This document shows positions 1 to 64,000 of a stretch of 64,000 bases of DNA, piece after piece (position 1 is the first letter of the stretch; each line of letters opens with the position of its first letter). Below the pieces are notes generated by a model that worked only from the letters and a program-made list of their open reading frames with translations, ran no database searches and was not told the DNA's origin. The position numbers and the translations under genes are program-made. This stretch comes from an uncultured bacterium (GTDB taxonomy: Bacteria > Zhuqueibacterota > QNDG01 > DTFT01). Where the stretch lies: contig CAVTNR010000027.1 of NCBI GenBank assembly GCA_963736115.1, positions 64,001 through 128,000 on the forward strand, in the 5' to 3' direction.

Positions 1-1433
1 CCGTCGACCAGAATCAGGTCGGGCAACGGCTGTTCCTCACGTAACAGCCGCGCTACGCGACGCGACACCGCTTCGGACATGGCCGCAAAATCGTCGATGC
101 CTTGCACGCTTCGGATCCGGAATTTCCGGTATCCGCTTTTCAACGGCCGGCCGTTCTCGAACACGACCATGGAGGCCACAGTGTCTTTCCCCGCCAGATT
201 CGAGATGTCGAAGGCCTCGATGCGCATCGGTGTCCGCTCAAGACCGAGGTCACGCTGAAGCGCGGCAACAGACGGCGCCACCCAGTCGCCGGACTGCGAT
301 TTCTGCAAACGGAGTTCCTCGAGCAAAAGCCGCGCGTTCTGCCGGACCATGGCCATGAGCTCCGCCGGCTTGCCGTCGGTCGGGACCATCAGACGGACGG
401 CCGATCCTTTCCGTCCGGAAAGCCATTCCTCGACTTCTTCCCGGTCGTCGATGCTGAAGGGGACGTGAATCTCCGAGGGGATAAAATCGGCCCGCAGGTA
501 ATACTGCTTGAGGAAGGCGGAGAGGATTTCCGGTTCGGGCGTCGCCTCCGCATGCTCAAGGCCGAACTGCCTCCGGTTGACGATCTTGCCGTCCCGCACA
601 TCGAACACCAGGCCGCAGGCGCCGTCACCGTCCCCCGCCGATGCCACCAAATCCCGTTCGGCCTCCGGATCGCCGGCCACTTTCTGCCTGGACTGGAAAT
701 GCAGAACTGCGCGGATCTGGTCCCGAAGTAGGGCGGCCTGCTCGAATGCGCGGTTGTCCGCCAGTTCCCGCATCCGCCGCTCCAGCTCCGCCACGAGCTG
801 CCGGTTCCGTCCCTCGATGAATGCCACCGTCCGTTCGATGATCTTCCCGTATTCGGCCTCCGGGACGCGCCCCTCGCAGGGCCCGCCGCAGCGGCCGAGA
901 TGGAACTGCAGGCAGATCCTGTGTTTTTTCAGACGGATCGTTTCTTCAGTGATCGCGAGGCCGCAGGTGCGGATCGGAAAGATGCGGCGTATGGCGGACA
1001 GGAGCTGGCGCATCGATCCAACGTCGGTGTAGGGGCCGAAAACGAGGGCGTTGTCCCGGTCGGGCCTCCGAACCACGGTCACGCGGGGGTACGGCTCACG
1101 CGTGACGCGGATATACGGATAGCTCTTGTCGTCCTTCAGGTTCACATTGTAGCGCGGCCGGTGACGCTTGATGAAATTGGCCTCGAGGATCAGCGCCTCG
1201 ATCTCCGAATCCGTGTGGATGAACTCGAAATCGACGACCTTGGACATGAGAACCGCATGCTTGGGGTCACCGGGTTGATCCGGGACGCGGAAGTGCGAGC
1301 GCACCCGGTTCCGCAGAGCCTTGGCCTTGCCGACGTACAGGATCTGCCCCTTCGCGTCCTTGAAGAGGTACACGCCCGGCGCGGCCGGAAGATTTCGGAT
1401 GCGTTCATCCAGATTTCGGGGCATGCCGGTCAT
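1..1433 (-). CDS. uvrC: Excinuclease ABC subunit C (3' end runs off window)
   Basis: Hand translation from ATG 1433: MTGMPRNLDERIRNLPAAPGVYLFKDAKGQILYVGKAKALRNRVRSHF (GIY-YIG), ILEANFIKRHRPRYNVNLKDDKSYPYI, and near the window edge IEAFDISN...DDFAAM...PDLILVDG. Confidence 0.95.
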   Translation of the reverse strand, partial: MTGMPRNLDERIRNLPAAPGVYLFKDAKGQILYVGKAKALRNRVRSHFRVPDQPGDPKHAVLMSKVVDFEFIHTDSEIEALILEANFIKRHRPRYNVNLKDDKSYPYIRVTREPYPRVTVVRRPDRDNALVFGPYTDVGSMRQLLSAIRRIFPIRTCGLAITEETIRLKKHRICLQFHLGRCGGPCEGRVPEAEYGKIIERTVAFIEGRNRQLVAELERRMRELADNRAFEQAALLRDQIRAVLHFQSRQKVAGDPEAERDLVASAGDGDGACGLVFDVRDGKIVNRRQFGLEHAEATPEPEILSAFLKQYYLRADFIPSEIHVPFSIDDREEVEEWLSGRKGSAVRLMVPTDGKPAELMAMVRQNARLLLEELRLQKSQSGDWVAPSVAALQRDLGLERTPMRIEAFDISNLAGKDTVASMVVFENGRPLKSGYRKFRIRSVQGIDDFAAMSEAVSRRVARLLREEQPLPDLILVD

Positions 1434-1478
1434 TCCTCGGACCTCCGGCCGCCCGGCGGAAAGACGCCGGCGGAAATG

Positions 1479-1516
1479 AAAAAGGCTTGGACACGCGGAA
1501 ACCGTGCGTCAAAGCC
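1479..1516 (-). terminator. Probable intrinsic terminator after rplS
   Basis: Imperfect GC stem (GGCTTTGACGCACGG/CCGCGTGTCCAAGCC) followed by TTTTT on the minus strand, just downstream of the rplS stop. Confidence 0.55.
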
Positions 1517-1544
1517 TGGGTGAAGCGGAATCGGGCGGAGACGG

Positions 1545-1892
1545 TCAGGACTCGATCTGCTCCTCGATCTTGGCCGCCTTGCCTTTGAGCTGGCGCAGGT
1601 AGAACAGCTTGGCGCGGCGGATGCGACCCTTGCGCGTGCGTTCGATTTTCTGGATCAGCGGCGAGTACAGCGGGAAAATACGCTCCACGCCAACGCCGCC
1701 GGATATTTTCCGGACCGTGAAGGTTTTGTTGATGCCGCCGCCGCGCTTCTGGATGCACAAGCCGCGGAAAATCTGGATGCGCTGCTTGTCTCCTTCGACC
1801 ACCTTGAAGTGGACGGCGACGTCGTCGCCCGGGTTGAATTCGGGGACATCCGCCTTGACCTGCTCCGCGCCCACCAGTTCCAGCATGTCCAT
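1545..1892 (-). CDS. rplS: 50S ribosomal protein L19
   Basis: [28 protein letters not shown]...[18 protein letters not shown]...RRAKLFYLR; canonical position after trmD. Confidence 0.98.
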
Positions 1893-1939
1893 TTTAACAA
1901 TCCTCCTTGGATATCGATCGATTGTTCATTCGTATTTAA

Positions 1940-2680
1940 TCAAACCTGCGTTCCGTCCCCGTCATTCAAGCCGGGTTCCGCGGCGTTGCCGTCCGGATCC
2001 CGCTTCAGCAGATCCGGACGCCGTTCGGCCGTCCGACGGAGCGCCTGCTCCTCCCGCCAGGCCTCGATCCGGGCGTGGTGCCCGGAAAGCAGAATGTCCG
2101 GGACTTTCAACCCGCGGAATTCCTCGGGCCGCGTATAATGAGGATGGTCCAGCCTGCCGCTGACAAACGAATCTCCGTCGGCTGAGTCGCTGTTGCCGAG
2201 TACGCCGGGCTGCAGCCGGACCACCGAGTCGATGATCACTGCCGCGGCCAGTTCCCCGCCCGATAGGATGTAATCGCCGATCGAGATCTCTTCGTCGACG
2301 AGCGACTCGATGACCCGTTCATCAACGCCGCGGTAATGGCCGCATAAAAAGACGAGCTGCGGTTCGGCCGCCAGGGACGCGGCTTTTGACTGACTGAAAG
2401 TTTCTCCCTGGGGCGACATCAGCAGGATGCGCAAGTCCGCCCCGGGGCTGTCCCGCCGGATGGCCTCGACGCATCGGAAAATCGGCTCGGGCTTCAGAAT
2501 CATGCCCGCCCCGCCCCCGTACGGGTAATCGTCTACCGTGCGGTGCCGGTCCTCCGCGTAATCCCTCAGGTCCCAGATATGGTACTGGACCCGTTCCTTC
2601 AGGCTGGCCTGGCGGAGCATGCTCTCCGCGAAAATGGCATCGAACATGCCGGGAAACGGGGTGATGACATCGATGCGCAT
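1940..2680 (-). CDS. trmD: tRNA (guanine37-N1)-methyltransferase
   Basis: [58 protein letters not shown] motifs. Confidence 0.98.
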
Positions 2681-2684
2681 GCGG

Positions 2685-3205
2685 TCAGATCAGTCCTTCG
2701 ATGGTGGTGACCGTCACGATTCCCGCCGGGGGATCGACCGATCGGATCCATTCCTTCACCATCGGCACCAGGACATCCTCCCCTTCCCGGTCGATCACCA
2801 GAATGTCCTGTCCCGGGGCCTTCAGAACTTCGCGCACCGTTCCGACCGTTTCTCCGGCCTCGGTCACGGCCTTCAATCCGATCAAATCGAAAAGGTAATA
2901 CGAGCCGGCCGGAAGCGACCGGCATTGCGATCGCCGGATCCGAATCCAGCGCCCGGTCACGGATTCGGCCGCGGTCCGGTCGTCGATGCCTTTCAGCTTG
3001 ATCAGGGCAAAGGCGCCGGACATCCGCACGCTCTCGACTGCAAACCATGCCCCCGGTTCCTCGTCCCCATCCGCCAGCCACACCGTCCGGAGCGTCTTGA
3101 ACCGTTCCGGATCGTGGGTTAGCGGGAAAGCCTTGAGTTCGCCCCGAAGGCCGTGTGCGGCGCTGATGCGTCCGACCGAAACGGTCGAAGCATCCCCTTT
3201 TCCAT
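2685..3205 (-). CDS. rimM: 16S rRNA processing protein RimM (apparent 1-nt frameshift near start)
   Basis: The RimM frame continues upstream of the tracked ORF ([17 protein letters not shown]) with no in-frame start. ATG 3205 (ATG GAA AAG GGG) joins it if one G is added to the G run. C-terminal PRC-barrel motifs YYLFDLIG and [10 protein letters not shown]. Confidence 0.9.
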
Positions 3206-3229
3206 CCGGATCCGGGCCCTGCGACCCGG

Positions 3230-3460
3230 CTATTCCAGAATTTCCAGAAGCGCCCTTTTGCCGCGTTTGGCCGAGGCCGCCGTCAGGAGGGTCCTTATCG
3301 ATTTCGCAGTCTGACCTTTCCGTCCGATCACCTTTCCAAGGTCTCCGTCTCCGACGCGGAGTTCAAACACCGTGATTTTCTCTCCGTCGACCTCCGTGAC
3401 CATGACGGCTTCCGGGTGGTCGACCAGATGCCTGGCGATGAACTCGACGAACTCCTTCAT
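3230..3460 (-). CDS. khpA: KH-domain RNA-binding protein (KhpA/YlqC family)
   Basis: [19 protein letters not shown]...[20 protein letters not shown]; SD GAGGAGG before ATG 3460; lies between rpsP and rimM. Confidence 0.93.
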
Positions 3461-3589
3461 GGCCGCATTCCCTCCTCGTGTCAGGTTCCACTCGATTCCG
3501 ATATCGTCTCCAGAAGAAGGCATTCATTCCGATGACGTCGGTTCAGCGTGAAACGTGCGGACAGGGACCTGCTGGCGGCCGGGGACCGT

Positions 3590-4054
3590 TCAGGCGGCCG
3601 GAGCGGAAGCCTGGGATTCAGCGGGCGCCGCGGCCGGTACGGCCGCTTCGGGTTTCGCTTCGGCTGCTTTCGCCGCCTTCTCCCTGGCTTTCTTGGAAAC
3701 GCGGGTTTTCTCTCCCGCGCGTCTGGAGCGGTCAGCCTGTAAGGCTTCCCACTTCTTCACTTCCTCTTCGATCCCGGCTTCCTCGAATCCGCGTTTTTTC
3801 AGGTTGCGACGCACCAGGATGCCTTTGTGCTTCAGCAGGCTCCGGACGGTGTCCGAGGGAACCGCGCCCATGTCGAGCCAGTAATTCACGCGCGATTCCT
3901 CCACCTTCACTGCGGAGGGGTTCGTGAGCGCTTCATACGTACCGAGACACTCGAGGTAACGCCCATCGCGCGGGGAGCGCGTATCGGTCACCACGATCCG
4001 GTAAAACGGACGCTTCTTGCGGCCGAACCGTGTCAAACGGATTTTGACTGACAA
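3590..4054 (-). CDS. rpsP: 30S ribosomal protein S16 with Ala/Pro/Glu-rich C-terminal tail
   Basis: SVKIRLTRFGRKKRPFYRIVVTDTRSPRDGRYLE; TTG start with SD AGGAGG. Confidence 0.97.
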   Translation of the reverse strand: MSVKIRLTRFGRKKRPFYRIVVTDTRSPRDGRYLECLGTYEALTNPSAVKVEESRVNYWLDMGAVPSDTVRSLLKHKGILVRRNLKKRGFEEAGIEEEVKKWEALQADRSRRAGEKTRVSKKAREKAAKAAEAKPEAAVPAAAPAESQASAPAA

Positions 4055-4118
4055 ACAGTACCTCCTGTTGGTGTGAGACTGCCTTTTCTATAATCAGGGT
4101 TCCGGCGTTCCGGATCGC

Positions 4119-5453
4119 TCAGCCGAACGGGATCCTTCCGGGCATTCCGGCGAGTCCCTTTCCCCTGAACTTTCCCATTCGCTTCATCATGGTCTGCATC
4201 GTCTGGAAATCCCGCAGGAGCTGGTTCACGTCCTGCACGCGGGTGCCGCTTCCCGAGGCGATACGCTTGCGCCGACTGCCGTCGATCAAATGCGGCTTCC
4301 GGCGTTCTTCGACGGTCATGGACTGAATGATCGCCTCGATTCGGACCAGGGATTTCTCGTCCGGAGCGGCGTTCACCGGCACGCGGCCTCGCATTCCGGG
4401 CACCAGGTCCATCAGCTGTGACAGGGGCCCCATCTTCCTCACCTGCCGGAGCTGGTCGTAAAAATCCTCCAGCGTAAACCCGCTGCCGACCAGCCTTTTC
4501 GCGAGTTTCTCCGCCTGCTCCCGATCGACATTTTCCTGGGCCCGCTCCACCAGGGAGACGATATCACCCATCCCCAGTATGCGCGAGGCGAGACGGTCGG
4601 GATGGAAAGCCTCGAGGGCGTCGGTTTTCTCTCCCGTGGACAGGAATTTCACGGGCTTTCCGGTGACCGCGCGGATCGACAGCGCGGCACCGCCGCGGCC
4701 GTCGCCGTCCATCTTGGTCAAAACGATGCCGTCGAATCCTGGCTTTTCGGCAAAAGCTTGCGCGGATTTCACGGCATCCTGCCCCGTCATCCCATCCGCG
4801 ACGAACAGGATTTCCGAGGGTTTCACCGCGGCTTTGACGGCCGCGATTTCGTCCATCATGACCGCATCGACGTGCAGACGTCCGGCGGTGTCTACGATGA
4901 CCGTATCGAGACTCCGCTTCCGAGCCTCAGCCACAGCGCCCGCCGCAATGCGGTCCGCTGAAAGGCCGGTGGGTGCGTATACCGGCAGTCCTGCGTCCTC
5001 TCCCAGCCGTTTGAGCTGTTCCGCGGCCGCGGGCCTGTGAATGTCAGCCGCCGCGAGCAGGGCCATCCGGTTACGCTTTGCCAGGTGACGGCCCAGTTTT
5101 GCGCAGAATGTGGTCTTGCCGGATCCCTGCAGGCCGACCACCAGAACCACAGCCGGCAATGGGCCGTCGAGACGCACCGGAACATGCGCAGTTCCGAGCA
5201 AAGCGACCAGTTCGTCATACACGATCTTGACGAGCATCTGGCCGGGCTGAATGCCGGTTGTCACTTCGCGGCCGATTGCTTTGGCCTTGACGGACGCGAT
5301 GAACTCAGCCGCGACCTTGTAATGAACATCCGCTTCGAGCAGAACACGCCTGATCTCACGGCAGGATTCTTCGATGTTCTGCTCCGAGAGCTTGCCGGTG
5401 GCCCTGATTTTTTTCAGGACACCGTCGAATTTACGGACAATATCTTCGAACAT
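4119..5453 (-). CDS. ffh: Signal recognition particle protein Ffh
   Basis: GLQGSGKTT, DTAGR, TKMDGDGRGGAALS and a Met-rich M domain (SRRKRIASGSG). Confidence 0.98.
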   Translation of the reverse strand: MFEDIVRKFDGVLKKIRATGKLSEQNIEESCREIRRVLLEADVHYKVAAEFIASVKAKAIGREVTTGIQPGQMLVKIVYDELVALLGTAHVPVRLDGPLPAVVLVVGLQGSGKTTFCAKLGRHLAKRNRMALLAAADIHRPAAAEQLKRLGEDAGLPVYAPTGLSADRIAAGAVAEARKRSLDTVIVDTAGRLHVDAVMMDEIAAVKAAVKPSEILFVADGMTGQDAVKSAQAFAEKPGFDGIVLTKMDGDGRGGAALSIRAVTGKPVKFLSTGEKTDALEAFHPDRLASRILGMGDIVSLVERAQENVDREQAEKLAKRLVGSGFTLEDFYDQLRQVRKMGPLSQLMDLVPGMRGRVPVNAAPDEKSLVRIEAIIQSMTVEERRKPHLIDGSRRKRIASGSGTRVQDVNQLLRDFQTMQTMMKRMGKFRGKGLAGMPGRIPFG

Positions 5454-5474
5454 AATTTGCCAATAAAGCTATGA

Positions 5475-5503
5475 AATTTAAGGAAAAAATGCTGGGGATG
5501 CAA
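5475..5503 (-). promoter_or_regulatory. Sigma70-like promoter for ffh operon
   Basis: Minus strand TTGCAT-17 nt-TAAATT, 22 nt upstream of the ffh ATG. Confidence 0.55.
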
Positions 5504-5706
5504 GAAGTTTTATATAATACGGATCAATTGTGGCTAATTACCTAATTTATTTAATATCAACTAATTATCAGTAACCGCATAGGTTCTTCGGACATTTTCC
5601 TCCATCAGCACGACGCTCGTTCCTCTAAGTTTCCGGCGGCGGAAATGTGATACTCTCTATTTTCATATTTCGAACCGGACCGCATCATTTTGCGCTGAAA
5701 TGCGCG

Positions 5707-6852
5707 TCAGACTCGAATACGGACACGCAGTCCGCCCGAAACCTCTTCCTCGGAGACCAGAATGATGTATCCTCCCCCGCTCCCTGAGAAAATCGCGCCC
5801 GGATAACGGGCATACGCCTGGAGTTTTTTCTCCTGCTCCTCCGGGACTGCACGGGGTAAAAGCGACTTCCAAGCCTCCAGGTTCAGTGACAATGACCGAC
5901 CCAACTGGACGACATTCCGGTCGCGGATGCCGGACCAGCAACGTTCCGCGGATTCCGCCAGCATCCGCACGCCTTCCTCGGTAACATTGCGATCCTGAAG
6001 AGGATCGTATTGTTGCGGCCGTGATCCGACGGGAATCAGGCGCAAAACGCTTTCCAGCCATCGGGCGGATTCCGGATCCGTGATCGAGTCGATGCGCGCC
6101 GGCCAATATCCGCCGTCGTATTCGAGACGATTGATGCCGGGAAGCAGCAGGCCGAGATGGTCCTGGGATCCGGACACATACCGGGAACCGGGCGGATTCT
6201 CGGCGCCGAACAGCAGTCTGGCGTTGCGCTCCGGATCGCCGTCTGGAATACGGTCGCCCCAGAGATCGAGCGCCACCTTGCGCGAGCTGGTGCCCATACC
6301 CGAGCGTTCGTGAAAAACGACCGTCGGGAGGATCTGAACGACGATGACCGGTCCGGGATGCAGTTTGGAGACCCAGGGCTGGTCCATCCATCCGCCTGCC
6401 AGGCAGATGCGGTACGGCAGGCGGAGTTCCAGTTTGAGGCCGGAACTCGAACGGGCCGGCAGACCCTTCTCGGGCACGCGGTCGAGGACGATGTACTGCA
6501 CGCCGTTCTCGCGGCACAGGCGTTCCTTTTCCGGCGTGTGCCCGTCCGAATTCACCACGAAGCGGTCCGGTTTCAGACGTTTCAGATCCGGCTCGAAGTC
6601 GAGCAGACCCTTGCCGGATCCCAGGATCGCGTCATGAACGAACCGGATCGATCGGACCAGAAACAGACGTTCGTCCTGCGTGAAAACCGGAGCCTTGCCC
6701 TTCAGGTGAAGGATGTTTTCGTCCGTACCCAGGGAGACCGTCAGGCGGCCGTACTCCGATGCTTCCTTGAAAAAAGCGACATGTCCCGCGTGCAGCAGAT
6801 CGAAGCATCCGCTGACCAGAACCGTCTTTTCACTCGCTCCGTGCCTGTTCAT
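5707..6852 (-). CDS. Bifunctional HIGH-type nucleotidyltransferase / GHMP-kinase-like protein
   Basis: Start MNRHGASEKTVLVSGCFDLLHAGH (HxGH motif), ATGA-overlapping the epimerase stop. C-terminal PYRICLAGGWMD, SGMGTSS, SGSQD and FSGSGGG resemble GHMP kinase motifs. Confidence 0.8.
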   Translation of the reverse strand: MNRHGASEKTVLVSGCFDLLHAGHVAFFKEASEYGRLTVSLGTDENILHLKGKAPVFTQDERLFLVRSIRFVHDAILGSGKGLLDFEPDLKRLKPDRFVVNSDGHTPEKERLCRENGVQYIVLDRVPEKGLPARSSSGLKLELRLPYRICLAGGWMDQPWVSKLHPGPVIVVQILPTVVFHERSGMGTSSRKVALDLWGDRIPDGDPERNARLLFGAENPPGSRYVSGSQDHLGLLLPGINRLEYDGGYWPARIDSITDPESARWLESVLRLIPVGSRPQQYDPLQDRNVTEEGVRMLAESAERCWSGIRDRNVVQLGRSLSLNLEAWKSLLPRAVPEEQEKKLQAYARYPGAIFSGSGGGYIILVSEEEVSGGLRVRIRV

Positions 6853-7817
6853 TCCCGTCCTTCCGTCATCTGCCGGAAAATCCATGCGTACGTCTTCTCC
6901 AGCCCCTGCTTCAGGGAAATGGACGGTTCCCAGTTCAAATACCGCCGGATCAGCGTATTGTCGCTGTTCCTTCCGCGGACGCCCTTGGGAGCGTCCAGAT
7001 CGTATTTCCGTTCCAGCCGGATTCCGGCGATGTTCTCCACGAGTTCGACCAGCCCGTTGATGGAGACCAATTCGCTGGAACCCAGGTTGATCGGTTCCTC
7101 GATTTCGCTCCCCATGATGTCCATGATCCCCTTCACACCATCGTCGATGTACATGAAGCTGCGGGTTTGGCGCCCGTCGCCCCAGACAGTGATCTCGCGC
7201 CCGCTTCCGCGCTTGGCTTCGATGACCTTTCGGCAGATGGCGGCCGGCGCTTTTTCCCGCCCGCCGGTCCACGTGCCGAAGGGACCGTAGACGTTGTGGA
7301 ACCGGGCCATGCGGGTGACCAGGCCGAAATCCTCCCTGAAATGCCGGCACATCCGTTCGCTGAAGAGTTTTTCCCATCCATAGCCGTCCTCGGCCATCGC
7401 GGGATAGGCGTCGGCTTCACGAAGGCCGGGGTTGTCCGGATCTTTCTGCTTTTCGGCGTTGTACACGCAGGCGGATGAAGCGAAAAAATAACGCGCCACG
7501 CCAAGGTCCCTGGCCGCCATGAGCAAATGGGTGTTGATCAGGACGCTGAGCATGCAGGCCGCCTTATGCGTCTCGATGAACCCCATTCCGCCCATGTCCG
7601 CAGCCAGGTTGTAGACCTCGTCGCAGCCGTTCATCGCGGTGACGCAATTCTCGCGGATCCGCAGGTCCAGAACCCGGTTTTCAGCGTCAGCTGAACGCTG
7701 ATACCATTGGTTTAGCGGCTTGATGTCCACGGCCCGCACGCGGTGATCCTTTTTAAGAGCATTGACCAGATGACCTCCGATGAAGCCTCCGGCCCCAGCC
7801 ACCAGAATGTTTTTCAT
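6849..7817 (-). CDS. NAD-dependent epimerase, GDP-mannose 3,5-epimerase-like
   Basis: GAGGFIG, NLAADMGGMGFI, ASSACVY, YGWEK, GGREKAPAAICRK and GVRGRNSDN all match the GME subfamily. Confidence 0.88.
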   Translation of the reverse strand: MKNILVAGAGGFIGGHLVNALKKDHRVRAVDIKPLNQWYQRSADAENRVLDLRIRENCVTAMNGCDEVYNLAADMGGMGFIETHKAACMLSVLINTHLLMAARDLGVARYFFASSACVYNAEKQKDPDNPGLREADAYPAMAEDGYGWEKLFSERMCRHFREDFGLVTRMARFHNVYGPFGTWTGGREKAPAAICRKVIEAKRGSGREITVWGDGRQTRSFMYIDDGVKGIMDIMGSEIEEPINLGSSELVSINGLVELVENIAGIRLERKYDLDAPKGVRGRNSDNTLIRRYLNWEPSISLKQGLEKTYAWIFRQMTEGRE

Positions 7818-7888
7818 GGATACGCTTCCTCTGCTTTATGGAAAGATCAATTATTGCCGATGGAGCGGCCACGGGAGACCGCGTCGGA

Positions 7889-9412
7889 TCAAGGCAAATC
7901 AAGCCTGCTTCCGTAATCCAGACGCGATTTGGCCGTGAACGCGGGAAATGCAGGAACCGCATCAATATAGGGCAGGTCACGGTTCAGCGCGACCAGGTCG
8001 ATGCGGGTCAAACGGATGCTTTCGAGCGCGCCGATGTTGATTCCGATTCTACCGCTGTGGGCCTTGAACAGACTGTCTGTATAGACGCCGAGGAGTCGGT
8101 CCGGATCCCGATCCGCGCCGGCTGCTGAATCGGCGGCCGCTCCCCTGGATTTCAGGATACGGTGACGATGATAAGCGGCCAGCAACGCGTCGCTCCACAT
8201 CATCGTCTCCCACTGAACGGCGGGAAGCCTGTCCATCCCGCGGTCATAGGCCTTCCGATTGACGATCTCATCTCTCAGCAGATCCGCTACAGCCAGCTTG
8301 AACTGCTCGGGGAATTCGCCTGAACGCATCCTTCTTTTCCTGAAGACCAGGGGGTGGGAGGCGGTTAATTTGAGGAAATCGGACACGGTCCAGGTTCTAC
8401 CGTCAAACGTGAAAAAAGGCCGTCCTTCCATCCGGTTCGAGCGGATTTCCGATAGAATCGAGTCCGCTGTCCGGCGCGAAAACGACTCGGCGGGCATGGA
8501 TCCGTCCAGGGAAAACCGATCACCCGCCTTCCGGTCGGGCGTATACAGAGTCCTCATCAGTTCCGTCATTTTCTCGAACGGTTCCCGCTGAAACTCGAGT
8601 TTCCGGCCCTTCATCAGCCCGAAGACATAGTCATCCCAGACAGCCTGTTTTTTCTCTTCCTCCATTTTCCGCCGTACGGACTCCCGGCGTTCCCGGACGT
8701 CCTGATCGGAGACCGCGGGCCGGTCGGACCAGTCGAGAATCCGCATCATGAGATACCCGTCCTCCCCGATGTCGATGGGGCCGATCACCTGATCCTTCCG
8801 GAGCGGCCCTGAAAAAAGAGCGTTGTGGACGGCTGGAAGCTCCGAAGATTTCCAGGAAACGATCCTTTGGGGGGGCGGTCCCAATCCACCGGTTTTCTCA
8901 TGCAGGTCGTTGAAGGATTCCGACCGGGCCGCAATCGCCCCCCAATCCTTCAGCGCTCCGATCTTCTCCCGGCTGACGGTAAAAAAGCTCAAGCGGTATT
9001 CCCGGCCTGCGACGCTGGTGCGGCTTCGGAATTCGGAAACTTCCGGCGTCGTTTTTCCTTTCGTAACCTCATCCAGGAATACCCGCCTCATGAACTGCTC
9101 TTTTCTGCCCCGGATCATGCTCTGAAAAGCCGGACTTTCCGAGAGCGCGTTCCGTTCCCCGGCCTCCAGCGCGTACAGTTTCTCGGCGACGAGTGAATTC
9201 AGGACAATGCTCCGCGCCCGGGGGGAATCCCCCCTGCAATAGGGGGGCCGGACGGTGTATTCGGCCCTGCGTATGAATTCATCCTGAGTGATAATCCGGT
9301 CTCCGATGACCGCGAGAATCCCCTCATTTTTATTCTTTTTTCCGCACTGGAAAGAGATCAGGATGACCAGTGTCAGAAATACGGCGTTTCTGCGAATGGA
9401 CCTCATCACCAC
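7889..9412 (-). CDS. Lipoprotein, SurA/PrsA peptidyl-prolyl-isomerase-like chaperone
   Basis: Lipobox ISFQC; LAVIGDRIITQDEF and LNSLVAEKLYALEA are typical of the SurA N-terminal fold, repeated in the second half (LAVADLLRDEIVNRKAYDRG). Confidence 0.6.
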   Translation of the reverse strand: MVMRSIRRNAVFLTLVILISFQCGKKNKNEGILAVIGDRIITQDEFIRRAEYTVRPPYCRGDSPRARSIVLNSLVAEKLYALEAGERNALSESPAFQSMIRGRKEQFMRRVFLDEVTKGKTTPEVSEFRSRTSVAGREYRLSFFTVSREKIGALKDWGAIAARSESFNDLHEKTGGLGPPPQRIVSWKSSELPAVHNALFSGPLRKDQVIGPIDIGEDGYLMMRILDWSDRPAVSDQDVRERRESVRRKMEEEKKQAVWDDYVFGLMKGRKLEFQREPFEKMTELMRTLYTPDRKAGDRFSLDGSMPAESFSRRTADSILSEIRSNRMEGRPFFTFDGRTWTVSDFLKLTASHPLVFRKRRMRSGEFPEQFKLAVADLLRDEIVNRKAYDRGMDRLPAVQWETMMWSDALLAAYHRHRILKSRGAAADSAAGADRDPDRLLGVYTDSLFKAHSGRIGINIGALESIRLTRIDLVALNRDLPYIDAVPAFPAFTAKSRLDYGSRLDLP

Positions 9413-9495
9413 CTCAATCGGATGGAACAGACCGCTTTTTTCAGAAGCAATCGCCGGTCAGGTGATCTCACGAGCCGGTTACACTTCCGGACGTT

Positions 9496-11979
9496 CTAAA
9501 TATTTGTAAATTCATATGTCCGGCCGGGCGCTGTTTCAACGTCGTACAGGTACCCTTCCGGCACGCGGCGGAGTTCGATCCGGGCGGCTTTGGAAATAAT
9601 AGGAGGCTTTCCCTCCGGAATCCAGTAAAAGGGATTTGGATTATTCCCTTTGGCGGCTTTCAGCCGCGTACGCCCTTCCCCTTTCAACGGGAATCGCGAA
9701 CGAACCCGGCAGTTTCCGCCGAGCGTGGATCGGATGTTCAAACGGGTGATCATCCCCTCTTTCCACTCCATCGACGCGATTTCAAAACCGCCGCGCGCCC
9801 TGAGTCCGGTCACATTTCCTTCCGGCCACGCGCCGGGCAGGGCCGGAAGCACGTGAATGGCGCCGTCGTCGCTCTGCAGCAGCATCTCCGCGATGCCCGA
9901 TGTGAATCCGAAATTCCCGTCGATCTGGAACGGAGGATGGGCGTCGAAAAGGTTGGGATAGGTTCCGCCTGATTCTGCGAAACCTACTCCGGGCCTCCGG
10001 TCCAGGGGTTTGATCTGTTCTTTGACGAGCCGGTACGCGTGATCGCCGTCCAGGAAGTGGGCCCACATGTTGATTTTCCAGTTCATCGACCAGCCCGTGG
10101 AGGGATCCCCGCGATGCAGCAGCGACGTTCGGCCGGCGTCGAACAGTTCCGGCGTCCGGTACGGCGAAATCTGATTCCCCGGATAAACGCCGTACAGATG
10201 GGAGACATGGCGATGATGGTCGTCGGGATTGTCCCAGTCCTCGAGCCATTCCTGCAGCTGGCCGTGCCGGCCGATCTGCATGGGCGGCAGTCTATGCAGA
10301 GTCGATTCGAGTTCCCTGACAAATGCCGGATCGGTTTTCAGCAGCCGGGCGGAGCGGGCCGTCGCAGTCAGGAGGTCGAAAACAAGCTGGTTGTCGAGTG
10401 TGGCTCCGGCCGTGATCGAATATTGCGGGTGGATGGAGGGGGCGTTCTCCGGGGAAACAGAAGGGCAGACGACCAGCCATTTTTTTGTAGGTTCCTCAAC
10501 GAGAAATCCCAGATAGAACTCAGCCGCTCCCTTCAGGATCGGATAAACCGAGCGCAGATACTCCATGTCCCCGTTGAACAGGTATTTCTGCCAGAGGTGC
10601 TGGCACAGCCAGGCGCCGCCGCTCGGCCACAGCCCCCAGAACGCACCGTCCACCGGGCCGTTGATACGCCACAGATCGGTGTTGTGGTGGAGAACCCATC
10701 CGTCCGCGCCGTACATGCTCTTCGCCGTCTGCCGTCCTGTTTCCGAAAGCTCGCGGACCATCTGAACCAGGGGTTCTGCCATTTCGGGGAGCCCCGTGGT
10801 TTCGGCAGGCCAGTAATTCATCTCCGTGTTGATATTGACCGTGTATTTGCTGTCCCAGGGCGGGAACAGCTGGTCGTTCCAGAGACCCTGCAGCGTGGCG
10901 GGTTGTCCCCCGGGCTGAGAGGAACTGATCAGAAGATAACGGCCGAACTGGAAAACCAAGGCCGCCAGGTGCGGATCGTTCCCGCGGCCGAATTGTTCGA
11001 TGCGGACGTCGGTGGGATTCCGCGCGGAATCCGTCACGCCGAGATTCAATCGGACCCGTCCGTAGAACTTCCGGTATGCCTCGATATGATCGTTGAGAGC
11101 GGCCGCGTAATCCTTTTCCGCGGATCGGATGAGCGGCTCTTCGGCTCTCCGGTGCGGATCGCCGCTGATATCATCGTACCGGATGAAGCTGGAGGCAATG
11201 GAGACGATGATCAGAGCGGCGTCCGCATGACGGACAAAAACCGCCCCTTCGACCGCATCTTTCTCTCCATTTTCAGATAGGACCCGCGCCGCGGCGGCGA
11301 ACCGAACTTTCCCATGGACGGACTCGCAGTCTCCTGTTGTTCCGGACAGAACGATCCGATCTGGATCTTCTGTCGAAACATCAAAATCCGCAGGCCTGTC
11401 CATGGAGACCGCGAAATTCAATTGACCGGGCCGGTCCGCGGTGATTCGGATAAAAATCACCTGATCGGCGAATGAGGCGAAGACCTCCCGATGGAAGGTG
11501 ACCTCCCCTACCCGGTAACGCGTGGTCGCGACCGCCCGTTCCAGATCGAGTTCACGCCTGTAATCCGACGCCCGTTCATGCCCGGGAAAGGAGAGAACCA
11601 GGTCTCCGACGGTCTGATACGGCATGCCGTGAGCGATTTTCGAGACCATTTTCTCGTTGGCCAGCGCCTGCGCGGCGCCGACCTCTCCGCTGAAAATCAG
11701 GCGGCGGACTTCGGGAAGCGCCTGGAGCGCGTCCGGATTGTCGTTCCGGTAGGGTCCCCCCGCCCAGACCGTGCCTTCGTTCAGCTGGATGCGTTCGCGC
11801 CAGGGATTTCCGAAGACCATCGCGCCCAGCCGTCCGTTGCCCACGGGCAGGGCCTCGGTCCAGACACGGGCCGGTTTATCGTACCACAGCATGAACGGTG
11901 CCGTTGTCCGGCTCGGGTCCGCCGAAGCCGCAGCCGACAGTAAAAGAACGATCCCGGTCGCGAAAACCCGCCTTTTCAT
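9496..11979 (-). CDS. Glycoside hydrolase family 95 (alpha-L-fucosidase / alpha-L-galactosidase), secreted
   Basis: Signal peptide; [53 protein letters not shown]. Confidence 0.95.
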
Positions 11980-12043
11980 GATTCACTCCCGTTCGGGGTA
12001 TTCGGATTCGAATACGAAAATACCGCCGGAAACCGGCGTGTTT

Positions 12044-13102
12044 CTACAAAGAAGCGCCGACCGTGAACATGGAATAATCGCCCAGGAGCCCGGTCGACTT
12101 GAGGGCGTAATCGATTTTCAGCGTACGGTTGTTCATGAGGGCCCAGTGGATCCCTCCGCCGTACGTCCAGCCGTATTCGCTGCGGTCCATGAACAGACCC
12201 CGGTATCCGCTCCTCAGACAGAGTGCGACCCTTCCCGGAATACGGATCCGGTATTCGCCCCCGAGGTTCACGGATTCGCTGTTGTTGTTGGCGTGCAGTG
12301 CGTCGACCGCCACGCACAGCTGATGATGAGCCGTTTTGAACGGCAGCATCGAGGCACCGACCCGGAAAATCAGCGGCAACTCCCAGGACTGGAGACGGAA
12401 CTGGCCTTCCACGTCCTTGTAGTTCCCCTCGTCTTCCGAGATATCGACCGGCTGGAGCAGATCCATGCCGTCAAAACGCATTTTGGTGCCGTAATTGGAG
12501 ATGCTCATGCCGATGGCGAGTCCGTTTTCGCGGGTTTCGTCCGGCGAAAAGAAGCCGGTGTTGATGAGGAGCCCCAGATCCAGGGCCGCCGCGTTGGCGC
12601 GCATGTGCCAGATGCCGGAAGTCACGTACTTGAACGTGGCGCCGAACCCGAACCATTGGGCCAGTTTCCGGGCATAGGAGACGCTCGCGGCGATGTCCAT
12701 GGCGGAATAAGTCTCTCCCGTGCCTTCCTGCATTTCCATGGTCGTCACCGGCGTGGTTCCATAACTCATGCCCGTGAATGACAGGGCGAACGTGCCGAAA
12801 GAAGGCAGAACGACGGCCGCGGCGGCATGGGTAAACCGGATGTCCACGATCCACGGCTGATAGGCGAACTGGATCTCGTTCCGATTCATGAAGGAGAGGC
12901 CGGCCGGGTTCCAGTATGCCGAGGAAAGGTCACGGGCGACGCTGACATAGGCCTCTCCCATGGCGGAACCCGCGCTTTCAGCGCCGATTTCCAGGAAATT
13001 GGCGGTCGTCGTTCCCACACGGTAGGGCTTGGACTGTCCCGTCAAGGGAAGGACGCCCAGCAGCACCGTCGCGATGATCGCCGCAGTTTGAAGTGTCTTC
13101 AT
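12044..13102 (-). CDS. PorV/PorQ-family outer-membrane barrel
   Basis: VGTTTANFLEIGAESAGSAMGEAYVSVARDLSSAYWNPAGL is the typical PorV-family N-terminus; beta-strand pattern follows. Confidence 0.85.
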   Translation of the reverse strand: MKTLQTAAIIATVLLGVLPLTGQSKPYRVGTTTANFLEIGAESAGSAMGEAYVSVARDLSSAYWNPAGLSFMNRNEIQFAYQPWIVDIRFTHAAAAVVLPSFGTFALSFTGMSYGTTPVTTMEMQEGTGETYSAMDIAASVSYARKLAQWFGFGATFKYVTSGIWHMRANAAALDLGLLINTGFFSPDETRENGLAIGMSISNYGTKMRFDGMDLLQPVDISEDEGNYKDVEGQFRLQSWELPLIFRVGASMLPFKTAHHQLCVAVDALHANNNSESVNLGGEYRIRIPGRVALCLRSGYRGLFMDRSEYGWTYGGGIHWALMNNRTLKIDYALKSTGLLGDYSMFTVGASL

Positions 13103-13148
13103 ATCCGTTCTCCTGTATTGTCGTGACCAGAGGGTTGCGACGGATCCG

Positions 13149-16100
13149 TCACTTGATGACCGCGAACTTTCCGACTTTGTCCCGGCCGGTGGCGTTGGAG
13201 TGAACGTGGTAAATGTACATCCCGGCGGCTATTTCCAGTCCCTCGCGGGACACCAGGTTCCAGTGCACCGTGCCGTCGTCCGGCCCGTTGTCCACGTCGA
13301 TCTTGTCGACCAGCACGCCCGAGGGAGTATAGATTCGGATGATGCAGTCGGCCGGGACGTGCGTGAACATGATCTGCCGCCTCTGGTTCAGATATTTGTT
13401 CGCGACGGCCGTTTCCATGAGGTTCGTGGAGATGTAGGGATTCGGCACGACCTTGATCGAATCCATGGCGGAGGCCACCCGGGACGGATCCAGCGCAATC
13501 TCCGGCCGAACGGAGAAGACGAACGAATCGGTTTCCGAGAGGGGGGTGTTCACGCCGACGCGGTACCGGTCGCCGGGCGCGGTTGGATTCGCGGTGGTCG
13601 CGGCGTCACTGAAATCAATCGAAAAGATCGTACCGCCCCACCAGTAATTATCCTTGTCCTTGGCCGCGTATCCCGCCAGGATCCGGTCCGTATCCCAGTC
13701 GAACACGCCGTTTTCATTCGTGTCGTACAGGACGAGGTCCACTGTCTCGGCGTTGCCGAGGCTATCCGGTCCCACCGTGGTGTTGACGACACGAAACGGG
13801 TATCGCAGGCCGATCCCCCGCCTCTTATTGGACACCAGAGAGCCGTCAACATCATATATCCCGCTCGTGCGGTTGGTGATCGACTGATATTCCATATCCG
13901 GGTCGAAAATAATTTCGTACTGGAACGGAAAGAAGAGCAGCGCGGGACCCGCCTGGACGCGGATCGGCGCCTCTCCCTGCATCCATCCGGTCTTCATGGG
14001 GTCGCGGTCGATGAACACCGAATCGGCCGGAACCGATATCCGGCAGTGAAGCCCCTCGAACACGTCCGTGGTAATGGCGGATCCGGGCTGCAGGCGCCAG
14101 ACTTTTAGATCCGGATCGAATTGTATATTGGATTCGGTGAACCCATTCGCGGAATCCTCCTGATACACGGTGACGGGCGATTCCGTAATGTCGTCGATCC
14201 GCAAGCCGGAGGTCACGAGTTTTCCGTCCCGCGGCGCACGCCGCGTTTTGGAAAGGGCGTAATTGGCTATTTTGGAAGTGTGGAACAGGACCCGGTATGT
14301 ATGACCGGGCTGGATCTCCTTCGAATCGACGATGGCCGGCGCGATCAATCCATCCAGGAGCCTTTCGCTCGAATTCGCCTGGTCGATCGTGATTTCGGGA
14401 GGCACGTAACCGGCCGCCGCCTGCCCGGGCTTCACCACCTGCACGTTCTGTCCGATCCGGACCACGTTCTCGGCCTCGTCCAGCTCGATGTCCACGCCGC
14501 TCTCGGCAGGCGCGATGTCCAGGTCCTCGACGCCGTAATCATAGGCCACCAGCGCGTAATAATAGGTTCGGCCGTTCTGCACGTCGGTGTCGATGAAGTA
14601 ATGACGGATGCCCGTGTCGTCCCCGAGATACACAAGGTGCCCGTCCATCGCCCCGCCGAGATTGCTGTAGCCCTTGATGGTGTCGACCTTGTCGCACTGA
14701 AACAGCGGCGCGCGGTATTTCTTCGTTCCTTTTCCGTCGGTGATGACCCTCGCGTCCGACATGAACTTGTCGGTCGATTTGTACAGTTTGTAGCCCTCGA
14801 AATCGTTGACGTTCTGCAGGAGCGGTTCGCGCGTCTTGGTGTCGGATATGTCATCCCAGGTGAGGATGACCTTGCCGTCCCCGGCCGCGGCCTTGAGCGT
14901 GGGCATGAGCGGCGGCTGCGCGAACTGATAATCGTGGTCATAGATGATCTGGGCCACTTCCTTGAGGCGGAACAGATTCTCCGCCCGGTGCGCCTTGGCG
15001 TTCAGGGTGGCCATGTTTTCATAAGCCGCCATGAAAGCCATGGACACCCGCTCCGTCCGGCCCTTGTAGAGCGGGAACGGCGAGGAGGCAAAAATCATGT
15101 AGATGGATCCGTAGGAGCCGGCGACCAGATAATCGCAGAGCGTATCCGAATTCATCACGTTCCAGACATTCATATCCTCATTCAAGGTCAGGCGGAGGGT
15201 GTTCTGCCACTGGGCCCAGTCAAACAGCAGGAAGCTGGTCAGTCCGACCATGTCGGACTCGCTGACATCGAGGGGCCCGAAATTGGGTTCACCTTTGACG
15301 TCGATGAAGTCCGGTTTGTGATTGCATTCGCTCCCGTCCGCGTCCGGGCCATAGTAGTTCAGATCGCCAGGACCGACACCGTCCACACCGACGTCGTCGC
15401 CACAGAAAGCGCCGAGTTCCAGCGTCCAATCTCCGCTTTCGGTGCGATCGGCATAGGAGCCGTCCTGATCAGGGTCGATGCCGTCCTGCCAGTCCTGGTC
15501 CTCGTCGCCCTCCCAGTGGGGCTGGGGTTCCCGGTGGTTGAATGCGCGGAACTTCTCCACGTCGATCAACCGTCCGCCCGGTCCCATCTCCGCGGCGACC
15601 CATTGTCCTGCGGGGTTGTCCCGGCTTTCATCGATGATTCCGTCATCGTCGTTGTCCTCGCCGTCGAATGCCTTGCCGGGGCTCTCCAGATAGGCGTACC
15701 CCATGACGCCGGGTATCCTGCCGCCTTCCCCCTGCCCCAGTCTTTCCCACACGTAGGCAAGATCGAGGACTTTGTCCCGGAAGCCGACCTCGTTTTCGCC
15801 GCTGGCGTCTCCGCCGATGCTGTTGTCCACATAATACCCGAATCCGCTTTTCGGCAAATCGTATTCCGAAATATTCGAAACGTTGTATTCCCAGAAAACG
15901 ATGTCCTGTGCCTCATTGTTGGCCCATTGATATCCCCTGACTTCGTATCGCAGACCGAGGCCTCCCCACGGCAGGCCTTTTTGGATGGTGACATACGGGT
16001 CGATGTCGCCGATGATATGGCCCGGCCGCGGAATGTACCTCGGCCCGAGGGTGATCAGCTTTTCTTCCGGATCATTCCGCTGGATGATGTGTTCCATGTC

Positions 16101-16724
16101 CTGCGCGTCATTCGCGACGAAGTAAGATTCGAGCGCCGCCTTCATGACGCCGCGGCCGAAACGGCCGTTCCATTCGCCCGGCCAGACTTTGGTGAATCCG
16201 GTCAGGGGCCACCCTTCCGTCGGCCAGGATTCCGGTTTGTTGCTCATGGCCGCGTAATCCTGGGACGGATTGGCGTACCCGGGAACCGGATAGATCCCCC
16301 ACTCCACGGTTCCGTCGTAATTCAAGTCCGGTTTATCGTCAGGGTAGGAATGCGACTCGACGATGTATATCGTATCGATGGAACCGGCTTCGAGCAGACG
16401 GGAGTCATCCAGCCGGTCGATCGGTATGGAATCCTGGTATACGGTCACTTCGCTTCCCGCCAGGATGGACGCGACGTCGATCATCCGCTGTCCCGTGTAG
16501 TCATTCGGCCAGCGGCTCGTGCCTGTGGCGGGAAAGTCGGCTATTTGCGTATTATTCTCGAAATACAGCATCAGCCGGTTCATGTTCATGTATCCGGAAC
16601 GGATGGCCGAGATGTCGCCCGCCGGATCCTCGGGGCCCGTGTATGGCCTGCCCTGGGCCCAGGCGCCGGATGCGCACAAAACCGCCCCCAGGCATGCCGC
16701 GAGAATTCCAGTCTGTATTTTCAT
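13149..16724 (-). CDS. Large secreted protein with acidic DxDxDG loops, FN3-like segment and T9SS-type C-terminal domain
   Basis: Signal peptide; DGEDNDDDGIIDE-type motifs; AAAGDGKVILTWD...YYYALVAYD (FN3-like); C-terminus IKVVPNPY...IRIYT..G.LV...WNL...AAGMYIYHV...GKFAVIK. Confidence 0.75.
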   Translation of the reverse strand: MKIQTGILAACLGAVLCASGAWAQGRPYTGPEDPAGDISAIRSGYMNMNRLMLYFENNTQIADFPATGTSRWPNDYTGQRMIDVASILAGSEVTVYQDSIPIDRLDDSRLLEAGSIDTIYIVESHSYPDDKPDLNYDGTVEWGIYPVPGYANPSQDYAAMSNKPESWPTEGWPLTGFTKVWPGEWNGRFGRGVMKAALESYFVANDAQDMEHIIQRNDPEEKLITLGPRYIPRPGHIIGDIDPYVTIQKGLPWGGLGLRYEVRGYQWANNEAQDIVFWEYNVSNISEYDLPKSGFGYYVDNSIGGDASGENEVGFRDKVLDLAYVWERLGQGEGGRIPGVMGYAYLESPGKAFDGEDNDDDGIIDESRDNPAGQWVAAEMGPGGRLIDVEKFRAFNHREPQPHWEGDEDQDWQDGIDPDQDGSYADRTESGDWTLELGAFCGDDVGVDGVGPGDLNYYGPDADGSECNHKPDFIDVKGEPNFGPLDVSESDMVGLTSFLLFDWAQWQNTLRLTLNEDMNVWNVMNSDTLCDYLVAGSYGSIYMIFASSPFPLYKGRTERVSMAFMAAYENMATLNAKAHRAENLFRLKEVAQIIYDHDYQFAQPPLMPTLKAAAGDGKVILTWDDISDTKTREPLLQNVNDFEGYKLYKSTDKFMSDARVITDGKGTKKYRAPLFQCDKVDTIKGYSNLGGAMDGHLVYLGDDTGIRHYFIDTDVQNGRTYYYALVAYDYGVEDLDIAPAESGVDIELDEAENVVRIGQNVQVVKPGQAAAGYVPPEITIDQANSSERLLDGLIAPAIVDSKEIQPGHTYRVLFHTSKIANYALSKTRRAPRDGKLVTSGLRIDDITESPVTVYQEDSANGFTESNIQFDPDLKVWRLQPGSAITTDVFEGLHCRISVPADSVFIDRDPMKTGWMQGEAPIRVQAGPALLFFPFQYEIIFDPDMEYQSITNRTSGIYDVDGSLVSNKRRGIGLRYPFRVVNTTVGPDSLGNAETVDLVLYDTNENGVFDWDTDRILAGYAAKDKDNYWWGGTIFSIDFSDAATTANPTAPGDRYRVGVNTPLSETDSFVFSVRPEIALDPSRVASAMDSIKVVPNPYISTNLMETAVANKYLNQRRQIMFTHVPADCIIRIYTPSGVLVDKIDVDNGPDDGTVHWNLVSREGLEIAAGMYIYHVHSNATGRDKVGKFAVIK

Positions 16725-16786
16725 GCCGATACTCTCCTGAATTGGTGTTCGTTCATCCGCAAGAGGAATGACCCGAGACTTCCGAA

Positions 16787-19540
16787 TTAGAAGCCGTATC
16801 CCACAGTCAGCTTGAACGACCGGGGATACGAATAGGCCGTCGGATTATTGATCCGGTCATCATAATCGTTGAAATCGCTGCGATGATTCAGCAGGTCCCC
16901 TTCCGTCACAATCGTCGATCCGGGATCTCCCGTGTCGCTGTACACCCACGCGGCATTCAGCCGGTCGAACAGATTGTACGCGTTGAGTGTCAGCCTCAGC
17001 GTATGCCGTCCGAAAAGAGGCACGGTGTATCCCGCCGAAAGATCGAAAGACGTGTTCACCGGTTTCTTCGAATTGTTCTGATACAGATTGATCCGGTACA
17101 ACGGGCTGTATCCGGGAGGCGCGTATGAATACGGCGTGCCCGAGTTGAGGTATCCGGTCAGCGCCACGTCGAAATTCCGCATGGAATAGGCGACCGTGGC
17201 GTTCGCCGTGTACAGCTGATCCCAGGACATGGGGATCAGACGCGAGATCGGATCCATGCTGTTCCCCGCCCTAGTGAAAGTTTCACGCGGATTATCCGCT
17301 ACGCCGCGGGTGAAGGCATAGGTGAAGTTGACAATGGAGGACAGCCCGCCCCCGGTATAATCCCACGTCAGTTCGATACCGCGCGCATTGCCGTAATCCT
17401 TGTTGGTGAAAAGACCGTACCGGATCTGGTTGTACGTGGTCATGACCTTGGTGCTGAGCAGGTTGTAGATGTCCTTGTAGTACACGGACACTTCCAGCCC
17501 CATGCCGTCCATGAGCTGCTGCCAGATTCCGAGTTCGTACTGGACCGTTTTCTCCGCCTTGAGCTGGGAATTGCCCATGGTCGTCTGGTAATTGAACGGG
17601 GAAACACGGAAAATATTGTCCTCGAACAGGGCGAACATCTGCGGCATCTGGAAGAAATGCCCGTAACTGAAACGGAGCACCGCCTGGTCACTCAGCTTGT
17701 AGGAAAGCCCCAGGCGCGGGCTGAACTGCGTCTGCGGGGTGTTCCGGGGGTAGGTGGACATCATGGAATCAGGGAGCGCGAGCTGGTTCCCTGGGTTCCT
17801 GAAATTGGAAGGGTAGTGATAATTGGCATTGAAATAATCGTACCGGAGACCCAGCTTGATGACCATTTCCTCGAATTCCATTTTATCCTGGATGTATCCG
17901 GACATTTCGTAAGGTTTGACTTGGTAAATGTTGACCGTATTGTCGGTCACGGGGATGATTTCAGGAATGTAATTCGGGAATGTGATTTTGCCGGTTTCCC
18001 AATCCACCGCCATATCGTTCGCCTCGGACAGTCCGTCGTACAGGTTCCGCACGTCAATCCGGTCCCGGTCCACCACATGCGAGGTGTATTGTAAACCGGT
18101 CTTGAAACCATGGTTCCGGTTGACCTGCCAGTACAAGTCGAATTTAGCGTCCCCCCTCTGGAAAGCGTCCATCCGCTTGCCGGGGTCCACCATGCCGCCT
18201 GTGTAGAACCCGGTTTCCTGGCTGCCCCGGTAATTCGGACTGATGTAGCGCGGATCCAGCGGATTCTCGTACAGGTACGATTCCTCCCTGCGGTCGCTGT
18301 AGGACAGTTTCAGATTGTAATACAACGAACGGGACAGCATGTGGTTGACGTCGAACGACGCCAGATGGACCTCGCTGAAATCCCACGGCAGTCCATCGGG
18401 ATTGTATTTATATTGATAATCTCCCAACCCGTTATTAAACCGTTTGCTCTTGCTCCCATTGAACGAATACAGCAGGTTTGCCTTTAAATTGGAGAACGGT
18501 TTCAGTGTCAGCTTGGCGAGCAGATTGTCGTAGAAATCCTGCTGCATCGCCACGTATTCATTGTCCCCGGTGTGCTCGATGTGCCAGGACGCGGGGTCGT
18601 TCGCCGGATACACGCTGTAATCCCACGGATTGAAACGCCGGATGCCGTTGATCGGGCCGCGGTTGTCCTGCCTGCGGTAATTGACGAAAAACGTCAGCCG
18701 GTCCCTCAGGATGGGGCCTTCGATCTGAGCCTTGTAATCGCGGCTCAGGTTGCGGGAAAGGGCGCCCGAGTTGCCGAGTCCGATAAAAATGTCGTCGTGC
18801 GACGTAAAATAGTTGCTGAATCCGCTCGACACCTGCATGCGCCAGGCATTGCCGCCGTCCTTGGTGACGGCATTGACCATGCCGCTCATCGCGCGGCCGT
18901 ATTCGGCGTCGAAGGTGCCCTTGATCACCTCCAGGTCCTGCACCGTTTCCTTCTCGACATACACGCTCTGGCGCGAATACTCGCTGAAGGAATTGACAAC
19001 CTGAAGGCCGTCGATCATGAACGCGGATTCGCTGGTCCTTCCGCCCCGGAAATGCCCCGCGACGATGCCCGCCTGCATATTCACCACCTGATCGACGTTC
19101 TCCACGGGCAACCGGGCCATCTGGTCGGCCGATACGTTCCGGATCGAGCTGGTCTGGTCCTTCTTGAAGGAAACGGCGCTCGCCGTCACGACAACGGGTT
19201 CACCCTGCAGGACCGTCTTCTCCATTTCGAACCGAAGTGTGGTCGTGGAGTTGACGCTGATGCGGACATTCTGCATCCGGACCGGCCGGTAACCGATCAT
19301 GTTCGCCTGAACCGTGTATGCGCCGGGGGAAATATTGATGATGTAGTAATTCCCCTGAAGGTCGGCGACCGTTCCGATCGCCGTTCCCACCAGCATGACG
19401 TTCGCGCCGACCAGGGGCTCCCGGGTGGCTCTGTCGATGACGATTCCCCCGACTTTACCCGTCGTTTGACCGATCGCCGATCCGGCAAACAGAATCACCG
19501 TCATCAGCGCAAGGACATGACACCCGTTCTTTCTGCGCAT
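16787..19540 (-). CDS. TonB-dependent receptor with carboxypeptidase-regulatory-like N-domain
   Basis: GKVGGIVIDRATREPLVGANV, plug HFRGGR...GTFDAEYGRAMSG, barrel SPRLG and LKAEKTVQYELG, terminal YGF. Confidence 0.92.
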   Translation of the reverse strand: MRRKNGCHVLALMTVILFAGSAIGQTTGKVGGIVIDRATREPLVGANVMLVGTAIGTVADLQGNYYIINISPGAYTVQANMIGYRPVRMQNVRISVNSTTTLRFEMEKTVLQGEPVVVTASAVSFKKDQTSSIRNVSADQMARLPVENVDQVVNMQAGIVAGHFRGGRTSESAFMIDGLQVVNSFSEYSRQSVYVEKETVQDLEVIKGTFDAEYGRAMSGMVNAVTKDGGNAWRMQVSSGFSNYFTSHDDIFIGLGNSGALSRNLSRDYKAQIEGPILRDRLTFFVNYRRQDNRGPINGIRRFNPWDYSVYPANDPASWHIEHTGDNEYVAMQQDFYDNLLAKLTLKPFSNLKANLLYSFNGSKSKRFNNGLGDYQYKYNPDGLPWDFSEVHLASFDVNHMLSRSLYYNLKLSYSDRREESYLYENPLDPRYISPNYRGSQETGFYTGGMVDPGKRMDAFQRGDAKFDLYWQVNRNHGFKTGLQYTSHVVDRDRIDVRNLYDGLSEANDMAVDWETGKITFPNYIPEIIPVTDNTVNIYQVKPYEMSGYIQDKMEFEEMVIKLGLRYDYFNANYHYPSNFRNPGNQLALPDSMMSTYPRNTPQTQFSPRLGLSYKLSDQAVLRFSYGHFFQMPQMFALFEDNIFRVSPFNYQTTMGNSQLKAEKTVQYELGIWQQLMDGMGLEVSVYYKDIYNLLSTKVMTTYNQIRYGLFTNKDYGNARGIELTWDYTGGGLSSIVNFTYAFTRGVADNPRETFTRAGNSMDPISRLIPMSWDQLYTANATVAYSMRNFDVALTGYLNSGTPYSYAPPGYSPLYRINLYQNNSKKPVNTSFDLSAGYTVPLFGRHTLRLTLNAYNLFDRLNAAWVYSDTGDPGSTIVTEGDLLNHRSDFNDYDDRINNPTAYSYPRSFKLTVGYGF

Positions 19541-19604
19541 GCTTTCTCCTTCCTCCGTATTCCGCTGTGAGTGCGCCAGGCTGGATGCCTGCAGAAAATC
19601 AAAT

Positions 19605-19620
19605 ACTTTATCGAGTAAGT
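19605..19620. promoter_or_regulatory. LacI-type operator upstream of the TonB receptor
   Basis: ACTTTATCGAGTAAGT, two mismatches from the palindrome ACTTACTCGAGTAAGT, central CG; near-duplicate of 20672-20687 including the flank. Confidence 0.7.
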
Positions 19621-19634
19621 TAATCGTGCAATAT

Positions 19635-20669
19635 TTACTCTTTCAGGATTCCGGACTGTTCCGGCACTTTAATCGATTTTCCGATTTCTATATCAGAATC
19701 GATCCATACCATTCTATTGAATCCCTTCTCTCCGCGGATGCATTTGAGCATCATCTCCATCGCCTCCAATCCGAGCTCATAGGGATCCACATTGATAATG
19801 GTCATTGAAGGGGACGGTATTTGAGCGAATTCGTGATGGCCGAAGGCGACAATTCCAATGTCATCCGGTATTTTCAATCCCCTTTCACGAATGGCGTCAT
19901 ATGCGCCAAGGGCAATTTGATCGTTGGCGGCAAAAATGACTTCCGGTTTGTCCCGGCTCGTCCAGATCTTCCCGAATCCGGCGATTCCGTCTTTTCTTTC
20001 GAAACCGCCTTCCGCAATCCATTCTTTCCGGACCGGCAATCCATGATTCTTCAGGGAATCCAGATACCCGTCCAGACGGTCGCGGCCGATTCGAACAGGC
20101 GAAGATCCGGCCAAATGACCGATTTTCCGGTATCCGCACCCAATCACGAAATCAATGAGTTTTTTCGCCGCGCCCCGGTCGTCGATTCCGACGAATCCCG
20201 AACCCTGTTCCTCCAGAATCCGATCGAAAAAAATCAACGGTACATCCGAAATCTTCACTTTATGATAGATTGCGGCATCCGGTGTTTCCTTCGAAACCGC
20301 TATCAGCAGTCCGTCGACTCGCATTGAAAGCAGATTGAGGATGTTTTTTTTCTCGATTTCACTTTTCTCACGGGAGACGGCCAGGATCACATGATATCCG
20401 GAACGGACGGCCGCGTCCATGATGCCGTCGACCGCGTAGGAAAAAAACGAGTTTGAGATGTCCGGTACGACGACGCCGATGGTCATTGATTTGCGGGAAT
20501 GAAGTCCCCTGGCGTGATAATGCGGAATGTAATTCAGTTTTTCAGCGAGTTCACGGACGCGCTGTTTCATATCGTCTGAAATATCCGAATCACCCTTGAG
20601 TGCCTTGGAAACCGTGGCTCGGCTGACTTTCAATTTCCGGGCGATTTCGGACTGATTGATGATGGGCAT
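19635..20669 (-). CDS. LacI-family transcriptional regulator
   Basis: MPIINQSEIARKLKVSRATVSKAL HTH, LNYIP hinge, periplasmic-binding-protein-like domain. ATG 20669 preferred because the promoter lies within the tracked upstream extension. Confidence 0.95.
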   Translation of the reverse strand: MPIINQSEIARKLKVSRATVSKALKGDSDISDDMKQRVRELAEKLNYIPHYHARGLHSRKSMTIGVVVPDISNSFFSYAVDGIMDAAVRSGYHVILAVSREKSEIEKKNILNLLSMRVDGLLIAVSKETPDAAIYHKVKISDVPLIFFDRILEEQGSGFVGIDDRGAAKKLIDFVIGCGYRKIGHLAGSSPVRIGRDRLDGYLDSLKNHGLPVRKEWIAEGGFERKDGIAGFGKIWTSRDKPEVIFAANDQIALGAYDAIRERGLKIPDDIGIVAFGHHEFAQIPSPSMTIINVDPYELGLEAMEMMLKCIRGEKGFNRMVWIDSDIEIGKSIKVPEQSGILKE

Positions 20670-20671
20670 GG

Positions 20672-20727
20672 ACTTACTCGTGTAAGTTAATTGATAATAT
20701 TTTACTCTTTTTCTCAACCAATGTCAA
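20672..20727 (-). promoter_or_regulatory. lacI promoter with autoregulatory operator
   Basis: TTGACA(20727-20722)-17 nt-TAAAAT, then the palindrome ACTTACTCGTGTAAGT (20672-20687) immediately before the ATG. Confidence 0.75.
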
Positions 20728-20770
20728 GCGGTTTCTCGATGCAGTGTCGGAACCGGTTTTGTGTCACGCT

Positions 20771-21169
20771 TCATCGGACAGGTCCCGTGGAATCTTCCAT
20801 ATTGTAAATTCGCTCCATCAATCTCCATTTCTCCCCCGCCGTAGACTCCGCGGATGCGGCCTGGAACCGCGACATACTCGCTTCCCATTCGGCTTGCCGA
20901 GGTTTTCCCGCCAGTTCGGCCATGGCGCGGTCATGATCGAAATCCGGAACCGTGTCCATGATCATGAACAACCGGTATCCGTCCCTGTAGATTTGCATGT
21001 CGAGGATGCCGACTTCCCTCATGCCCCTCGTGATTTCCGGCCAACAGGCCCCGGGCGCGTGGGCTTCTTTATACGCCTGCATGAGAGTCGGATCCGCTTT
21101 CAACTCCAGCGTCTTGCAGTACCGTTTGATTTCCCTCGTATTTTTCAAATCTGTTTTAACCGTGGTCAT
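20771..21169 (-). CDS. L-rhamnose/L-fucose mutarotase family protein
   Basis: KRYCKTLELKADP..AYKEAH..WPEITRGMREVGILDMQIY...RQAEWE...W.LMERIY. Confidence 0.88.
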   Translation of the reverse strand: MTTVKTDLKNTREIKRYCKTLELKADPTLMQAYKEAHAPGACWPEITRGMREVGILDMQIYRDGYRLFMIMDTVPDFDHDRAMAELAGKPRQAEWEASMSRFQAASAESTAGEKWRLMERIYNMEDSTGPVR

Positions 21170-21239
21170 CGGTTGTTTCCTCCCGCATTGATACGAATAG
21201 CAGTGATAGCCGGCTGGCACGGACCCGCGCCTGTATCCC

Positions 21240-22550
21240 TTACCGGATAAGGGAAGTTGATTCTGCATGTTCCTTTTTCTTCAGCCAGTCCGTGAATTCG
21301 ACTTCGATTTTTTCTTCCTTCAGCCGCATCACGTGATGCTTCTGACGGGTTAAAAGCCCCCATAAGGTCCTCCCCCATCGGGCCAATAAATCCTTCCATC
21401 GAACCGGATAGAACAGCAGAATGCGCCATGAACCGGGAGAGGCCGGGTACATCAGGGCCATGATGCGGGCAGGCGGAAAAAGAGCCCGGATCATCGCGGA
21501 CCACCTGTCCCGCGAGTTTCCGGCGCTCCACGACCGAATCAGATCATCCGGCAGAACCCGCGCATTCCCGTTTGTCGAAAAGATATTGTGTATCGCGAAC
21601 GCACGGTATTCGGAATGAAGATCCCGGGGCTCCAGCGACTTCAGCGCCGTCTCCGGAACCGGAGCGCCCAGCAGATCCCGGCAGAGTGTCAATGTCAGCC
21701 AAACGCTCTTTTGGACGCCCCATTCAAGGGCGCGGGCCGATACATCCGACCAGGACAGGTTGTCCGTAGTGCTTCGGATAGTCTCGAATATATCCACAAG
21801 CGGACGCAGGCCGAACCGGAACCGGTGAGCGACGGACGCGTGGAGGCATAGATGGAGGAGCGCGTCGGCCGGCGACAGAACGAGCGCGTCCGCATCCGCA
21901 ACGGTCGCCGGCACGGCGCGACCCCAGAGCGCGTCTGCGTCGATCGTGAAGGGGTCGCTGGCCCGGGCCAGAGACGCATGGAGATCGACTTTCAGACGCC
22001 ACTCGGGATGGAACAGATCGAAAAAATGCTTGGCGCCCCGGAGAAAACCCTGCTTCTCCTCAGTCGTCCATTCCTGCCAGAAGGAAGCGGAGGCATTCAT
22101 CGGCCTGAAACCCGAGCCGAGCAGGCGTTCCGATGCTTCCGGGATGGAATCCGGACGTAGAAGCAGATCCAGGTCTCCCATCGACCTGAGGGTGATATCG
22201 CCGTAAACGGCTTCCGCCAGATGGGCGCCTTTCAGGACAATGACCGGGATGCCGGCGGCCTTTAAAATGCGGAGAGTTCGGGAAATGCCGTGAAAAAGCC
22301 GGATATTCTGCGATGCGTCCGTCAGGATCGTTTTACGGAGACAATCAAAAACAGCTGTCGGTACGGTTACAGCCGGATCCGTTTCCTTCAGCCTGCGGTT
22401 CAGGTAGGCGGACAGTCCGTGGCGCTCCGCCTGCCCGAGGCATTCGAACCAGTCGCGCTCGGACCATCGGCACAGAACCCGGCTCCTCTCCGCGAAGTCG
22501 CAGCAGGCGAGGCAGTCCAGCAGGCGGCGGTCAGGGCCTGGGTCAAGCAT
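21240..22550 (-). CDS. Nucleotidyltransferase family protein (NTP_transf_5 type, RiPP-cluster associated)
   Basis: IPVIVLKGAHLAEAVY..RSMGDLDLL, VDLH, LLHLCLHA, LRPLVDI. Confidence 0.85.
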   Translation of the reverse strand: MLDPGPDRRLLDCLACCDFAERSRVLCRWSERDWFECLGQAERHGLSAYLNRRLKETDPAVTVPTAVFDCLRKTILTDASQNIRLFHGISRTLRILKAAGIPVIVLKGAHLAEAVYGDITLRSMGDLDLLLRPDSIPEASERLLGSGFRPMNASASFWQEWTTEEKQGFLRGAKHFFDLFHPEWRLKVDLHASLARASDPFTIDADALWGRAVPATVADADALVLSPADALLHLCLHASVAHRFRFGLRPLVDIFETIRSTTDNLSWSDVSARALEWGVQKSVWLTLTLCRDLLGAPVPETALKSLEPRDLHSEYRAFAIHNIFSTNGNARVLPDDLIRSWSAGNSRDRWSAMIRALFPPARIMALMYPASPGSWRILLFYPVRWKDLLARWGRTLWGLLTRQKHHVMRLKEEKIEVEFTDWLKKKEHAESTSLIR

Positions 22551-22562
22551 GGCCGTCTTCCT

Positions 22563-24380
22563 TCACCTGTAATTCCGCGCCTGCGCCTCAAACATGCGCG
22601 CATACATGCCGCCTCTCCGGATGAGTTCGTCGTGCGAACCGTTTTCAAAAACGGACCCGTTCTCGATGACGACGATCCGGTCGGCCATGCGGACCGTGGA
22701 GAAACGGTGACTGATGAGAAGAGCGGTACGATCCCTTGCGAGTTTTCGGAATCGCTGGAACACCTCGGTTTCGGATTTCGCGTCCAAAGAACTGGTCGGC
22801 TCGTCCAGCACGAGGATCTGGCCGGACTTGAAGAACGCCCGCGCCAGTGCCATCTTCTGCCATTCTCCGACACTCAGCTCCTCGCCGTTCTCGAACCATT
22901 TGCCGAGCATGGTGTCGAACCCGCGGGGCAGCGCCTCGAGCGTGCGGTCCGCGCCCGCCTCAGCCGCGGCCGCACGGAGACGGTCCTCGTCCTTCCGCGC
23001 CCGAACGTCGCCGAACCAGATGTTCTCGCCCGCGGTTGCGTGATAGCGCGCGTAGTCCTGCAGAATCACGCTGATTTCCCTCCTGAGTCCGTCCGGGTCG
23101 TATTTCCGGAGCGGGACGCCGTCTATCGTGATTTCCCCCTGATCCGGGTCGTACAGGCGGCACAGCAGTTTGACCAGAGTCGTTTTTCCGGCCCCGTTGT
23201 TCCCCACCAGTGCGACATGTTCTCCTGCGCGAATGGATAGGGACAGGCCGGAAAAGACCTTCCGACTGCCGCCCGGATAGCCGAAGGAAACATGGCTGAA
23301 GCGGATGCCCTTGCGGATGGGTTTCGGGAAGGGTCGCGGCCGGGCCGGGGGCCGGATGCGAGGCCGGATATCCAGAAACTCGTAGAAATTGGACAGGAAG
23401 AGATTGTCCTCGTAGAGTCCCGCCAGCCCGGATAGAAGCTGCTGCAGGTGTCCCTGTCCTCGCTGAAAAGCTTGAAAGTACATGAACAGATCGCCTATGG
23501 TGATCCGGCCCGTGACCGCCTGATGCGCGATGAACGCATAAGAACCGTAGATGGCCGCGGTGGCGCCGGCCTGCGCGAGAAAGTCGGCCATGGAACGCCT
23601 CGCCGAAAGCGCCAGTCTATCCCGCCGGAGGATCCGTCTCATGCCGCGGAACCGCTCCCGGAACAGGCCTCCCAGCCCGAAGAGACGGATTTCCTTGGCG
23701 TGCTGGTCGCCTGTCAGCATCCAGTGATGATACCAGGCTTTGCGCTCGGCATGCGTGTGCTCCCTCTGCCAGCGGAACAGGATTCCGGAAAACCGCATCC
23801 GGACGATGATGCCGGGCGCCACGGCCACGAAGAGCACCGCCGCGACCGCCCAGTGCAGGGTGACCAGGAGCCCGGCCATGGCCGCCAGGGAAAGCCCGTT
23901 CATGCCGACCTGGGCCAGCCCGTTAACGATTCGTGTCGGCCTGGAGGGCGCCTCCTGCTGGGCGCGATGCAGGGTGTCGAAATATTTCGGATTTTCGTAA
24001 TAGGCGAGGTCGATTTCCACGGATTTTTCATGCAGAATATCGGAGATCCGGTCCGTGACGATCATGGCCTGGTTCTCTGCGATCAGGTCCGAAACGGATC
24101 GGAGCAGGGCTGAAGCGAGGGCGACCAGCCCGGTCCAGGCGAGAAGCGCCGCCACGCGGCCGAAAGCCGCGGACTTGTCCGGAGCCGAAATTCCGGCCAC
24201 CACGGAATCGATCATCAGTTTTGTCAGATAGAGGGAAAGAAGCGGAAGGAGCCCCTGAACAGCCAGCAGAAAGGCATTGGCGACCGTCCATCCCCGAGCG
24301 GTCTGCCAGACCAGCCGGAGCGCGCGGCCGAGACGGAGGGTGTAGCGGATCCGGGATCGTGTGTGACGGGTTCGGGTCAT
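22563..24380 (-). CDS. ABC exporter, fused permease/ATPase
   Basis: N-terminal TM helices; GNNGAGKTT, LSVGEWQK, LDEPTSSLD, ISHRFSTVR. Confidence 0.95.
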   Translation of the reverse strand: MTRTRHTRSRIRYTLRLGRALRLVWQTARGWTVANAFLLAVQGLLPLLSLYLTKLMIDSVVAGISAPDKSAAFGRVAALLAWTGLVALASALLRSVSDLIAENQAMIVTDRISDILHEKSVEIDLAYYENPKYFDTLHRAQQEAPSRPTRIVNGLAQVGMNGLSLAAMAGLLVTLHWAVAAVLFVAVAPGIIVRMRFSGILFRWQREHTHAERKAWYHHWMLTGDQHAKEIRLFGLGGLFRERFRGMRRILRRDRLALSARRSMADFLAQAGATAAIYGSYAFIAHQAVTGRITIGDLFMYFQAFQRGQGHLQQLLSGLAGLYEDNLFLSNFYEFLDIRPRIRPPARPRPFPKPIRKGIRFSHVSFGYPGGSRKVFSGLSLSIRAGEHVALVGNNGAGKTTLVKLLCRLYDPDQGEITIDGVPLRKYDPDGLRREISVILQDYARYHATAGENIWFGDVRARKDEDRLRAAAAEAGADRTLEALPRGFDTMLGKWFENGEELSVGEWQKMALARAFFKSGQILVLDEPTSSLDAKSETEVFQRFRKLARDRTALLISHRFSTVRMADRIVVIENGSVFENGSHDELIRRGGMYARMFEAQARNYR

Positions 24381-24444
24381 CCGATTCGGAAAGATGGATG
24401 TTGGGTTCGGGTCCTCGGTTTTCGGCGTTTAATGACCGCCCGGC

Positions 24445-24753
24445 TCAACCGGTCCCCTTGACGGTCAGCAGACGCCGCCCGGTCATTTCCTCGATGAATT
24501 CAATGATATCGGCCTGCAGTTCCGACTCGGGAACGTCGAACTCGCCGGCCACAAGCGATGCCACTTCCGTCAGTGTCCGCTGTCCGTCCAGCTTCAGCCA
24601 GATCGACCGGCCCGTGTCGTTCAGCGTGTAAAATTCCTCGTCAGCATCGCCGGCTCCGGAAAAGAGCGGAACGATGATGACTTCTCCCTCGATCTCCCTG
24701 GCGGCCACTTCCTCTGACGGCAGGCACACCGCGTTCATACTCAAGACGGCCAT
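24445..24753 (-). CDS. PqqD-family / RiPP recognition element protein
   Basis: AREIEGEVIIVP...YTLNDTGRSIWLKLDGQRTL...EFDV...LQADIIEFIEEM...LL; SD GGAGG. Confidence 0.9.
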   Translation of the reverse strand: MAVLSMNAVCLPSEEVAAREIEGEVIIVPLFSGAGDADEEFYTLNDTGRSIWLKLDGQRTLTEVASLVAGEFDVPESELQADIIEFIEEMTGRRLLTVKGTG

Positions 24754-24894
24754 ATCGGTCCTCCGCTGGAATCGGCGGAAAAACCCTCAAAAGACCGGGG
24801 AAAAACGGATCCCCGATCCTCCGGCCGGTCGTCTCCTTTATTGATTGATAGACCGGCCTGTTTTTCCGGCGCCGTTCCGTCTGACCGGACGGAT

Positions 24895-24936
24895 AAAGAA
24901 AAATTCCTCGTGGCGCTCAAAGGCGCCACGAGGAAT
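24895..24936 (-). terminator. Intrinsic terminator after cold-shock gene
   Basis: 14-bp perfect stem ATTCCTCGTGGCGC/GCGCCACGAGGAAT followed by TTTTCTTT on the minus strand. Confidence 0.85.
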
Positions 24937-24957
24937 ACTGCAGAGTGCTCCAAAAGA

Positions 24958-25170
24958 TTATTCCGGAATCACATTCGCCGCTTGCGGGCCTTTCTGGCCC
25001 TGGGTCACTTCCATCGTTACTTTCTGACCTTCCTTCAGCGACTTGAAGCCCTGGACCTGTATGGCTGAATGATGCACAAACACGTCCGGTCCGCCTTCCT
25101 GCTGGATGAAACCGAAACCCTTGGAGTCGTTGAACCACTTGACTGTTCCGCTGATTCTCTCGCCGCCCAT
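24958..25170 (-). CDS. Cold-shock protein (CspA family)
   Basis: [45 protein letters not shown]. Confidence 0.97.
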
Positions 25171-25278
25171 GCTTTCCTCTTTTTTTTTGGTTTAACAATG
25201 TTCCGGCGGACCGGTTGAACCATCCGTCCGGATGATAAGTTTCCTGAATGAAAAAGTTCCTCCTTCCGCACCCTCCTC

Positions 25279-25431
25279 TTATTCCGCGGCCGGAACGGTT
25301 CCGTCCGAGGAGACGGTCGTTTCCGCGGTGCCGGTTTTCTTCTCCGCCTTTTTCAGCCTCTTCTCTTCCTTCTTCTTCTGTTTGGCCAGGTCTTTCTGCC
25401 GTTTCTCGAATTTATAATTGGGTTTGATCAC
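25279..25431 (-). CDS. Small Lys/Glu-rich protein (50 aa)
   Basis: GTG start 7 nt after SD AAGGAG; IKPNYKFEKRQKDLAKQKKKEEK resembles a widespread small-protein type often found near csp genes. Confidence 0.7.
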   Translation of the reverse strand: MIKPNYKFEKRQKDLAKQKKKEEKRLKKAEKKTGTAETTVSSDGTVPAAE

Positions 25432-25544
25432 CAGCCGCTCCTTTTGGAAGATTTCCGAACCCCATCCCCCTACTTGATCAGATGTACCAAATTTTATTAA
25501 TATACTTAGAATTCTGCTCTTACACAAGCAAAAACAGAATATAA

Positions 25545-25579
25545 CAAAACGCCCGGGAGGACGACCCCCTCCCGGAGCG
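25545..25579 (-). terminator. Possible terminator at left edge of island
   Basis: Stem CCGGGAGG/CCTCCCGG followed by GCGTTTTGTT on the minus strand. Confidence 0.45.
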
Positions 25580-25864
25580 CCGGGTTATTCGTGGCATTGA
25601 TAAAAGATCAATCCAACTCGGATTCCGAATCTCCGCTTCTCCCGGAACCAGGTGAGGACCATCTGCGTCCGATTCTGCGGGAATGAGACGGATCGGCTTG
25701 GGATTCCGCCGGCAGGACGGTGACAGAATCCTCCTCGATCGCCTTAATATCGGACAGGTCACTCCATTCTCTTAATGCTTTGTTTTTATTTTGCTTACAG
25801 ATTATTTTTCTCTGAAGTGGGCCTGCACACGGCGATCTCCGGCGGGCATCAAAAATCGCGGGCA

Positions 25865-26284
25865 TCATTCCATCCCGCCGAATCCGGAAAAATGCCTGTT
25901 TATCCTGGCCGACACCTGGCGATCCGTCATTTTATCCGCGGTCTCGATGCTGACCACCTGCCCGCGAAAATGTTTACGCTGGAGGCGTTTTTCAATTTCG
26001 CCCTTCGCCTCTCCCGGACCGAAGATCAGAACGGCTTCCGCGCCGCGAAAGGCCGAGATGACCTCATCATAGTACTGGTTGAGATTGTTCGAAAACCGCC
26101 TGTCTCGGGTGGATTCGTACGAGCCCCGATAAGCCCCGTAAGGGGTTTTTGAATGATGGTCTCCTGAAAACCGGGCATTCTTCTCGGTGTTCGATAAAAT
26201 CAGTTTTTTCTCTTCCCTGCCGTCTGTGACGATCACCAAAACGGCCTTCTGATGATCGATCCACAAACCCGCTTGTTTTTTCAT
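25865..26284 (-). CDS. Small eRF1-middle-domain-like (baeRF-related) protein
   Basis: MKKQAGLWIDHQKAVLV...LNQYYDEVI...VLIFGPGEAKGE...ETADKMTDRQV; SD GAAGGAG before ATG 26284. Confidence 0.7.
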   Translation of the reverse strand: MKKQAGLWIDHQKAVLVIVTDGREEKKLILSNTEKNARFSGDHHSKTPYGAYRGSYESTRDRRFSNNLNQYYDEVISAFRGAEAVLIFGPGEAKGEIEKRLQRKHFRGQVVSIETADKMTDRQVSARINRHFSGFGGME

Positions 26285-26486
26285 GTCATTCTCCTTCACG
26301 CATGATAACCTGGATCCCGTTCGAATTGAATGCTCCCTCCCCGTTCTGTCGATAAGTCACCCGACTGCAGAACGTCCATTTTCATGGGGGGAACGATATT
26401 TATCGTGCCGTCCGCGTGGACTCCGGACGTTATGTCCAGAGACACAACTCTCCGTTTCTGTAAATGTACTTTTCCGCCTGGGCTCG

Positions 26487-27430
26487 TCAACCATTCGGCT
26501 GAAGACGATCCAGCAAGGCGCGGACGCTTCCGGTGGCCAGGCCGATGCTTGAATCCGCGGCGCCGTAATACAGGTGGAGTGAGTCGCCATCGGGGGCAAT
26601 GGTGTAGCCGCACGGAAAGACCACGTTGTCGACGTCCCCATCCTTTCGTAAGGTTCCTCTGGGCCGAATATCCACTCGTCGCCGCGCTCGAAGGCACCTC
26701 TCCGGGTTCTCAAGATCGAACAGCGCCAGACCGAGCCGGTAAATGCAGCCGGCTGCCGTCTGTCGGACGCCGTGGTAGATCACCAGCCAGCCCTGCGGCG
26801 TTTCGATGGGCGGAGGCCAAACCGATTTTATTCGCGTCCCACCAGCCGCCCGCGCCGGGCTTCCAGCATCAGCTTGTGACTGCCCCAGTGACCGCAGGTC
26901 GGGAGAATAGGAGATCCACATGTGAGCGATGGGAGAATTGACCGGTCGGTGGATCAAAGCCCAATGTCCCTCAATCCGATCGAGGCAGGAGGGCGGCGTC
27001 TTTGTCTTCCGGCTGCATGATCAGCCCGAAGCGATCGAAGGTGCGAAAATCTTCAGTGAGCGCCAGCGCCACGCCCGGGCCGTCACGGGTGTAGGCGGTG
27101 TAGACGACGGCATACCGTCCCATTTCGGGGACGAACGTGATGCGGGGATCTTCGATTCCCCACAGTTCTTCAGGATGGTGCTCGGGATCGGCCATCAGCG
27201 TGGGATGGCTGTCAATCTGCCAGTCATCTACTGCCGTTGGCGGATCGAGCCGCGCACAGGTGGGAATGTCCGGTGCGATCTTCGACGCGGCACAGGAGCA
27301 GGGTGGTTCCGTCGGAGAGCAGAACGTGCGCCCGGATTGAACACGCTGTTGACCGGATACGGCCATTCAGCGGCGGTTAAAATGGGATTTAGTTTATGAC
27401 GGCGAAAAGGTCAGGATGGAGATCGTTCAT
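26487..27430 (-). pseudogene. GH130-family glycosidase/phosphorylase, multiply frameshifted
   Basis: Reconstructed across frames: NPILTAAEWPYPVNSVFNPGA, LLLCRVED, WGIEDPRIT, PEDKDAALLP, GWLVIYHGV, DVDNVVFPCG, LYYGAADS. ATG 27430 overlaps the upstream stop (ATGA). Confidence 0.8.
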
Positions 27431-29726
27431 TTTGCGGGGTTCTCCAATGGGGATAATACGTTCTCGATGAGACGCAGTTCCAGCAGGGCCTGGAGAAAGG
27501 CCAGCGTGGATTCCGCGCCCTCGTTCTCGTTCGCGCGATCAGGATGCAGACCGTCGCGGCAGCCGCCCGTCGTCGGATCGTACACCGGGCAGGTTCAAGT
27601 CGTTGCGCCCGAGGAACCATTCAAAGGCGCGGCTGGCTTCCGGGCGCCAGTGCCTGTCGCCAGTGACCCGGAACGCTGCCAGACAGGCCGAGACCATGGC
27701 CTGGGCTTCTACCGGCTGTTGATCGAACCGGGCCCGCTCGCCCCCCCTCGGATAAAATCCGTTGGATCCGATCGGAACAAAATGGCGGCCCCCGGTATCC
27801 GACCGCTGCAATTCGGCCAGCCAGGAGAGGGACTCCAGTCCGGCTTCGGTCATTTCGGGGTGGGGTATCGCCTGGCCGCATAGAAGCAAGGCATGCGGCA
27901 GTGCGGCGTTGCAGTAGGTCAGCTTGTCTTCATACCATCGCCAATCATCCGAACGGTGCCGCCGATACAGTGCCAGCAGCCGTCCTGACAATTCATCCCG
28001 GACCTGGCCGGCCCTTCGGTCGCCGGCAAATCGCTGCAGGTACTCATGGATGCCGATCAAGCGCGAAAGCCCAGGCCCGCGGGCTGGTCGTAGCGATAAT
28101 GGCGGGTAATGCCAGTTCGAACACCCGGCCTGCCATACTCTGCAGAGCCGGCGTGTTGGAGCGACCCAGAACGGTACCCAGTGCCCACAGGGTGCGGCCG
28201 TGGCTGTCGTCCGAACCTCCGGCCTCCAGCCAGTGCCGCTGGTAATCCATGAAATTGCGGAAATGCCCGGTTTCCGAATCAAAGGCATACCAGATGAAAG
28301 CGAGATACCGGGAGGCCAGGTCCGGGGCTTCTCCGTTGCCCATGGCTTCCAGGAGCGTGCTCACCATGAGCGCACGGGCGTTGTCGTCAAGGGTGTAGCC
28401 CTCACGGTAGTTGGGGACCGTAAAAATGGCATGCTGCAGAATGCCGGTTTCGTCCGTCATGTGGTGCAGGTGATCCAGCTTGAGAGGCGGCAGTTCACCC
28501 GGACGTTTGTCAAGCGGTTTGACCGCGAAGTCCGATTGGGCATAATGACGGCGTTCCAGCCGCGCGCGTTCAAAACATTCCATGTAGCGCCGCGAAACCT
28601 GCGGCCAGATCATCTCACGCCCGAATACATAGGCGCGCTTCCGCATGGCGTGACGCTCGGAATCGTTGTCCAGAAGGGCAATGATCCCGTCCGCCAGAGC
28701 CGCCGGATCGCGGAACGGCACCAGAACTCCCCGTCCTTCTGCCAGCATTTCTTCCGCGTACCAGTAAGGCGTGGAAATCACCGCCTTTCCCGCGCCTACT
28801 GTGTAGGCGAGCGTGCCGGACGTGATTTGCGCTGCATTGAGGTAAGGCGTAATGTAGACATCCGTCGCGCCGATGAACTGAACGAGCTCTTCCAGACTGA
28901 CAAAGCGGTTATAGAAAATGACCTGCCCTTCCACGCCTTTCTCCTGGGCGAGCCATTGCAGGGAAAGCCGGTACGTCTCGCCATCCTTCCGCAGGACGTG
29001 AGGATGGGTTGCGCCGAGGACGATGTACACCACATTCGGATGACTGGCCAAAATGACGGGCAGAGCCGCAATGACGTTTTCGATCCCTTTGTTCGGCGAA
29101 AGCAATCCGAAACTGAGCAGGACGTTTTTCCCCTCGACGCCGAATAGATCCTTGTTGAAACTCGGGTCGACGAACGGGACATCCGGAATACCGTGCGGAA
29201 TCAGGTCGATTTTTCCAGGTGGAATGCCGTAGATCTCCCGCAGAAATTCGGAGCCTCTCCGGCTCATGACGACCATCCGATCGGAGAGAGCCGCGACTTC
29301 CTCCAGCACCCGTTTCTGATCGGGGTCCGGATCTCGCAGGATGGTGTGCAGGGTCGTGACGATGGGCATCCGCAGTTCCCGCAGGAAGGCGATGATATGA
29401 CTACCCGCGCTTCCTCCGAAAATACCGTACTCGTGCTGCAGGGATACCAGGTCGACATTGTTGATGTTGATAAAATCGGCGGCGCGTCGATAGGATTCGA
29501 TATCCTTCTCCGTCAGTTCGAAACGGACACGGGGCGGATAATCGTACCCGGCTTCGGTGTCATTAACCGGAAGGGCGATGCAGGTCGTTTCCCTGAATTC
29601 TCCGGCAATCGCTTCGCATAAGTCAGTGGTAAATGTGGCGATTCCGCATTGTCGCGGCATATAGTTGCCGATAAATGCAATTCGTTTGATGGTTGAAGCG
29701 GTTGAATTTGGATCCATTAGAGACAA
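27427..29726 (-). pseudogene. GT4 glycosyltransferase fused to C-terminal (alpha/alpha)6-like domain, two frameshifts
   Basis: IAFIGNYMPRQCGIATFT, QHEYGIFGG, FGLLSPNKGIE, SGTLAY; C-terminal [31 protein letters not shown]. Frame breaks near 28060 and 27587. Confidence 0.8.
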
Positions 29727-29990
29727 CTCTTTTCAGATGATCGACCGTTCAATCGGGCGGGTGATGGTGAGTCGTGGGTACTCCCCTTGGTTTCAACCGA
29801 CAGCTTGATGATCTTATGGCCTCCGGCGAACGGAGTCGGGCGTTTTCCGCCATCAGCAATCGCAATCGGAGTGCTGACTTCAATTCGGTGATTCTCCCGG
29901 AATATCCGAAAGGGAATATAAAAGGAGCGGGCTGCCTTCAAATAGGATTGATCGATCCCGAAGTCATACAGCCCGCACCCTGAAAACACT

Positions 29991-30155
29991 CTACAGACCT
30001 TTTACCAGATTCCCGAGAGCCAACACGATAAATCCGATCAAAACCATCGCAAAAGCGTAACCGGTGTGGATAACCCCCTGAGACGCGAGTGCTCCGAGTA
30101 TCGCCAGAATGACAGCGATAAAAAACGTGATTTCTTTGGGAGGCGTGAGTTTCAT
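29991..30155 (-). CDS. Small two-TM membrane protein (54 aa, not in ORF track)
   Basis: MKLTPPKEITFFIAVILAILGALASQGVIHTGYAFAMVLIGFIVLALGNLVKGL; SD AAGGAG. Confidence 0.75.
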   Translation of the reverse strand: MKLTPPKEITFFIAVILAILGALASQGVIHTGYAFAMVLIGFIVLALGNLVKGL

Positions 30156-30379
30156 GATTTTCTTCTCCTTCTGTTTTGGATTGATGAGCCTTTCAAGACC
30201 TTGTGGTCGAATGACCGGTTAGAAAGAGATGGCTCAGTAATACTTCACCTTCAAAACACCCGAGTCTGGGATCTGTTTTTATGTCTATCTTGCTCGGATT
30301 TAGATATGTCTCCATTATAATCCGGCTGTTCGGACCATCAAAGACGCGCTTAGCGAATCCGTTTTAGAATCCGGAGATT

Positions 30380-31021
30380 CTATTGCTGGGCCATTTCGAC
30401 ACTGGCGACATTGACGGCCTCTTGAACGCGATTCAAAGCATCCTTTAAACTGACGCCCTCCTGTAGAACCTTGACGGTGATCGGCAGAATCGAATCGACT
30501 CCTTTCAGGGTCAGGTCGTTTGAGAGAAATTTCTGTATCTCTTTCATGTCCGACATGTATGTCTGAAAAACGCCTTTGACTCCGATGCTTTCTTCGGCGA
30601 TCTTTCCATACACTTCACCCAACTCGACCCGGCGCTGTTCACTGAGCGCATGGATCTGCGGATTGGTGTATGCGTCTCCCTGTTTCTTCCATTCCGCAAA
30701 ATACTCCTTTCCGCGAGTCTTCATCTCATCAGCATGGACGGTGAACCTCTTCTCCATCTCATCCATCTTGACCACGTTTGCGGAATAGGCGTCAAATGCG
30801 GACTTGACATCGGACTGTCCCACCCGAGTCAGGTTATTCAGTGACGCTCCCGTTGCATCCAACTGAACGGCGACAACCGAAATCTCCTCGGACACGGTCT
30901 GCATTGTGGTTGTTGCTTTCTCCGATCGCTCCATCCCGGTTGTCGCGCATCCCGTGAGGAAGGCTGACATGCCAATCAGAATTGCGAATGGCGGAAGCAT
31001 GGATCGTTTCTCGTTTTTCAT
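30380..31021 (-). CDS. DUF2959-like helical lipoprotein
   Basis: Lipobox LTGC; YFAEWKKQ..YTNPQI, MKEIQKFLSNDLT. Confidence 0.7.
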   Translation of the reverse strand: MKNEKRSMLPPFAILIGMSAFLTGCATTGMERSEKATTTMQTVSEEISVVAVQLDATGASLNNLTRVGQSDVKSAFDAYSANVVKMDEMEKRFTVHADEMKTRGKEYFAEWKKQGDAYTNPQIHALSEQRRVELGEVYGKIAEESIGVKGVFQTYMSDMKEIQKFLSNDLTLKGVDSILPITVKVLQEGVSLKDALNRVQEAVNVASVEMAQQ

Positions 31022-31059
31022 TTGATTTTCCTTTTGTTTTTCGTTTCCGTTGAAATTCA

Positions 31060-31497
31060 CTACTGTGTATCCCTGAATAGCCCTTCTATCTTCTTGCCGA
31101 TCTGGTCCAGTTCCCCCTGAAATTCCGTTTTGAATTCGACCCATTGGCTTTGTCCCCCATCGTATTGCTCCAGCTTTTTCTTCAGGTCGCGATTCTTTTG
31201 TTCCAGGTCGGCCACTTCCTTGGCGAATTTCTTATTGGCGGTGGAACCGCTCTCTTCCATCTTTGATTTGAATACCGCAATATTCTTTTCATTTCCTTCG
31301 ATTTTTTGCGCGGACTCGGTCTTGAATATTTCCCATTCGGCAAGGTATCCGGCCCGAGCTTCATTCAATTCCTCCTGGGCCGATTCCAAATTCGCCTTTG
31401 CATTTTCAACTTTTTGCTTTGATGATTTTTCACAACCAACGAAACAAGCTCCAACAATCAAGCCCATAGCAGCCAGGGCCGTAATTTTATTGTTCAT
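31060..31497 (-). CDS. Coiled-coil lipoprotein
   Basis: Lipobox FVGC; heptad-rich sequence with WEIFK and WVEFKTEF segments. Confidence 0.75.
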   Translation of the reverse strand: MNNKITALAAMGLIVGACFVGCEKSSKQKVENAKANLESAQEELNEARAGYLAEWEIFKTESAQKIEGNEKNIAVFKSKMEESGSTANKKFAKEVADLEQKNRDLKKKLEQYDGGQSQWVEFKTEFQGELDQIGKKIEGLFRDTQ

Positions 31498-31596
31498 GAT
31501 TTTTACCTTTCCTGGTTTCTTTCCCATAACAATCATGCATGATCGACGATATCGTTTTCATAAACCCGACATCAGTTCATTTCACTGGGAATTTGT

Positions 31597-31893
31597 TCAA
31601 CTTTTCAAATCATCGATCTTCTCTGCCTCTTCCTTTATGGATTGCTTGTGCTGATCCACCTTTGCGATCAAACTTTTAATTTTCAGATTTTTCCGGATAT
31701 CCCCGTTCTGACCATTGGCCATCTCACCATACACTTCCATTCCGATCTCCTTGAATACTTCATTCAAAGAGTGGGTGCTGTTCGCCATGTCCAGCTTGAC
31801 CTTTCCGATTTTCATGTATTTATTGGTCTTCGCCGCCGCGTCGGACAGCTCCCCTTTGATCGTTTTTTTGATTTTATTCCAGTTCGTTGACAT
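31597..31893 (-). CDS. Hypothetical helical protein
   Basis: 98-aa ORF with SD AGGAGG; amphipathic Lys-rich helices. Confidence 0.7.
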   Translation of the reverse strand: MSTNWNKIKKTIKGELSDAAAKTNKYMKIGKVKLDMANSTHSLNEVFKEIGMEVYGEMANGQNGDIRKNLKIKSLIAKVDQHKQSIKEEAEKIDDLKS

Positions 31894-31942
31894 ACGCTAT
31901 TCCTCCTGCCGTTTATAACTATTTTCCGAATTCATCTTCAGG

Positions 31943-31979
31943 GAAAACTTGAGCGGACATTACTATCCGCTCAAGTTTC
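31943..31979 (-). terminator. Hairpin/terminator after OMP gene
   Basis: 13-bp stem AAACTTGAGCGGA/TCCGCTCAAGTTT. Confidence 0.65.
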
Positions 31980-31986
31980 AGGAAAT

Positions 31987-32529
31987 CTAAAGTTTATACA
32001 GAAGACCTACGGTTAGAACATAGAAGTTGCTTTTCAAACTGCCGGATCCCGGAATGTCCTCGAAATCATAATCCAGGAAGACGTAACGGATATCACCGGT
32101 CAATAGGAACCTTGTTTCGACGGGCAATTCCACCCCGCCCCCAAAATGATATCCGACCTTCTGCGTCGTCTCGTCTTTGAAAAGCGGCAATTTTGTCTTA
32201 TTATAATCGTACGTCACACTGTACCAGCCGGCGCCGACTGCACCATAAAGCATGGGCACCGGATAAACGAGGCCGGTTATCATGACAGGCCAGCTTCGAA
32301 CCGTCAAGAGATCGTCCGCGTATTTTTCCTGCCGATAGTTAATGGAAGCTTCAACGCCGAAGATCGGTTTTACCTTCAGCCTCCATGCCACACCGCCCAT
32401 CAATGATCCTTTGTCGGCTTCCTGGGCTTTATAATAGCCGATCTGCGGCCCCAGACTGAAGCTCTGTGCATTCCCACGGGGAACCATCAGAAAAGTCAAA
32501 GCTAAGATAAACAGCAGTTTCTTGCTCAT
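31987..32529 (-). CDS. Small outer-membrane beta-barrel (porin/OmpW-like), paralog 1
   Basis: Signal peptide MSKKLLF; GVEASINYRQEKY, GYHFGGGVELP, DIRYVFLDY; near-duplicate of 33179-33721. Confidence 0.85.
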   Translation of the reverse strand: MSKKLLFILALTFLMVPRGNAQSFSLGPQIGYYKAQEADKGSLMGGVAWRLKVKPIFGVEASINYRQEKYADDLLTVRSWPVMITGLVYPVPMLYGAVGAGWYSVTYDYNKTKLPLFKDETTQKVGYHFGGGVELPVETRFLLTGDIRYVFLDYDFEDIPGSGSLKSNFYVLTVGLLYKL

Positions 32530-32680
32530 CACACAGCCTCCTTCGATTGGATAGATGATTTTTTTTGATGGATCTTTCTCAATAGTTGAATTTAATTTAA
32601 ATCGGTTCCCGATCTCATTTTCTCGTCCCGACTCATGGCTGGATCTGTTCTTGAGATTCTCATTAGGATTTTGAGATCTA

Positions 32681-32899
32681 CTACTTTTTACGCCCCGCAA
32701 TAACCATCACAATACCGCCGGTGATCGCCAATCCGCCGAAAAGAGGCGATAGTGGAACCGTCTTCCGGGTCTCGGCTGAGGCCTGGATCGGGCCGATGTC
32801 GATTATTTTCTCACGTGAGGTGTATGTGATGCCCTGATAAATGAAAACCATCGCGCCAAGCACGATAAGAACGATTCCGATGAACTGGATGGGTTTCAT
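32681..32899 (-). CDS. DUF3185-like small membrane protein
   Basis: IGIVLIVLG..YQGITYTSREKIIDIGPIQASAETRKTVPLSPLFGG. Confidence 0.8.
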   Translation of the reverse strand: MKPIQFIGIVLIVLGAMVFIYQGITYTSREKIIDIGPIQASAETRKTVPLSPLFGGLAITGGIVMVIAGRKK

Positions 32900-32932
32900 G
32901 CGTTTGATCTCCTATTTCAGTTTTGCATGCCG

Positions 32933-33082
32933 CTATGCCGATTTGCGGCTTTTAACGACTTTGAACAGCAACACGATGATTGCGGCCACGAGAAGGACAT
33001 GGATGAGTCCGCCTACTAAATGTCCGCTGAAAATGGCAATCAGCCATGACAACAGAAGAATTGTAATAAGAACCCAGAACAT
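32933..33082 (-). CDS. lmo0937-family (DUF5670) small membrane protein (not in ORF track)
   Basis: MFWVLITILLLSWLIAIFSGHLVGGLIHVLLVAAIIVLLFKVVKSRKSA; GGLIHVLL signature; SD AGGGAG. Confidence 0.85.
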   Translation of the reverse strand: MFWVLITILLLSWLIAIFSGHLVGGLIHVLLVAAIIVLLFKVVKSRKSA

Positions 33083-33133
33083 ATTTATCTCCCTTTCCTC
33101 GAAACTGTCTTCTCATGCCTGCGTTTTTCCAGG

Positions 33134-33173
33134 CACACAGCCGAACGGACTATCTGGTCCGTCCGGCTGTGTG
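33134..33173. other. Intergenic stem-loop
   Basis: CACACAGCCGAACGGAC/GTCCGTCCGGCTGTGTG directly after the OMP stop; no U-tract on the coding strand. Confidence 0.6.
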
Positions 33174-33178
33174 GTTTA

Positions 33179-33721
33179 TTATAAACCGAACAGCAGCCCG
33201 ACGGTCATAACGGTAAAATTGCTTTTCATGTCGCTGCCGCCCGGGATTTTTTCAAAATCATAATTCAGAAATACATAGCGGATATCACCGGTCAATTTGA
33301 TTTTGGGACCGACCGGAAGTTCCAATCCTCCGCCAAAATGCCAGCCGACTTCCTGAGAGGTCTCGTCTTTCAGGAGCGGCATCTTCTTCTGGTCATAATC
33401 TGAAGTCACACTGTACCACCCGGCGCCAATGGCTCCGTACACGACAGGCAGGGGATATATTAAACCCGTCACCATCACCGGCCAGCTTCGGACCGTTAAA
33501 GCGCCATCCGCATATTTTTCCTGACGATATTGAATGGATGCCTCAACGCCGATTACCGGCAACAATTTCATCCGCCAGGCTACTCCTCCCATAAAGGAAC
33601 CCTTGTCCGCATCTTTGGTCTTAAAATATCCGATCTGTGGTCCGATTCCGATGCTCTGCGCTGTAACCTGGGCCGCCATCAGAAGGGATAGTCCCGTCAG
33701 CAAAATAATTTTCTTCCGCAT
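33179..33721 (-). CDS. Small outer-membrane beta-barrel, paralog 2
   Basis: Signal peptide; GPQIGY, TVRSWPVMVTGL, GWHFGGGLELP. Confidence 0.87.
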   Translation of the reverse strand: MRKKIILLTGLSLLMAAQVTAQSIGIGPQIGYFKTKDADKGSFMGGVAWRMKLLPVIGVEASIQYRQEKYADGALTVRSWPVMVTGLIYPLPVVYGAIGAGWYSVTSDYDQKKMPLLKDETSQEVGWHFGGGLELPVGPKIKLTGDIRYVFLNYDFEKIPGGSDMKSNFTVMTVGLLFGL

Positions 33722-33844
33722 GGGATGAACTCCTTTGTAAAAGGTTAAAATGATTGTTATCTTTAAAATGAATGGTGATATTTGTGATGGTTCTCATCCC
33801 TTGGCATGAACACCGAATGACATCTGTTTTTTGAAATCGTCTTA

Positions 33845-34031
33845 TCATGTCTTCCAAAACATCAGTTTTTATTTCTTCTTTGGTTCTTCCGAGTCTTTTC
33901 TGCAATCTTCCCAACACTTCTTCTTCCTTCTGGACACGGAATATCGATGAATCCAGACTCCGGTTGGAAAACTTGTTTTTTAAATTTCCCGCCGCCTCCA
34001 TCCAGTTCCCATTCACATCAAGATTGTTCAT
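33845..34031 (-). pseudogene. Degenerate CsbD-family stress protein
   Basis: MNNLDVNGNWMEAAGNLKNKF...KEEEVLGRLQKRLGRTKEEIK matches the CsbD pattern; no stop until 33621, overlapping the next gene by about 100 nt. Confidence 0.6.
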
Positions 34032-34120
34032 ATTGAACCTCAAGGCTTTTCCGATGAAAGCGGATAGCGTCCGCTCTTTGCGTTATTCAGTTATAACATC
34101 ATAATCATATCCGACGTTAA

Positions 34121-34167
34121 AAACAATCGCCCGGAAGGATGAAAAAGTGATTAGTTCTTTTGGACTA
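34121..34167 (-). promoter_or_regulatory. Island motif copy 1 (tandem palindromes + -35)
   Basis: Minus: TAGTCC-AAAA-GAACTA-9nt-TCATCC-TTCC-GGGCGA-TTGTTT, then 17 nt and TATGAT. Confidence 0.8.
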
Positions 34168-34236
34168 CCGGAACTGACTGAGTGTCCGACGCCAGCTTCT
34201 GTCTCCATAAACAAGAAATCACATCGTGTCGATTTT

Positions 34237-36117
34237 TTAAAACGGCTGCCCAATGCTCACCGAAAATCCGGTTTTCCCCCTGGTAGGACCATTGAGACGA
34301 ATGCCGAAATCCGTGCTCAGCAATCCTATCGGTGTGCGTAACCGTATGCCGGGCCCTGCCGTCCAACGAAGGTCGTTCGCGGTAAATTCCGAACCAGATG
34401 TCCACACATAACCGGCATCGGCAAATCCGGCCACTTTCAACCACTTCGCCGCCAGGAATCGAAGTTCCAGAACATTCAATAAAACCGCAAACCGTCCACC
34501 GACCTCATCACCGACTCCTCCCGGTGCGTATCCTCGAACCGGCCTGATGCTTTCACTTCCGGCATAAAACAGCTCTTGTGGGGGAACCACGGCCTTATCC
34601 GCGCCGTAACCGTTGACATAACCGACTGCCACTGCGGTCGCAGCATGAAGATGACGCACGACTGGAAAATATACCCGCACATCCACCATCAATTTATAAA
34701 AGTGATTGGTCCCGGTTCCGATTAGTCCGGCCAATTCCGCGTCGGAGGTCACCAGCAGCCCTTTGACCGGATCGAATAGATTGTCCCGTAAATCAACTGT
34801 AAAGCCGGCGCCGAAACTCTGGGTATTGTTATGATGGGCCATCCGTGACAGTCCGGATAGCTGAGGCTTAACAGTCAATCCATTGACCCATTCAAATGAG
34901 GTAAACATTCGGTATCCGAAGTTCCATTTTGTTTTTCCGAAAAGCGAAAGTGTCAATCCCTTCAGATCCCCGGTAAAGGTGACTTCATCGTGGTGTTCGC
35001 CGTACGCTTCCGCCTCAGCCGTCGGCGCAAGCATGAAGAACCATGGTGCCGTATAGTGCAGATGCAGACTCTTGATAAGCCGGTTGTACTTTCCGTAAAG
35101 ACCGATCGTCCTGCCCAACCCCAGCACATTGCCGTAAGATGTCTGCATCGATAATCGAACTCCTTCGTAAGTTCCATAGCCGATTCCACCCTGTATCCTG
35201 TAAAAATCCGCTTCCTCAATATGAATATTCACCGGGAGTGAAACCGGACCGCTACTTCGGTGCAACTTCTGCGAATCCGCGGCAGTCGCTGTAATCTTCA
35301 CATATTTAAACATGCCTGTTTCCAACATCCGGCGCTCGGATCGTTGTATGTGTCCTGTGGTTAAGGTGTCCCCACGGTGAAAGGTCATCCCCCGTTTGAC
35401 AATGACCGTACGCAGTCGTTTTGAGCCGCTTACCTTCAGTGTACCGGCCTTTGCCAGCGGCCCCTGATCGATCAAAAATGTGACGGTTGCCTTATGCGCA
35501 ACCGAATCCACCCGGTCGTTTCTTTCGACGGAAGACAACGGGTAACCGCCGGCCGCCATGCCGTCAAGGATGCGCTGCTGATCAACTGAAAGCCTCAATA
35601 TTGAATACGGCGTAAGCGGTTTCACTTGAATAAAACGCTTGATTTCCATTTCCCCGAATGTGCCGGATCCCTCTATTTTCACTGAATCGATGAGAGTTTG
35701 CGATCCTTCACTGATCTCAATGCTGACCGTCATGCGGCGTGATGACGGGTCTCTCATAAGTTTACCCGCCCTCACCTGAATGCCGAGAAATCCCCGGTCG
35801 CGATACAAATAATCGATGGCATCGATATCCGCGTTCAACAGGGATCGTGAAAACTTCACCTTTCGAAAGAGACGGCTCGGCCTGGTATCCATCCCGCCGA
35901 GTAGATCCGAAGAAGATATCGAAGTATTGCCGGTGAAATGGACCGCTTTGACGAGCCATGGCCCCTGACTGCGGCGATTTTCCGCGGCGGAAACGCAGAT
36001 CAACGCGCCAAAGATCAAGACAATTCCCGTCATCCACCGCAGTACTGCGGATGACCGGTCGTGACGGGACCGTCTTAGATCCGTCTTAACGATTCTCATG
36101 TCTGTGTCCGTTCGCAT
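34237..36117 (-). CDS. BamA/TamA-family Omp85 protein
   Basis: POTRA-like repeats (VHFTGN, VKIEG, LKVSG); barrel FYAG..VRGY, GPGIRLRTPIG, terminal SIGQPF. Confidence 0.9.
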   Translation of the reverse strand: MRTDTDMRIVKTDLRRSRHDRSSAVLRWMTGIVLIFGALICVSAAENRRSQGPWLVKAVHFTGNTSISSSDLLGGMDTRPSRLFRKVKFSRSLLNADIDAIDYLYRDRGFLGIQVRAGKLMRDPSSRRMTVSIEISEGSQTLIDSVKIEGSGTFGEMEIKRFIQVKPLTPYSILRLSVDQQRILDGMAAGGYPLSSVERNDRVDSVAHKATVTFLIDQGPLAKAGTLKVSGSKRLRTVIVKRGMTFHRGDTLTTGHIQRSERRMLETGMFKYVKITATAADSQKLHRSSGPVSLPVNIHIEEADFYRIQGGIGYGTYEGVRLSMQTSYGNVLGLGRTIGLYGKYNRLIKSLHLHYTAPWFFMLAPTAEAEAYGEHHDEVTFTGDLKGLTLSLFGKTKWNFGYRMFTSFEWVNGLTVKPQLSGLSRMAHHNNTQSFGAGFTVDLRDNLFDPVKGLLVTSDAELAGLIGTGTNHFYKLMVDVRVYFPVVRHLHAATAVAVGYVNGYGADKAVVPPQELFYAGSESIRPVRGYAPGGVGDEVGGRFAVLLNVLELRFLAAKWLKVAGFADAGYVWTSGSEFTANDLRWTAGPGIRLRTPIGLLSTDFGIRLNGPTRGKTGFSVSIGQPF

Positions 36118-36130
36118 TCCCTCACCCGAA

Positions 36131-39100
36131 TCAATGACTATATCGAAACTTCAGATCCATCCCCCCCAGGGCCTGCTGGTCGGTCTCTGCTTCGAAGTAC
36201 AGGAACGGCAGAAGCCGGTAGGACACCAGCATCGTCTGTTGGCTGAGGGTGGATAAACCCGTTCGATAGGTTATAATGACACGGGACGATACCTGCTTGG
36301 TAACCGCAAGCTGGACCTCATCGGAAGCGGGGTCGAAAATATTTCCGTAGATGCCAACGCTTTCCACGTTCAGAAACCGGGCCAATTTACGAGACCCGAA
36401 TCCGGAAAGCTGCTGGCTTACCAGGGACCCTGTCCGTGGACCCAGGTCGGTTCCCGACCCCATCTGGATCGTGCCGAATGTCATTAAAGAGATGATTTGC
36501 TGCTGCGGCAGCGAGGGGACAGCGGACAATGTGACCATCGGATTGGACAGATCTCCCTTGATGAGGAGTGTGATTTCGTAATCCTCCTGTCCTCCCTGAG
36601 GCGGACTCCATGAAACGGCCGATACGGCCGTCACATCGAGAGTTGGATTGATTCTCTGAGGATCGTACTGCCTGATCGTTCCCTGGGTGATGGTGAATTT
36701 TCTGTCAAGATAATAGACAAAACCATTCAAAACCTGTAACTGTCCGGCTATCGATGGTCTGTCCGGTTTGCCTGTGATGGTGACGGTTCCGTCGAGCAGC
36801 ATGTTGCCCAGATTCGAGTCAAGGGTCAGATTGCTGTTCAGATTCACGGCAATTCGCATGACGGATTTTTTAAAAAGTGGATTTGAAGGACGGAGGCTTT
36901 GCGGCGCTTTTCGATTAATCCATTCACTGATGTCGATAATCGAAAAATCCTGCGTCAATCGCGTATTTGCCAGCAGCACATTCATTTTCAGGGTGATCAG
37001 GGAATCCATCGTCAGATGAATATCACCGGTCTGGATGCCGAGATCCAGATTGTCGGTGCACCCGCCGAGACGAACATCCCTGAGTTGAATGTCACTTTGG
37101 GCGTGAGAGACACCCTTGGCATCAAGCACCGCCCTGCCGGTGCCCGTGACATGCCCGCCGCCCCAGTCGGCGCGAAGCCGGCGGAGAAGGATCACACTGT
37201 TTTGAAAATCAACATCCATGGACAAATGATCGAGCGGCCGATCACATTCATAAAGGCTGCATTCTCCATTTTGAAGCAAAAGCGTACCATTCGCCTGACG
37301 AATGCCATCGACCGTCTTAATATCTACACTCCCTGATATCAACCCTTTCTGAATGGTCACAGGATCAGGCATCAGCGGCTGAACAATGCTGAACGGCATG
37401 GCTGTCAATGTTGCGGTGAGTCGGCTGTTTGGTTCGATTGAAAAACCTTTTTTTCTGGTAAACGGTACCATGGCTTTTATGTCGGCCACGCCTCCGTGGG
37501 CGAGTAAATGCAACGAATCCAGAATCAACACATCGTTGACAATCGATCCGCTTCCTGAATAGGAGTTGATCAGATCTCCCTTGTATCGGATGGAATCGCC
37601 GTTCAGGTTAAAACGAGCGACAGGTTGAATCAGCGGTCCGTCGACTTGCAGGTCAAGAACCGCCCGCCCGACTTTCATTCGATTCCTCTTTACCGTCAGG
37701 CTGTGATTGATGATCGTCGACCCGCACGCTCCCGCCCATTCGCCATTGGTTTTGATGAACCTGCCGTGAAGGCTGATGATTCCAAGCGATTGTACCGAAG
37801 GAGCGAATAGCTTGACCATCACCCCATAAGAAACCGAATCACCGCTTATTGTGATGACCGATCCGTCTCTCAATGCCTCAACGCCGCTTGAAAGTGCCTG
37901 CCATGAAACAGGCAAATGGGCGGTGATCCGGAGCGGTTTTACGGATCCTTGTTGACCGGCATTCAGCGTCATGGTCGCAATGCTGTCGGCAAACGCCATC
38001 TCGCCTTTCGAAGTAAGGACGAGGCCGTTTGAAACCGGGTGATCAAATAAAAAATCCAGATGCAGTTTTGGATTCTCGGATTCTCCTGATAGTGCGCCAT
38101 GCACGTTCAGAGATCCCTGAAATCTCTTTGCCTGTGGAAACCAGGGCGTGAAGACCATGGGATCCAGGTCCGCTGCGGTTCCCGTGGCTTCTACCGAATG
38201 TGGAATGAACCGAGCTTCCCCGAGATCGAGCCTGCTGATTGATTGTCGAGACTTAATTTACTGTCGGTATTTACCGATACAATGCGATTGGCCCAGGAAG
38301 CTTTACCGTCACTCGAAATTTCGGATTTCCCGCGTTTGATCGTAAGCGACTGCCAGCGCACGCTCTGATTCACATACCGGAAGTGTGTATAAATCGTATC
38401 GGCCCGGTATCGGCCGTAGGAGCATGGGCCCGTCTGAATATCGCCGGCGATTATAAGGGAATCGAAACGCCCGCTGACACCCGCCTTGGCCCAAACCTTG
38501 CCACTGAATTCGCCCGGTATCCTTCCCTGCAGAGCTTTTGTGATCGATCCGTTTGCAGATATGGAGGATGTGTCGATAAACAGAACCCTGTTTCTCAGCG
38601 CAAACCGACCCCATAGTCTAGTAATCTGAATATCACGCCAGAACAAGCTGCCGCTTTGTATGGTGGCTGAAATCGCGGGATTGCGCAAGGTTCCGCTCAT
38701 TCGGGCATCAGCGATTATCGAACCTCGGACAGTTTCGTTTGATAAAATTCTCACGATTCGATCGATTGAATCCGCCTGAACATGGAATGAACCGTCAATC
38801 GCTCCACGATTGGTAACCCAGCCCTTTCCCTTCGCTTCGTAATCCGGTTCCATTTTCGCAATCAGGTTCCACTTATTTTGAGCCATCCGTAACATCAGTT
38901 TTCCCTGTTTTGCCTCAGTCGTGTTCGTCAACCTTCGGATATCCGCCGACAGAGTGTCCGGAAGTTGCCGAAGTCCTGATCCGGCAGCGTATAAAACGAC
39001 ATCGGCGAGGAACGCGGGGCGATAGTTTCTCATCATCGAAGGCGATATGAATTGCTGCAGATTCACCTTCTCCGCCGACGCCGTGAGGGTGTACGTTCCG

Positions 39101-40257
39101 ACAGCCGGCGACGAAAACAAATGTTCGACTTTCACTCGGGCTGAAGCATCGACAGTCCCAATCGGTGACCATAAACGCGCTTGTCCTCGAAGGAGGCTAT
39201 TGGAATAACGTGCCTTCATTAAGATGGAATCCGTTTTCACAAGCCCTGACTGCAACCCATACCCTGTCAATGTCAGATCCAGGACAGGCCGCTGAAATGT
39301 CCCGTTCATGACACCCTTTGCTTTTATTGTACCGACTGGCTTCAATGACGGAACATTTGTATATAACTGAGCGAAACCTGCCGTGAAGACTTCAACATTT
39401 ACGGTCAGGTTCCATGTCTTATCGGTTGAAAAAGGGATCGTTCCATTCAACAGAAGCTGAATTGAATCGCCCCGTACCTCGGCTTTGCTGAATTGCAAAG
39501 ATGTCGGTCCGACGTTTCCGTGAACATCGATCGTGTTCACACCTCCTCTCCACACGGGGGAGGATATTTTCCCGGTGCCGGTTATTATGATAAATGAAAG
39601 TGAATCCGACTGAATCCATTTCAATCGGGCCGAGAGGATAGTCCCTGCAGCTATTATTTTTATTGCACTGTCGGCAAAGGATACCGCGCATCGTTCTAAT
39701 TCGATCGTTCGGACCAGCGGCCTGGCTGGGCCAGTCATTTTCTTCCGGTTTTCATTTGTCGTCCTCATCATCCCGCCGATATCAATCGGTCCCAAAAATA
39801 AGCCCTGATTCTTTTTATGGAGTTCTCCGGTGAAACCCTCAATTTTTATTGAACGCAGCTCAAAATGTCCATTCAAAAAAGAAATCAGATTGACTTTTGC
39901 CGCAATCCGTTCCACCTGAATCAGTTCACTCCTGATGTCAGGATCGGATAATACAGTTTTTTTTAAAACAATTCCGTTCCAGATATCGAACGTAATCGCT
40001 CCGATGTCGGCATTGCAGGCTAGACTCGATGATATTCTGCGGTTAAAAAAGGACAGCAGTTCCCCTTTAAAAGGCGGGATGGCAGGCAGGATTGATAAAA
40101 CAACAATCAAACCGATCAGCAGGAGTCCAATTCTGCAGGCAATGTGGCTGAATCGCCTGCTTCGCGGCTTTCGGCGCGGTCGCGGCGGAAGACCTTCCGG
40201 CTTCTGTTGCTCAACAGGATCTCGTTTGACGGAAATTTTTCTTCTCCCTCTTATCAT
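36131..40257 (-). CDS. TamB/AsmA-like (DUF490) protein, split by a 1-nt frameshift at ~38220
   Basis: N-terminal TM anchor and beta-taco-like sequence in 38191-40257; DUF490-like C-terminus in 36131-38158 (INPTLDVTA, LSAVPSLPQQQIISLMTFG, DLKFRY). The frames join by adding one G to GGGG. Confidence 0.82.
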
Positions 40258-40332
40258 CCTCCTTATCAGCCGCCTCTCCGCAGTGCGCTATTTCGTAGTC
40301 GAGAGACTCGTATTCAATCTGAAGTCCCTCAT

Positions 40333-40530
40333 TTATTTATTTCCCTTGTATGGTTCCTGCTTCGGGATCTTCAGTTTCAATTCACGCAGAACTCTGTCCG
40401 TCACGGTCGACCCGAAAGAAGGATGGTTTAAAGCCGTTATATTATAGAGGGCAATCGCCACTCCGGACAGCGTTTCCTGCCATCCGAGGAACACTGCATC
40501 CGAAACCGATTTTATCTTGTGTTTCAACAT
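40333..40530 (-). CDS. Possible small hypothetical protein
   Basis: 65-aa ORF co-oriented in an intergenic gap; no clear SD and no recognisable motif. Confidence 0.25.
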   Translation of the reverse strand: MLKHKIKSVSDAVFLGWQETLSGVAIALYNITALNHPSFGSTVTDRVLRELKLKIPKQEPYKGNK

Positions 40531-40763
40531 GGTTCAATCTCATTGTGTATTTTTGATGTCCATTTCCGGTATCTCGAATTTCGGTATACAATTCCGAATC
40601 ATCGGTTGGCTGATTCCTCCATAAAAACGGGGGCAGGAGTACAATTTTGCTCCGTGCCCCCGCCATGTTCTTCATCGGACCTCGTCACCCTGATTCTTTT
40701 ACTCGGCCTATGGATTGAATGACAATGAAGGGAATCAGACCAAAAGCGTCATCCCGCTCTCAC

Positions 40764-41405
40764 TCATCTGATGTAATAGGAGATTCCAGCCCCTGCATAA
40801 TGGAATGAGTCATCGTTCAGCGCGACACCAAACTCGGCGACGAAATCGATTGTATCGGAAATCCGGTATTCGATTCCCGGCACGAGGTGCAATGTCGTGA
40901 ACGAATCGTCGACGCCCGACGGAACATCCTTGATCTTCTCGAACGATACATCCAGTGCGCCGCACAGTTCCAGCTTATCGCCTATGAGGCTGCTCAACTG
41001 CGGGATTATTTCGAATCCCATCAAGTCATAACCATTATCTTTACCAGCCAACCAGTTCAAGCCTCCGGTTAAAGAGAAATCCATACTTGAACTCTGTTCA
41101 GTGCCTCTGAGTATCCAGTATTCTCCATCCACGCCGATCAATGTTCCATTATTCAGGAAGCCCACCTTCGCTTCGACATCGAAATGTGGGGTGAATGCAT
41201 AACCCCCGCGAAGCCCCACTCCGAGCTCATTGTCCGCTCCGTTTTTACCGAACACCATGATCGGGGCCGCCATCAGCTTATATGTTCCCTGATTCATCGT
41301 CTCGGCTGACTGAAGCACACCGATGGTCTGAGCCGATACCGATCTCGAGAAACACAGCCCGATCGCGACGGTAAAAAGGATCCGCCCGATTTGAGAGATT
41401 CTCAT
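40764..41405 (-). CDS. Outer-membrane beta-barrel protein
   Basis: Signal peptide, alternating beta strands, C-terminal GISYYIR; SD AGGAGG. Confidence 0.8.
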   Translation of the reverse strand: MRISQIGRILFTVAIGLCFSRSVSAQTIGVLQSAETMNQGTYKLMAAPIMVFGKNGADNELGVGLRGGYAFTPHFDVEAKVGFLNNGTLIGVDGEYWILRGTEQSSSMDFSLTGGLNWLAGKDNGYDLMGFEIIPQLSSLIGDKLELCGALDVSFEKIKDVPSGVDDSFTTLHLVPGIEYRISDTIDFVAEFGVALNDDSFHYAGAGISYYIR

Positions 41406-41482
41406 GTCCTGTCCTCCTGAAATGAATGATTGAACGGTTTCTTAAATACTTGCAGAATTAAAGTATACATGTTCCGCGCCAT

Positions 41483-41529
41483 AATCAATCGCCCAAAGGG
41501 ATGAAAAAGGATCCGGTTCTTTTGGACTA
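41483..41529 (-). promoter_or_regulatory. Island motif copy 2
   Basis: Minus: TAGTCC-AAAA-GAACCG-9nt-TCATCC-CTTT-GGGCGA-TTGATT, then TATACT 15 nt downstream. Confidence 0.8.
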
Positions 41530-41610
41530 TGACCCGTTACTACAAATCCGATCGCGGCACGGCCGTCTTTTCTTATATTCCAAACAGCCTTGCCCGATGA
41601 CTGATTTTTG

Positions 41611-42414
41611 CTAATTTTTATAATACGTCAACGCTTCTTTCATTTCTGATTTTATCTTCCGAATGCGGCTCTCATCGGAAGGATGCGTACTCAGGAACTC
41701 AAGGGATTGATTATTGGAACTTTGCGACATACGTTGCCAGAAATCGATTGCTCCGTTTGGATCGTAACCTGCCATAGCCATGAAAATCAGTCCGAGATGA
41801 TCGGCCTCACCCTCCTGCATCCGGCTGTAGGGCAGCATGGCTCCGATCTGGACTCCCGCGCCGAAAAGGGACATCCAAATGTCCTGCGTCTGTTTGGGTT
41901 TCTGCTGGAGCGCGGCAGCAAGGGTTTGGCCGCCCAACTCGGCAATCAGCGCCTGACTCATCCGCTCATTGCTGTGCTTGGCTACGGCATGGGCGATCTC
42001 GTGGCCCATCACAACCGCCAGCCCATTTTCAGTGCGTGTTATGGGAAGAATTCCGGAATACACGACGACTTTTCCTCCCGGCATGCACCAGGCGTTGACT
42101 TCCTCGTTCTCGATGAGGTTGAATTCCCACGCGAATCCGTTCAGATCGTGCGACAGATTTTTCCTGGCGAAATAATCCGCCACTGCGTTCTGGATTTTCC
42201 TTCCGACTCCCTTGACCAGATTGGTCTGAGCCGTGTTGTTACTCAATCGGTTCTCCTTCAGGAACTGGTCGTACTGGAGAAAGCTTGTGGAAAGCATGTC
42301 GGTGTCCGAAACCAGGGAAAGCTGACGTCTTCCGGTGAGCGGAACGAGACTGCAGGCCGCCAGCAAAAGCGCAGCCGCCATTATGTAAAAGGATCTTGTT
42401 TTGATCTTTTCCAT
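41611..42414 (-). CDS. M48-family zinc metallopeptidase lipoprotein
   Basis: Lipobox LAAC; NAWCMPGGK, HEIAH (HExxH), EGEAD, FLSTHP. Confidence 0.95.
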   Translation of the reverse strand: MEKIKTRSFYIMAAALLLAACSLVPLTGRRQLSLVSDTDMLSTSFLQYDQFLKENRLSNNTAQTNLVKGVGRKIQNAVADYFARKNLSHDLNGFAWEFNLIENEEVNAWCMPGGKVVVYSGILPITRTENGLAVVMGHEIAHAVAKHSNERMSQALIAELGGQTLAAALQQKPKQTQDIWMSLFGAGVQIGAMLPYSRMQEGEADHLGLIFMAMAGYDPNGAIDFWQRMSQSSNNQSLEFLSTHPSDESRIRKIKSEMKEALTYYKN

Positions 42415-42456
42415 AATTCACATCCTTTCATGTATTTGTTTATAAAGAGTTCATTC

Positions 42457-43665
42457 CTATATTGAAAAACCCACTTGTGCGTTCAACAATATTCTTGATT
42501 TTTTATGAATGGGGAAAAATGGCGTCATTTCGAGACCGGCGTTGGCTTTCATGCCGAATGGTATCCCGAATCCCCGGATGAGCTCAACGACATCGAGTAA
42601 AATCGATACGGCAAAACCGCCCTGCCCCACGCCCACATCAATCGGTGAATTCACTCCGAATGTGCCAAACCCCAGATTGACGGGGAATCGATGTCCGGAC
42701 GTTGCATTGACATAATAAAAACGGATCATTGCGCTGGACTTGCCGTATTGTATGGTATCCCTCGCCTGTGTGTCATATAAAACCTTTGGGATGGCGAGCG
42801 CGAACCGCGTGACTATTTTAGGTCCTTTGACTCGGAAATAACGCGTAAATGAGTTTAGCCTGTCGTAGGCGCCAATTTTAATGGTATAATCGGGTTTGAC
42901 ATGAACCTTGACGATTGTCCAGCTCGGAAGTGAATCGAGCTGTAAATGGACCTCCTCCAGCTCCTCCGGCAGGATCGCCGCGTAACCGCCGTACGCGGTG
43001 CGGTACTGCGCGAACATGACGCGATCACGATTGGGATCGCCGCAGCTACGAAACGTCAGAACTCGCCGTTCGAACGTATACAATACTTTTTCTTCACGCG
43101 ACATCACCGTCGTCTGAATGGTGACGAATTGCGGCCCCATATTCTGCCGTATCGCGTTCCGATCAAAGATCACTCGAAGCTTTCGTATTCTTTCGCGGTC
43201 GAGAGTGACGGCTGTCCGCGCGCGGTCACTGCCGCTGTCCGGACCCATGCGTACAAATTCTTCGACCTGTTCCACGCCCTGAATCTCTTCGACATTCACG
43301 AAACTGTTTGTTTTATAGAAGAAAAACTGGCCGATTGAATCGACGACCTGCACGAAAACCCTGTATGATTCAGGCGTCACGGATGGAGGGATCACAGCCG
43401 TGTACATATTGTCTCCAACAGGCTTGAACTTCATTCCTTCCATGGTCAGCATGGGAATCACTTTCACGGACGACGTGCTGTCAATGAGTCGAATGGTCAT
43501 CCGAATGGTATCCCCGAAAAAGTACACCCGTTGATCGACTGAGACATCGACACTGACATCCTCAAGGGATGGCCAGATTACCCTTGAAGAATTGGATTGG
43601 GACAATAGAGACTTCACCCCGATCAGGATCAGAACAAACATCAGTTTTATTAATGATTTCGACAT
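42457..43665 (-). CDS. Hypothetical exported protein
   Basis: Signal-peptide-like start MSKSLIK; beta-rich; ends QVGFSI, like an outer-membrane strand. Confidence 0.7.
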   Translation of the reverse strand: MSKSLIKLMFVLILIGVKSLLSQSNSSRVIWPSLEDVSVDVSVDQRVYFFGDTIRMTIRLIDSTSSVKVIPMLTMEGMKFKPVGDNMYTAVIPPSVTPESYRVFVQVVDSIGQFFFYKTNSFVNVEEIQGVEQVEEFVRMGPDSGSDRARTAVTLDRERIRKLRVIFDRNAIRQNMGPQFVTIQTTVMSREEKVLYTFERRVLTFRSCGDPNRDRVMFAQYRTAYGGYAAILPEELEEVHLQLDSLPSWTIVKVHVKPDYTIKIGAYDRLNSFTRYFRVKGPKIVTRFALAIPKVLYDTQARDTIQYGKSSAMIRFYYVNATSGHRFPVNLGFGTFGVNSPIDVGVGQGGFAVSILLDVVELIRGFGIPFGMKANAGLEMTPFFPIHKKSRILLNAQVGFSI

Positions 43666-43820
43666 TTCTTTTCCCGTCGTCAAGTTCCGATCAGTCAAAC
43701 CAAACATGATCCGATGAATCAGATCACTTGCGCATCCCACCCGCTTCGCGGGTCAACGGGGCTTCAATCCCTTGATAAATCACGGAATCGTTTCTTTGTT
43801 CATATTCCTATTCTTTTTAT

Positions 43821-44942
43821 TCACTTCTGTGGTCTGCTGCAACCCCATCCGGAATGATTCAGCTTGTTCTTGAAGCGGCCGAAACGCGCCGGGCGGTAGA
43901 ATACATTCACGCCCTTGTTCATTTCCTGCCGAAAATAGGCGGAATCTTCAGCGCAATCGTAATGATTGAAGATTCCCGGTTTTTCGTCCATCAAAGAAGT
44001 CATATGATCGTCGCCGGTTTTGTCAAGGGTCTGTAAATATCCGCGAACGCTATCCACATCGTAAACAGCCACAGCAACCGATGTCTGGTTATTCTCCGAC
44101 AGTTTTTTAAAAGACTGAAAGGCGTACTTTTCGGCAAAGGATCCGATATCTCCATCGCCCAGACCGACATCCAGCCGTTCCAATGACCGAAGGTCGAAAT
44201 ATGAGAGGTGAAGATTTTCGGGGGAAGCAACAATGGTTCTCGCATACGGAGCCATTGTCTCTATCGTATGCGGCGAACCGTTGAAACACGTTGAGAGAAC
44301 CATGAGATCGAACTTCGTGGAATCACGTGTCAGCCATTTCAACCGGCCTGCGAGGTCGCGAACCGTGAACGTTCTATCAGAATACGATGCATTATATCCT
44401 ATGCCGCCAATTTCCGGGATTTCATGACCGAAGTAGAGGAACAAGCGGATCGGCGAAGTATCCAAATCCGCATACGTTTGCTGATATTTTAATATGTGTT
44501 GATCCTCCCGCGGTGACCCAGGATCCCTCCGATACTTTTCTTCGACGATTTTCCTTCCGTGACTGAAATAATAGAATGTTCCGTCACGGAGAGGAAACAG
44601 GAATAATAAATGCCTTTTGTGTTTCTCATGGAATATGAAAACTTCGGCCTCTGGATTCTGAAGCGCAACCTGGATGGCTCCGGTGAGTGCATCCTCATCA
44701 GCTTGAACCGCATGGCCTGAATTATTGTGATATAGATAATCTCCATCGCCGTGGATAATGAATATCATTGAGAAACGAGGCGGACTTGGAGAGTCAGACC
44801 GATCCATTTTTTCTCGGCTCAAGCTTGTGACGGAACCGCATGAAAATTGAAATGATACGAGTACCACGCAACCGAGCACCCCTAAGAGCGTCCTGAAAGA
44901 TTGCGTGGTACTCGTCAAACATCGGTGTTGCATGACCGGCAT
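43821..44942 (-). CDS. Hypothetical lipoprotein, possible clostripain/caspase-like fold
   Basis: FSC lipobox-like; LFLYFGHE and FDLMVLSTCFNG have His/Cys contexts reminiscent of clan CD peptidases. Confidence 0.55.
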   Translation of the reverse strand: MPVMQHRCLTSTTQSFRTLLGVLGCVVLVSFQFSCGSVTSLSREKMDRSDSPSPPRFSMIFIIHGDGDYLYHNNSGHAVQADEDALTGAIQVALQNPEAEVFIFHEKHKRHLLFLFPLRDGTFYYFSHGRKIVEEKYRRDPGSPREDQHILKYQQTYADLDTSPIRLFLYFGHEIPEIGGIGYNASYSDRTFTVRDLAGRLKWLTRDSTKFDLMVLSTCFNGSPHTIETMAPYARTIVASPENLHLSYFDLRSLERLDVGLGDGDIGSFAEKYAFQSFKKLSENNQTSVAVAVYDVDSVRGYLQTLDKTGDDHMTSLMDEKPGIFNHYDCAEDSAYFRQEMNKGVNVFYRPARFGRFKNKLNHSGWGCSRPQK

Positions 44943-44983
44943 GCCTCAAAAAGCCTGGGACTGTACTCTTGGCCGTGTTCTGA

Positions 44984-45418
44984 TCACAGGAGGAGAATCA
45001 GAATGATAATAATCAAGAGTGCCGAGACCAGGCTGATGGTGACGGATTGATAGGCCTGCTCCATATCCTGCACCACATAATCAGAGAAAGCATTCAGCTG
45101 GGCATCGGCCACGCGCTCAAAGCCGTTATTGCCCGTGAGCTCGTCCTGCTTCTCTTGAAGAGCGGTTTTGATCCGGCTGATGCCGTCGCGGTCGTCTTTC
45201 GAAACCAGGCCTGAGCTTTCAACTCTGTCGAGCGCTTTCGACATGGCTTGGAAGGAGTGGTTCATTATTTCACGCTTCTGCGCCGGTTCGGCTGTCGTTT
45301 TGACCTTCCGTGCAGTATCGTTGAAGTACTTCTGGATGCCTTCTTTTCCTTCCGCCCAACCCGCCTGAACCGCCACGAAAGACATCACGAGGACTGCAAT
45401 AATCGTTTTTGCTTTCAT
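44984..45418 (-). CDS. Exported helical protein with C-terminal hydrophobic tail
   Basis: Signal peptide MKAKTII...AGWA; ends VTISLVSALLIIIILILLL; SD GGAGG. Confidence 0.8.
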   Translation of the reverse strand: MKAKTIIAVLVMSFVAVQAGWAEGKEGIQKYFNDTARKVKTTAEPAQKREIMNHSFQAMSKALDRVESSGLVSKDDRDGISRIKTALQEKQDELTGNNGFERVADAQLNAFSDYVVQDMEQAYQSVTISLVSALLIIIILILLL

Positions 45419-45492
45419 ACTGATTGCCTCCGGTTTCTGATGAAATGGAGATAATTGACAGAATACGGTGTTTTTTCGGATCATCGCGTTAA

Positions 45493-45693
45493 TTATGTTC
45501 TCGAGCCTCCGATGTGAATTCCGGATATCGACTGCAATACACCGAAACCGTTCAACAGCCAGAGAACGACCGCAATGACAACGACCGCATTCAAGATCGA
45601 TTTGATTTTATGATCCATCGGTATATAGCGGTTAATCAGCCATAAAAGAACACCGACCACGATCAGGGTGATCACCACATTGATTAACGGCAA
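45493..45693 (-). CDS. Thivi_2564-like small membrane protein
   Basis: LINVVITLIVVGVLLWLINRYIPMDHKIKSILNAVVVIAVVLWLL. Confidence 0.85.
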   Translation of the reverse strand: MPLINVVITLIVVGVLLWLINRYIPMDHKIKSILNAVVVIAVVLWLLNGFGVLQSISGIHIGGSRT

Positions 45694-45785
45694 TTGATAC
45701 TCCCTTCGATTTATGGATGACCGTTTTCTTCAAACGGGATGCGTGATCCGACCAATCAATCCGTCGAATTGCGGTCGGACACGAC

Positions 45786-46466
45786 TCAATTGAGCGTCCC
45801 GTTCTCGGCGGCTTCCTTGAGTTTGTCATTGGCGAATATGGCGACTTCCACACGCCTGTTCTGTTCACGGCCATAATCCGTGCCATTGGATGCAACCGGA
45901 TTCAACTCACCGAGTCCGACCGTTGAAATCCTCGAACCGTCGACTTCCAGGCTCCTTTGATAGCTGGCAACTGCCTGAGCCCGGCGTTCCGACAAACTCT
46001 GATTGTATGCTTCCGATCCCGTATTGTCGGTGTCTCCCTCAATGAGAATGTTCGTGTCGGGATATTTATTGAGGATTTTTGACAGACTCTCAATATTGGC
46101 CTTCGCCGTGGGCTGTAATTCGGACGAATCGATTGCGAAGAGAATCCCGGAATCGAACGTAATTTTGATTCCCTCGCCGACCCGTTCGATTTTTGCGTTC
46201 TCGATATCACGCCTCATTTCTTCCGCCTGCCTGTCCATGTGACGGCCGATAAGCCCTCCCGCTGTTCCGCCCACCGCCGCCCCGATGATGGCGCCAATGG
46301 CCGTATTTCCGAGCTGATGTCCGATGACCCCGCCTGCGGCTCCTCCGACCCCTGCTCCAATCGCGCCGCCCTTCAGTGCGTTACTGGCGCCGCACCCAAG
46401 CAGGAGGGCCGTTGAAACACAGAGAGCCACAACTGCGACAAGTCTCTTTTTTTCTTTTTGCATCAT
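45786..46466 (-). CDS. OmpA-family lipoprotein with glycine zipper (YiaD-like)
   Basis: LLGC; GGAIGAGVGG..GAAVGG; GILFAID, NQSLSERRA, NRRVE. Confidence 0.93.
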   Translation of the reverse strand: MMQKEKKRLVAVVALCVSTALLLGCGASNALKGGAIGAGVGGAAGGVIGHQLGNTAIGAIIGAAVGGTAGGLIGRHMDRQAEEMRRDIENAKIERVGEGIKITFDSGILFAIDSSELQPTAKANIESLSKILNKYPDTNILIEGDTDNTGSEAYNQSLSERRAQAVASYQRSLEVDGSRISTVGLGELNPVASNGTDYGREQNRRVEVAIFANDKLKEAAENGTLN

Positions 46467-46655
46467 GCACCTCTTTCTGGATTTGGAATTATACATCTGT
46501 ACTGTGATAGATCGATTTCATGTGCAGGTTCCATTTATCGTAAAAGCCTCCACATCCGGCACAAACATCCTTCTGACTCTAAGAGATAAACTCTTCGAAT
46601 GCAATGGATTGTGCCGCATTGCTTTTCCCTGAACACCGGGTTTTGGTCCTTCCGC

Positions 46656-48113
46656 TTATTGTTGCACGTAGAATTCGATTCGCCGATTCTCAGTCCGTCC
46701 CTCATCCGTGTCATTGTCGGCAATCGGTTCCATCTCACCCTTTCCAACCGTTCTCATGCGATCCGACCGGACACCTCTTTGCTCCAGCCAGTTTTTGACC
46801 GCCTGGGCACGGCGAAGCGAGAGATCCTGATTGTACTCGTCGCTGCCGACGTTGTCCGTATGACCGGATATTTCGACCAGCACATCAGGCCGGGCGTTCA
46901 TCGCCTGATAAGCGACTTCCAGAATATCCCTCGAATCCTCCGTTATATTGGCCTGGTCGAAATCGAAATTAACGCCTCTCAGAATGACTCTTTTCCCCGG
47001 ATCGAGAATAATCGTCTTCGTCCCCTTGGAAATGTCATCCTTCCAATCGAGCGGATTGGTGCCGCGCTTCACTTCGGCGCCGTCGTTCACTCCACCGTTA
47101 TCCGTGTCGATTTTCACCGGATTGGTTTTCGCCGTATTTGCCTCGTATCCATCGCTCAAATCATCCCCATCCGTATCCTTTTTCACTGGATCGGTTTTAT
47201 ACTGATTGACTTCATCGCCGTCGCTTAAGCCGTCCCTGTCAGTATCCGTTCTCAATGGATTGGATTTATATCTGAATTCTTCGCCATCGTTCAAACCGTC
47301 TCCGTCTGTGTCCATTCGGAACGGGTCCGTTTTAAAACGTTTCAATTCGGTGCCATCGAACAGGCCATCCCCGTCGGTATCCGCTTTGAGCGGATTGGTC
47401 TGAACCTGATTCACCTCAGCTCCATCGCTCAAACCGTCGCCATCGGTGTCGGCATTATTTGGATCTGTTCCGAATTCTTTTTCAGCTGTATTGCTCAATC
47501 CATCCTTGTCCGTATCATCGCTCCCTCCGACGGATCCGCCGGTAAACATGAGCCCGATCACGAATCCGTAGAATCCATCCTGCTTTTTATTGGTCAGGCG
47601 ATTGAGGTTGGAATCGGAGCGTTCACGACCGTCTAGTTTGTCCCTTAAGGATAACGTGTAGCCCCCGCTCACTTCCAATATCATCTGGCTGTGAACCCTG
47701 GTCTGAAAACCGATGCCCATGGGAATCATTGGTAAAAAATCGGATCCGCTCCTGTCAACGGCTTTGGACAGGCCGAAACCGGCGTACAAAAACGGATTCA
47801 GTCTTTCCATAGAGAAAGGGATGAACAGGAATCTGTTTTCAACCATGCCTGTTTCCGCAGTATACACACCGGGAGCATCGAGACGGGTGTATCCGACGCT
47901 CAGTTGACCCAATAAACTTGGAGCAATCAATTGATATTGAAGAAATCCACGGTATTGAAAAACCCATTTGTCGGAATTGCTGTTATCTCCCATGGCTCCA
48001 CCCACGGCAATGCCCAATCCCTGGCTCGGGTTTTTAAATCCGAATCCCGCACTGGCATTGTGATAGCATATCAAAACAAGAAATACAGGTAAAAACCGGA
48101 AAATCCCTTTCAT
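46656..48113 (-). CDS. OmpA-family protein with thrombospondin-type-3-like Ca-binding repeats
   Basis: N-terminal barrel; seven DTDxDGLxDGxE-type repeats; GHTD, NQDLSLRRA, NRRIEF. Confidence 0.92.
   Translation of the reverse strand: MKGIFRFLPVFLVLICYHNASAGFGFKNPSQGLGIAVGGAMGDNSNSDKWVFQYRGFLQYQLIAPSLLGQLSVGYTRLDAPGVYTAETGMVENRFLFIPFSMERLNPFLYAGFGLSKAVDRSGSDFLPMIPMGIGFQTRVHSQMILEVSGGYTLSLRDKLDGRERSDSNLNRLTNKKQDGFYGFVIGLMFTGGSVGGSDDTDKDGLSNTAEKEFGTDPNNADTDGDGLSDGAEVNQVQTNPLKADTDGDGLFDGTELKRFKTDPFRMDTDGDGLNDGEEFRYKSNPLRTDTDRDGLSDGDEVNQYKTDPVKKDTDGDDLSDGYEANTAKTNPVKIDTDNGGVNDGAEVKRGTNPLDWKDDISKGTKTIILDPGKRVILRGVNFDFDQANITEDSRDILEVAYQAMNARPDVLVEISGHTDNVGSDEYNQDLSLRRAQAVKNWLEQRGVRSDRMRTVGKGEMEPIADNDTDEGRTENRRIEFYVQQ
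47060..47520 (-). repeat. Intragenic TSP3-like DTDGDGLSDG repeats
   Basis: Repeated 23-24 aa units visible in the translation. Confidence 0.8.
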
Positions 48114-48317
48114 CTGGATCCCCCTTTCAGTTAAAGTTACATTTTCAGTTCGGTTCATTTCAACTTTCCTCGTTCTAAAATCCTTCGAAATGTTCGGGGG
48201 GAGCGAGTGACCTCCCCCCATTCCTGTCAATAGACCGGCAGTCCATGCGAAACACACGTTTTTCCTTCTTCATGAATCCACTGCAGTCTGTTTCAAGTCG
48301 TCACTCCATCATTACCC

Positions 48318-48343
48318 GGGGAACCCGTTTATGCGGGTTCCCC
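48318..48343. other. Intergenic stem-loop
   Basis: GGGGAACCCG/CGGGTTCCCC after the OmpA stop. Confidence 0.55.
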
Positions 48344-48361
48344 TTCTGTTTGCCGGGTCTG

Positions 48362-49483
48362 CTATTTAACAACGATTTCGAACAGAACGCGCATGTTGGC
48401 CTTTGCCGCATTTGAATAGAGTTCCTTGGGCGCGACTTCATGTTCGGCCGGTTTGGTTTCACCATATCCGATCGTTGTAAGCCGATTCGCCATAATAACG
48501 CCTTCATTCACCAGAAATTCTTCGACGGCTCGAGCCCTTCTTTCGCTCAGTCTTTGATTGTAATCTTCAGTGCCGGAAGCGGAGGTGTACCCTGCAACAC
48601 GGACTTTAGATTCCGGGTTGTTCTTCAGAATCTGGACGCTCTTTTTAAGTATCCGCTTCGCTTCTTCCGTCAGAGTCGACTGGTTAAAATCGAAATGCAC
48701 GTCCTCAAAGGCAAGAATGACGATTTTCGTCTCTTTGGCAAGAACCTGTACCGTCTCTTCGACCTTCGGTTCGGGAACATCAGACACGAGAACGACGACC
48801 TTCGCAGCTGCTCTCGGTTCTTCCATCACAACCGGCGCCGGCCGGGACTTCGACTGACCGCCGAAGGCAAGTACGATTCCTGCGGAAGCATGCACATTGT
48901 GATACCCCTGCTCAAAAGGGAATACCTCGGTGACGAAATTATCCCTGAGATCGAGCCTGAGCGCGAAATGTTCCACAAGCCAGAATTTGGCACCCACCCC
49001 GAAATCAAAGGTGGACATGTCCTGATTCGATATTTTCGGACTGTAGCGGACGCCTCCCAGCCCGGCGACAATGAACGGAGTCAGTCGACGGTCGGGCATA
49101 AAATGATAGACCGCATCGATATGATAGAAGGTAAGGTCCACTTTGTCCATGGGGCTTCTGTACTGGCCTTCCTTGGCTCCCGTTCTGGCTTTATCAAAAA
49201 CATTGCTGTTGACCAGCTCCACAGTGCCTTCGATACCGAAACGCTTCGTAAAATTTAAGCCGATCCGTCCGCCATAGACAGGACTGTTTTCGAGATTCTG
49301 TCTGTCTTCGAAAAAATGGGTGCCGATAAACGGACTCACCTCAACGCTTTTTGCCCGTATCCCCAAGCGACCGGATGATTCGGATCGGTCATCACTGCCG
49401 GATGCAACCGAAGGCAGCCCGGTCACCCACAGAACAGCCGAAGCTGTAATGAAGAATGCCGTTTTCAGTATTTTCATTTTCAT
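48362..49483 (-). CDS. OmpA-family outer-membrane protein (barrel + PG-binding domain)
   Basis: Signal peptide; barrel strands; VHFDFNQS, NQRLSERRA, ANMRVLFEI. Confidence 0.92.
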   Translation of the reverse strand: MKMKILKTAFFITASAVLWVTGLPSVASGSDDRSESSGRLGIRAKSVEVSPFIGTHFFEDRQNLENSPVYGGRIGLNFTKRFGIEGTVELVNSNVFDKARTGAKEGQYRSPMDKVDLTFYHIDAVYHFMPDRRLTPFIVAGLGGVRYSPKISNQDMSTFDFGVGAKFWLVEHFALRLDLRDNFVTEVFPFEQGYHNVHASAGIVLAFGGQSKSRPAPVVMEEPRAAAKVVVLVSDVPEPKVEETVQVLAKETKIVILAFEDVHFDFNQSTLTEEAKRILKKSVQILKNNPESKVRVAGYTSASGTEDYNQRLSERRARAVEEFLVNEGVIMANRLTTIGYGETKPAEHEVAPKELYSNAAKANMRVLFEIVVK

Positions 49484-49525
49484 TCCCCTTTATATCGTTT
49501 CTTTTTTCCATTCGCTTTTTTTCAT

Positions 49526-49561
49526 CATCGGGAGACAGGCGGTTCCGCCTGTCTCCCGATG
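49526..49561. other. Intergenic perfect stem-loop
   Basis: 17-bp inverted repeat CATCGGGAGACAGGCGG/CCGCCTGTCTCCCGATG after the ice-binding gene. Confidence 0.7.
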
Positions 49562-49591
49562 GGACTGTTTTCACGTTGAATTCCCCGACTC

Positions 49592-51688
49592 CTACGGATT
49601 GGTCACTGCATTGAAATCCAATGTTACCGCGGCGATCCTTGTCATGGCTCTTCCCACGAGTGAAGCGCCGGTTTCCAGCGTGACGGATTGATCCGCCATG
49701 ATAGTTCCCTTCATCGCGGCCGTGGTCCCGATCGTCGCCGAAGTGCCGACCTGCCAGAAGACATTCTTCGCCTGCGCACCGCCGGCCAGTATCACCTGGC
49801 GACCGGACGTCACTGTGAGCGAGGATGGGATCTGGAAGATGAAAACGCCTTCCGAATTGCCCTGCGCATCGAGGGTCAGGTCTCCTGACGAGATGGCCAG
49901 GGTGGAAGTGGAGGTATAAACTCCGGGAGTGAGAGTCTGTCCTCCGATGTTCCCCGATACTGCGGCACCGGGAGCCCGTCCGGCCGCGTCGTTATAAGCG
50001 CTCGTCAGACAGGATTTGGCGTTGTTGACTTCCGCATCATTGATGCGTATCGTCCCGTTCACGATTCCCGGCGGGAATCCGGTCACCGCGCTACCCGGAC
50101 TCAACCCAAGATCTCCGTTCACGATGGTATTGCCGGTGTTGGTCACAGTCGAACCTGCCAGAATCGGGAAACCGGAGGCACATCCAAGATTGACCATCGC
50201 GGGTCCAGGAGGCGGCAGTGCGGCACCCGTGGTAAATTGCCACACATAGTCGCTGGCCATAGCATTGCCCGCGAGATCCTTGGCTCCGGTTGTAATCGTC
50301 GCCGTATAGGTGGTGTTGGCAGCAAGACCGGCCTCAGGTACAAATGTTCCACCCGTACCCGCGTAGGATACCGTTCCGGATACCGGCGTAAGCCCTTGTT
50401 TTAAAGTATATGTGACTGTGGTGATCGTCAACGGATCCATCGCCTCGCTGAAGAATGCCGTGATGAACTGGTTCAAAGGAACGCCTGTGGCATTATTCTC
50501 AGGATCCGTGGAAATGACCGTGGGTGGAACAGCGTCCAGCCCAGCGCCCGTTGTGAAACTCCACACATAGTTAACGGCCATGGCGTTGCCTGCAAGGTCC
50601 TTGGCTCCGGTCGTAATCGTGGCCGTATAGGTGGTATTGGCCGCAAGATTGGCCGCTGGAGTGAATGTTCCGGCCGTTCCCGCATACGTCACCGTGCCCG
50701 CTACCGGCGTGGTCCCCTGCTGCAAGGTGAATGTGGCCGTGGTGATCGTCACCGGGTCCATCGTCTCGCTGAATGTGGCGACGATCTTCTTATTGAGAGC
50801 CACATTCACGGCGAGATTCGCCGGATCCGTGGAGATGACGGTGGGTAGAACGGCGTCCGGCGCAGCGCCCGTGGTAAAGCTCCACACATAGTTTACGGCC
50901 ATGGCATTGCCTGCAAGGTCCTCGACTCCGGTTGTAATCGTGGCTGTATAGGTGGTATTGGAGGCAAGATTGGCCGCTGGAGTGAATGTTCCGGTCATTC
51001 CCGTATACGTAACCGTGCCGGATACCGGCGTGGTCCCTCGCTTGAGGGTGAATGTGGCTGCCGTGACCGTCAACGGGTCCATCGCTTCGCTGAAGGTTGC
51101 GGTAATTTTCTTGTTGAGGGCCACATTCGTGGCCAGATTCACCGGATCCGTGGAAATGACGGTGGGCGGAGCCGCGTCCGGCGCATTACCGGTGGTAAAG
51201 CTCCATACATAGTTGTGTTCCATCGCATTTCCCGCAAGATCCGTGACACCGCTGGTTATCGTCGCCGTATAAGTGGTGTTGACCGCAAGATTGGCGGCCG
51301 GTTTGAAGGTTGCCACCAGGCCTGCATAGGTCACGGTTCCGGATACCGGCGAAGTACCCTGCTTAACGGTGAATGTGGCCGTAGAGATAGATGATGGGTC
51401 CATCGCTTCACTGAAGGTGGCACTGATAGCAGTGTTGATCGCGACGCCTGTGGCCGCATTGACCGGGACCGTAGAACTGACCGTGGGTGCGGTTTTATCC
51501 GAACCGCCCGTTATTTCCGATCCATCCCATAGGCCGCATCCTGCCATAATAACCATCATGAGCATGGTTATGAGGATTGGACCAATGGAGTTGCGAAGCG
51601 AGCCGAACAATCGTTTTGTTCCGGTTATCTGTCTTGGACAGAAAATCCGGTCTCTGTCGGTTTTAAAATCTCTTGATTTTGTGTTCAT
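49592..51688 (-). CDS. Ice-binding-like (DUF3494) lipoprotein with four Ig-like (Big_5) repeats
   Basis: Lipobox MAGC; four units PTV.ST.P.N.AT.V...TFSE.MD...WSFTTG; C-terminal ILAGSTVTNTG, LTPGVY, VFIFQI, AKNVFWQVG. Confidence 0.92.
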   Translation of the reverse strand: MNTKSRDFKTDRDRIFCPRQITGTKRLFGSLRNSIGPILITMLMMVIMAGCGLWDGSEITGGSDKTAPTVSSTVPVNAATGVAINTAISATFSEAMDPSSISTATFTVKQGTSPVSGTVTYAGLVATFKPAANLAVNTTYTATITSGVTDLAGNAMEHNYVWSFTTGNAPDAAPPTVISTDPVNLATNVALNKKITATFSEAMDPLTVTAATFTLKRGTTPVSGTVTYTGMTGTFTPAANLASNTTYTATITTGVEDLAGNAMAVNYVWSFTTGAAPDAVLPTVISTDPANLAVNVALNKKIVATFSETMDPVTITTATFTLQQGTTPVAGTVTYAGTAGTFTPAANLAANTTYTATITTGAKDLAGNAMAVNYVWSFTTGAGLDAVPPTVISTDPENNATGVPLNQFITAFFSEAMDPLTITTVTYTLKQGLTPVSGTVSYAGTGGTFVPEAGLAANTTYTATITTGAKDLAGNAMASDYVWQFTTGAALPPPGPAMVNLGCASGFPILAGSTVTNTGNTIVNGDLGLSPGSAVTGFPPGIVNGTIRINDAEVNNAKSCLTSAYNDAAGRAPGAAVSGNIGGQTLTPGVYTSTSTLAISSGDLTLDAQGNSEGVFIFQIPSSLTVTSGRQVILAGGAQAKNVFWQVGTSATIGTTAAMKGTIMADQSVTLETGASLVGRAMTRIAAVTLDFNAVTNP
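50228..51500 (-). repeat. Four tandem 321-bp Ig-domain repeats
   Basis: Near-identical antisense ORFs at 50631 and 50952 are offset by exactly 321 nt; four 107-aa units in the protein. Confidence 0.85.
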
Positions 51689-51809
51689 TTAATCCTCTTT
51701 CCCTGTTTATTGATCCTTATCAGTTTCATTTCGGTTAATCGTTCTTCGACCCGGTCCTATCGAACATCGATTCTCATTCCGGATGACACCGGGCAATTCC
51801 GTCTTCATA

Positions 51810-51980
<171 letters not shown>

Positions 51981-52135
51981 TTACAGGTTTCCGATGATCG
52001 AACCGGAATCCCATAACACGGTAATCGAGTCATGACGTTTTCACTAGTAATGAAATCCGTCGGTTATTCCATATCTTCGTTATTTCTCGCCTCATCGTGA
52101 AGTCCATATCGATAAGGAGACGGACGACTGATCTG

Positions 52136-52393
52136 TCAGCGGCGGCGCCCGGCGACCGCACGGATCAAAAACAGCAGGATCAGCGCTCCGACAATCGCCG
52201 CGATGAGCAAACCGAGAATGCCGGAGCTGGATATGTTGAGCTGACCGAACAGCCAGACTCCGATAAAGGCGCCTATCACGCCGACGACCAAATCTCCCAG
52301 AAGGCCGAATCCCCTGCCCTTCCAGATGTGTCCGGCCAGGAATCCTGCCAGAACCCCAACCGCCAGAAAGATCAGCAGATGTTCCGTACTCAT
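52136..52393 (-). CDS. GlsB/YeaQ/YmgE-family stress membrane protein
   Basis: GVLAGFLAG..GRGFGLLGDLVVGVIGAFIG...AIVGALILL. Confidence 0.92.
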   Translation of the reverse strand: MSTEHLLIFLAVGVLAGFLAGHIWKGRGFGLLGDLVVGVIGAFIGVWLFGQLNISSSGILGLLIAAIVGALILLFLIRAVAGRRR

Positions 52394-52509
52394 GATGTTT
52401 TCTCCTTTTAAAACTGATGGATGGTTGTTTTGATAATTAATTCAACTTTGACTTTTTCGATATTCTTTCTTCGGTTGCACGCCGAACCCGGGATGAAGCG
52501 TTCAAATCG

Positions 52510-53178
52510 TCATTGCGCCAAGCGCGTTACAGCATTCGTTAAATCCGGTTTTCTTTGATTTGAATCGATCTCATTGAATTCGGTCGCTATAAAAATATAT
52601 CCTAAATCATCTTTGCCCAGGAACAGAATGAATAATTGAAGCTCCCCGCCGCAAGCGGCGGGGAATCTTCTATCTGTAGAGAAGAGACATCTGATATTCG
52701 CTCGCTTACCCCGCGGCAAGCCGCGGGGAATGCGCTCGCTGTCAGATTCAATTGCATCATTTCTACCCAGGTTGCGGTTGATGTGCGGTAAAAGCTTCTC
52801 CTGAACGGGGATCCAATGCACGTTCATGCCTTCCGTTACCTTGATTTCCTGCCGATAGAGAGACGCGAGAGTCGGTTCGATTTGGAGTGTTTGCACCCAC
52901 AATTTGATGACGTTTTTTCTGTTTCCGGAAATGGGTCTCCGAACGGCTGTGTAGTTGCATGAAACCCGATACTTTGCAGTCTGACACTCAATTTCAACTC
53001 GTTCAAGGGTTTTTTTCTGTGCCGCTGGATAGACTGAGTGATTCCGTTCTTCCGTGATTATGTCCTGTAACGTTGTTTCGATGTATGAGGCGTAATTGAA
53101 CTCCGCCGATCCACAGGCCGTCCAAGCCCACAAAACAATAACCGTGGCGATCGAAAACTTCCTTTTGTGTTGATTCAT
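52510..53178 (-). CDS. Hypothetical exported protein carrying an in-frame 37-aa insert
   Basis: Signal-like start MNQHKRKFSIATV; the ORF stays open through the 52641-52751 element. Confidence 0.7.
   Translation of the reverse strand: MNQHKRKFSIATVIVLWAWTACGSAEFNYASYIETTLQDIITEERNHSVYPAAQKKTLERVEIECQTAKYRVSCNYTAVRRPISGNRKNVIKLWVQTLQIEPTLASLYRQEIKVTEGMNVHWIPVQEKLLPHINRNLGRNDAIESDSERIPRGLPRGKRANIRCLFSTDRRFPAACGGELQLFILFLGKDDLGYIFIATEFNEIDSNQRKPDLTNAVTRLAQ
52641..52751 (+). mobile_element. 111-bp non-autonomous IS200/IS605-type element (PATE/MITE)
   Basis: Preceded by TTGAA; hairpins CCCCGCCGCAAGCGGCGGGG and CCCCGCGGCAAGCCGCGGGG; ends in TTCAA; precise removal restores ...AIQLFILF in frame without a target duplication. 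Confidence 0.8.
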
Positions 53179-53261
53179 TGGATCTTGCTCATGTTTGTTG
53201 TTTAAGAGAATGCCTGAATATTCCATGACATGATTTTTTTCTATTCGTTTCCGATCAGAGT

Positions 53262-53972
53262 TCATTCAGACTGAATCATAGCGATCCGATCAAGGGTCAC
53301 CAATGAACCGCTTTTCAGAAAAATCACGCTACCTCCCAACTGCAGAACTTTTTCAATGATCAGGTCGACCACGTCATCGATGACCTGCCAGAGGTTGACG
53401 TTCTTTGATACAATCAGGAGATGATCCTTTTTCCGAATACTGCCCCTCACATGAAAATCTTCCTCTACATATAGAATGGAACCTGCCGCCGTCTCTACGA
53501 ACCGACTGATGGCTTCGATTCCGTAAACGACTTTCTTGTTTTTGCCCGCCGCTTCCAGATCATGGATGGCGTTTTTATCAGTACCGGCAATCGCATCCTT
53601 AACGACGGGCCATACAATCTTTCCCAAATCGTGACTTGATGTAAGGGAGTAATCTCCTTCAACAGTGCCGAGGAAAGAGTCCATGTGAGCAGACAATGTT
53701 TTAATTTTATCGAGAAAACTCTTTTTACCGACTGCAACCCATCGAAGTGGATCTTGAAGGAAATAATGGGAAAATCGCCGATCCGTTTGACTGCAAATCT
53801 CCAGCAATTGGCTGTCATTGGAGGCTAACTTGATAGAATTGTCTAAATCGACTGAAATTTTAAATGGGAAATTCAGATTCTGAATATCAATGAGTTTTTC
53901 GCGAAATCCTTCATATAACCTGATTGTCCGTTCATTCAACGAAAGAACGTAATAATGAATGCTGGGCTTCAT
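53262..53972 (-). CDS. baeRF family 3-like protein (Balon-related), lacking N-terminal domain
   Basis: YYVLSLNERTIRLYEG..NFPF, VEGDY, ILYVEEDF, DDVVDLIIEKVLQLGGSVIF...RIAMI. Confidence 0.72.
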   Translation of the reverse strand: MKPSIHYYVLSLNERTIRLYEGFREKLIDIQNLNFPFKISVDLDNSIKLASNDSQLLEICSQTDRRFSHYFLQDPLRWVAVGKKSFLDKIKTLSAHMDSFLGTVEGDYSLTSSHDLGKIVWPVVKDAIAGTDKNAIHDLEAAGKNKKVVYGIEAISRFVETAAGSILYVEEDFHVRGSIRKKDHLLIVSKNVNLWQVIDDVVDLIIEKVLQLGGSVIFLKSGSLVTLDRIAMIQSE

Positions 53973-54084
53973 GTTAATTCTCGATTATTAAGTATTGCTA
54001 CTTTTTCCGATTTAGAATAATCCTGTCGATTATTCTTACCCAAACAATATTTCCATGGCAATAATTAATCATATTCAACCGCAA

Positions 54085-54131
54085 AAACAATCGGCCAAAG
54101 GATTGAAAAGAGAGCTAATTCATTCGATCAA
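54085..54131 (-). promoter_or_regulatory. Island motif copy 3 (more degenerate)
   Basis: Minus: TTGATC-GAAT-GAATTA-9nt-TCAATC-CTTT-GGCCGA-TTGTTT. Confidence 0.65.
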
Positions 54132-54379
54132 GTCTTAATTCATCCTGAAACGTTTTTTCTCGGGGAATGCGAATGAGTGAATGCGAGGAATACTGGAGTG
54201 CTGAACGAGCGAGGTTTGGACTGATCTGCAGAAAAAAATTTTCAAGCCATATTATACGGATCTCCGGATGCCTGACCCCTATCCGATTTTTCCGGGATTA
54301 ATCGACGGAATTGCCTGATTCTTTGAATCGGGATTCAGTGCTTTGATCATGATTATTTTTTAATGCGTGTTCCCTGCGT

Positions 54380-54466
54380 ACCGGGGCTCTCAATAATGAA
54401 TCATCGATTTGCATGGTCCGGCTCACCGGGCCTTCAATAATAAATCATCTAATCGCTTGGTCCGGC
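54380..54466. repeat. Imperfect ~43-bp tandem duplication downstream of kaiC
   Basis: ACCGGGGCTCTCAATAATGAATCATCGATTTGCATGGTCCGGC / ACCGGGCCTTCAATAATAAATCATCTAATCGCTTGGTCCGGC. Confidence 0.75.
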
Positions 54467-54494
54467 GCAGCCGGAAAAGCACTCGCTTTAAGTT

Positions 54495-56258
54495 TCAATG
54501 TCCGTTCGTTAATCGAATCGCTTTCTTATTCTGTGTTCTTTTTAGTATGTGATCTGAATCGCTTATCCTGCTTTTCGCCATTTTTATTTTAGATTGATCG
54601 ATACTGTCATTTCTTTGATTTTCAATTCCCATTTCCCTGATTGCTTCCGCTTCATCAGTCTCATATTCAGATCGCAAGAGAGCGATCTGTGCTTCCATCA
54701 CTTCACGTCTGCGTTTTAGACCGACTTTTTTTCTGACCATCTCCTGTTGTCGCAGTTCATGATCCGCATCATCCTTGATTTCCTGCGCCAATCGCGCCGA
54801 ACCCGTCAATACGCCTTCCGTTCCGACATAGACATCGAGCAGTTTGATTCCATGATCGGTCAGTCTGAACTCCCGAATCTGATTGGAATGCGCCATACCA
54901 CGCGATTTCAACACGTATAATCCCCGGTTCCGCTCTCCTCCAATTTCAATATCACGCAGCAACAGCCACGTATCGATCAGAGATGAAACATAAACATCGT
55001 TATTCTCGTCGTTATCGCCTGCGACAGTGAGACTGGTGAAGAACGCCGTGATTTTGTTCATTTTCAGGAAATCCACAAGACGCAGCAACATCGTCTTGAC
55101 CTCCGTCATATTGTCTCCCATGCCGAAAGCATTGATGGGATCGAGAATCACGATATCGGGTTTGAACCTGTTAATCAGCTTGATAATCGTCGTCAAGTGC
55201 GTTTCAAGTCCGTAAAGTGTGGGACGGGTCGCATGAAACTGCAGCAATCCTTTTTTAATCCAGGGTTCCAGATCGATCCCGATGGATCGCATATTACGCA
55301 CGAGCTGACCGGGCGATTCTTCAAAGGTGAAGAAGAGCGTTTTTTCCTTTCGTTTGCACGCAGACTGGACAAAATGCGCCGCGATGCTGGTCTTTCCCGT
55401 GCCTGCGGTTCCTGAAACGAGTACGGTGCTGGAGCGAAAGTAACCTTTTCCGGTGAGCATGGTATCTAGACGCGGAATTCCGGTGGAAATTCTTTCACGG
55501 GAGGAAGAGTAATTCAGGCCCAGTGAAGTGACGGGCAGAACCGAAAAACCGTCTTCATCGATGAGAAAAGGGTACTCGTTCGTTCCATGTGTGGATCCCC
55601 GGTACTTGACAATACGAAGCCGTCGTATCGAGGATTGATCATTCACGCGATGGTCCAGCAGAATGACGCAATCGGATACATACTCTTCCATTCCTTGTCG
55701 CGTCAGGGATCCCTCGCCCCGCTCAGCCGTCACGATGGTGGTGACGCCTTTCATCTTCAGCCAGCGGAATAAACGCCCCAATTCAATCCGTAGGATCTGG
55801 TCATTGGGCAGTGTGGAAAAGAGCGATTCCAGCGTATCCAGCACAACACGCTTCGCACCGATACTCTCAATGGCGTCATGGATCCTGACAAACAGACCTT
55901 TCAAGTCGGTTTCGCCGATTTGTCCTTTTTCGGCCCGTTCAATGTTCATGTGCACAACCCGGATCTTTTTACGGGCACTCAGGTCCTTCAAATCGAATCC
56001 CAAAGAGGCGGCGTTTTCCGCAAGTTCTTTCTCCGTTTCCTCGAATGAAATGAAAACGCCCGGTTCATGCTGCTGAATGGCACCCCGTACGAGAAACTCC
56101 ATCGCGAGGAGGGTTTTTCCGCATCCCGCTCCCCCGCAAACAAGCGTCGGTCTTCCCTTCGGTAATCCTCCGCCGGTGATTTCATCCAATCCTTCGATGT
56201 GGGTGGGAGATTTGGGAAGCATAGGACGTTGGACGGTTTTTTTTGTTTTATTCATCAC
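54495..56258 (-). CDS. kaiC: Circadian-clock-family ATPase/kinase KaiC (double domain)
   Basis: CI GGAGCGKT/FEE; CII GTAGTGKT/FEES; VKYRGSTH, KSRGMAHSNQIREF; phosphosite position VSSLID; C-terminal coiled coil. Confidence 0.95.
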   Translation of the reverse strand: MMNKTKKTVQRPMLPKSPTHIEGLDEITGGGLPKGRPTLVCGGAGCGKTLLAMEFLVRGAIQQHEPGVFISFEETEKELAENAASLGFDLKDLSARKKIRVVHMNIERAEKGQIGETDLKGLFVRIHDAIESIGAKRVVLDTLESLFSTLPNDQILRIELGRLFRWLKMKGVTTIVTAERGEGSLTRQGMEEYVSDCVILLDHRVNDQSSIRRLRIVKYRGSTHGTNEYPFLIDEDGFSVLPVTSLGLNYSSSRERISTGIPRLDTMLTGKGYFRSSTVLVSGTAGTGKTSIAAHFVQSACKRKEKTLFFTFEESPGQLVRNMRSIGIDLEPWIKKGLLQFHATRPTLYGLETHLTTIIKLINRFKPDIVILDPINAFGMGDNMTEVKTMLLRLVDFLKMNKITAFFTSLTVAGDNDENNDVYVSSLIDTWLLLRDIEIGGERNRGLYVLKSRGMAHSNQIREFRLTDHGIKLLDVYVGTEGVLTGSARLAQEIKDDADHELRQQEMVRKKVGLKRRREVMEAQIALLRSEYETDEAEAIREMGIENQRNDSIDQSKIKMAKSRISDSDHILKRTQNKKAIRLTNGH

Positions 56259-56431
56259 ATGCAGCCTTTCAGATTATCAATTTTTCAAAAACCATGGAAC
56301 ACTTTCCGTTTTCAATAAATCAATCAGTTGTCAATCGACACGTCGTCACAAGCGCGAATATGACCCATTCCCATCAAAACAAGACTGTTTTCCCACATCA
56401 CATGGATCAATCTTCATAAAAACAACGATAA

Positions 56432-56478
56432 AATCAATACTCCAGAAGCATGAAAAAGGGTCTAATCCCAAAGGATGA
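56432..56478 (-). promoter_or_regulatory. Island motif copy 4 (kaiC promoter)
   Basis: Minus: TCATCC-TTTG-GGATTA-9nt-TCATGC-TTCT-GGAGTA-TTGATT. Confidence 0.78.
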
Positions 56479-56619
56479 TTGATTTATCACTGCGATGGAT
56501 AAAGGCTTCGGTGTAATCGTGCAATAAATTGGAGGAGGGAGTGTGAGCGAGAAGATTTGGAGGTTAAAATAGCGTAATGATGGGTTGGTGAGGGGCAATT
56601 GAGAAGTAGGTGAATAGGA

Positions 56620-57276
56620 TCAGCCGGATCCATCCTTGCGGACAAAGGCGGCTATCTGCAGTCGGGTGTTGAGTTCCAATTTTTCCAGAATGTTGTGCAC
56701 ATGGCTCTTGACTGTGAAAGTGGCGATGTTCAGGCGTTCGGCGATTTCCTTGTTGCTCAGGCCCTCCGCGATTAAACCGACTATTTCATGTTCCCGATTC
56801 GTAAACTGGATGGATTTGGAAGGGATCTCTTTTCCTTCCCTGATCGCGGTCTCTATAATCTGACTGAACAGGGATTGGGTCAGGCGCGGCGGAAGCACCT
56901 TCTCGCCGCTTGCGACGGTTTTAATCGTTTTTTTCCAATCATCCCAGGGGGCGTTTTTTAAAATGAATCCGGATCCCCCGGCTTTTACGAATTCGACGAT
57001 GTCCACATGGTCGGGAAGGATATCCATTGCGATGACCTTCGCATCCGACACTTCTTCCCGAAGCAGGGACATCAATTTCAGGCTGTTCTCTTTTTCCAGA
57101 CCGAGGTCCAACAGAATGATATCGGGTTGTTTTTTCATCTTCTTCATCTGCACTATGGAATCGCCGTCTTCGGATTGCGCAACGACCTCGAAATCGTCGT
57201 GTTTATTGAGCATACCTGCGATGCCCTCACGCAGAAGGCGGTTATCCTCAATCAATAAAATCCGAATTTTCCCCAT
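56620..57276 (-). CDS. NarL/LuxR-family response regulator
   Basis: REC domain IEDN, PDIILLDLG, GFILK; HTH TNREHEIVGLIAEGLSNKEIA...TVKSHVHNILEKL. Confidence 0.95.
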   Translation of the reverse strand: MGKIRILLIEDNRLLREGIAGMLNKHDDFEVVAQSEDGDSIVQMKKMKKQPDIILLDLGLEKENSLKLMSLLREEVSDAKVIAMDILPDHVDIVEFVKAGGSGFILKNAPWDDWKKTIKTVASGEKVLPPRLTQSLFSQIIETAIREGKEIPSKSIQFTNREHEIVGLIAEGLSNKEIAERLNIATFTVKSHVHNILEKLELNTRLQIAAFVRKDGSG

Positions 57277-57301
57277 CTGAAAACCAGTCTAAGATATTAA
57301 A

Positions 57302-57332
57302 AATTATGGAATTATGGAATTATGGAATTATG
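57302..57332. repeat. 8-bp tandem repeat (AATTATGG) x ~3.9
   Basis: AATTATGG AATTATGG AATTATGG AATTATG, 26 nt upstream of the regulator start. Confidence 0.9.
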
Positions 57333-57462
57333 CCGGTGAATTTTTATGAAATATATTTTATATTGACGGATTTAATATAAGACAAATGGCGTTATTTATC
57401 AAGAAAAAAAATGAACCGCTTGATGCAACCAATCAACCCAAGACATTGATTTTCAATGCTCT

Positions 57463-57493
57463 GAAAAGGAAAAACCCGCCTTCCGCGGGTTTC
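57463..57493 (-). terminator. Intrinsic terminator after radical SAM gene
   Basis: AAACCCGC/GCGGGTTT stem followed by TTCCTTTTC on the minus strand. Confidence 0.7.
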
Positions 57494-57522
57494 CATTTCA
57501 TTATTCCGATAATGAAAAATTG

Positions 57523-58977
57523 TTATATCGTCGCTCGAACGGCGTCATCGTCCAGCAGAACGCTTTCCTGGTAGTCGATCTGTATCCGGGCTTCTTTCTT
57601 GGGCCGGGATAGGTCCATGACTTTCATAAAAGTCCTGTTCTTTCTGTTCCAGTTCCGGTTCAGCTGACGGGCGTATACGACGATCCCGAAATCCTCCCAT
57701 GCGAAAGTCAGTGCCCGTCGAATCATCTCGAAAACGGAATAAAAACTCGAATGACTGAAAATCTGAGCGCGCTGGAGATCGAAAAGCGAGAGCAGGCGGG
57801 GGCGGAACACGGCATGGTGCGCGTCGTACAGGGACCAGTCATTGAACTGGATGCGGTTCTCGCATTTCACCTGTTCGTAGAACTCGGATCCGGGCAGGGG
57901 CGTGAGAATCATGAACTGCGTGGACGACAGCCGCGCCTTCTTGGCGAACCGGACCGTCTCCTTCACCGTCCTCCAGTCGTCCGAATCGAAGCCGTATACG
58001 AACATACCGTGCACGTGTATGCGCCTGCGTCTCAACTCGCGGACCGCCCGGGCCATGTCCTCGACGGTCTGCTGTTTCTTCATGGATTCCAGGCTTTTGG
58101 GATTCACGGATTCCATGCCGATGAACAGCGTGTGGCAGCCGGCTCTTTTCATGAGATCCACCAGCTCAAGGTCTCGCGCCACATCCGCGCGGACCTGGGT
58201 GGACCACTTGAAGGTGAATTTCTCCTCGATCATCCGCCTCAGGAGCGCCTTGGCCCTTCGGGGATCGGCGGTGAAATTGTCGTCATAGAAAAAAACATAA
58301 TGGTTCCGGCCGTTGTACTGCCTCAGCTCATCGATGACGTTTTCAGCGGACCGGAACCGGTATTTCTTGCCGAATAGGCCCGTGACGGAGCAGAAGGAAC
58401 AGTGAAAGGGACAGCCACGCGAGGTCTGAACCGGAACGATCATCTTGCCGGCGATACGCCTGGGTTTTGACTTCATGAGAGAGAAATCGGGGAACGGTAT
58501 ATCGTCCAGCGGACGCGTCCGCGGCCGAATGGGCTGATGCACGTTCCTGCCGTCCACGTGCCGGGACAGCCCCGGAACCGCGGTCAGGTCCCCGTTTCCC
58601 GTCCATGCGGCGAGAAACAGCTCCATGGCCTCCTCCGCCTCGCCCCGGATCACGTAATCGGCGTGATCGAGCGCCTCATCCGCCAGAAAAGTGACATGCG
58701 GCCCGCCGAGGATGACAGGCACTCCCATGGCGCGGATCCGGTCCGCAATGGCATAGGCTCGCGGCGCCGTTGACGTGATGGTCGAAATGCCCACCAGGTC
58801 AGCGCCGCGGATCGACTCGAAATCGATCCGCTGACTCTGTTCGTGAATGACCTCGGCGTCCCATCCGGCCCGTTCGGCGATGGCGCCCAGAATGAACACG
58901 CCCAGCCGAGGGAGCGGAAACATCGAAAAGATGTGAAGATTCGGGGATTTCGGTTCAATCAGGATGATACTAGGCAT
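57523..58977 (-). CDS. B12-binding-domain radical SAM enzyme
   Basis: N-terminal cobalamin domain (DLVGIS, VILGGPH, GEAE); SRGCPFHCSFC (CxxxCxxC), FYDDNF, LTPLPGS. Confidence 0.93.
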   Translation of the reverse strand: MPSIILIEPKSPNLHIFSMFPLPRLGVFILGAIAERAGWDAEVIHEQSQRIDFESIRGADLVGISTITSTAPRAYAIADRIRAMGVPVILGGPHVTFLADEALDHADYVIRGEAEEAMELFLAAWTGNGDLTAVPGLSRHVDGRNVHQPIRPRTRPLDDIPFPDFSLMKSKPRRIAGKMIVPVQTSRGCPFHCSFCSVTGLFGKKYRFRSAENVIDELRQYNGRNHYVFFYDDNFTADPRRAKALLRRMIEEKFTFKWSTQVRADVARDLELVDLMKRAGCHTLFIGMESVNPKSLESMKKQQTVEDMARAVRELRRRRIHVHGMFVYGFDSDDWRTVKETVRFAKKARLSSTQFMILTPLPGSEFYEQVKCENRIQFNDWSLYDAHHAVFRPRLLSLFDLQRAQIFSHSSFYSVFEMIRRALTFAWEDFGIVVYARQLNRNWNRKNRTFMKVMDLSRPKKEARIQIDYQESVLLDDDAVRATI

Positions 58978-59692
58978 GCTTGGCCCTCTCTTCGGTTTCG
59001 CCGGACTTGGGATTCCTGCCCTTGAGCTGGAGTATTTCCTTCCGCTTCTTCTTGATCAGATCCTCCCAGCGTTCAATGCCTTTTTTAAACAGGTGGATTT
59101 TCGCGGAGAGGGCGTCGATCTCCCCCAGCATCAGATCGAGCCGTTCCTGCACATCCCGGCGCGAAGCGGTTTCAGGCCGGTCGCTGATGTCAAGAAACTC
59201 GCGGAAAAAATCGGAGACACCCTTGATCTCCTCAAGCGAGTATCCGAACAGCTGGAGATCCTTGATGAGGTGGCACAGATAAACCGTGATGTCGGGATAC
59301 AGGCGGAACCCGCCCTCGCTTCTCATCTCGGGCGCGAGTATGCCGATTTCCTCCCAATGTTTGAGGGTGCGCGGGCTGAGCCCGGCTTTCTCGGCCAATG
59401 TGCCCACGGTGAGATAATGATCGGGTTTTCCCGGCGCCGTTTTTCCCGACCCGGCTTTCGGAAGACCGACTTTGCGCACGATGCGGGTGATCTCCTCAAG
59501 GCCATACCCGAGTTCCAGGAGCTTCTGGATGTGTGCGATCTGCTGAACCGCCTCCTCCGTGTAAACCGGGGACTGGTCCTCGGTCATTCCGGCCGGACGG
59601 ATCAGCTTGAGACGTTCGAATTCGGAGAACCGGGCGCGGGGGATACTGAATTTCGCGGCCAATTCGTCCCGCAGATAGATTTTGTTTTTCAT
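58970..59692 (-). CDS. MerR-family regulator with two HTH domains
   Basis: Two units (…LGYGLEEI and …FGYSLEEI); TVGTLAEKAGLSPRTLKHWEEIGIL..RSEGGFRLY; overlaps the radical SAM start. Confidence 0.9.
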   Translation of the reverse strand: MKNKIYLRDELAAKFSIPRARFSEFERLKLIRPAGMTEDQSPVYTEEAVQQIAHIQKLLELGYGLEEITRIVRKVGLPKAGSGKTAPGKPDHYLTVGTLAEKAGLSPRTLKHWEEIGILAPEMRSEGGFRLYPDITVYLCHLIKDLQLFGYSLEEIKGVSDFFREFLDISDRPETASRRDVQERLDLMLGEIDALSAKIHLFKKGIERWEDLIKKKRKEILQLKGRNPKSGETEERAKHA

Positions 59693-59728
59693 CTGATACC
59701 TCTACGTATATTTACAAAATTTCATAAG

Positions 59729-59775
59729 TATACGTGAACGTACATGAATATAATTTACAAAAACACCAAAGTCAA
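59729..59775 (-). promoter_or_regulatory. merR promoter with LiuR-like palindrome
   Basis: TTGACT-17 nt-TATATT followed by the palindrome TATACGTGAACGTACA (59729-59744). Confidence 0.7.
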
Positions 59776-59985
59776 GTTTTTTTATTCTGCACCAATTCAC
59801 TTCCCAAAAGCTAATTTATTGTTTTTTATTTACTTAGTAGTTTCCGTAGTTACGCAATCCGGTTTCGAATTCAACGGGTCGGGAGCAGACATGCGAAGCC
59901 GGCCGTTCTCCTGCGATCAAACTGTTCGGCACGGAACCGACAAAGGCAAGTTGCGCCAAATGGTTATTTTATAAACAAAAGTGGC

Positions 59986-60014
59986 TTGATTTCAATTTAA
60001 TTTTTTCTTAATTT
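59986..60014 (+). promoter_or_regulatory. Sigma70-like promoter for ara operon
   Basis: TTGATT-17 nt-TAATTT upstream of araB. Confidence 0.5.
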
Positions 60015-60093
60015 TTTCAATTCCGATTGTGTTTTCATGTGCCATCAAGAAACGGGATCAAACCCGCTCATTTCAACTGCGTGAAAGGTTTTC

Positions 60094-61785
60094 ATGAGCC
60101 AAAAATCCTATGTCATCGGCGTGGATTACGGCACCGATTCGGTCCGGTCCGTTCTGGTGGACGGCCGGTCCGGAAAGACCATCGCCTCCTCCGTATTCGA
60201 GTATCCCCGGTGGAAAAAAGGACTCTTCTGCGCTCCGAACCGCAACCTTTTCCGACAGCATCCCCTTGACTATGTGGAAGGGCTGGAACATACCATCCGC
60301 GCGGTTCTCGCCAAAATCCCGAAAAGCGGCCGCGCCGATGTCGTCGGCATTTCCGTGGACACAACGGGTTCCACGCCCGTGGCTGTCGATCAGAACGGAA
60401 CACCGCTCAGTCTGACGCCCGCGTTTTCGAAGAACCCGAACGCGATGTTCGTTCTCTGGAAAGATCACACCGCAATCGAAGAGGCGGATGAGATCAACCA
60501 CGTCGCCCGTTCCTGGGGCGGGACTGATTATACGCAATACGAGGGCGGTGTGTACTCCTCGGAATGGTTCTGGTCCAAAATCCTTCACGTTTCCCGGGAG
60601 GATAAGGCCGTGTCCGAAGCCGCCTGGTCCTGGGTGGAACACTGCGACTGGATCCCAGCGCTCCTGACCGGGCATACGGATCCCCGGTCCCTCAAGCGGA
60701 GCCGGTGCGCCGCGGGCCACAAGGCCATGTGGCATGCCTCCTGGAACGGCCTCCCGCCTGCCGCTTTCCTTTCAAAGCTGGATCCCGGATTCGGCCCTCT
60801 CCGGGAACGGCTGTATGAAAAAACATGCACCGCCGACATTCCGGCCGGCACCCTCTCCAGGGAATGGGCCAGACGATTGGGACTCCCGGAAACCGTCACG
60901 GTCGGAACCGGCTCCTTCGACGCGCACATGGGCGCCGTCGGCGCGGGCATCGAGCCCTATCACCTGGTCAAAATCATGGGCACCTCGACCTGCGACATGC
61001 TGATCGCACCGCTGGAAGCATTCGGGGACAAACTGGTGCGGGGCATCTGCGGCCAGGTGGACGGTTCCATCATTCCGGGCATGCTGGGCATGGAGGCGGG
61101 TCAGTCTTCGTTCGGAGACGTGTACGCGTGGTTCCGTGATCTGCTGGCCTGGCCCCTCTCCGCGGTTCTCATGAAGACGAAGAGCGTTTCGACCGCTTCC
61201 GCGGCACGGCTGGCTTCGGATACCATCGAAGCGATGATTCCGGCTCTGTCCAGAGCCGCGGCCAAACTCCCCCCGGATCCCGCCGGACCGGTGGCCCTCG
61301 ACTGGCTGAACGGCCGCCGCACGCCGGACGCCGACCAGCGCCTGAAGGCCGCGGTCGCCGGTCTCAGCCTCGGCACGGACGCGCCGCGGATATTCCGTTC
61401 CCTGGTTGAGGCCACGGCATTCGGCGCACGGGCGATCAACGACCGGTTCCTTTCCGAAGGCGTCCCGATCCGCGGCGTTATCGCGATCGGCGGCGTTTCG
61501 AAAAAATCTCCCTTTGTGATGCAGACCGTTACCGACATTCTGGGCATGGACATCCGGGTTGCCCGATCGGAACAGGCCTGCGCTCTGGGGGCCGCGATGT
61601 GCGCGGCCGCGGCCGCGGGTCTGTATCCCTCGCTGCTCGACGCGCAGACCGCCATGTCCAACGGTTTCGAAACCGTTTACCGGCCGGACCGCTCCAAAGC
61701 CCCGGTTTACGACGCGCTGTACCGCCGGTACAGGGATTTCGGGGCGTTTATGGAATCTCGCATACGCGGCGGAGAGAACGGTTGA
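60094..61785 (+). CDS. araB: L-ribulokinase
   Basis: IGVDYGTDSVR, FRQHPLDY, LWKDHTA, YSSEWFWSK, CAAGHKAMW, NGRRTP. Confidence 0.95.
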   Translation: MSQKSYVIGVDYGTDSVRSVLVDGRSGKTIASSVFEYPRWKKGLFCAPNRNLFRQHPLDYVEGLEHTIRAVLAKIPKSGRADVVGISVDTTGSTPVAVDQNGTPLSLTPAFSKNPNAMFVLWKDHTAIEEADEINHVARSWGGTDYTQYEGGVYSSEWFWSKILHVSREDKAVSEAAWSWVEHCDWIPALLTGHTDPRSLKRSRCAAGHKAMWHASWNGLPPAAFLSKLDPGFGPLRERLYEKTCTADIPAGTLSREWARRLGLPETVTVGTGSFDAHMGAVGAGIEPYHLVKIMGTSTCDMLIAPLEAFGDKLVRGICGQVDGSIIPGMLGMEAGQSSFGDVYAWFRDLLAWPLSAVLMKTKSVSTASAARLASDTIEAMIPALSRAAAKLPPDPAGPVALDWLNGRRTPDADQRLKAAVAGLSLGTDAPRIFRSLVEATAFGARAINDRFLSEGVPIRGVIAIGGVSKKSPFVMQTVTDILGMDIRVARSEQACALGAAMCAAAAAGLYPSLLDAQTAMSNGFETVYRPDRSKAPVYDALYRRYRDFGAFMESRIRGGENG

Positions 61786-62486
61786 TGCCCGGCTCTTACA
61801 TTGAACTCAGGCGGCTCGCGTACGAGGCCAACCGGGCGTTGCCCGTATCCGGCCTCGTCAAATACGCATTCGGAAACGCCAGCGCGATGGACCGCGACAG
61901 AGGCGTTTTCGCCATCAAGCCCAGCGGCGTGCCGTATGCGGCGCTCCGGCCCGCGGACATGACCATCGTTGATCTGGACGGCCGCGTCGTCGACGGCCGT
62001 CTCTCCCCTTCATCGGACACACGCACCCACGCGGTTCTTTACCGGTCCTTTTCCACGATCGGCGGCATCGTGCACACGCATTCCACCTATGCCACGGCCT
62101 GGGCCCAGGCCGGCCGCTCCATCCCCGTGCTGGGAACCACACACGCCGATCACCTCGACCGTGACGTTCCGTGCACACGGCCGATGAGCTCGAAAGCGAT
62201 ACGCGGGGATTACGAGCGTGAGACAGGCAATGTCATTGTGAAAACGTTCCGTTCGATATCCCCCGAAGAGGTGCCGATGGTGCTCGTTTTCGGTCACGGC
62301 CCCTTCACCTGGGGCGCCACCGCCGAAAAGGCCCTGTATCACGCCGTGATCCTCGAGGAATTGTCGAAAATGGCCTTCCTGACGCTGGGCATCAACCCGC
62401 GTGCGCCTCGCCTGAACCGGACGCTCGTGGATAGGCATTTCAACCGGAAACACGGCAAAAACGCCACATACGGACAGAAACCATAA
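61785..62486 (+). CDS. araD: L-ribulose-5-phosphate 4-epimerase
   Basis: ATG overlaps the araB stop (TGATG); GNAS, IKPSGV, PSSDTRTH, HTHS, GTTHAD, HGPFTWG, RKHG..YGQ. Confidence 0.95.
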   Translation: MPGSYIELRRLAYEANRALPVSGLVKYAFGNASAMDRDRGVFAIKPSGVPYAALRPADMTIVDLDGRVVDGRLSPSSDTRTHAVLYRSFSTIGGIVHTHSTYATAWAQAGRSIPVLGTTHADHLDRDVPCTRPMSSKAIRGDYERETGNVIVKTFRSISPEEVPMVLVFGHGPFTWGATAEKALYHAVILEELSKMAFLTLGINPRAPRLNRTLVDRHFNRKHGKNATYGQKP

Positions 62487-62572
62487 CCGCCTGAAGACGG
62501 ACGCGATGCGGGAGCGGGTCTGAACTCCCGCCCGTGACGCCGGACCGTCCGAAGGAACAAGGAGCGAATCGG

Positions 62573-64000
62573 ATGAACAATATACCGGATGTCAAACTCG
62601 GGATCGCGGCGGTCAGCCGGGACTGCTTTCCCATCCAGCTCTCCCAGAAACGCAGGGACGCGGTGCTGGAGGCCTGCCGCAAACTGAACCTGACCGTCCA
62701 GGCGGTCGAGCCGGTCATCGAGAATGAAACGGACGCGATGAAGGCGCTCGAGGACGCCCGGAAGAAGGGCATCAACGCGCTGGTCGTTTATCTCGGAAAT
62801 TTCGGCCCGGAGGGTCCTGAAACCATTCTGGCCCAGCGTTTCGGAGGACCGGTCATGGTGGCCGGCGCGGCTGAAGAAAGCGGAAACGATCTGGTCAACG
62901 GCCGGGGCGACGCCTATTGCGGCATGCTCAATGCCTCCTACAACATCGGGCTGAGAAAACTGCGTCCCTACATTCCCGAATACCCGGTCGGCGTTCCGGC
63001 CGAAATCGCGGAGATGATGCAGGGATTCGTTCCCGTGGCCCGTATCCTGCTCGGGCTGAAGGGGCTGAAAATTTTCTCCTTCGGTCCGCGACCGCAGGAT
63101 TTTCTCGCCTGCAACGCGCCCATCAAAGCCCTGTACGATCTCGGCGTCGAGATCATGGAAAACAGCGAACTGGACCTGTACGACGTGTTCCTCGGCGCCA
63201 AGGGCCGGCCTGAAATCGCCTCGATCGCGGCCGACATGGCCAAGGAGCTCGGCGCCGGAAACAAACATCCCTCTCTCCTTGAAAAACTCGCGCAGTACGA
63301 GGCCGGCCTGACGGATTTCATGGCCAAGAACCTCGGCGCCTCGACGTACGGCATATTCGCCAACAAGTGCTGGCCCTCTTTCGAGAAATATTTCGGATTC
63401 GTCCCCTGCTATGTCAATTCCCGCCTGGCGTCGAGAGGCATTCCGGTCTCCTGCGAGGTGGACATATACGGCACGCTGAGCGAATACATGGCCGCCTGCG
63501 CCACCAGACTGCCCGTGACCCTGCTCGACATCAACAACACGGTGCCGTATGACATGATCGAGTCCGAGAAAGCCAAAACCGCGAGCCGGAAGCCGAACGA
63601 CCTGTTCATGGGGTTCCACTGCGGCAATACACCGTCCGGCTGTCTTGTCAAGCACGAGATGAAATACCAGCTCATCATGCACCGGCTGATGGAGGCTGGA
63701 AAGGAACCGGACATCACGCGCGGCACGCTCGAAGGACGCTTCAAGCCGGGCCCGGTGACCGTTTTCCGCCTCCAGTCGACAGCGGACACGGTTCTGCGGG
63801 CGTACATGGCACAGGGCGAAGTCCTCGACATCGAGCCCAAATCCTTCGGGGGCATCGGGGTCATCGCCATACCCGAGATGGGGCGCTTTTACCGCCACGT
63901 ACTCATTGAAAAACGTTTTCCGCATCACACGGCCATGGCCTTCGCGCACACGGGACGGGCTCTATTCGACGCCTGCCGGATGCTCGGTGTGGAGGACATC
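62573..64000 (+). CDS. L-fucose/L-arabinose isomerase-like protein (runs off window)
   Basis: Hand translation MNNIPDVKLGIAAVSRDCFP...YLGNFGPEGPE...GRGDAYCGMLNASYN...CEVDIYG...GFHCGN; SD AAGGAG. Confidence 0.85.
   Translation, partial: MNNIPDVKLGIAAVSRDCFPIQLSQKRRDAVLEACRKLNLTVQAVEPVIENETDAMKALEDARKKGINALVVYLGNFGPEGPETILAQRFGGPVMVAGAAEESGNDLVNGRGDAYCGMLNASYNIGLRKLRPYIPEYPVGVPAEIAEMMQGFVPVARILLGLKGLKIFSFGPRPQDFLACNAPIKALYDLGVEIMENSELDLYDVFLGAKGRPEIASIAADMAKELGAGNKHPSLLEKLAQYEAGLTDFMAKNLGASTYGIFANKCWPSFEKYFGFVPCYVNSRLASRGIPVSCEVDIYGTLSEYMAACATRLPVTLLDINNTVPYDMIESEKAKTASRKPNDLFMGFHCGNTPSGCLVKHEMKYQLIMHRLMEAGKEPDITRGTLEGRFKPGPVTVFRLQSTADTVLRAYMAQGEVLDIEPKSFGGIGVIAIPEMGRFYRHVLIEKRFPHHTAMAFAHTGRALFDACRMLGVEDI

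Follow-up and report, generated by a model that had tools for sequence, protein, structure and literature searches.

Organization of the locus

The candidate L-galactose locus spans positions 5707-21169 of the window (the whole 64-kb stretch of DNA analysed), and all of its genes lie on the minus strand (Table 1). As the preliminary description had it, an uptake locus closes with the gene of a homologue of GME (GDP-mannose 3,5-epimerase), whose stop codon overlaps the start codon of a nucleotidyltransferase-kinase fusion gene in an ATGA (gaa TGA / ATG aac); a GH95 gene lies upstream of this pair, and a mutarotase gene lies beside the LacI gene. The longest open reading frame in the frame of the fusion begins at 7377, but the Pfam domain starts at residue 188 of that frame; a start at the ATGA, position 6852, gives 381 residues, the length common to the relatives of the fusion. 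Position 21169, taken as the end of the mutarotase gene, corresponds to internal Met34 of a longer frame (20771-21268), and the true start of LacI is likely the ATG at 20669.

Table 1. Genes and sequence elements of the locus, in window coordinates.
Feature	Position	Strand	Remarks
RhaM-family mutarotase	20771..21169	-	PF05336, E 1.5e-26; 132 aa from internal Met
Sigma-70-like promoter match ahead of LacI	20699..20727	-	TTGACA, 17 nt, TAAAAT; 11 of 12
Operator-like palindrome	20672..20690	-	TTAACTTACACGAGTAAGT; just upstream of likely LacI start codon
LacI-family transcriptional regulator	19635..20669	-	Pfam LacI and Peripla_BP_1; ORF open to 20717
Second operator-like site	19605..19623	-	1 mismatch to first; upstream of TonB-dependent receptor gene
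TonB-dependent outer-membrane receptor	16787..19540	-	Pfam CarboxypepD_reg and Plug; N-terminal signal peptide
1191-aa secreted protein, no known family	13149..16724	-	recurring receptor partner
PorV/PorQ-family outer-membrane barrel	12044..13102	-	NF033709, 197.6 bits (cut-off 90); PF19572, E 4e-10
G+C-rich hairpin and T-run	12024..12038	-	separates GH95 from PorV-like gene; may act as terminator or attenuator
GH95 exo-glycosidase, candidate alpha-L-galactosidase	9496..11979	-	PF22124, E 1.4e-177; signal peptide
507-aa lipoprotein-like protein	7889..9412	-	faint SurA-N-like hint
GME homologue (GDP-mannose 3,5-epimerase family)	6849..7817	-	phmmer to 2c59, E 4.9e-93
Fusion (whole), 381 aa	5707..6852	-	HxGH nucleotidyltransferase and GHMP kinase
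Fusion, N-terminal HxGH nucleotidyltransferase	6433..6852	-	approximately residues 1-140; PF01467, E 9.3e-10
Fusion, C-terminal fucokinase-like GHMP kinase	5707..6426	-	residues 143-381 and stop codon; VIA fold match

The window has the operator-like motif at no more than two places, with three matches, two of which are the two strands of the palindrome ahead of LacI; none of 100 shuffles gave three matches. The promoter was called by consensus match alone, and the region holds 10 such sites against 7.6 expected. Because the operator-like sites precede only the LacI and receptor genes, and the hairpin (six G-C pairs, a loop of 3 and the tail GTATTTTCGT) parts the receptor module from GH95, co-transcription of the GME and fusion genes with the LacI-controlled genes is no firmer than plausible. 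The last four genes of the locus may be under LacI control.

The epimerase

The epimerase matches Arabidopsis GME (2c59) with 315 bits in phmmer, residues 4-318 of the query against 32-343, while the next family (UDP-xylose synthase and others) appears only at E 1e-27. Its G8xxG11xxG14, Cys117, Tyr146, Lys150 and Lys189 line up with residues of the plant enzyme, so that the NAD-binding GxxGxxG and all four catalytic residues (Cys, Tyr, Lys, Lys) are retained. In the Arabidopsis enzyme the catalytic residues are numbered Cys145, Tyr174, Lys178 and Lys217, which agrees with the 2c59 alignment, where the chain index is offset by 2. The GME-like label given earlier is borne out by the full-length similarity and the conserved catalytic residues: judged by sequence, the protein is a true member of the GME family, predicted to interconvert GDP-mannose and GDP-L-galactose. 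GDP-mannose is the favoured side of this reaction, since the GDP-mannose:GDP-L-galactose:GDP-L-gulose equilibrium is given as 80:15:5 (PMC6678494).

The fusion protein

The N-terminal half of the fusion matches PF01467 (39.3 bits; cut-off 21) and TIGR00125 (42.1 bits; cut-off 27.7), and its HxGH motif is H21-A-G-H24. In the structure model of the fusion (pLDDT 88), residues 5-125 match cytidylyltransferase folds with Z of about 14.8-16.5, the highest being TagD (2b7l; VIA). R134-S-S-S137 sits where the second phosphate-binding motif of the HxGH fold, presumably of the RTxGISTT or ISST type, is expected, in a part where the model has low confidence and the correspondence is one of position, not of residue-level alignment. 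R134 is invariant in both clades of the fusion described below, one of which has RSSS and the other RSTT. Characterised members of the HxGH fold use CTP or ATP, and we know of none that uses GTP; that the fusion makes a GDP-sugar we infer solely from its GME, ManC and gmd/fcl neighbours.

The modelled C-terminal half clearly has the GHMP kinase fold, nearest to a heptokinase and to the fucokinase part of FKP. Specifically, residues 143-381 match heptokinase WcbL (4usk) with Z 21.9 (rmsd 2.9, 233 aligned), FKP (9iip) with Z 20.3 (rmsd 2.7, 222 aligned, 23% identity) and galactokinase 1s4e with Z 19.2, all matches having rmsd 2.7-3.0 over 221-233 residues. Neither Pfam GHMP model (PF00288, PF08544) matches the window fusion even at E 5; PF08544 matches only homologue P0009 and, at E 0.0057, the paralogue in the window's genome. 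The kinase domain falls some 100 residues short of the usual GHMP kinase length. The two-domain assignment made at the outset thus holds, by Pfam for the N-terminal half and by fold for the kinase half.

The sugar pocket

FKP binds L-fucose via Arg592, Trp599, Asp601, Thr602, Gly759, Gln761 and Asp762, also accepts L-galactose and D-arabinose, and like other FKP-type kinases uses the beta anomer (PMC11982464). In an ungapped HMMER alignment to FKP 588-618, fusion R148, W155, D157 and Q158 fall on R592, W599, D601 and T602, the first three identical and Q158 replacing Thr, with the same offset as in the structural alignment. G228, Q230 and D231 match Gly759, Gln761 and Asp762 by motif alone. 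All seven residues are invariant across 149 fusion relatives. Among GHMP kinases, the family profile reaches FKP alone in the N-terminal sugar-binding motif, with the Trp stacking on C4-C6 among the residues covered. By these alignments, the kinase half carries the residues with which FKP binds L-fuco/L-galacto-configured sugars.

These findings bear on whether the fusion handles another sugar or nucleotide, for example making an ADP- or CDP-sugar from a heptose phosphate (compare WcbL/HddA with HldC), from D-arabinose or from L-gulose, with GME a mere neighbour of related chemistry. We regard this as highly improbable: WcbL is the top structural match by Z, the best NCBIfam match of the N-terminal half is a heptose-1-phosphate adenylyltransferase domain (51.6 bits, below the cut-off of 181.5), and D-arabinose is an FKP substrate, but the sugar-binding motif, Trp included, leads to FKP alone, and the context consists of exo-fucosidase/galactosidase families, FucP and GDP-sugar enzymes, with heptose genes absent from the neighbourhoods inspected.

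The sister clade of the fusion has the same sugar-binding residues in contexts that are anabolic or fucose-type. Thus, the pocket does not separate L-galactose from L-fucose.

GME linkage defines one clade of the fusion

Neighbourhoods were compared across 80 related fusion loci, the GME count being limited to the 75 whose upstream DNA extends at least 1100 nt. In 73 of these 75, GME is found immediately upstream and in the same orientation, a pairing far beyond chance. A ManC-type mannose-1-phosphate guanylyltransferase is found in 32 of the 80 loci, in 29 of them at a distance of 13-264 nt downstream and in the same orientation. Other recurrent neighbours are a LacI homologue within 10 kb (46/80), GH29 (36/80), an MFS permease (31/80; all three tested pass the FucP model cut-off), a mutarotase homologue (at least 23/80) and GH95 (14/80). 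The association of fusion, GME and GH95 noticed in the window recurs elsewhere, strongly for GME and in a minority of loci for GH95.

One of 79 sister-clade loci has GME next to the fusion, and that locus itself belongs to the GME clade. Sister-clade fusions instead accompany FucP, GH29 or gmd/fcl, and the verrucomicrobial members found are of this clade and without GME. IQ-TREE, run on 48 of the 149 rows, splits the two clades, each side having an SH-aLRT of 100; a FastTree tree of all 149 rows puts the small clade of the window on the sister side, contrary to the better-modelled IQ-TREE subset. GME linkage is specific to one clade (clade A), in which locus L055 has the fusion without GME, in a different context. 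The window's genome carries one fusion copy of each clade.

The sister copy in this genome stands beside gmd and fcl, as do 3-4 of the 79 sister loci, which would suit an anabolic role like that of FKP in Bacteroides: free L-galactose, free L-fucose or both would be salvaged as GDP-sugars with which the cell builds its surface glycans, and GME (and ManC) would run forward to replenish GDP-L-galactose. The bacterial GMEs treated in PMC8787198 are so far tied to LPS or antibiotic synthesis, and Amuc_1591, of the same architecture, is proposed to feed L-fucose into LPS (PMC13313206). We nevertheless consider this reading unlikely for clade A. Among its 10 Pfam-annotated loci, a glycosyltransferase is near the fusion in L057 alone (the locus of the cultured Tangfeifania diversioriginum DSM 27063), a PMT_2 enzyme encoded behind the cassette together with a PAP2 phosphatase; what recurs instead is the sugar-responsive LacI repressor, permease, mutarotase and exo-glycosidases. 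Co-inducing ManC/GME synthesis with salvage of the same product would make little sense, the GME equilibrium lies on the GDP-mannose side, and catabolism needs all four activities in series.

The glycosidase, the mutarotase and the uptake module

The GH95 protein has a three-domain architecture (PF14498, PF22124, PF21307). Its best solved relative is BACOVA_03438 (4UFC; E 3.1e-268, 895 bits), the sole characterised alpha-L-galactosidase of GH95, and the fucosidase XacAfc95 scores 763 bits. The remark that some GH95 enzymes are alpha-L-galactosidases thus applies to the closest solved relative of the locus enzyme itself. The motif T-V-N-I-N aligns with T370/N372/N374 of 4UFC, the catalytic Asn pair included. 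The Thr/His site is not decisive for specificity, Thr being found in fucosidases also (PMC8245568, PMC10063614). GH95 enzymes are inverting enzymes that release beta-L-galactose (PMC4491172), the anomer used by FKP-type kinases. The mutarotase scores 93.1 bits against PF05336 (RhaM/YiiL; cut-off 23.4), and phmmer found no solved relative at E 0.01. Fucosidases make up most of GH29 and GH95.

The 1191-aa protein has no Pfam match even at E 5, and in the Atlas it falls nearest to clusters labelled 'putative lipoprotein' or hypothetical (score 0.99). Three partial paralogues in the genome, 29.9-30.9% identical over the C-terminal 60-70% of the query, adjoin PorV-like genes. The 507-aa protein has no Pfam match at 1e-3 (SurA_N_2 appears at E 0.014) and a lipobox-like N-terminus ending in ...ISFQC; a paralogue, 33% identical, adjoins a second receptor module on C19.

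L-fucose has a route of its own in these genomes, since FucI is encoded elsewhere in the window's genome and in five of five other cassette genomes (six of six checked). At 60094-64000 of the window, genes for an FGGY kinase, a class II aldolase and a Fucose_iso_C isomerase are clustered. We therefore find it quite improbable that L-fucose is the substrate, with the fusion making GDP-L-fucose and the GME-like enzyme turning this by epimerisation into, for instance, GDP-6-deoxy-D-mannose, to be catabolised or built into glycans. The classically fucosidase neighbours GH29 and GH95, the permeases of FucP type and a pocket equal to that of a fucokinase are as this reading would have them, but the epimerase is very close to GDP-mannose/GDP-L-galactose enzymes, the adjoining ManC fits a mannose product, and fucose salvage already fits the sister clade without GME. 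Moreover, we know of no onward route for 6-deoxy-mannose phosphate.

A proposed GDP-linked route for L-galactose

The GME residues, the FKP-type pocket, the GH95 relative and the neighbourhood support the reading first offered for this locus, from L-galactose via L-galactose-1-phosphate and GDP-L-galactose to GDP-D-mannose, and we think it probable, if by no means certain, that the locus serves this route and that it continues to mannose-1-phosphate. The TonB-dependent receptor module would import an oligosaccharide with terminal alpha-L-galactose, from which periplasmic GH95 would release L-galactose (presumably this sugar and not L-fucose). In the cytoplasm, the RhaM-type mutarotase would provide the beta anomer, the kinase half of the fusion would form beta-L-galactose-1-phosphate with ATP, and the HxGH half would convert it with GTP into GDP-L-galactose. 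The translationally coupled GME, probably working towards its favoured side, would yield GDP-D-mannose, and a ManC-type guanylyltransferase would turn this with pyrophosphate into mannose-1-phosphate and GTP, for a predicted net cost of one ATP per sugar. The enzyme assigned to the ManC step is encoded inside the operon in many relatives; the operon of the window has no ManC gene, and the ManC gene of its genome lies on another contig. The window holds no inner-membrane permease, and the genome (87.5% complete) no type I phosphomannose isomerase, only a 24-bit cupin match.

A fuller claim stands at about even chances: that mutarotase, bifunctional kinase/guanylyltransferase, and GME and ManC run in reverse form a complete non-oxidative L-galactose route costing one ATP per sugar; that this route is widely distributed among Bacteroidota, Ignavibacteriota, Calditrichota and uncultured lineages allied to them; that the family is split into a catabolic, GME-coupled L-galactose clade and an anabolic L-fucose-salvage clade; and that the fusion is the first GTP-using HxGH member.

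Comparison with known systems

FKP of Bacteroides fragilis (PDB 5yys, 9iip, 9iit), a bifunctional L-fucokinase/GDP-L-fucose pyrophosphorylase, likewise joins a kinase and a nucleotidyltransferase in one polypeptide, the role predicted for the fusion, and shares with it the kinase fold and, among the residues that bind the sugar, Arg, Trp, Asp, Gly, Gln and Asp. At 949 residues, FKP begins with a pyrophosphorylase of unrelated fold, and it is anabolic and unlinked to GME, whereas the fusion is coupled to GME. Membership of the fusion in the FKP family was rejected, its 381 residues having a PF01467 N-terminal half and no FKP-type pyrophosphorylase domain. The 'putative fucose-nucleotidyltransferase' Amuc_1591 of Akkermansia muciniphila has the same two-domain plan by its authors' description, its N-terminal domain being adenylyl/cytidylyltransferase-like and its C-terminal one aligning with fucokinase 9IIP (Lakey et al., Gut Microbes 2026, PMC13313206). 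It is tied genetically to L-fucose and D-arabinose, on suppressor genetics and models only, and among the matching passages listed none names GME or L-galactose (PMC13313206). HldE and HddA-HldC also pair or fuse a sugar kinase with an HxGH-fold nucleotidyltransferase, and the structures nearest to the fusion include WcbL and HldC. Unlike the fusion, these systems have the opposite domain order and act on heptose phosphates, giving ADP or GDP products for LPS, and the HldE kinase is of the PfkB type.

The proposed route follows the logic of the pyrophosphorylase (Isselbacher) form of the Leloir pathway (GalM, GalK, UDP-sugar pyrophosphorylase, GalE), that is, mutarotase, anomeric GHMP kinase, nucleotide activation, epimerisation to a common hexose and recycling of the nucleotide. 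It would differ in nucleotide (GDP, not UDP), in sugar (an L-sugar), in epimerase (3,5- in place of 4-), in the unrelated fold of the transferase and in the fusion of kinase with transferase. The likeness is one of logic only: membership in the Leloir pathway was rejected, as no protein of the locus has GalK, GalT or GalE as its best match. The plant Smirnoff-Wheeler pathway (GMP, GME, VTC2/5, VTC4) has the same intermediates and a GME of the same family. Here its direction would be reversed, for carbon use and not ascorbate synthesis, and where plants have a phosphatase and a HIT-family phosphorylase, the locus would employ a kinase and a nucleotidyltransferase.

L-galactose is found in some xyloglucans, in cereal glucuronoarabinoxylan, in pectin (rhamnogalacturonan II) and in the galactans of red algae. 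The routes known from Bacteroides vulgatus (BVU_0219-0222) and Luteolibacter sp. LG18 share substrate and ecological role with the proposed one but no enzyme with the locus: they begin with L-galactose dehydrogenase and pass via L-galactonate (PMC12632266). The term 'GDP' is absent from the 2025 paper on strain LG18 (PMC12632266). Literature searches yielded only oxidative routes of bacterial L-galactose catabolism, in line with the initial account, and no published description of a GDP-linked route from L-galactose to GDP-mannose.

If correct, the proposal would add a Leloir-like kinase/nucleotide-sugar pathway for an L-sugar, assign bacterial GME a part in catabolism and account for a conserved gene set. 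The 381-aa fusion, at under half the size of FKP, would then offer a compact biocatalyst for GDP-L-galactose and perhaps GDP-L-fucose. The conserved gene set is currently annotated as 'cytidyltransferase-like protein' or 'FAD synthase'.

Organization of the locus

Analysis of the window bears out the gene content given in the preliminary description, namely GH95, a mutarotase, a LacI-family regulator and a homologue of GME (GDP-mannose 3,5-epimerase) coupled to a nucleotidyltransferase-kinase fusion, all on the minus strand. The epimerase stop overlaps the fusion start (ATGA), the other gaps measure 46-94 nt, and the next gene past the fusion is ffh, 253 nt away. Signal-peptide-like N-termini are found on the receptor, the 1191-aa protein, the barrel, GH95 and the 507-aa protein; inspection of the epimerase and fusion N-termini revealed no such sequence. 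The 1191-aa protein matches only unnamed 'putative lipoprotein' clusters in the Atlas, and a phmmer search of solved structures with the mutarotase gave no match at E 0.01. Genes of the same strand that encode an ABC transporter ATPase/permease and a PF14907 'uncharacterised nucleotidyltransferase' lie immediately upstream of the mutarotase (21240-24380, -). The ABC gene also adjoins the mutarotase in L003, a locus carrying a fusion relative.

Genes of the locus, with window coordinates
Gene product	Position	Strand	Family or basis
RhaM-family mutarotase	20771-21169	-	PF05336
LacI-family regulator	19635-20669	-	Pfam LacI, Peripla_BP_1
TonB-dependent receptor	16787-19540	-	Pfam
1191-aa secreted protein	13149-16724	-	no family (Pfam, NCBIfam)
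PorV/PorQ-family barrel	12044-13102	-	NF033709
GH95	9496-11979	-	PF22124
507-aa lipoprotein-like protein	7889-9412	-	no family (Pfam, NCBIfam)
SDR epimerase (GME homologue)	6849-7817	-	similarity to Arabidopsis GME
Cytidylyltransferase-like protein (fusion)	5707-6852	-	PF01467

The epimerase and the fusion enzyme

The epimerase aligns with Arabidopsis GDP-mannose 3,5-epimerase over nearly its full length (E 4.9e-93), other SDR families appearing only from E 1e-27. Its Gly-rich NAD motif, Cys117, Tyr146, Lys150 and Lys189 align to the catalytic residues of plant GME.

Residues 6-137 of the fusion form an HxGH nucleotidyltransferase domain (PF01467, above cut-off) with the motifs H21-A-G-H24 and R134-S-S-S137. 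No Pfam or NCBIfam family covers the rest of the protein, and a phmmer search of solved structures gave matches for the N-terminal half alone. The protein was modelled with AlphaFold from 32 relatives (mean pLDDT 88). In this model, residues 5-125 resemble TagD, HldC and related transferases (Z about 15-16.5), and residues 143-381 resemble the heptokinase WcbL (Z 21.9), the fucokinase part of FKP, the bifunctional fucokinase/pyrophosphorylase of Bacteroides fragilis (Z 20.3, 23% identity), and galactokinases (Z 17-19). Judged from the predicted fold, residues 143-381 are a GHMP kinase.

The available text of PMC11982464 lists Arg592, Trp599, Asp601, Thr602, Gly759, Gln761 and Asp762 as the L-fucose ligands of FKP and reports that FKP also phosphorylates L-galactose and D-arabinose. 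A profile of the fusion family aligns to FKP 588-618 ungapped but weakly (E 0.031 to 0.28), so that the first four ligands correspond to R148, W155, D157 and Q158, and the structural alignment has the identical offset. The second ligand group is matched, by motif only, by G228-S-Q230-D231. All seven pocket positions are at least 97% conserved among 149 relatives. Clade-specific positions of the fusion are C150/D, M156/L, V171/T, Q173/S, W328/Q, L332/F, T335/M, A353/K, S356/G and G357/A.

The GME-fusion cassette is conserved

At E 0.001, more than 3640 of 8000 candidates scored are relatives of the fusion; where they carry any name, it is only 'cytidyltransferase-like protein', 'adenylyltransferase/cytidyltransferase family protein' or 'FAD synthase'. 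At E 1e-30, 215 representatives were obtained from a library clustered at 50% identity, among them kinase-only forms of ~240 aa, proteins of ~220-310 aa and longer forms. The ~220-310-aa proteins match the transferase half of the query in two stretches and are possibly doubled transferase domains.

A scan of species genomes returned 208 fusion relatives, and neighbours were counted at the best 80 of these 208 loci (tblastn, E 1e-10, at least 50% coverage), which come from Bacteroidales, Prolixibacteraceae, Rikenellaceae, Ignavibacteriota, Calditrichaceae and unclassified MAGs. In them, GME is directly upstream on the same strand in 73 of the 75 loci with at least 1100 nt upstream. Near the fusion are also a LacI homologue (46/80), GH29 (36/80), ManC (32/80, of which 29 lie 13-264 nt downstream on the same strand), an MFS permease (31/80), a mutarotase (23/80), GH95 (14/80) and a sodium:solute symporter (3/80). 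Three permeases were scored against the FucP equivalog model and all exceed its cut-off; models of mannose-1-phosphate guanylyltransferase match the ManC proteins. In ten loci annotated with Pfam, xylan-type enzymes (GH43, GH3, GH10, esterases) surround the cassette.

Of the two loci that miss GME, L063 has a transposase gene in the GME position. The context of L055 is truly different and suggests that the enzyme is used in another way there. There (L055 4165-16618), a close fusion relative is accompanied by a symporter, L-arabinose isomerase (AraA), a Fumble-like kinase, a 499-aa unknown protein, a xylose-isomerase-like TIM barrel, GH2 and ROK. In the cultured carrier Tangfeifania diversioriginum DSM 27063 (L057 11553-13863), the mutarotase of the cassette is followed by genes for a PAP2 phosphatase and a PMT_2-type glycosyltransferase.

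A sister clade without GME

The genome containing the window carries a second fusion copy on contig C30, 46% identical and with the same sugar-binding residues. Relatives of the C30 copy number 79 in species genomes, and only one has a GME neighbour; by both its score and its position in the tree, this locus (L148) belongs with the GME-linked clade. Sister-clade loci contain FucP-type MFS (20/79), GH29 (15/79), gmd (4/79) and fcl (3/79). A site-mixture tree (IQ-TREE) of 48 rows, hand-picked for diversity out of 149, resolves two groups, one of 23 sister-clade rows and one of 25 GME-linked rows to which the window belongs, with SH-aLRT of 100 on both sides. In a FastTree phylogeny of all 149 rows, the four-member group of the window falls on the sister-clade side; this placement was set aside for the mixture-model tree of the 48-row subset. 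Both clades occur together in at least three assemblies, namely the genome of the window and the MAGs holding loci L003/L089 and L076/L156.

The C30 copy lies beside gmd and fcl (L083 8245-12583), with GT2, aminotransferase, PAP2 phosphatase and chain-length regulator genes also around it; a PAP2 gene precedes it at L083 6250-6855. Here gmd and fcl are each split over two ORF pieces, owing either to assembly errors or to frameshifts; should the breaks be genuine, the supply of GDP-fucose would rely on salvage.

L-galactose or L-fucose as the sugar

GDP-Man and GDP-L-Gal are substrates of GME. In the pathway proposed in the preliminary description, L-Gal would be converted via L-Gal-1-P and GDP-L-Gal to GDP-D-Man. 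Its logic would be like that of the Leloir and FKP routes; it would differ in being built from unrelated parts, with GME operating in reverse. With moderate confidence, we regard this pathway as the best-supported explanation of the locus, and it is worth testing at the bench. The GME equilibrium, 80:15:5 for GDP-Man:GDP-L-Gal:GDP-L-Gul in the available part of PMC6678494, favours GDP-Man, and the ManC of the operons fits a mannose product. The nucleotide, probably GTP, is assigned from gene context.

L-fucose is an alternative sugar. The genome of the window encodes a canonical 615-aa L-fucose isomerase (FucI), followed by a sodium:solute symporter, at C27:160615-164269 (L082 8615-12269), 33 kb past the window, and FucI is likewise away from the cassette in 5/5 other carriers checked. 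The best solved relative of the GH95 is the corn-xylan alpha-L-galactosidase BACOVA_03438. Acting by inversion, GH95 enzymes release beta-L-Gal (PMC4491172), and the beta anomer is the form used by FKP-type kinases in the available text of PMC11982464. Overall, the context favours L-galactose over L-fucose, short of proof. The Thr/His site of GH95 was considered as a marker of L-galactosidase specificity and rejected, because the available portions of two papers (PMC8245568, PMC10063614) show that the O6-contacting Thr of BACOVA_03438 occurs in fucosidases too.

Permease and ManC are absent from the operon of the window. In the same genome, tblastn (E 1e-8, 40% coverage) found no FucP-type permease, and ManC is encoded on contig C19, where a paralogous receptor module adjoins it. 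A search of this genome, which is 87.5% complete, found no type I phosphomannose isomerase; the enzyme is present in 5/5 other carriers.

The symporter adjacent to FucI is 43% identical to the one following the cassette in L041, another locus with a fusion relative. At the window end (60094-64000, +), a fucose/rhamnose-type isomerase pathway cluster is made up of genes for an FGGY sugar kinase (60094-61785), a class II aldolase (61599-62486) and a Fucose_iso_C isomerase (from 62534 to the window end).

In a literature search whose coverage left out most subscription journals, no paper on a GDP-linked L-galactose route was found. The closest paper, by Lakey et al. (2026), concerns Amuc_1591 (PMC13313206, available in part). 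A 2025 paper describes oxidative L-galactose catabolism, and 'GDP' is absent from the available portion of its text (PMC12632266). The roles of bacterial GME given in the available part of a 2022 review are LPS and antibiotic synthesis (PMC8787198).

Regulation

A near-consensus sigma-70-like promoter (11/12) is present at 20727-20699. An operator-like palindrome is located just 5' of the likely LacI start (20672-20690) and upstream of the receptor gene (19605-19623), with no other site in the window; 0/100 shuffles gave as many matches. Between the barrel gene and GH95 is a hairpin with a T-run, so in the window GH95, GME and the fusion would come under LacI control only by read-through. In other lineages, LacI directly adjoins GME.

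The operator-like motif of the window has no exact match in 88 loci. Related Prolixibacteraceae-type loci have recurrent CG-centred palindromes upstream of GME, AAG[CG]TTTGCG..AAAC[CG]TT (about 10 loci) and ATGTT.CG.AACAT (4); these counts, from kindred loci and uncorrected for kinship, hint at regulatory sites.

Outer-membrane module and remainder of the window

A module with a PorV/FadL-like barrel recurs in the genome, at window 12044-19540, C27:129-139k, C19:68-77k, C10:78-81k and C3:65-69k. At most sites, the barrel is accompanied by a TonB-dependent receptor and a ~1200-aa familyless protein, and sometimes by a SurA-like lipoprotein. The barrel occurs at five further sites with 38-40% identity, three of which have the ~1200-aa protein. 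The module may be an uptake system that replaces SusC/SusD in this lineage.

Across window 30000-58000, G+C falls from about 0.58-0.62 to 0.46-0.52. This region holds mostly envelope genes (Omp85, TamB-like, several OmpA-family and an Ig-like/ice-binding-like protein), together with KaiC-like, baeRF family 3 and LuxR-type response regulator genes.
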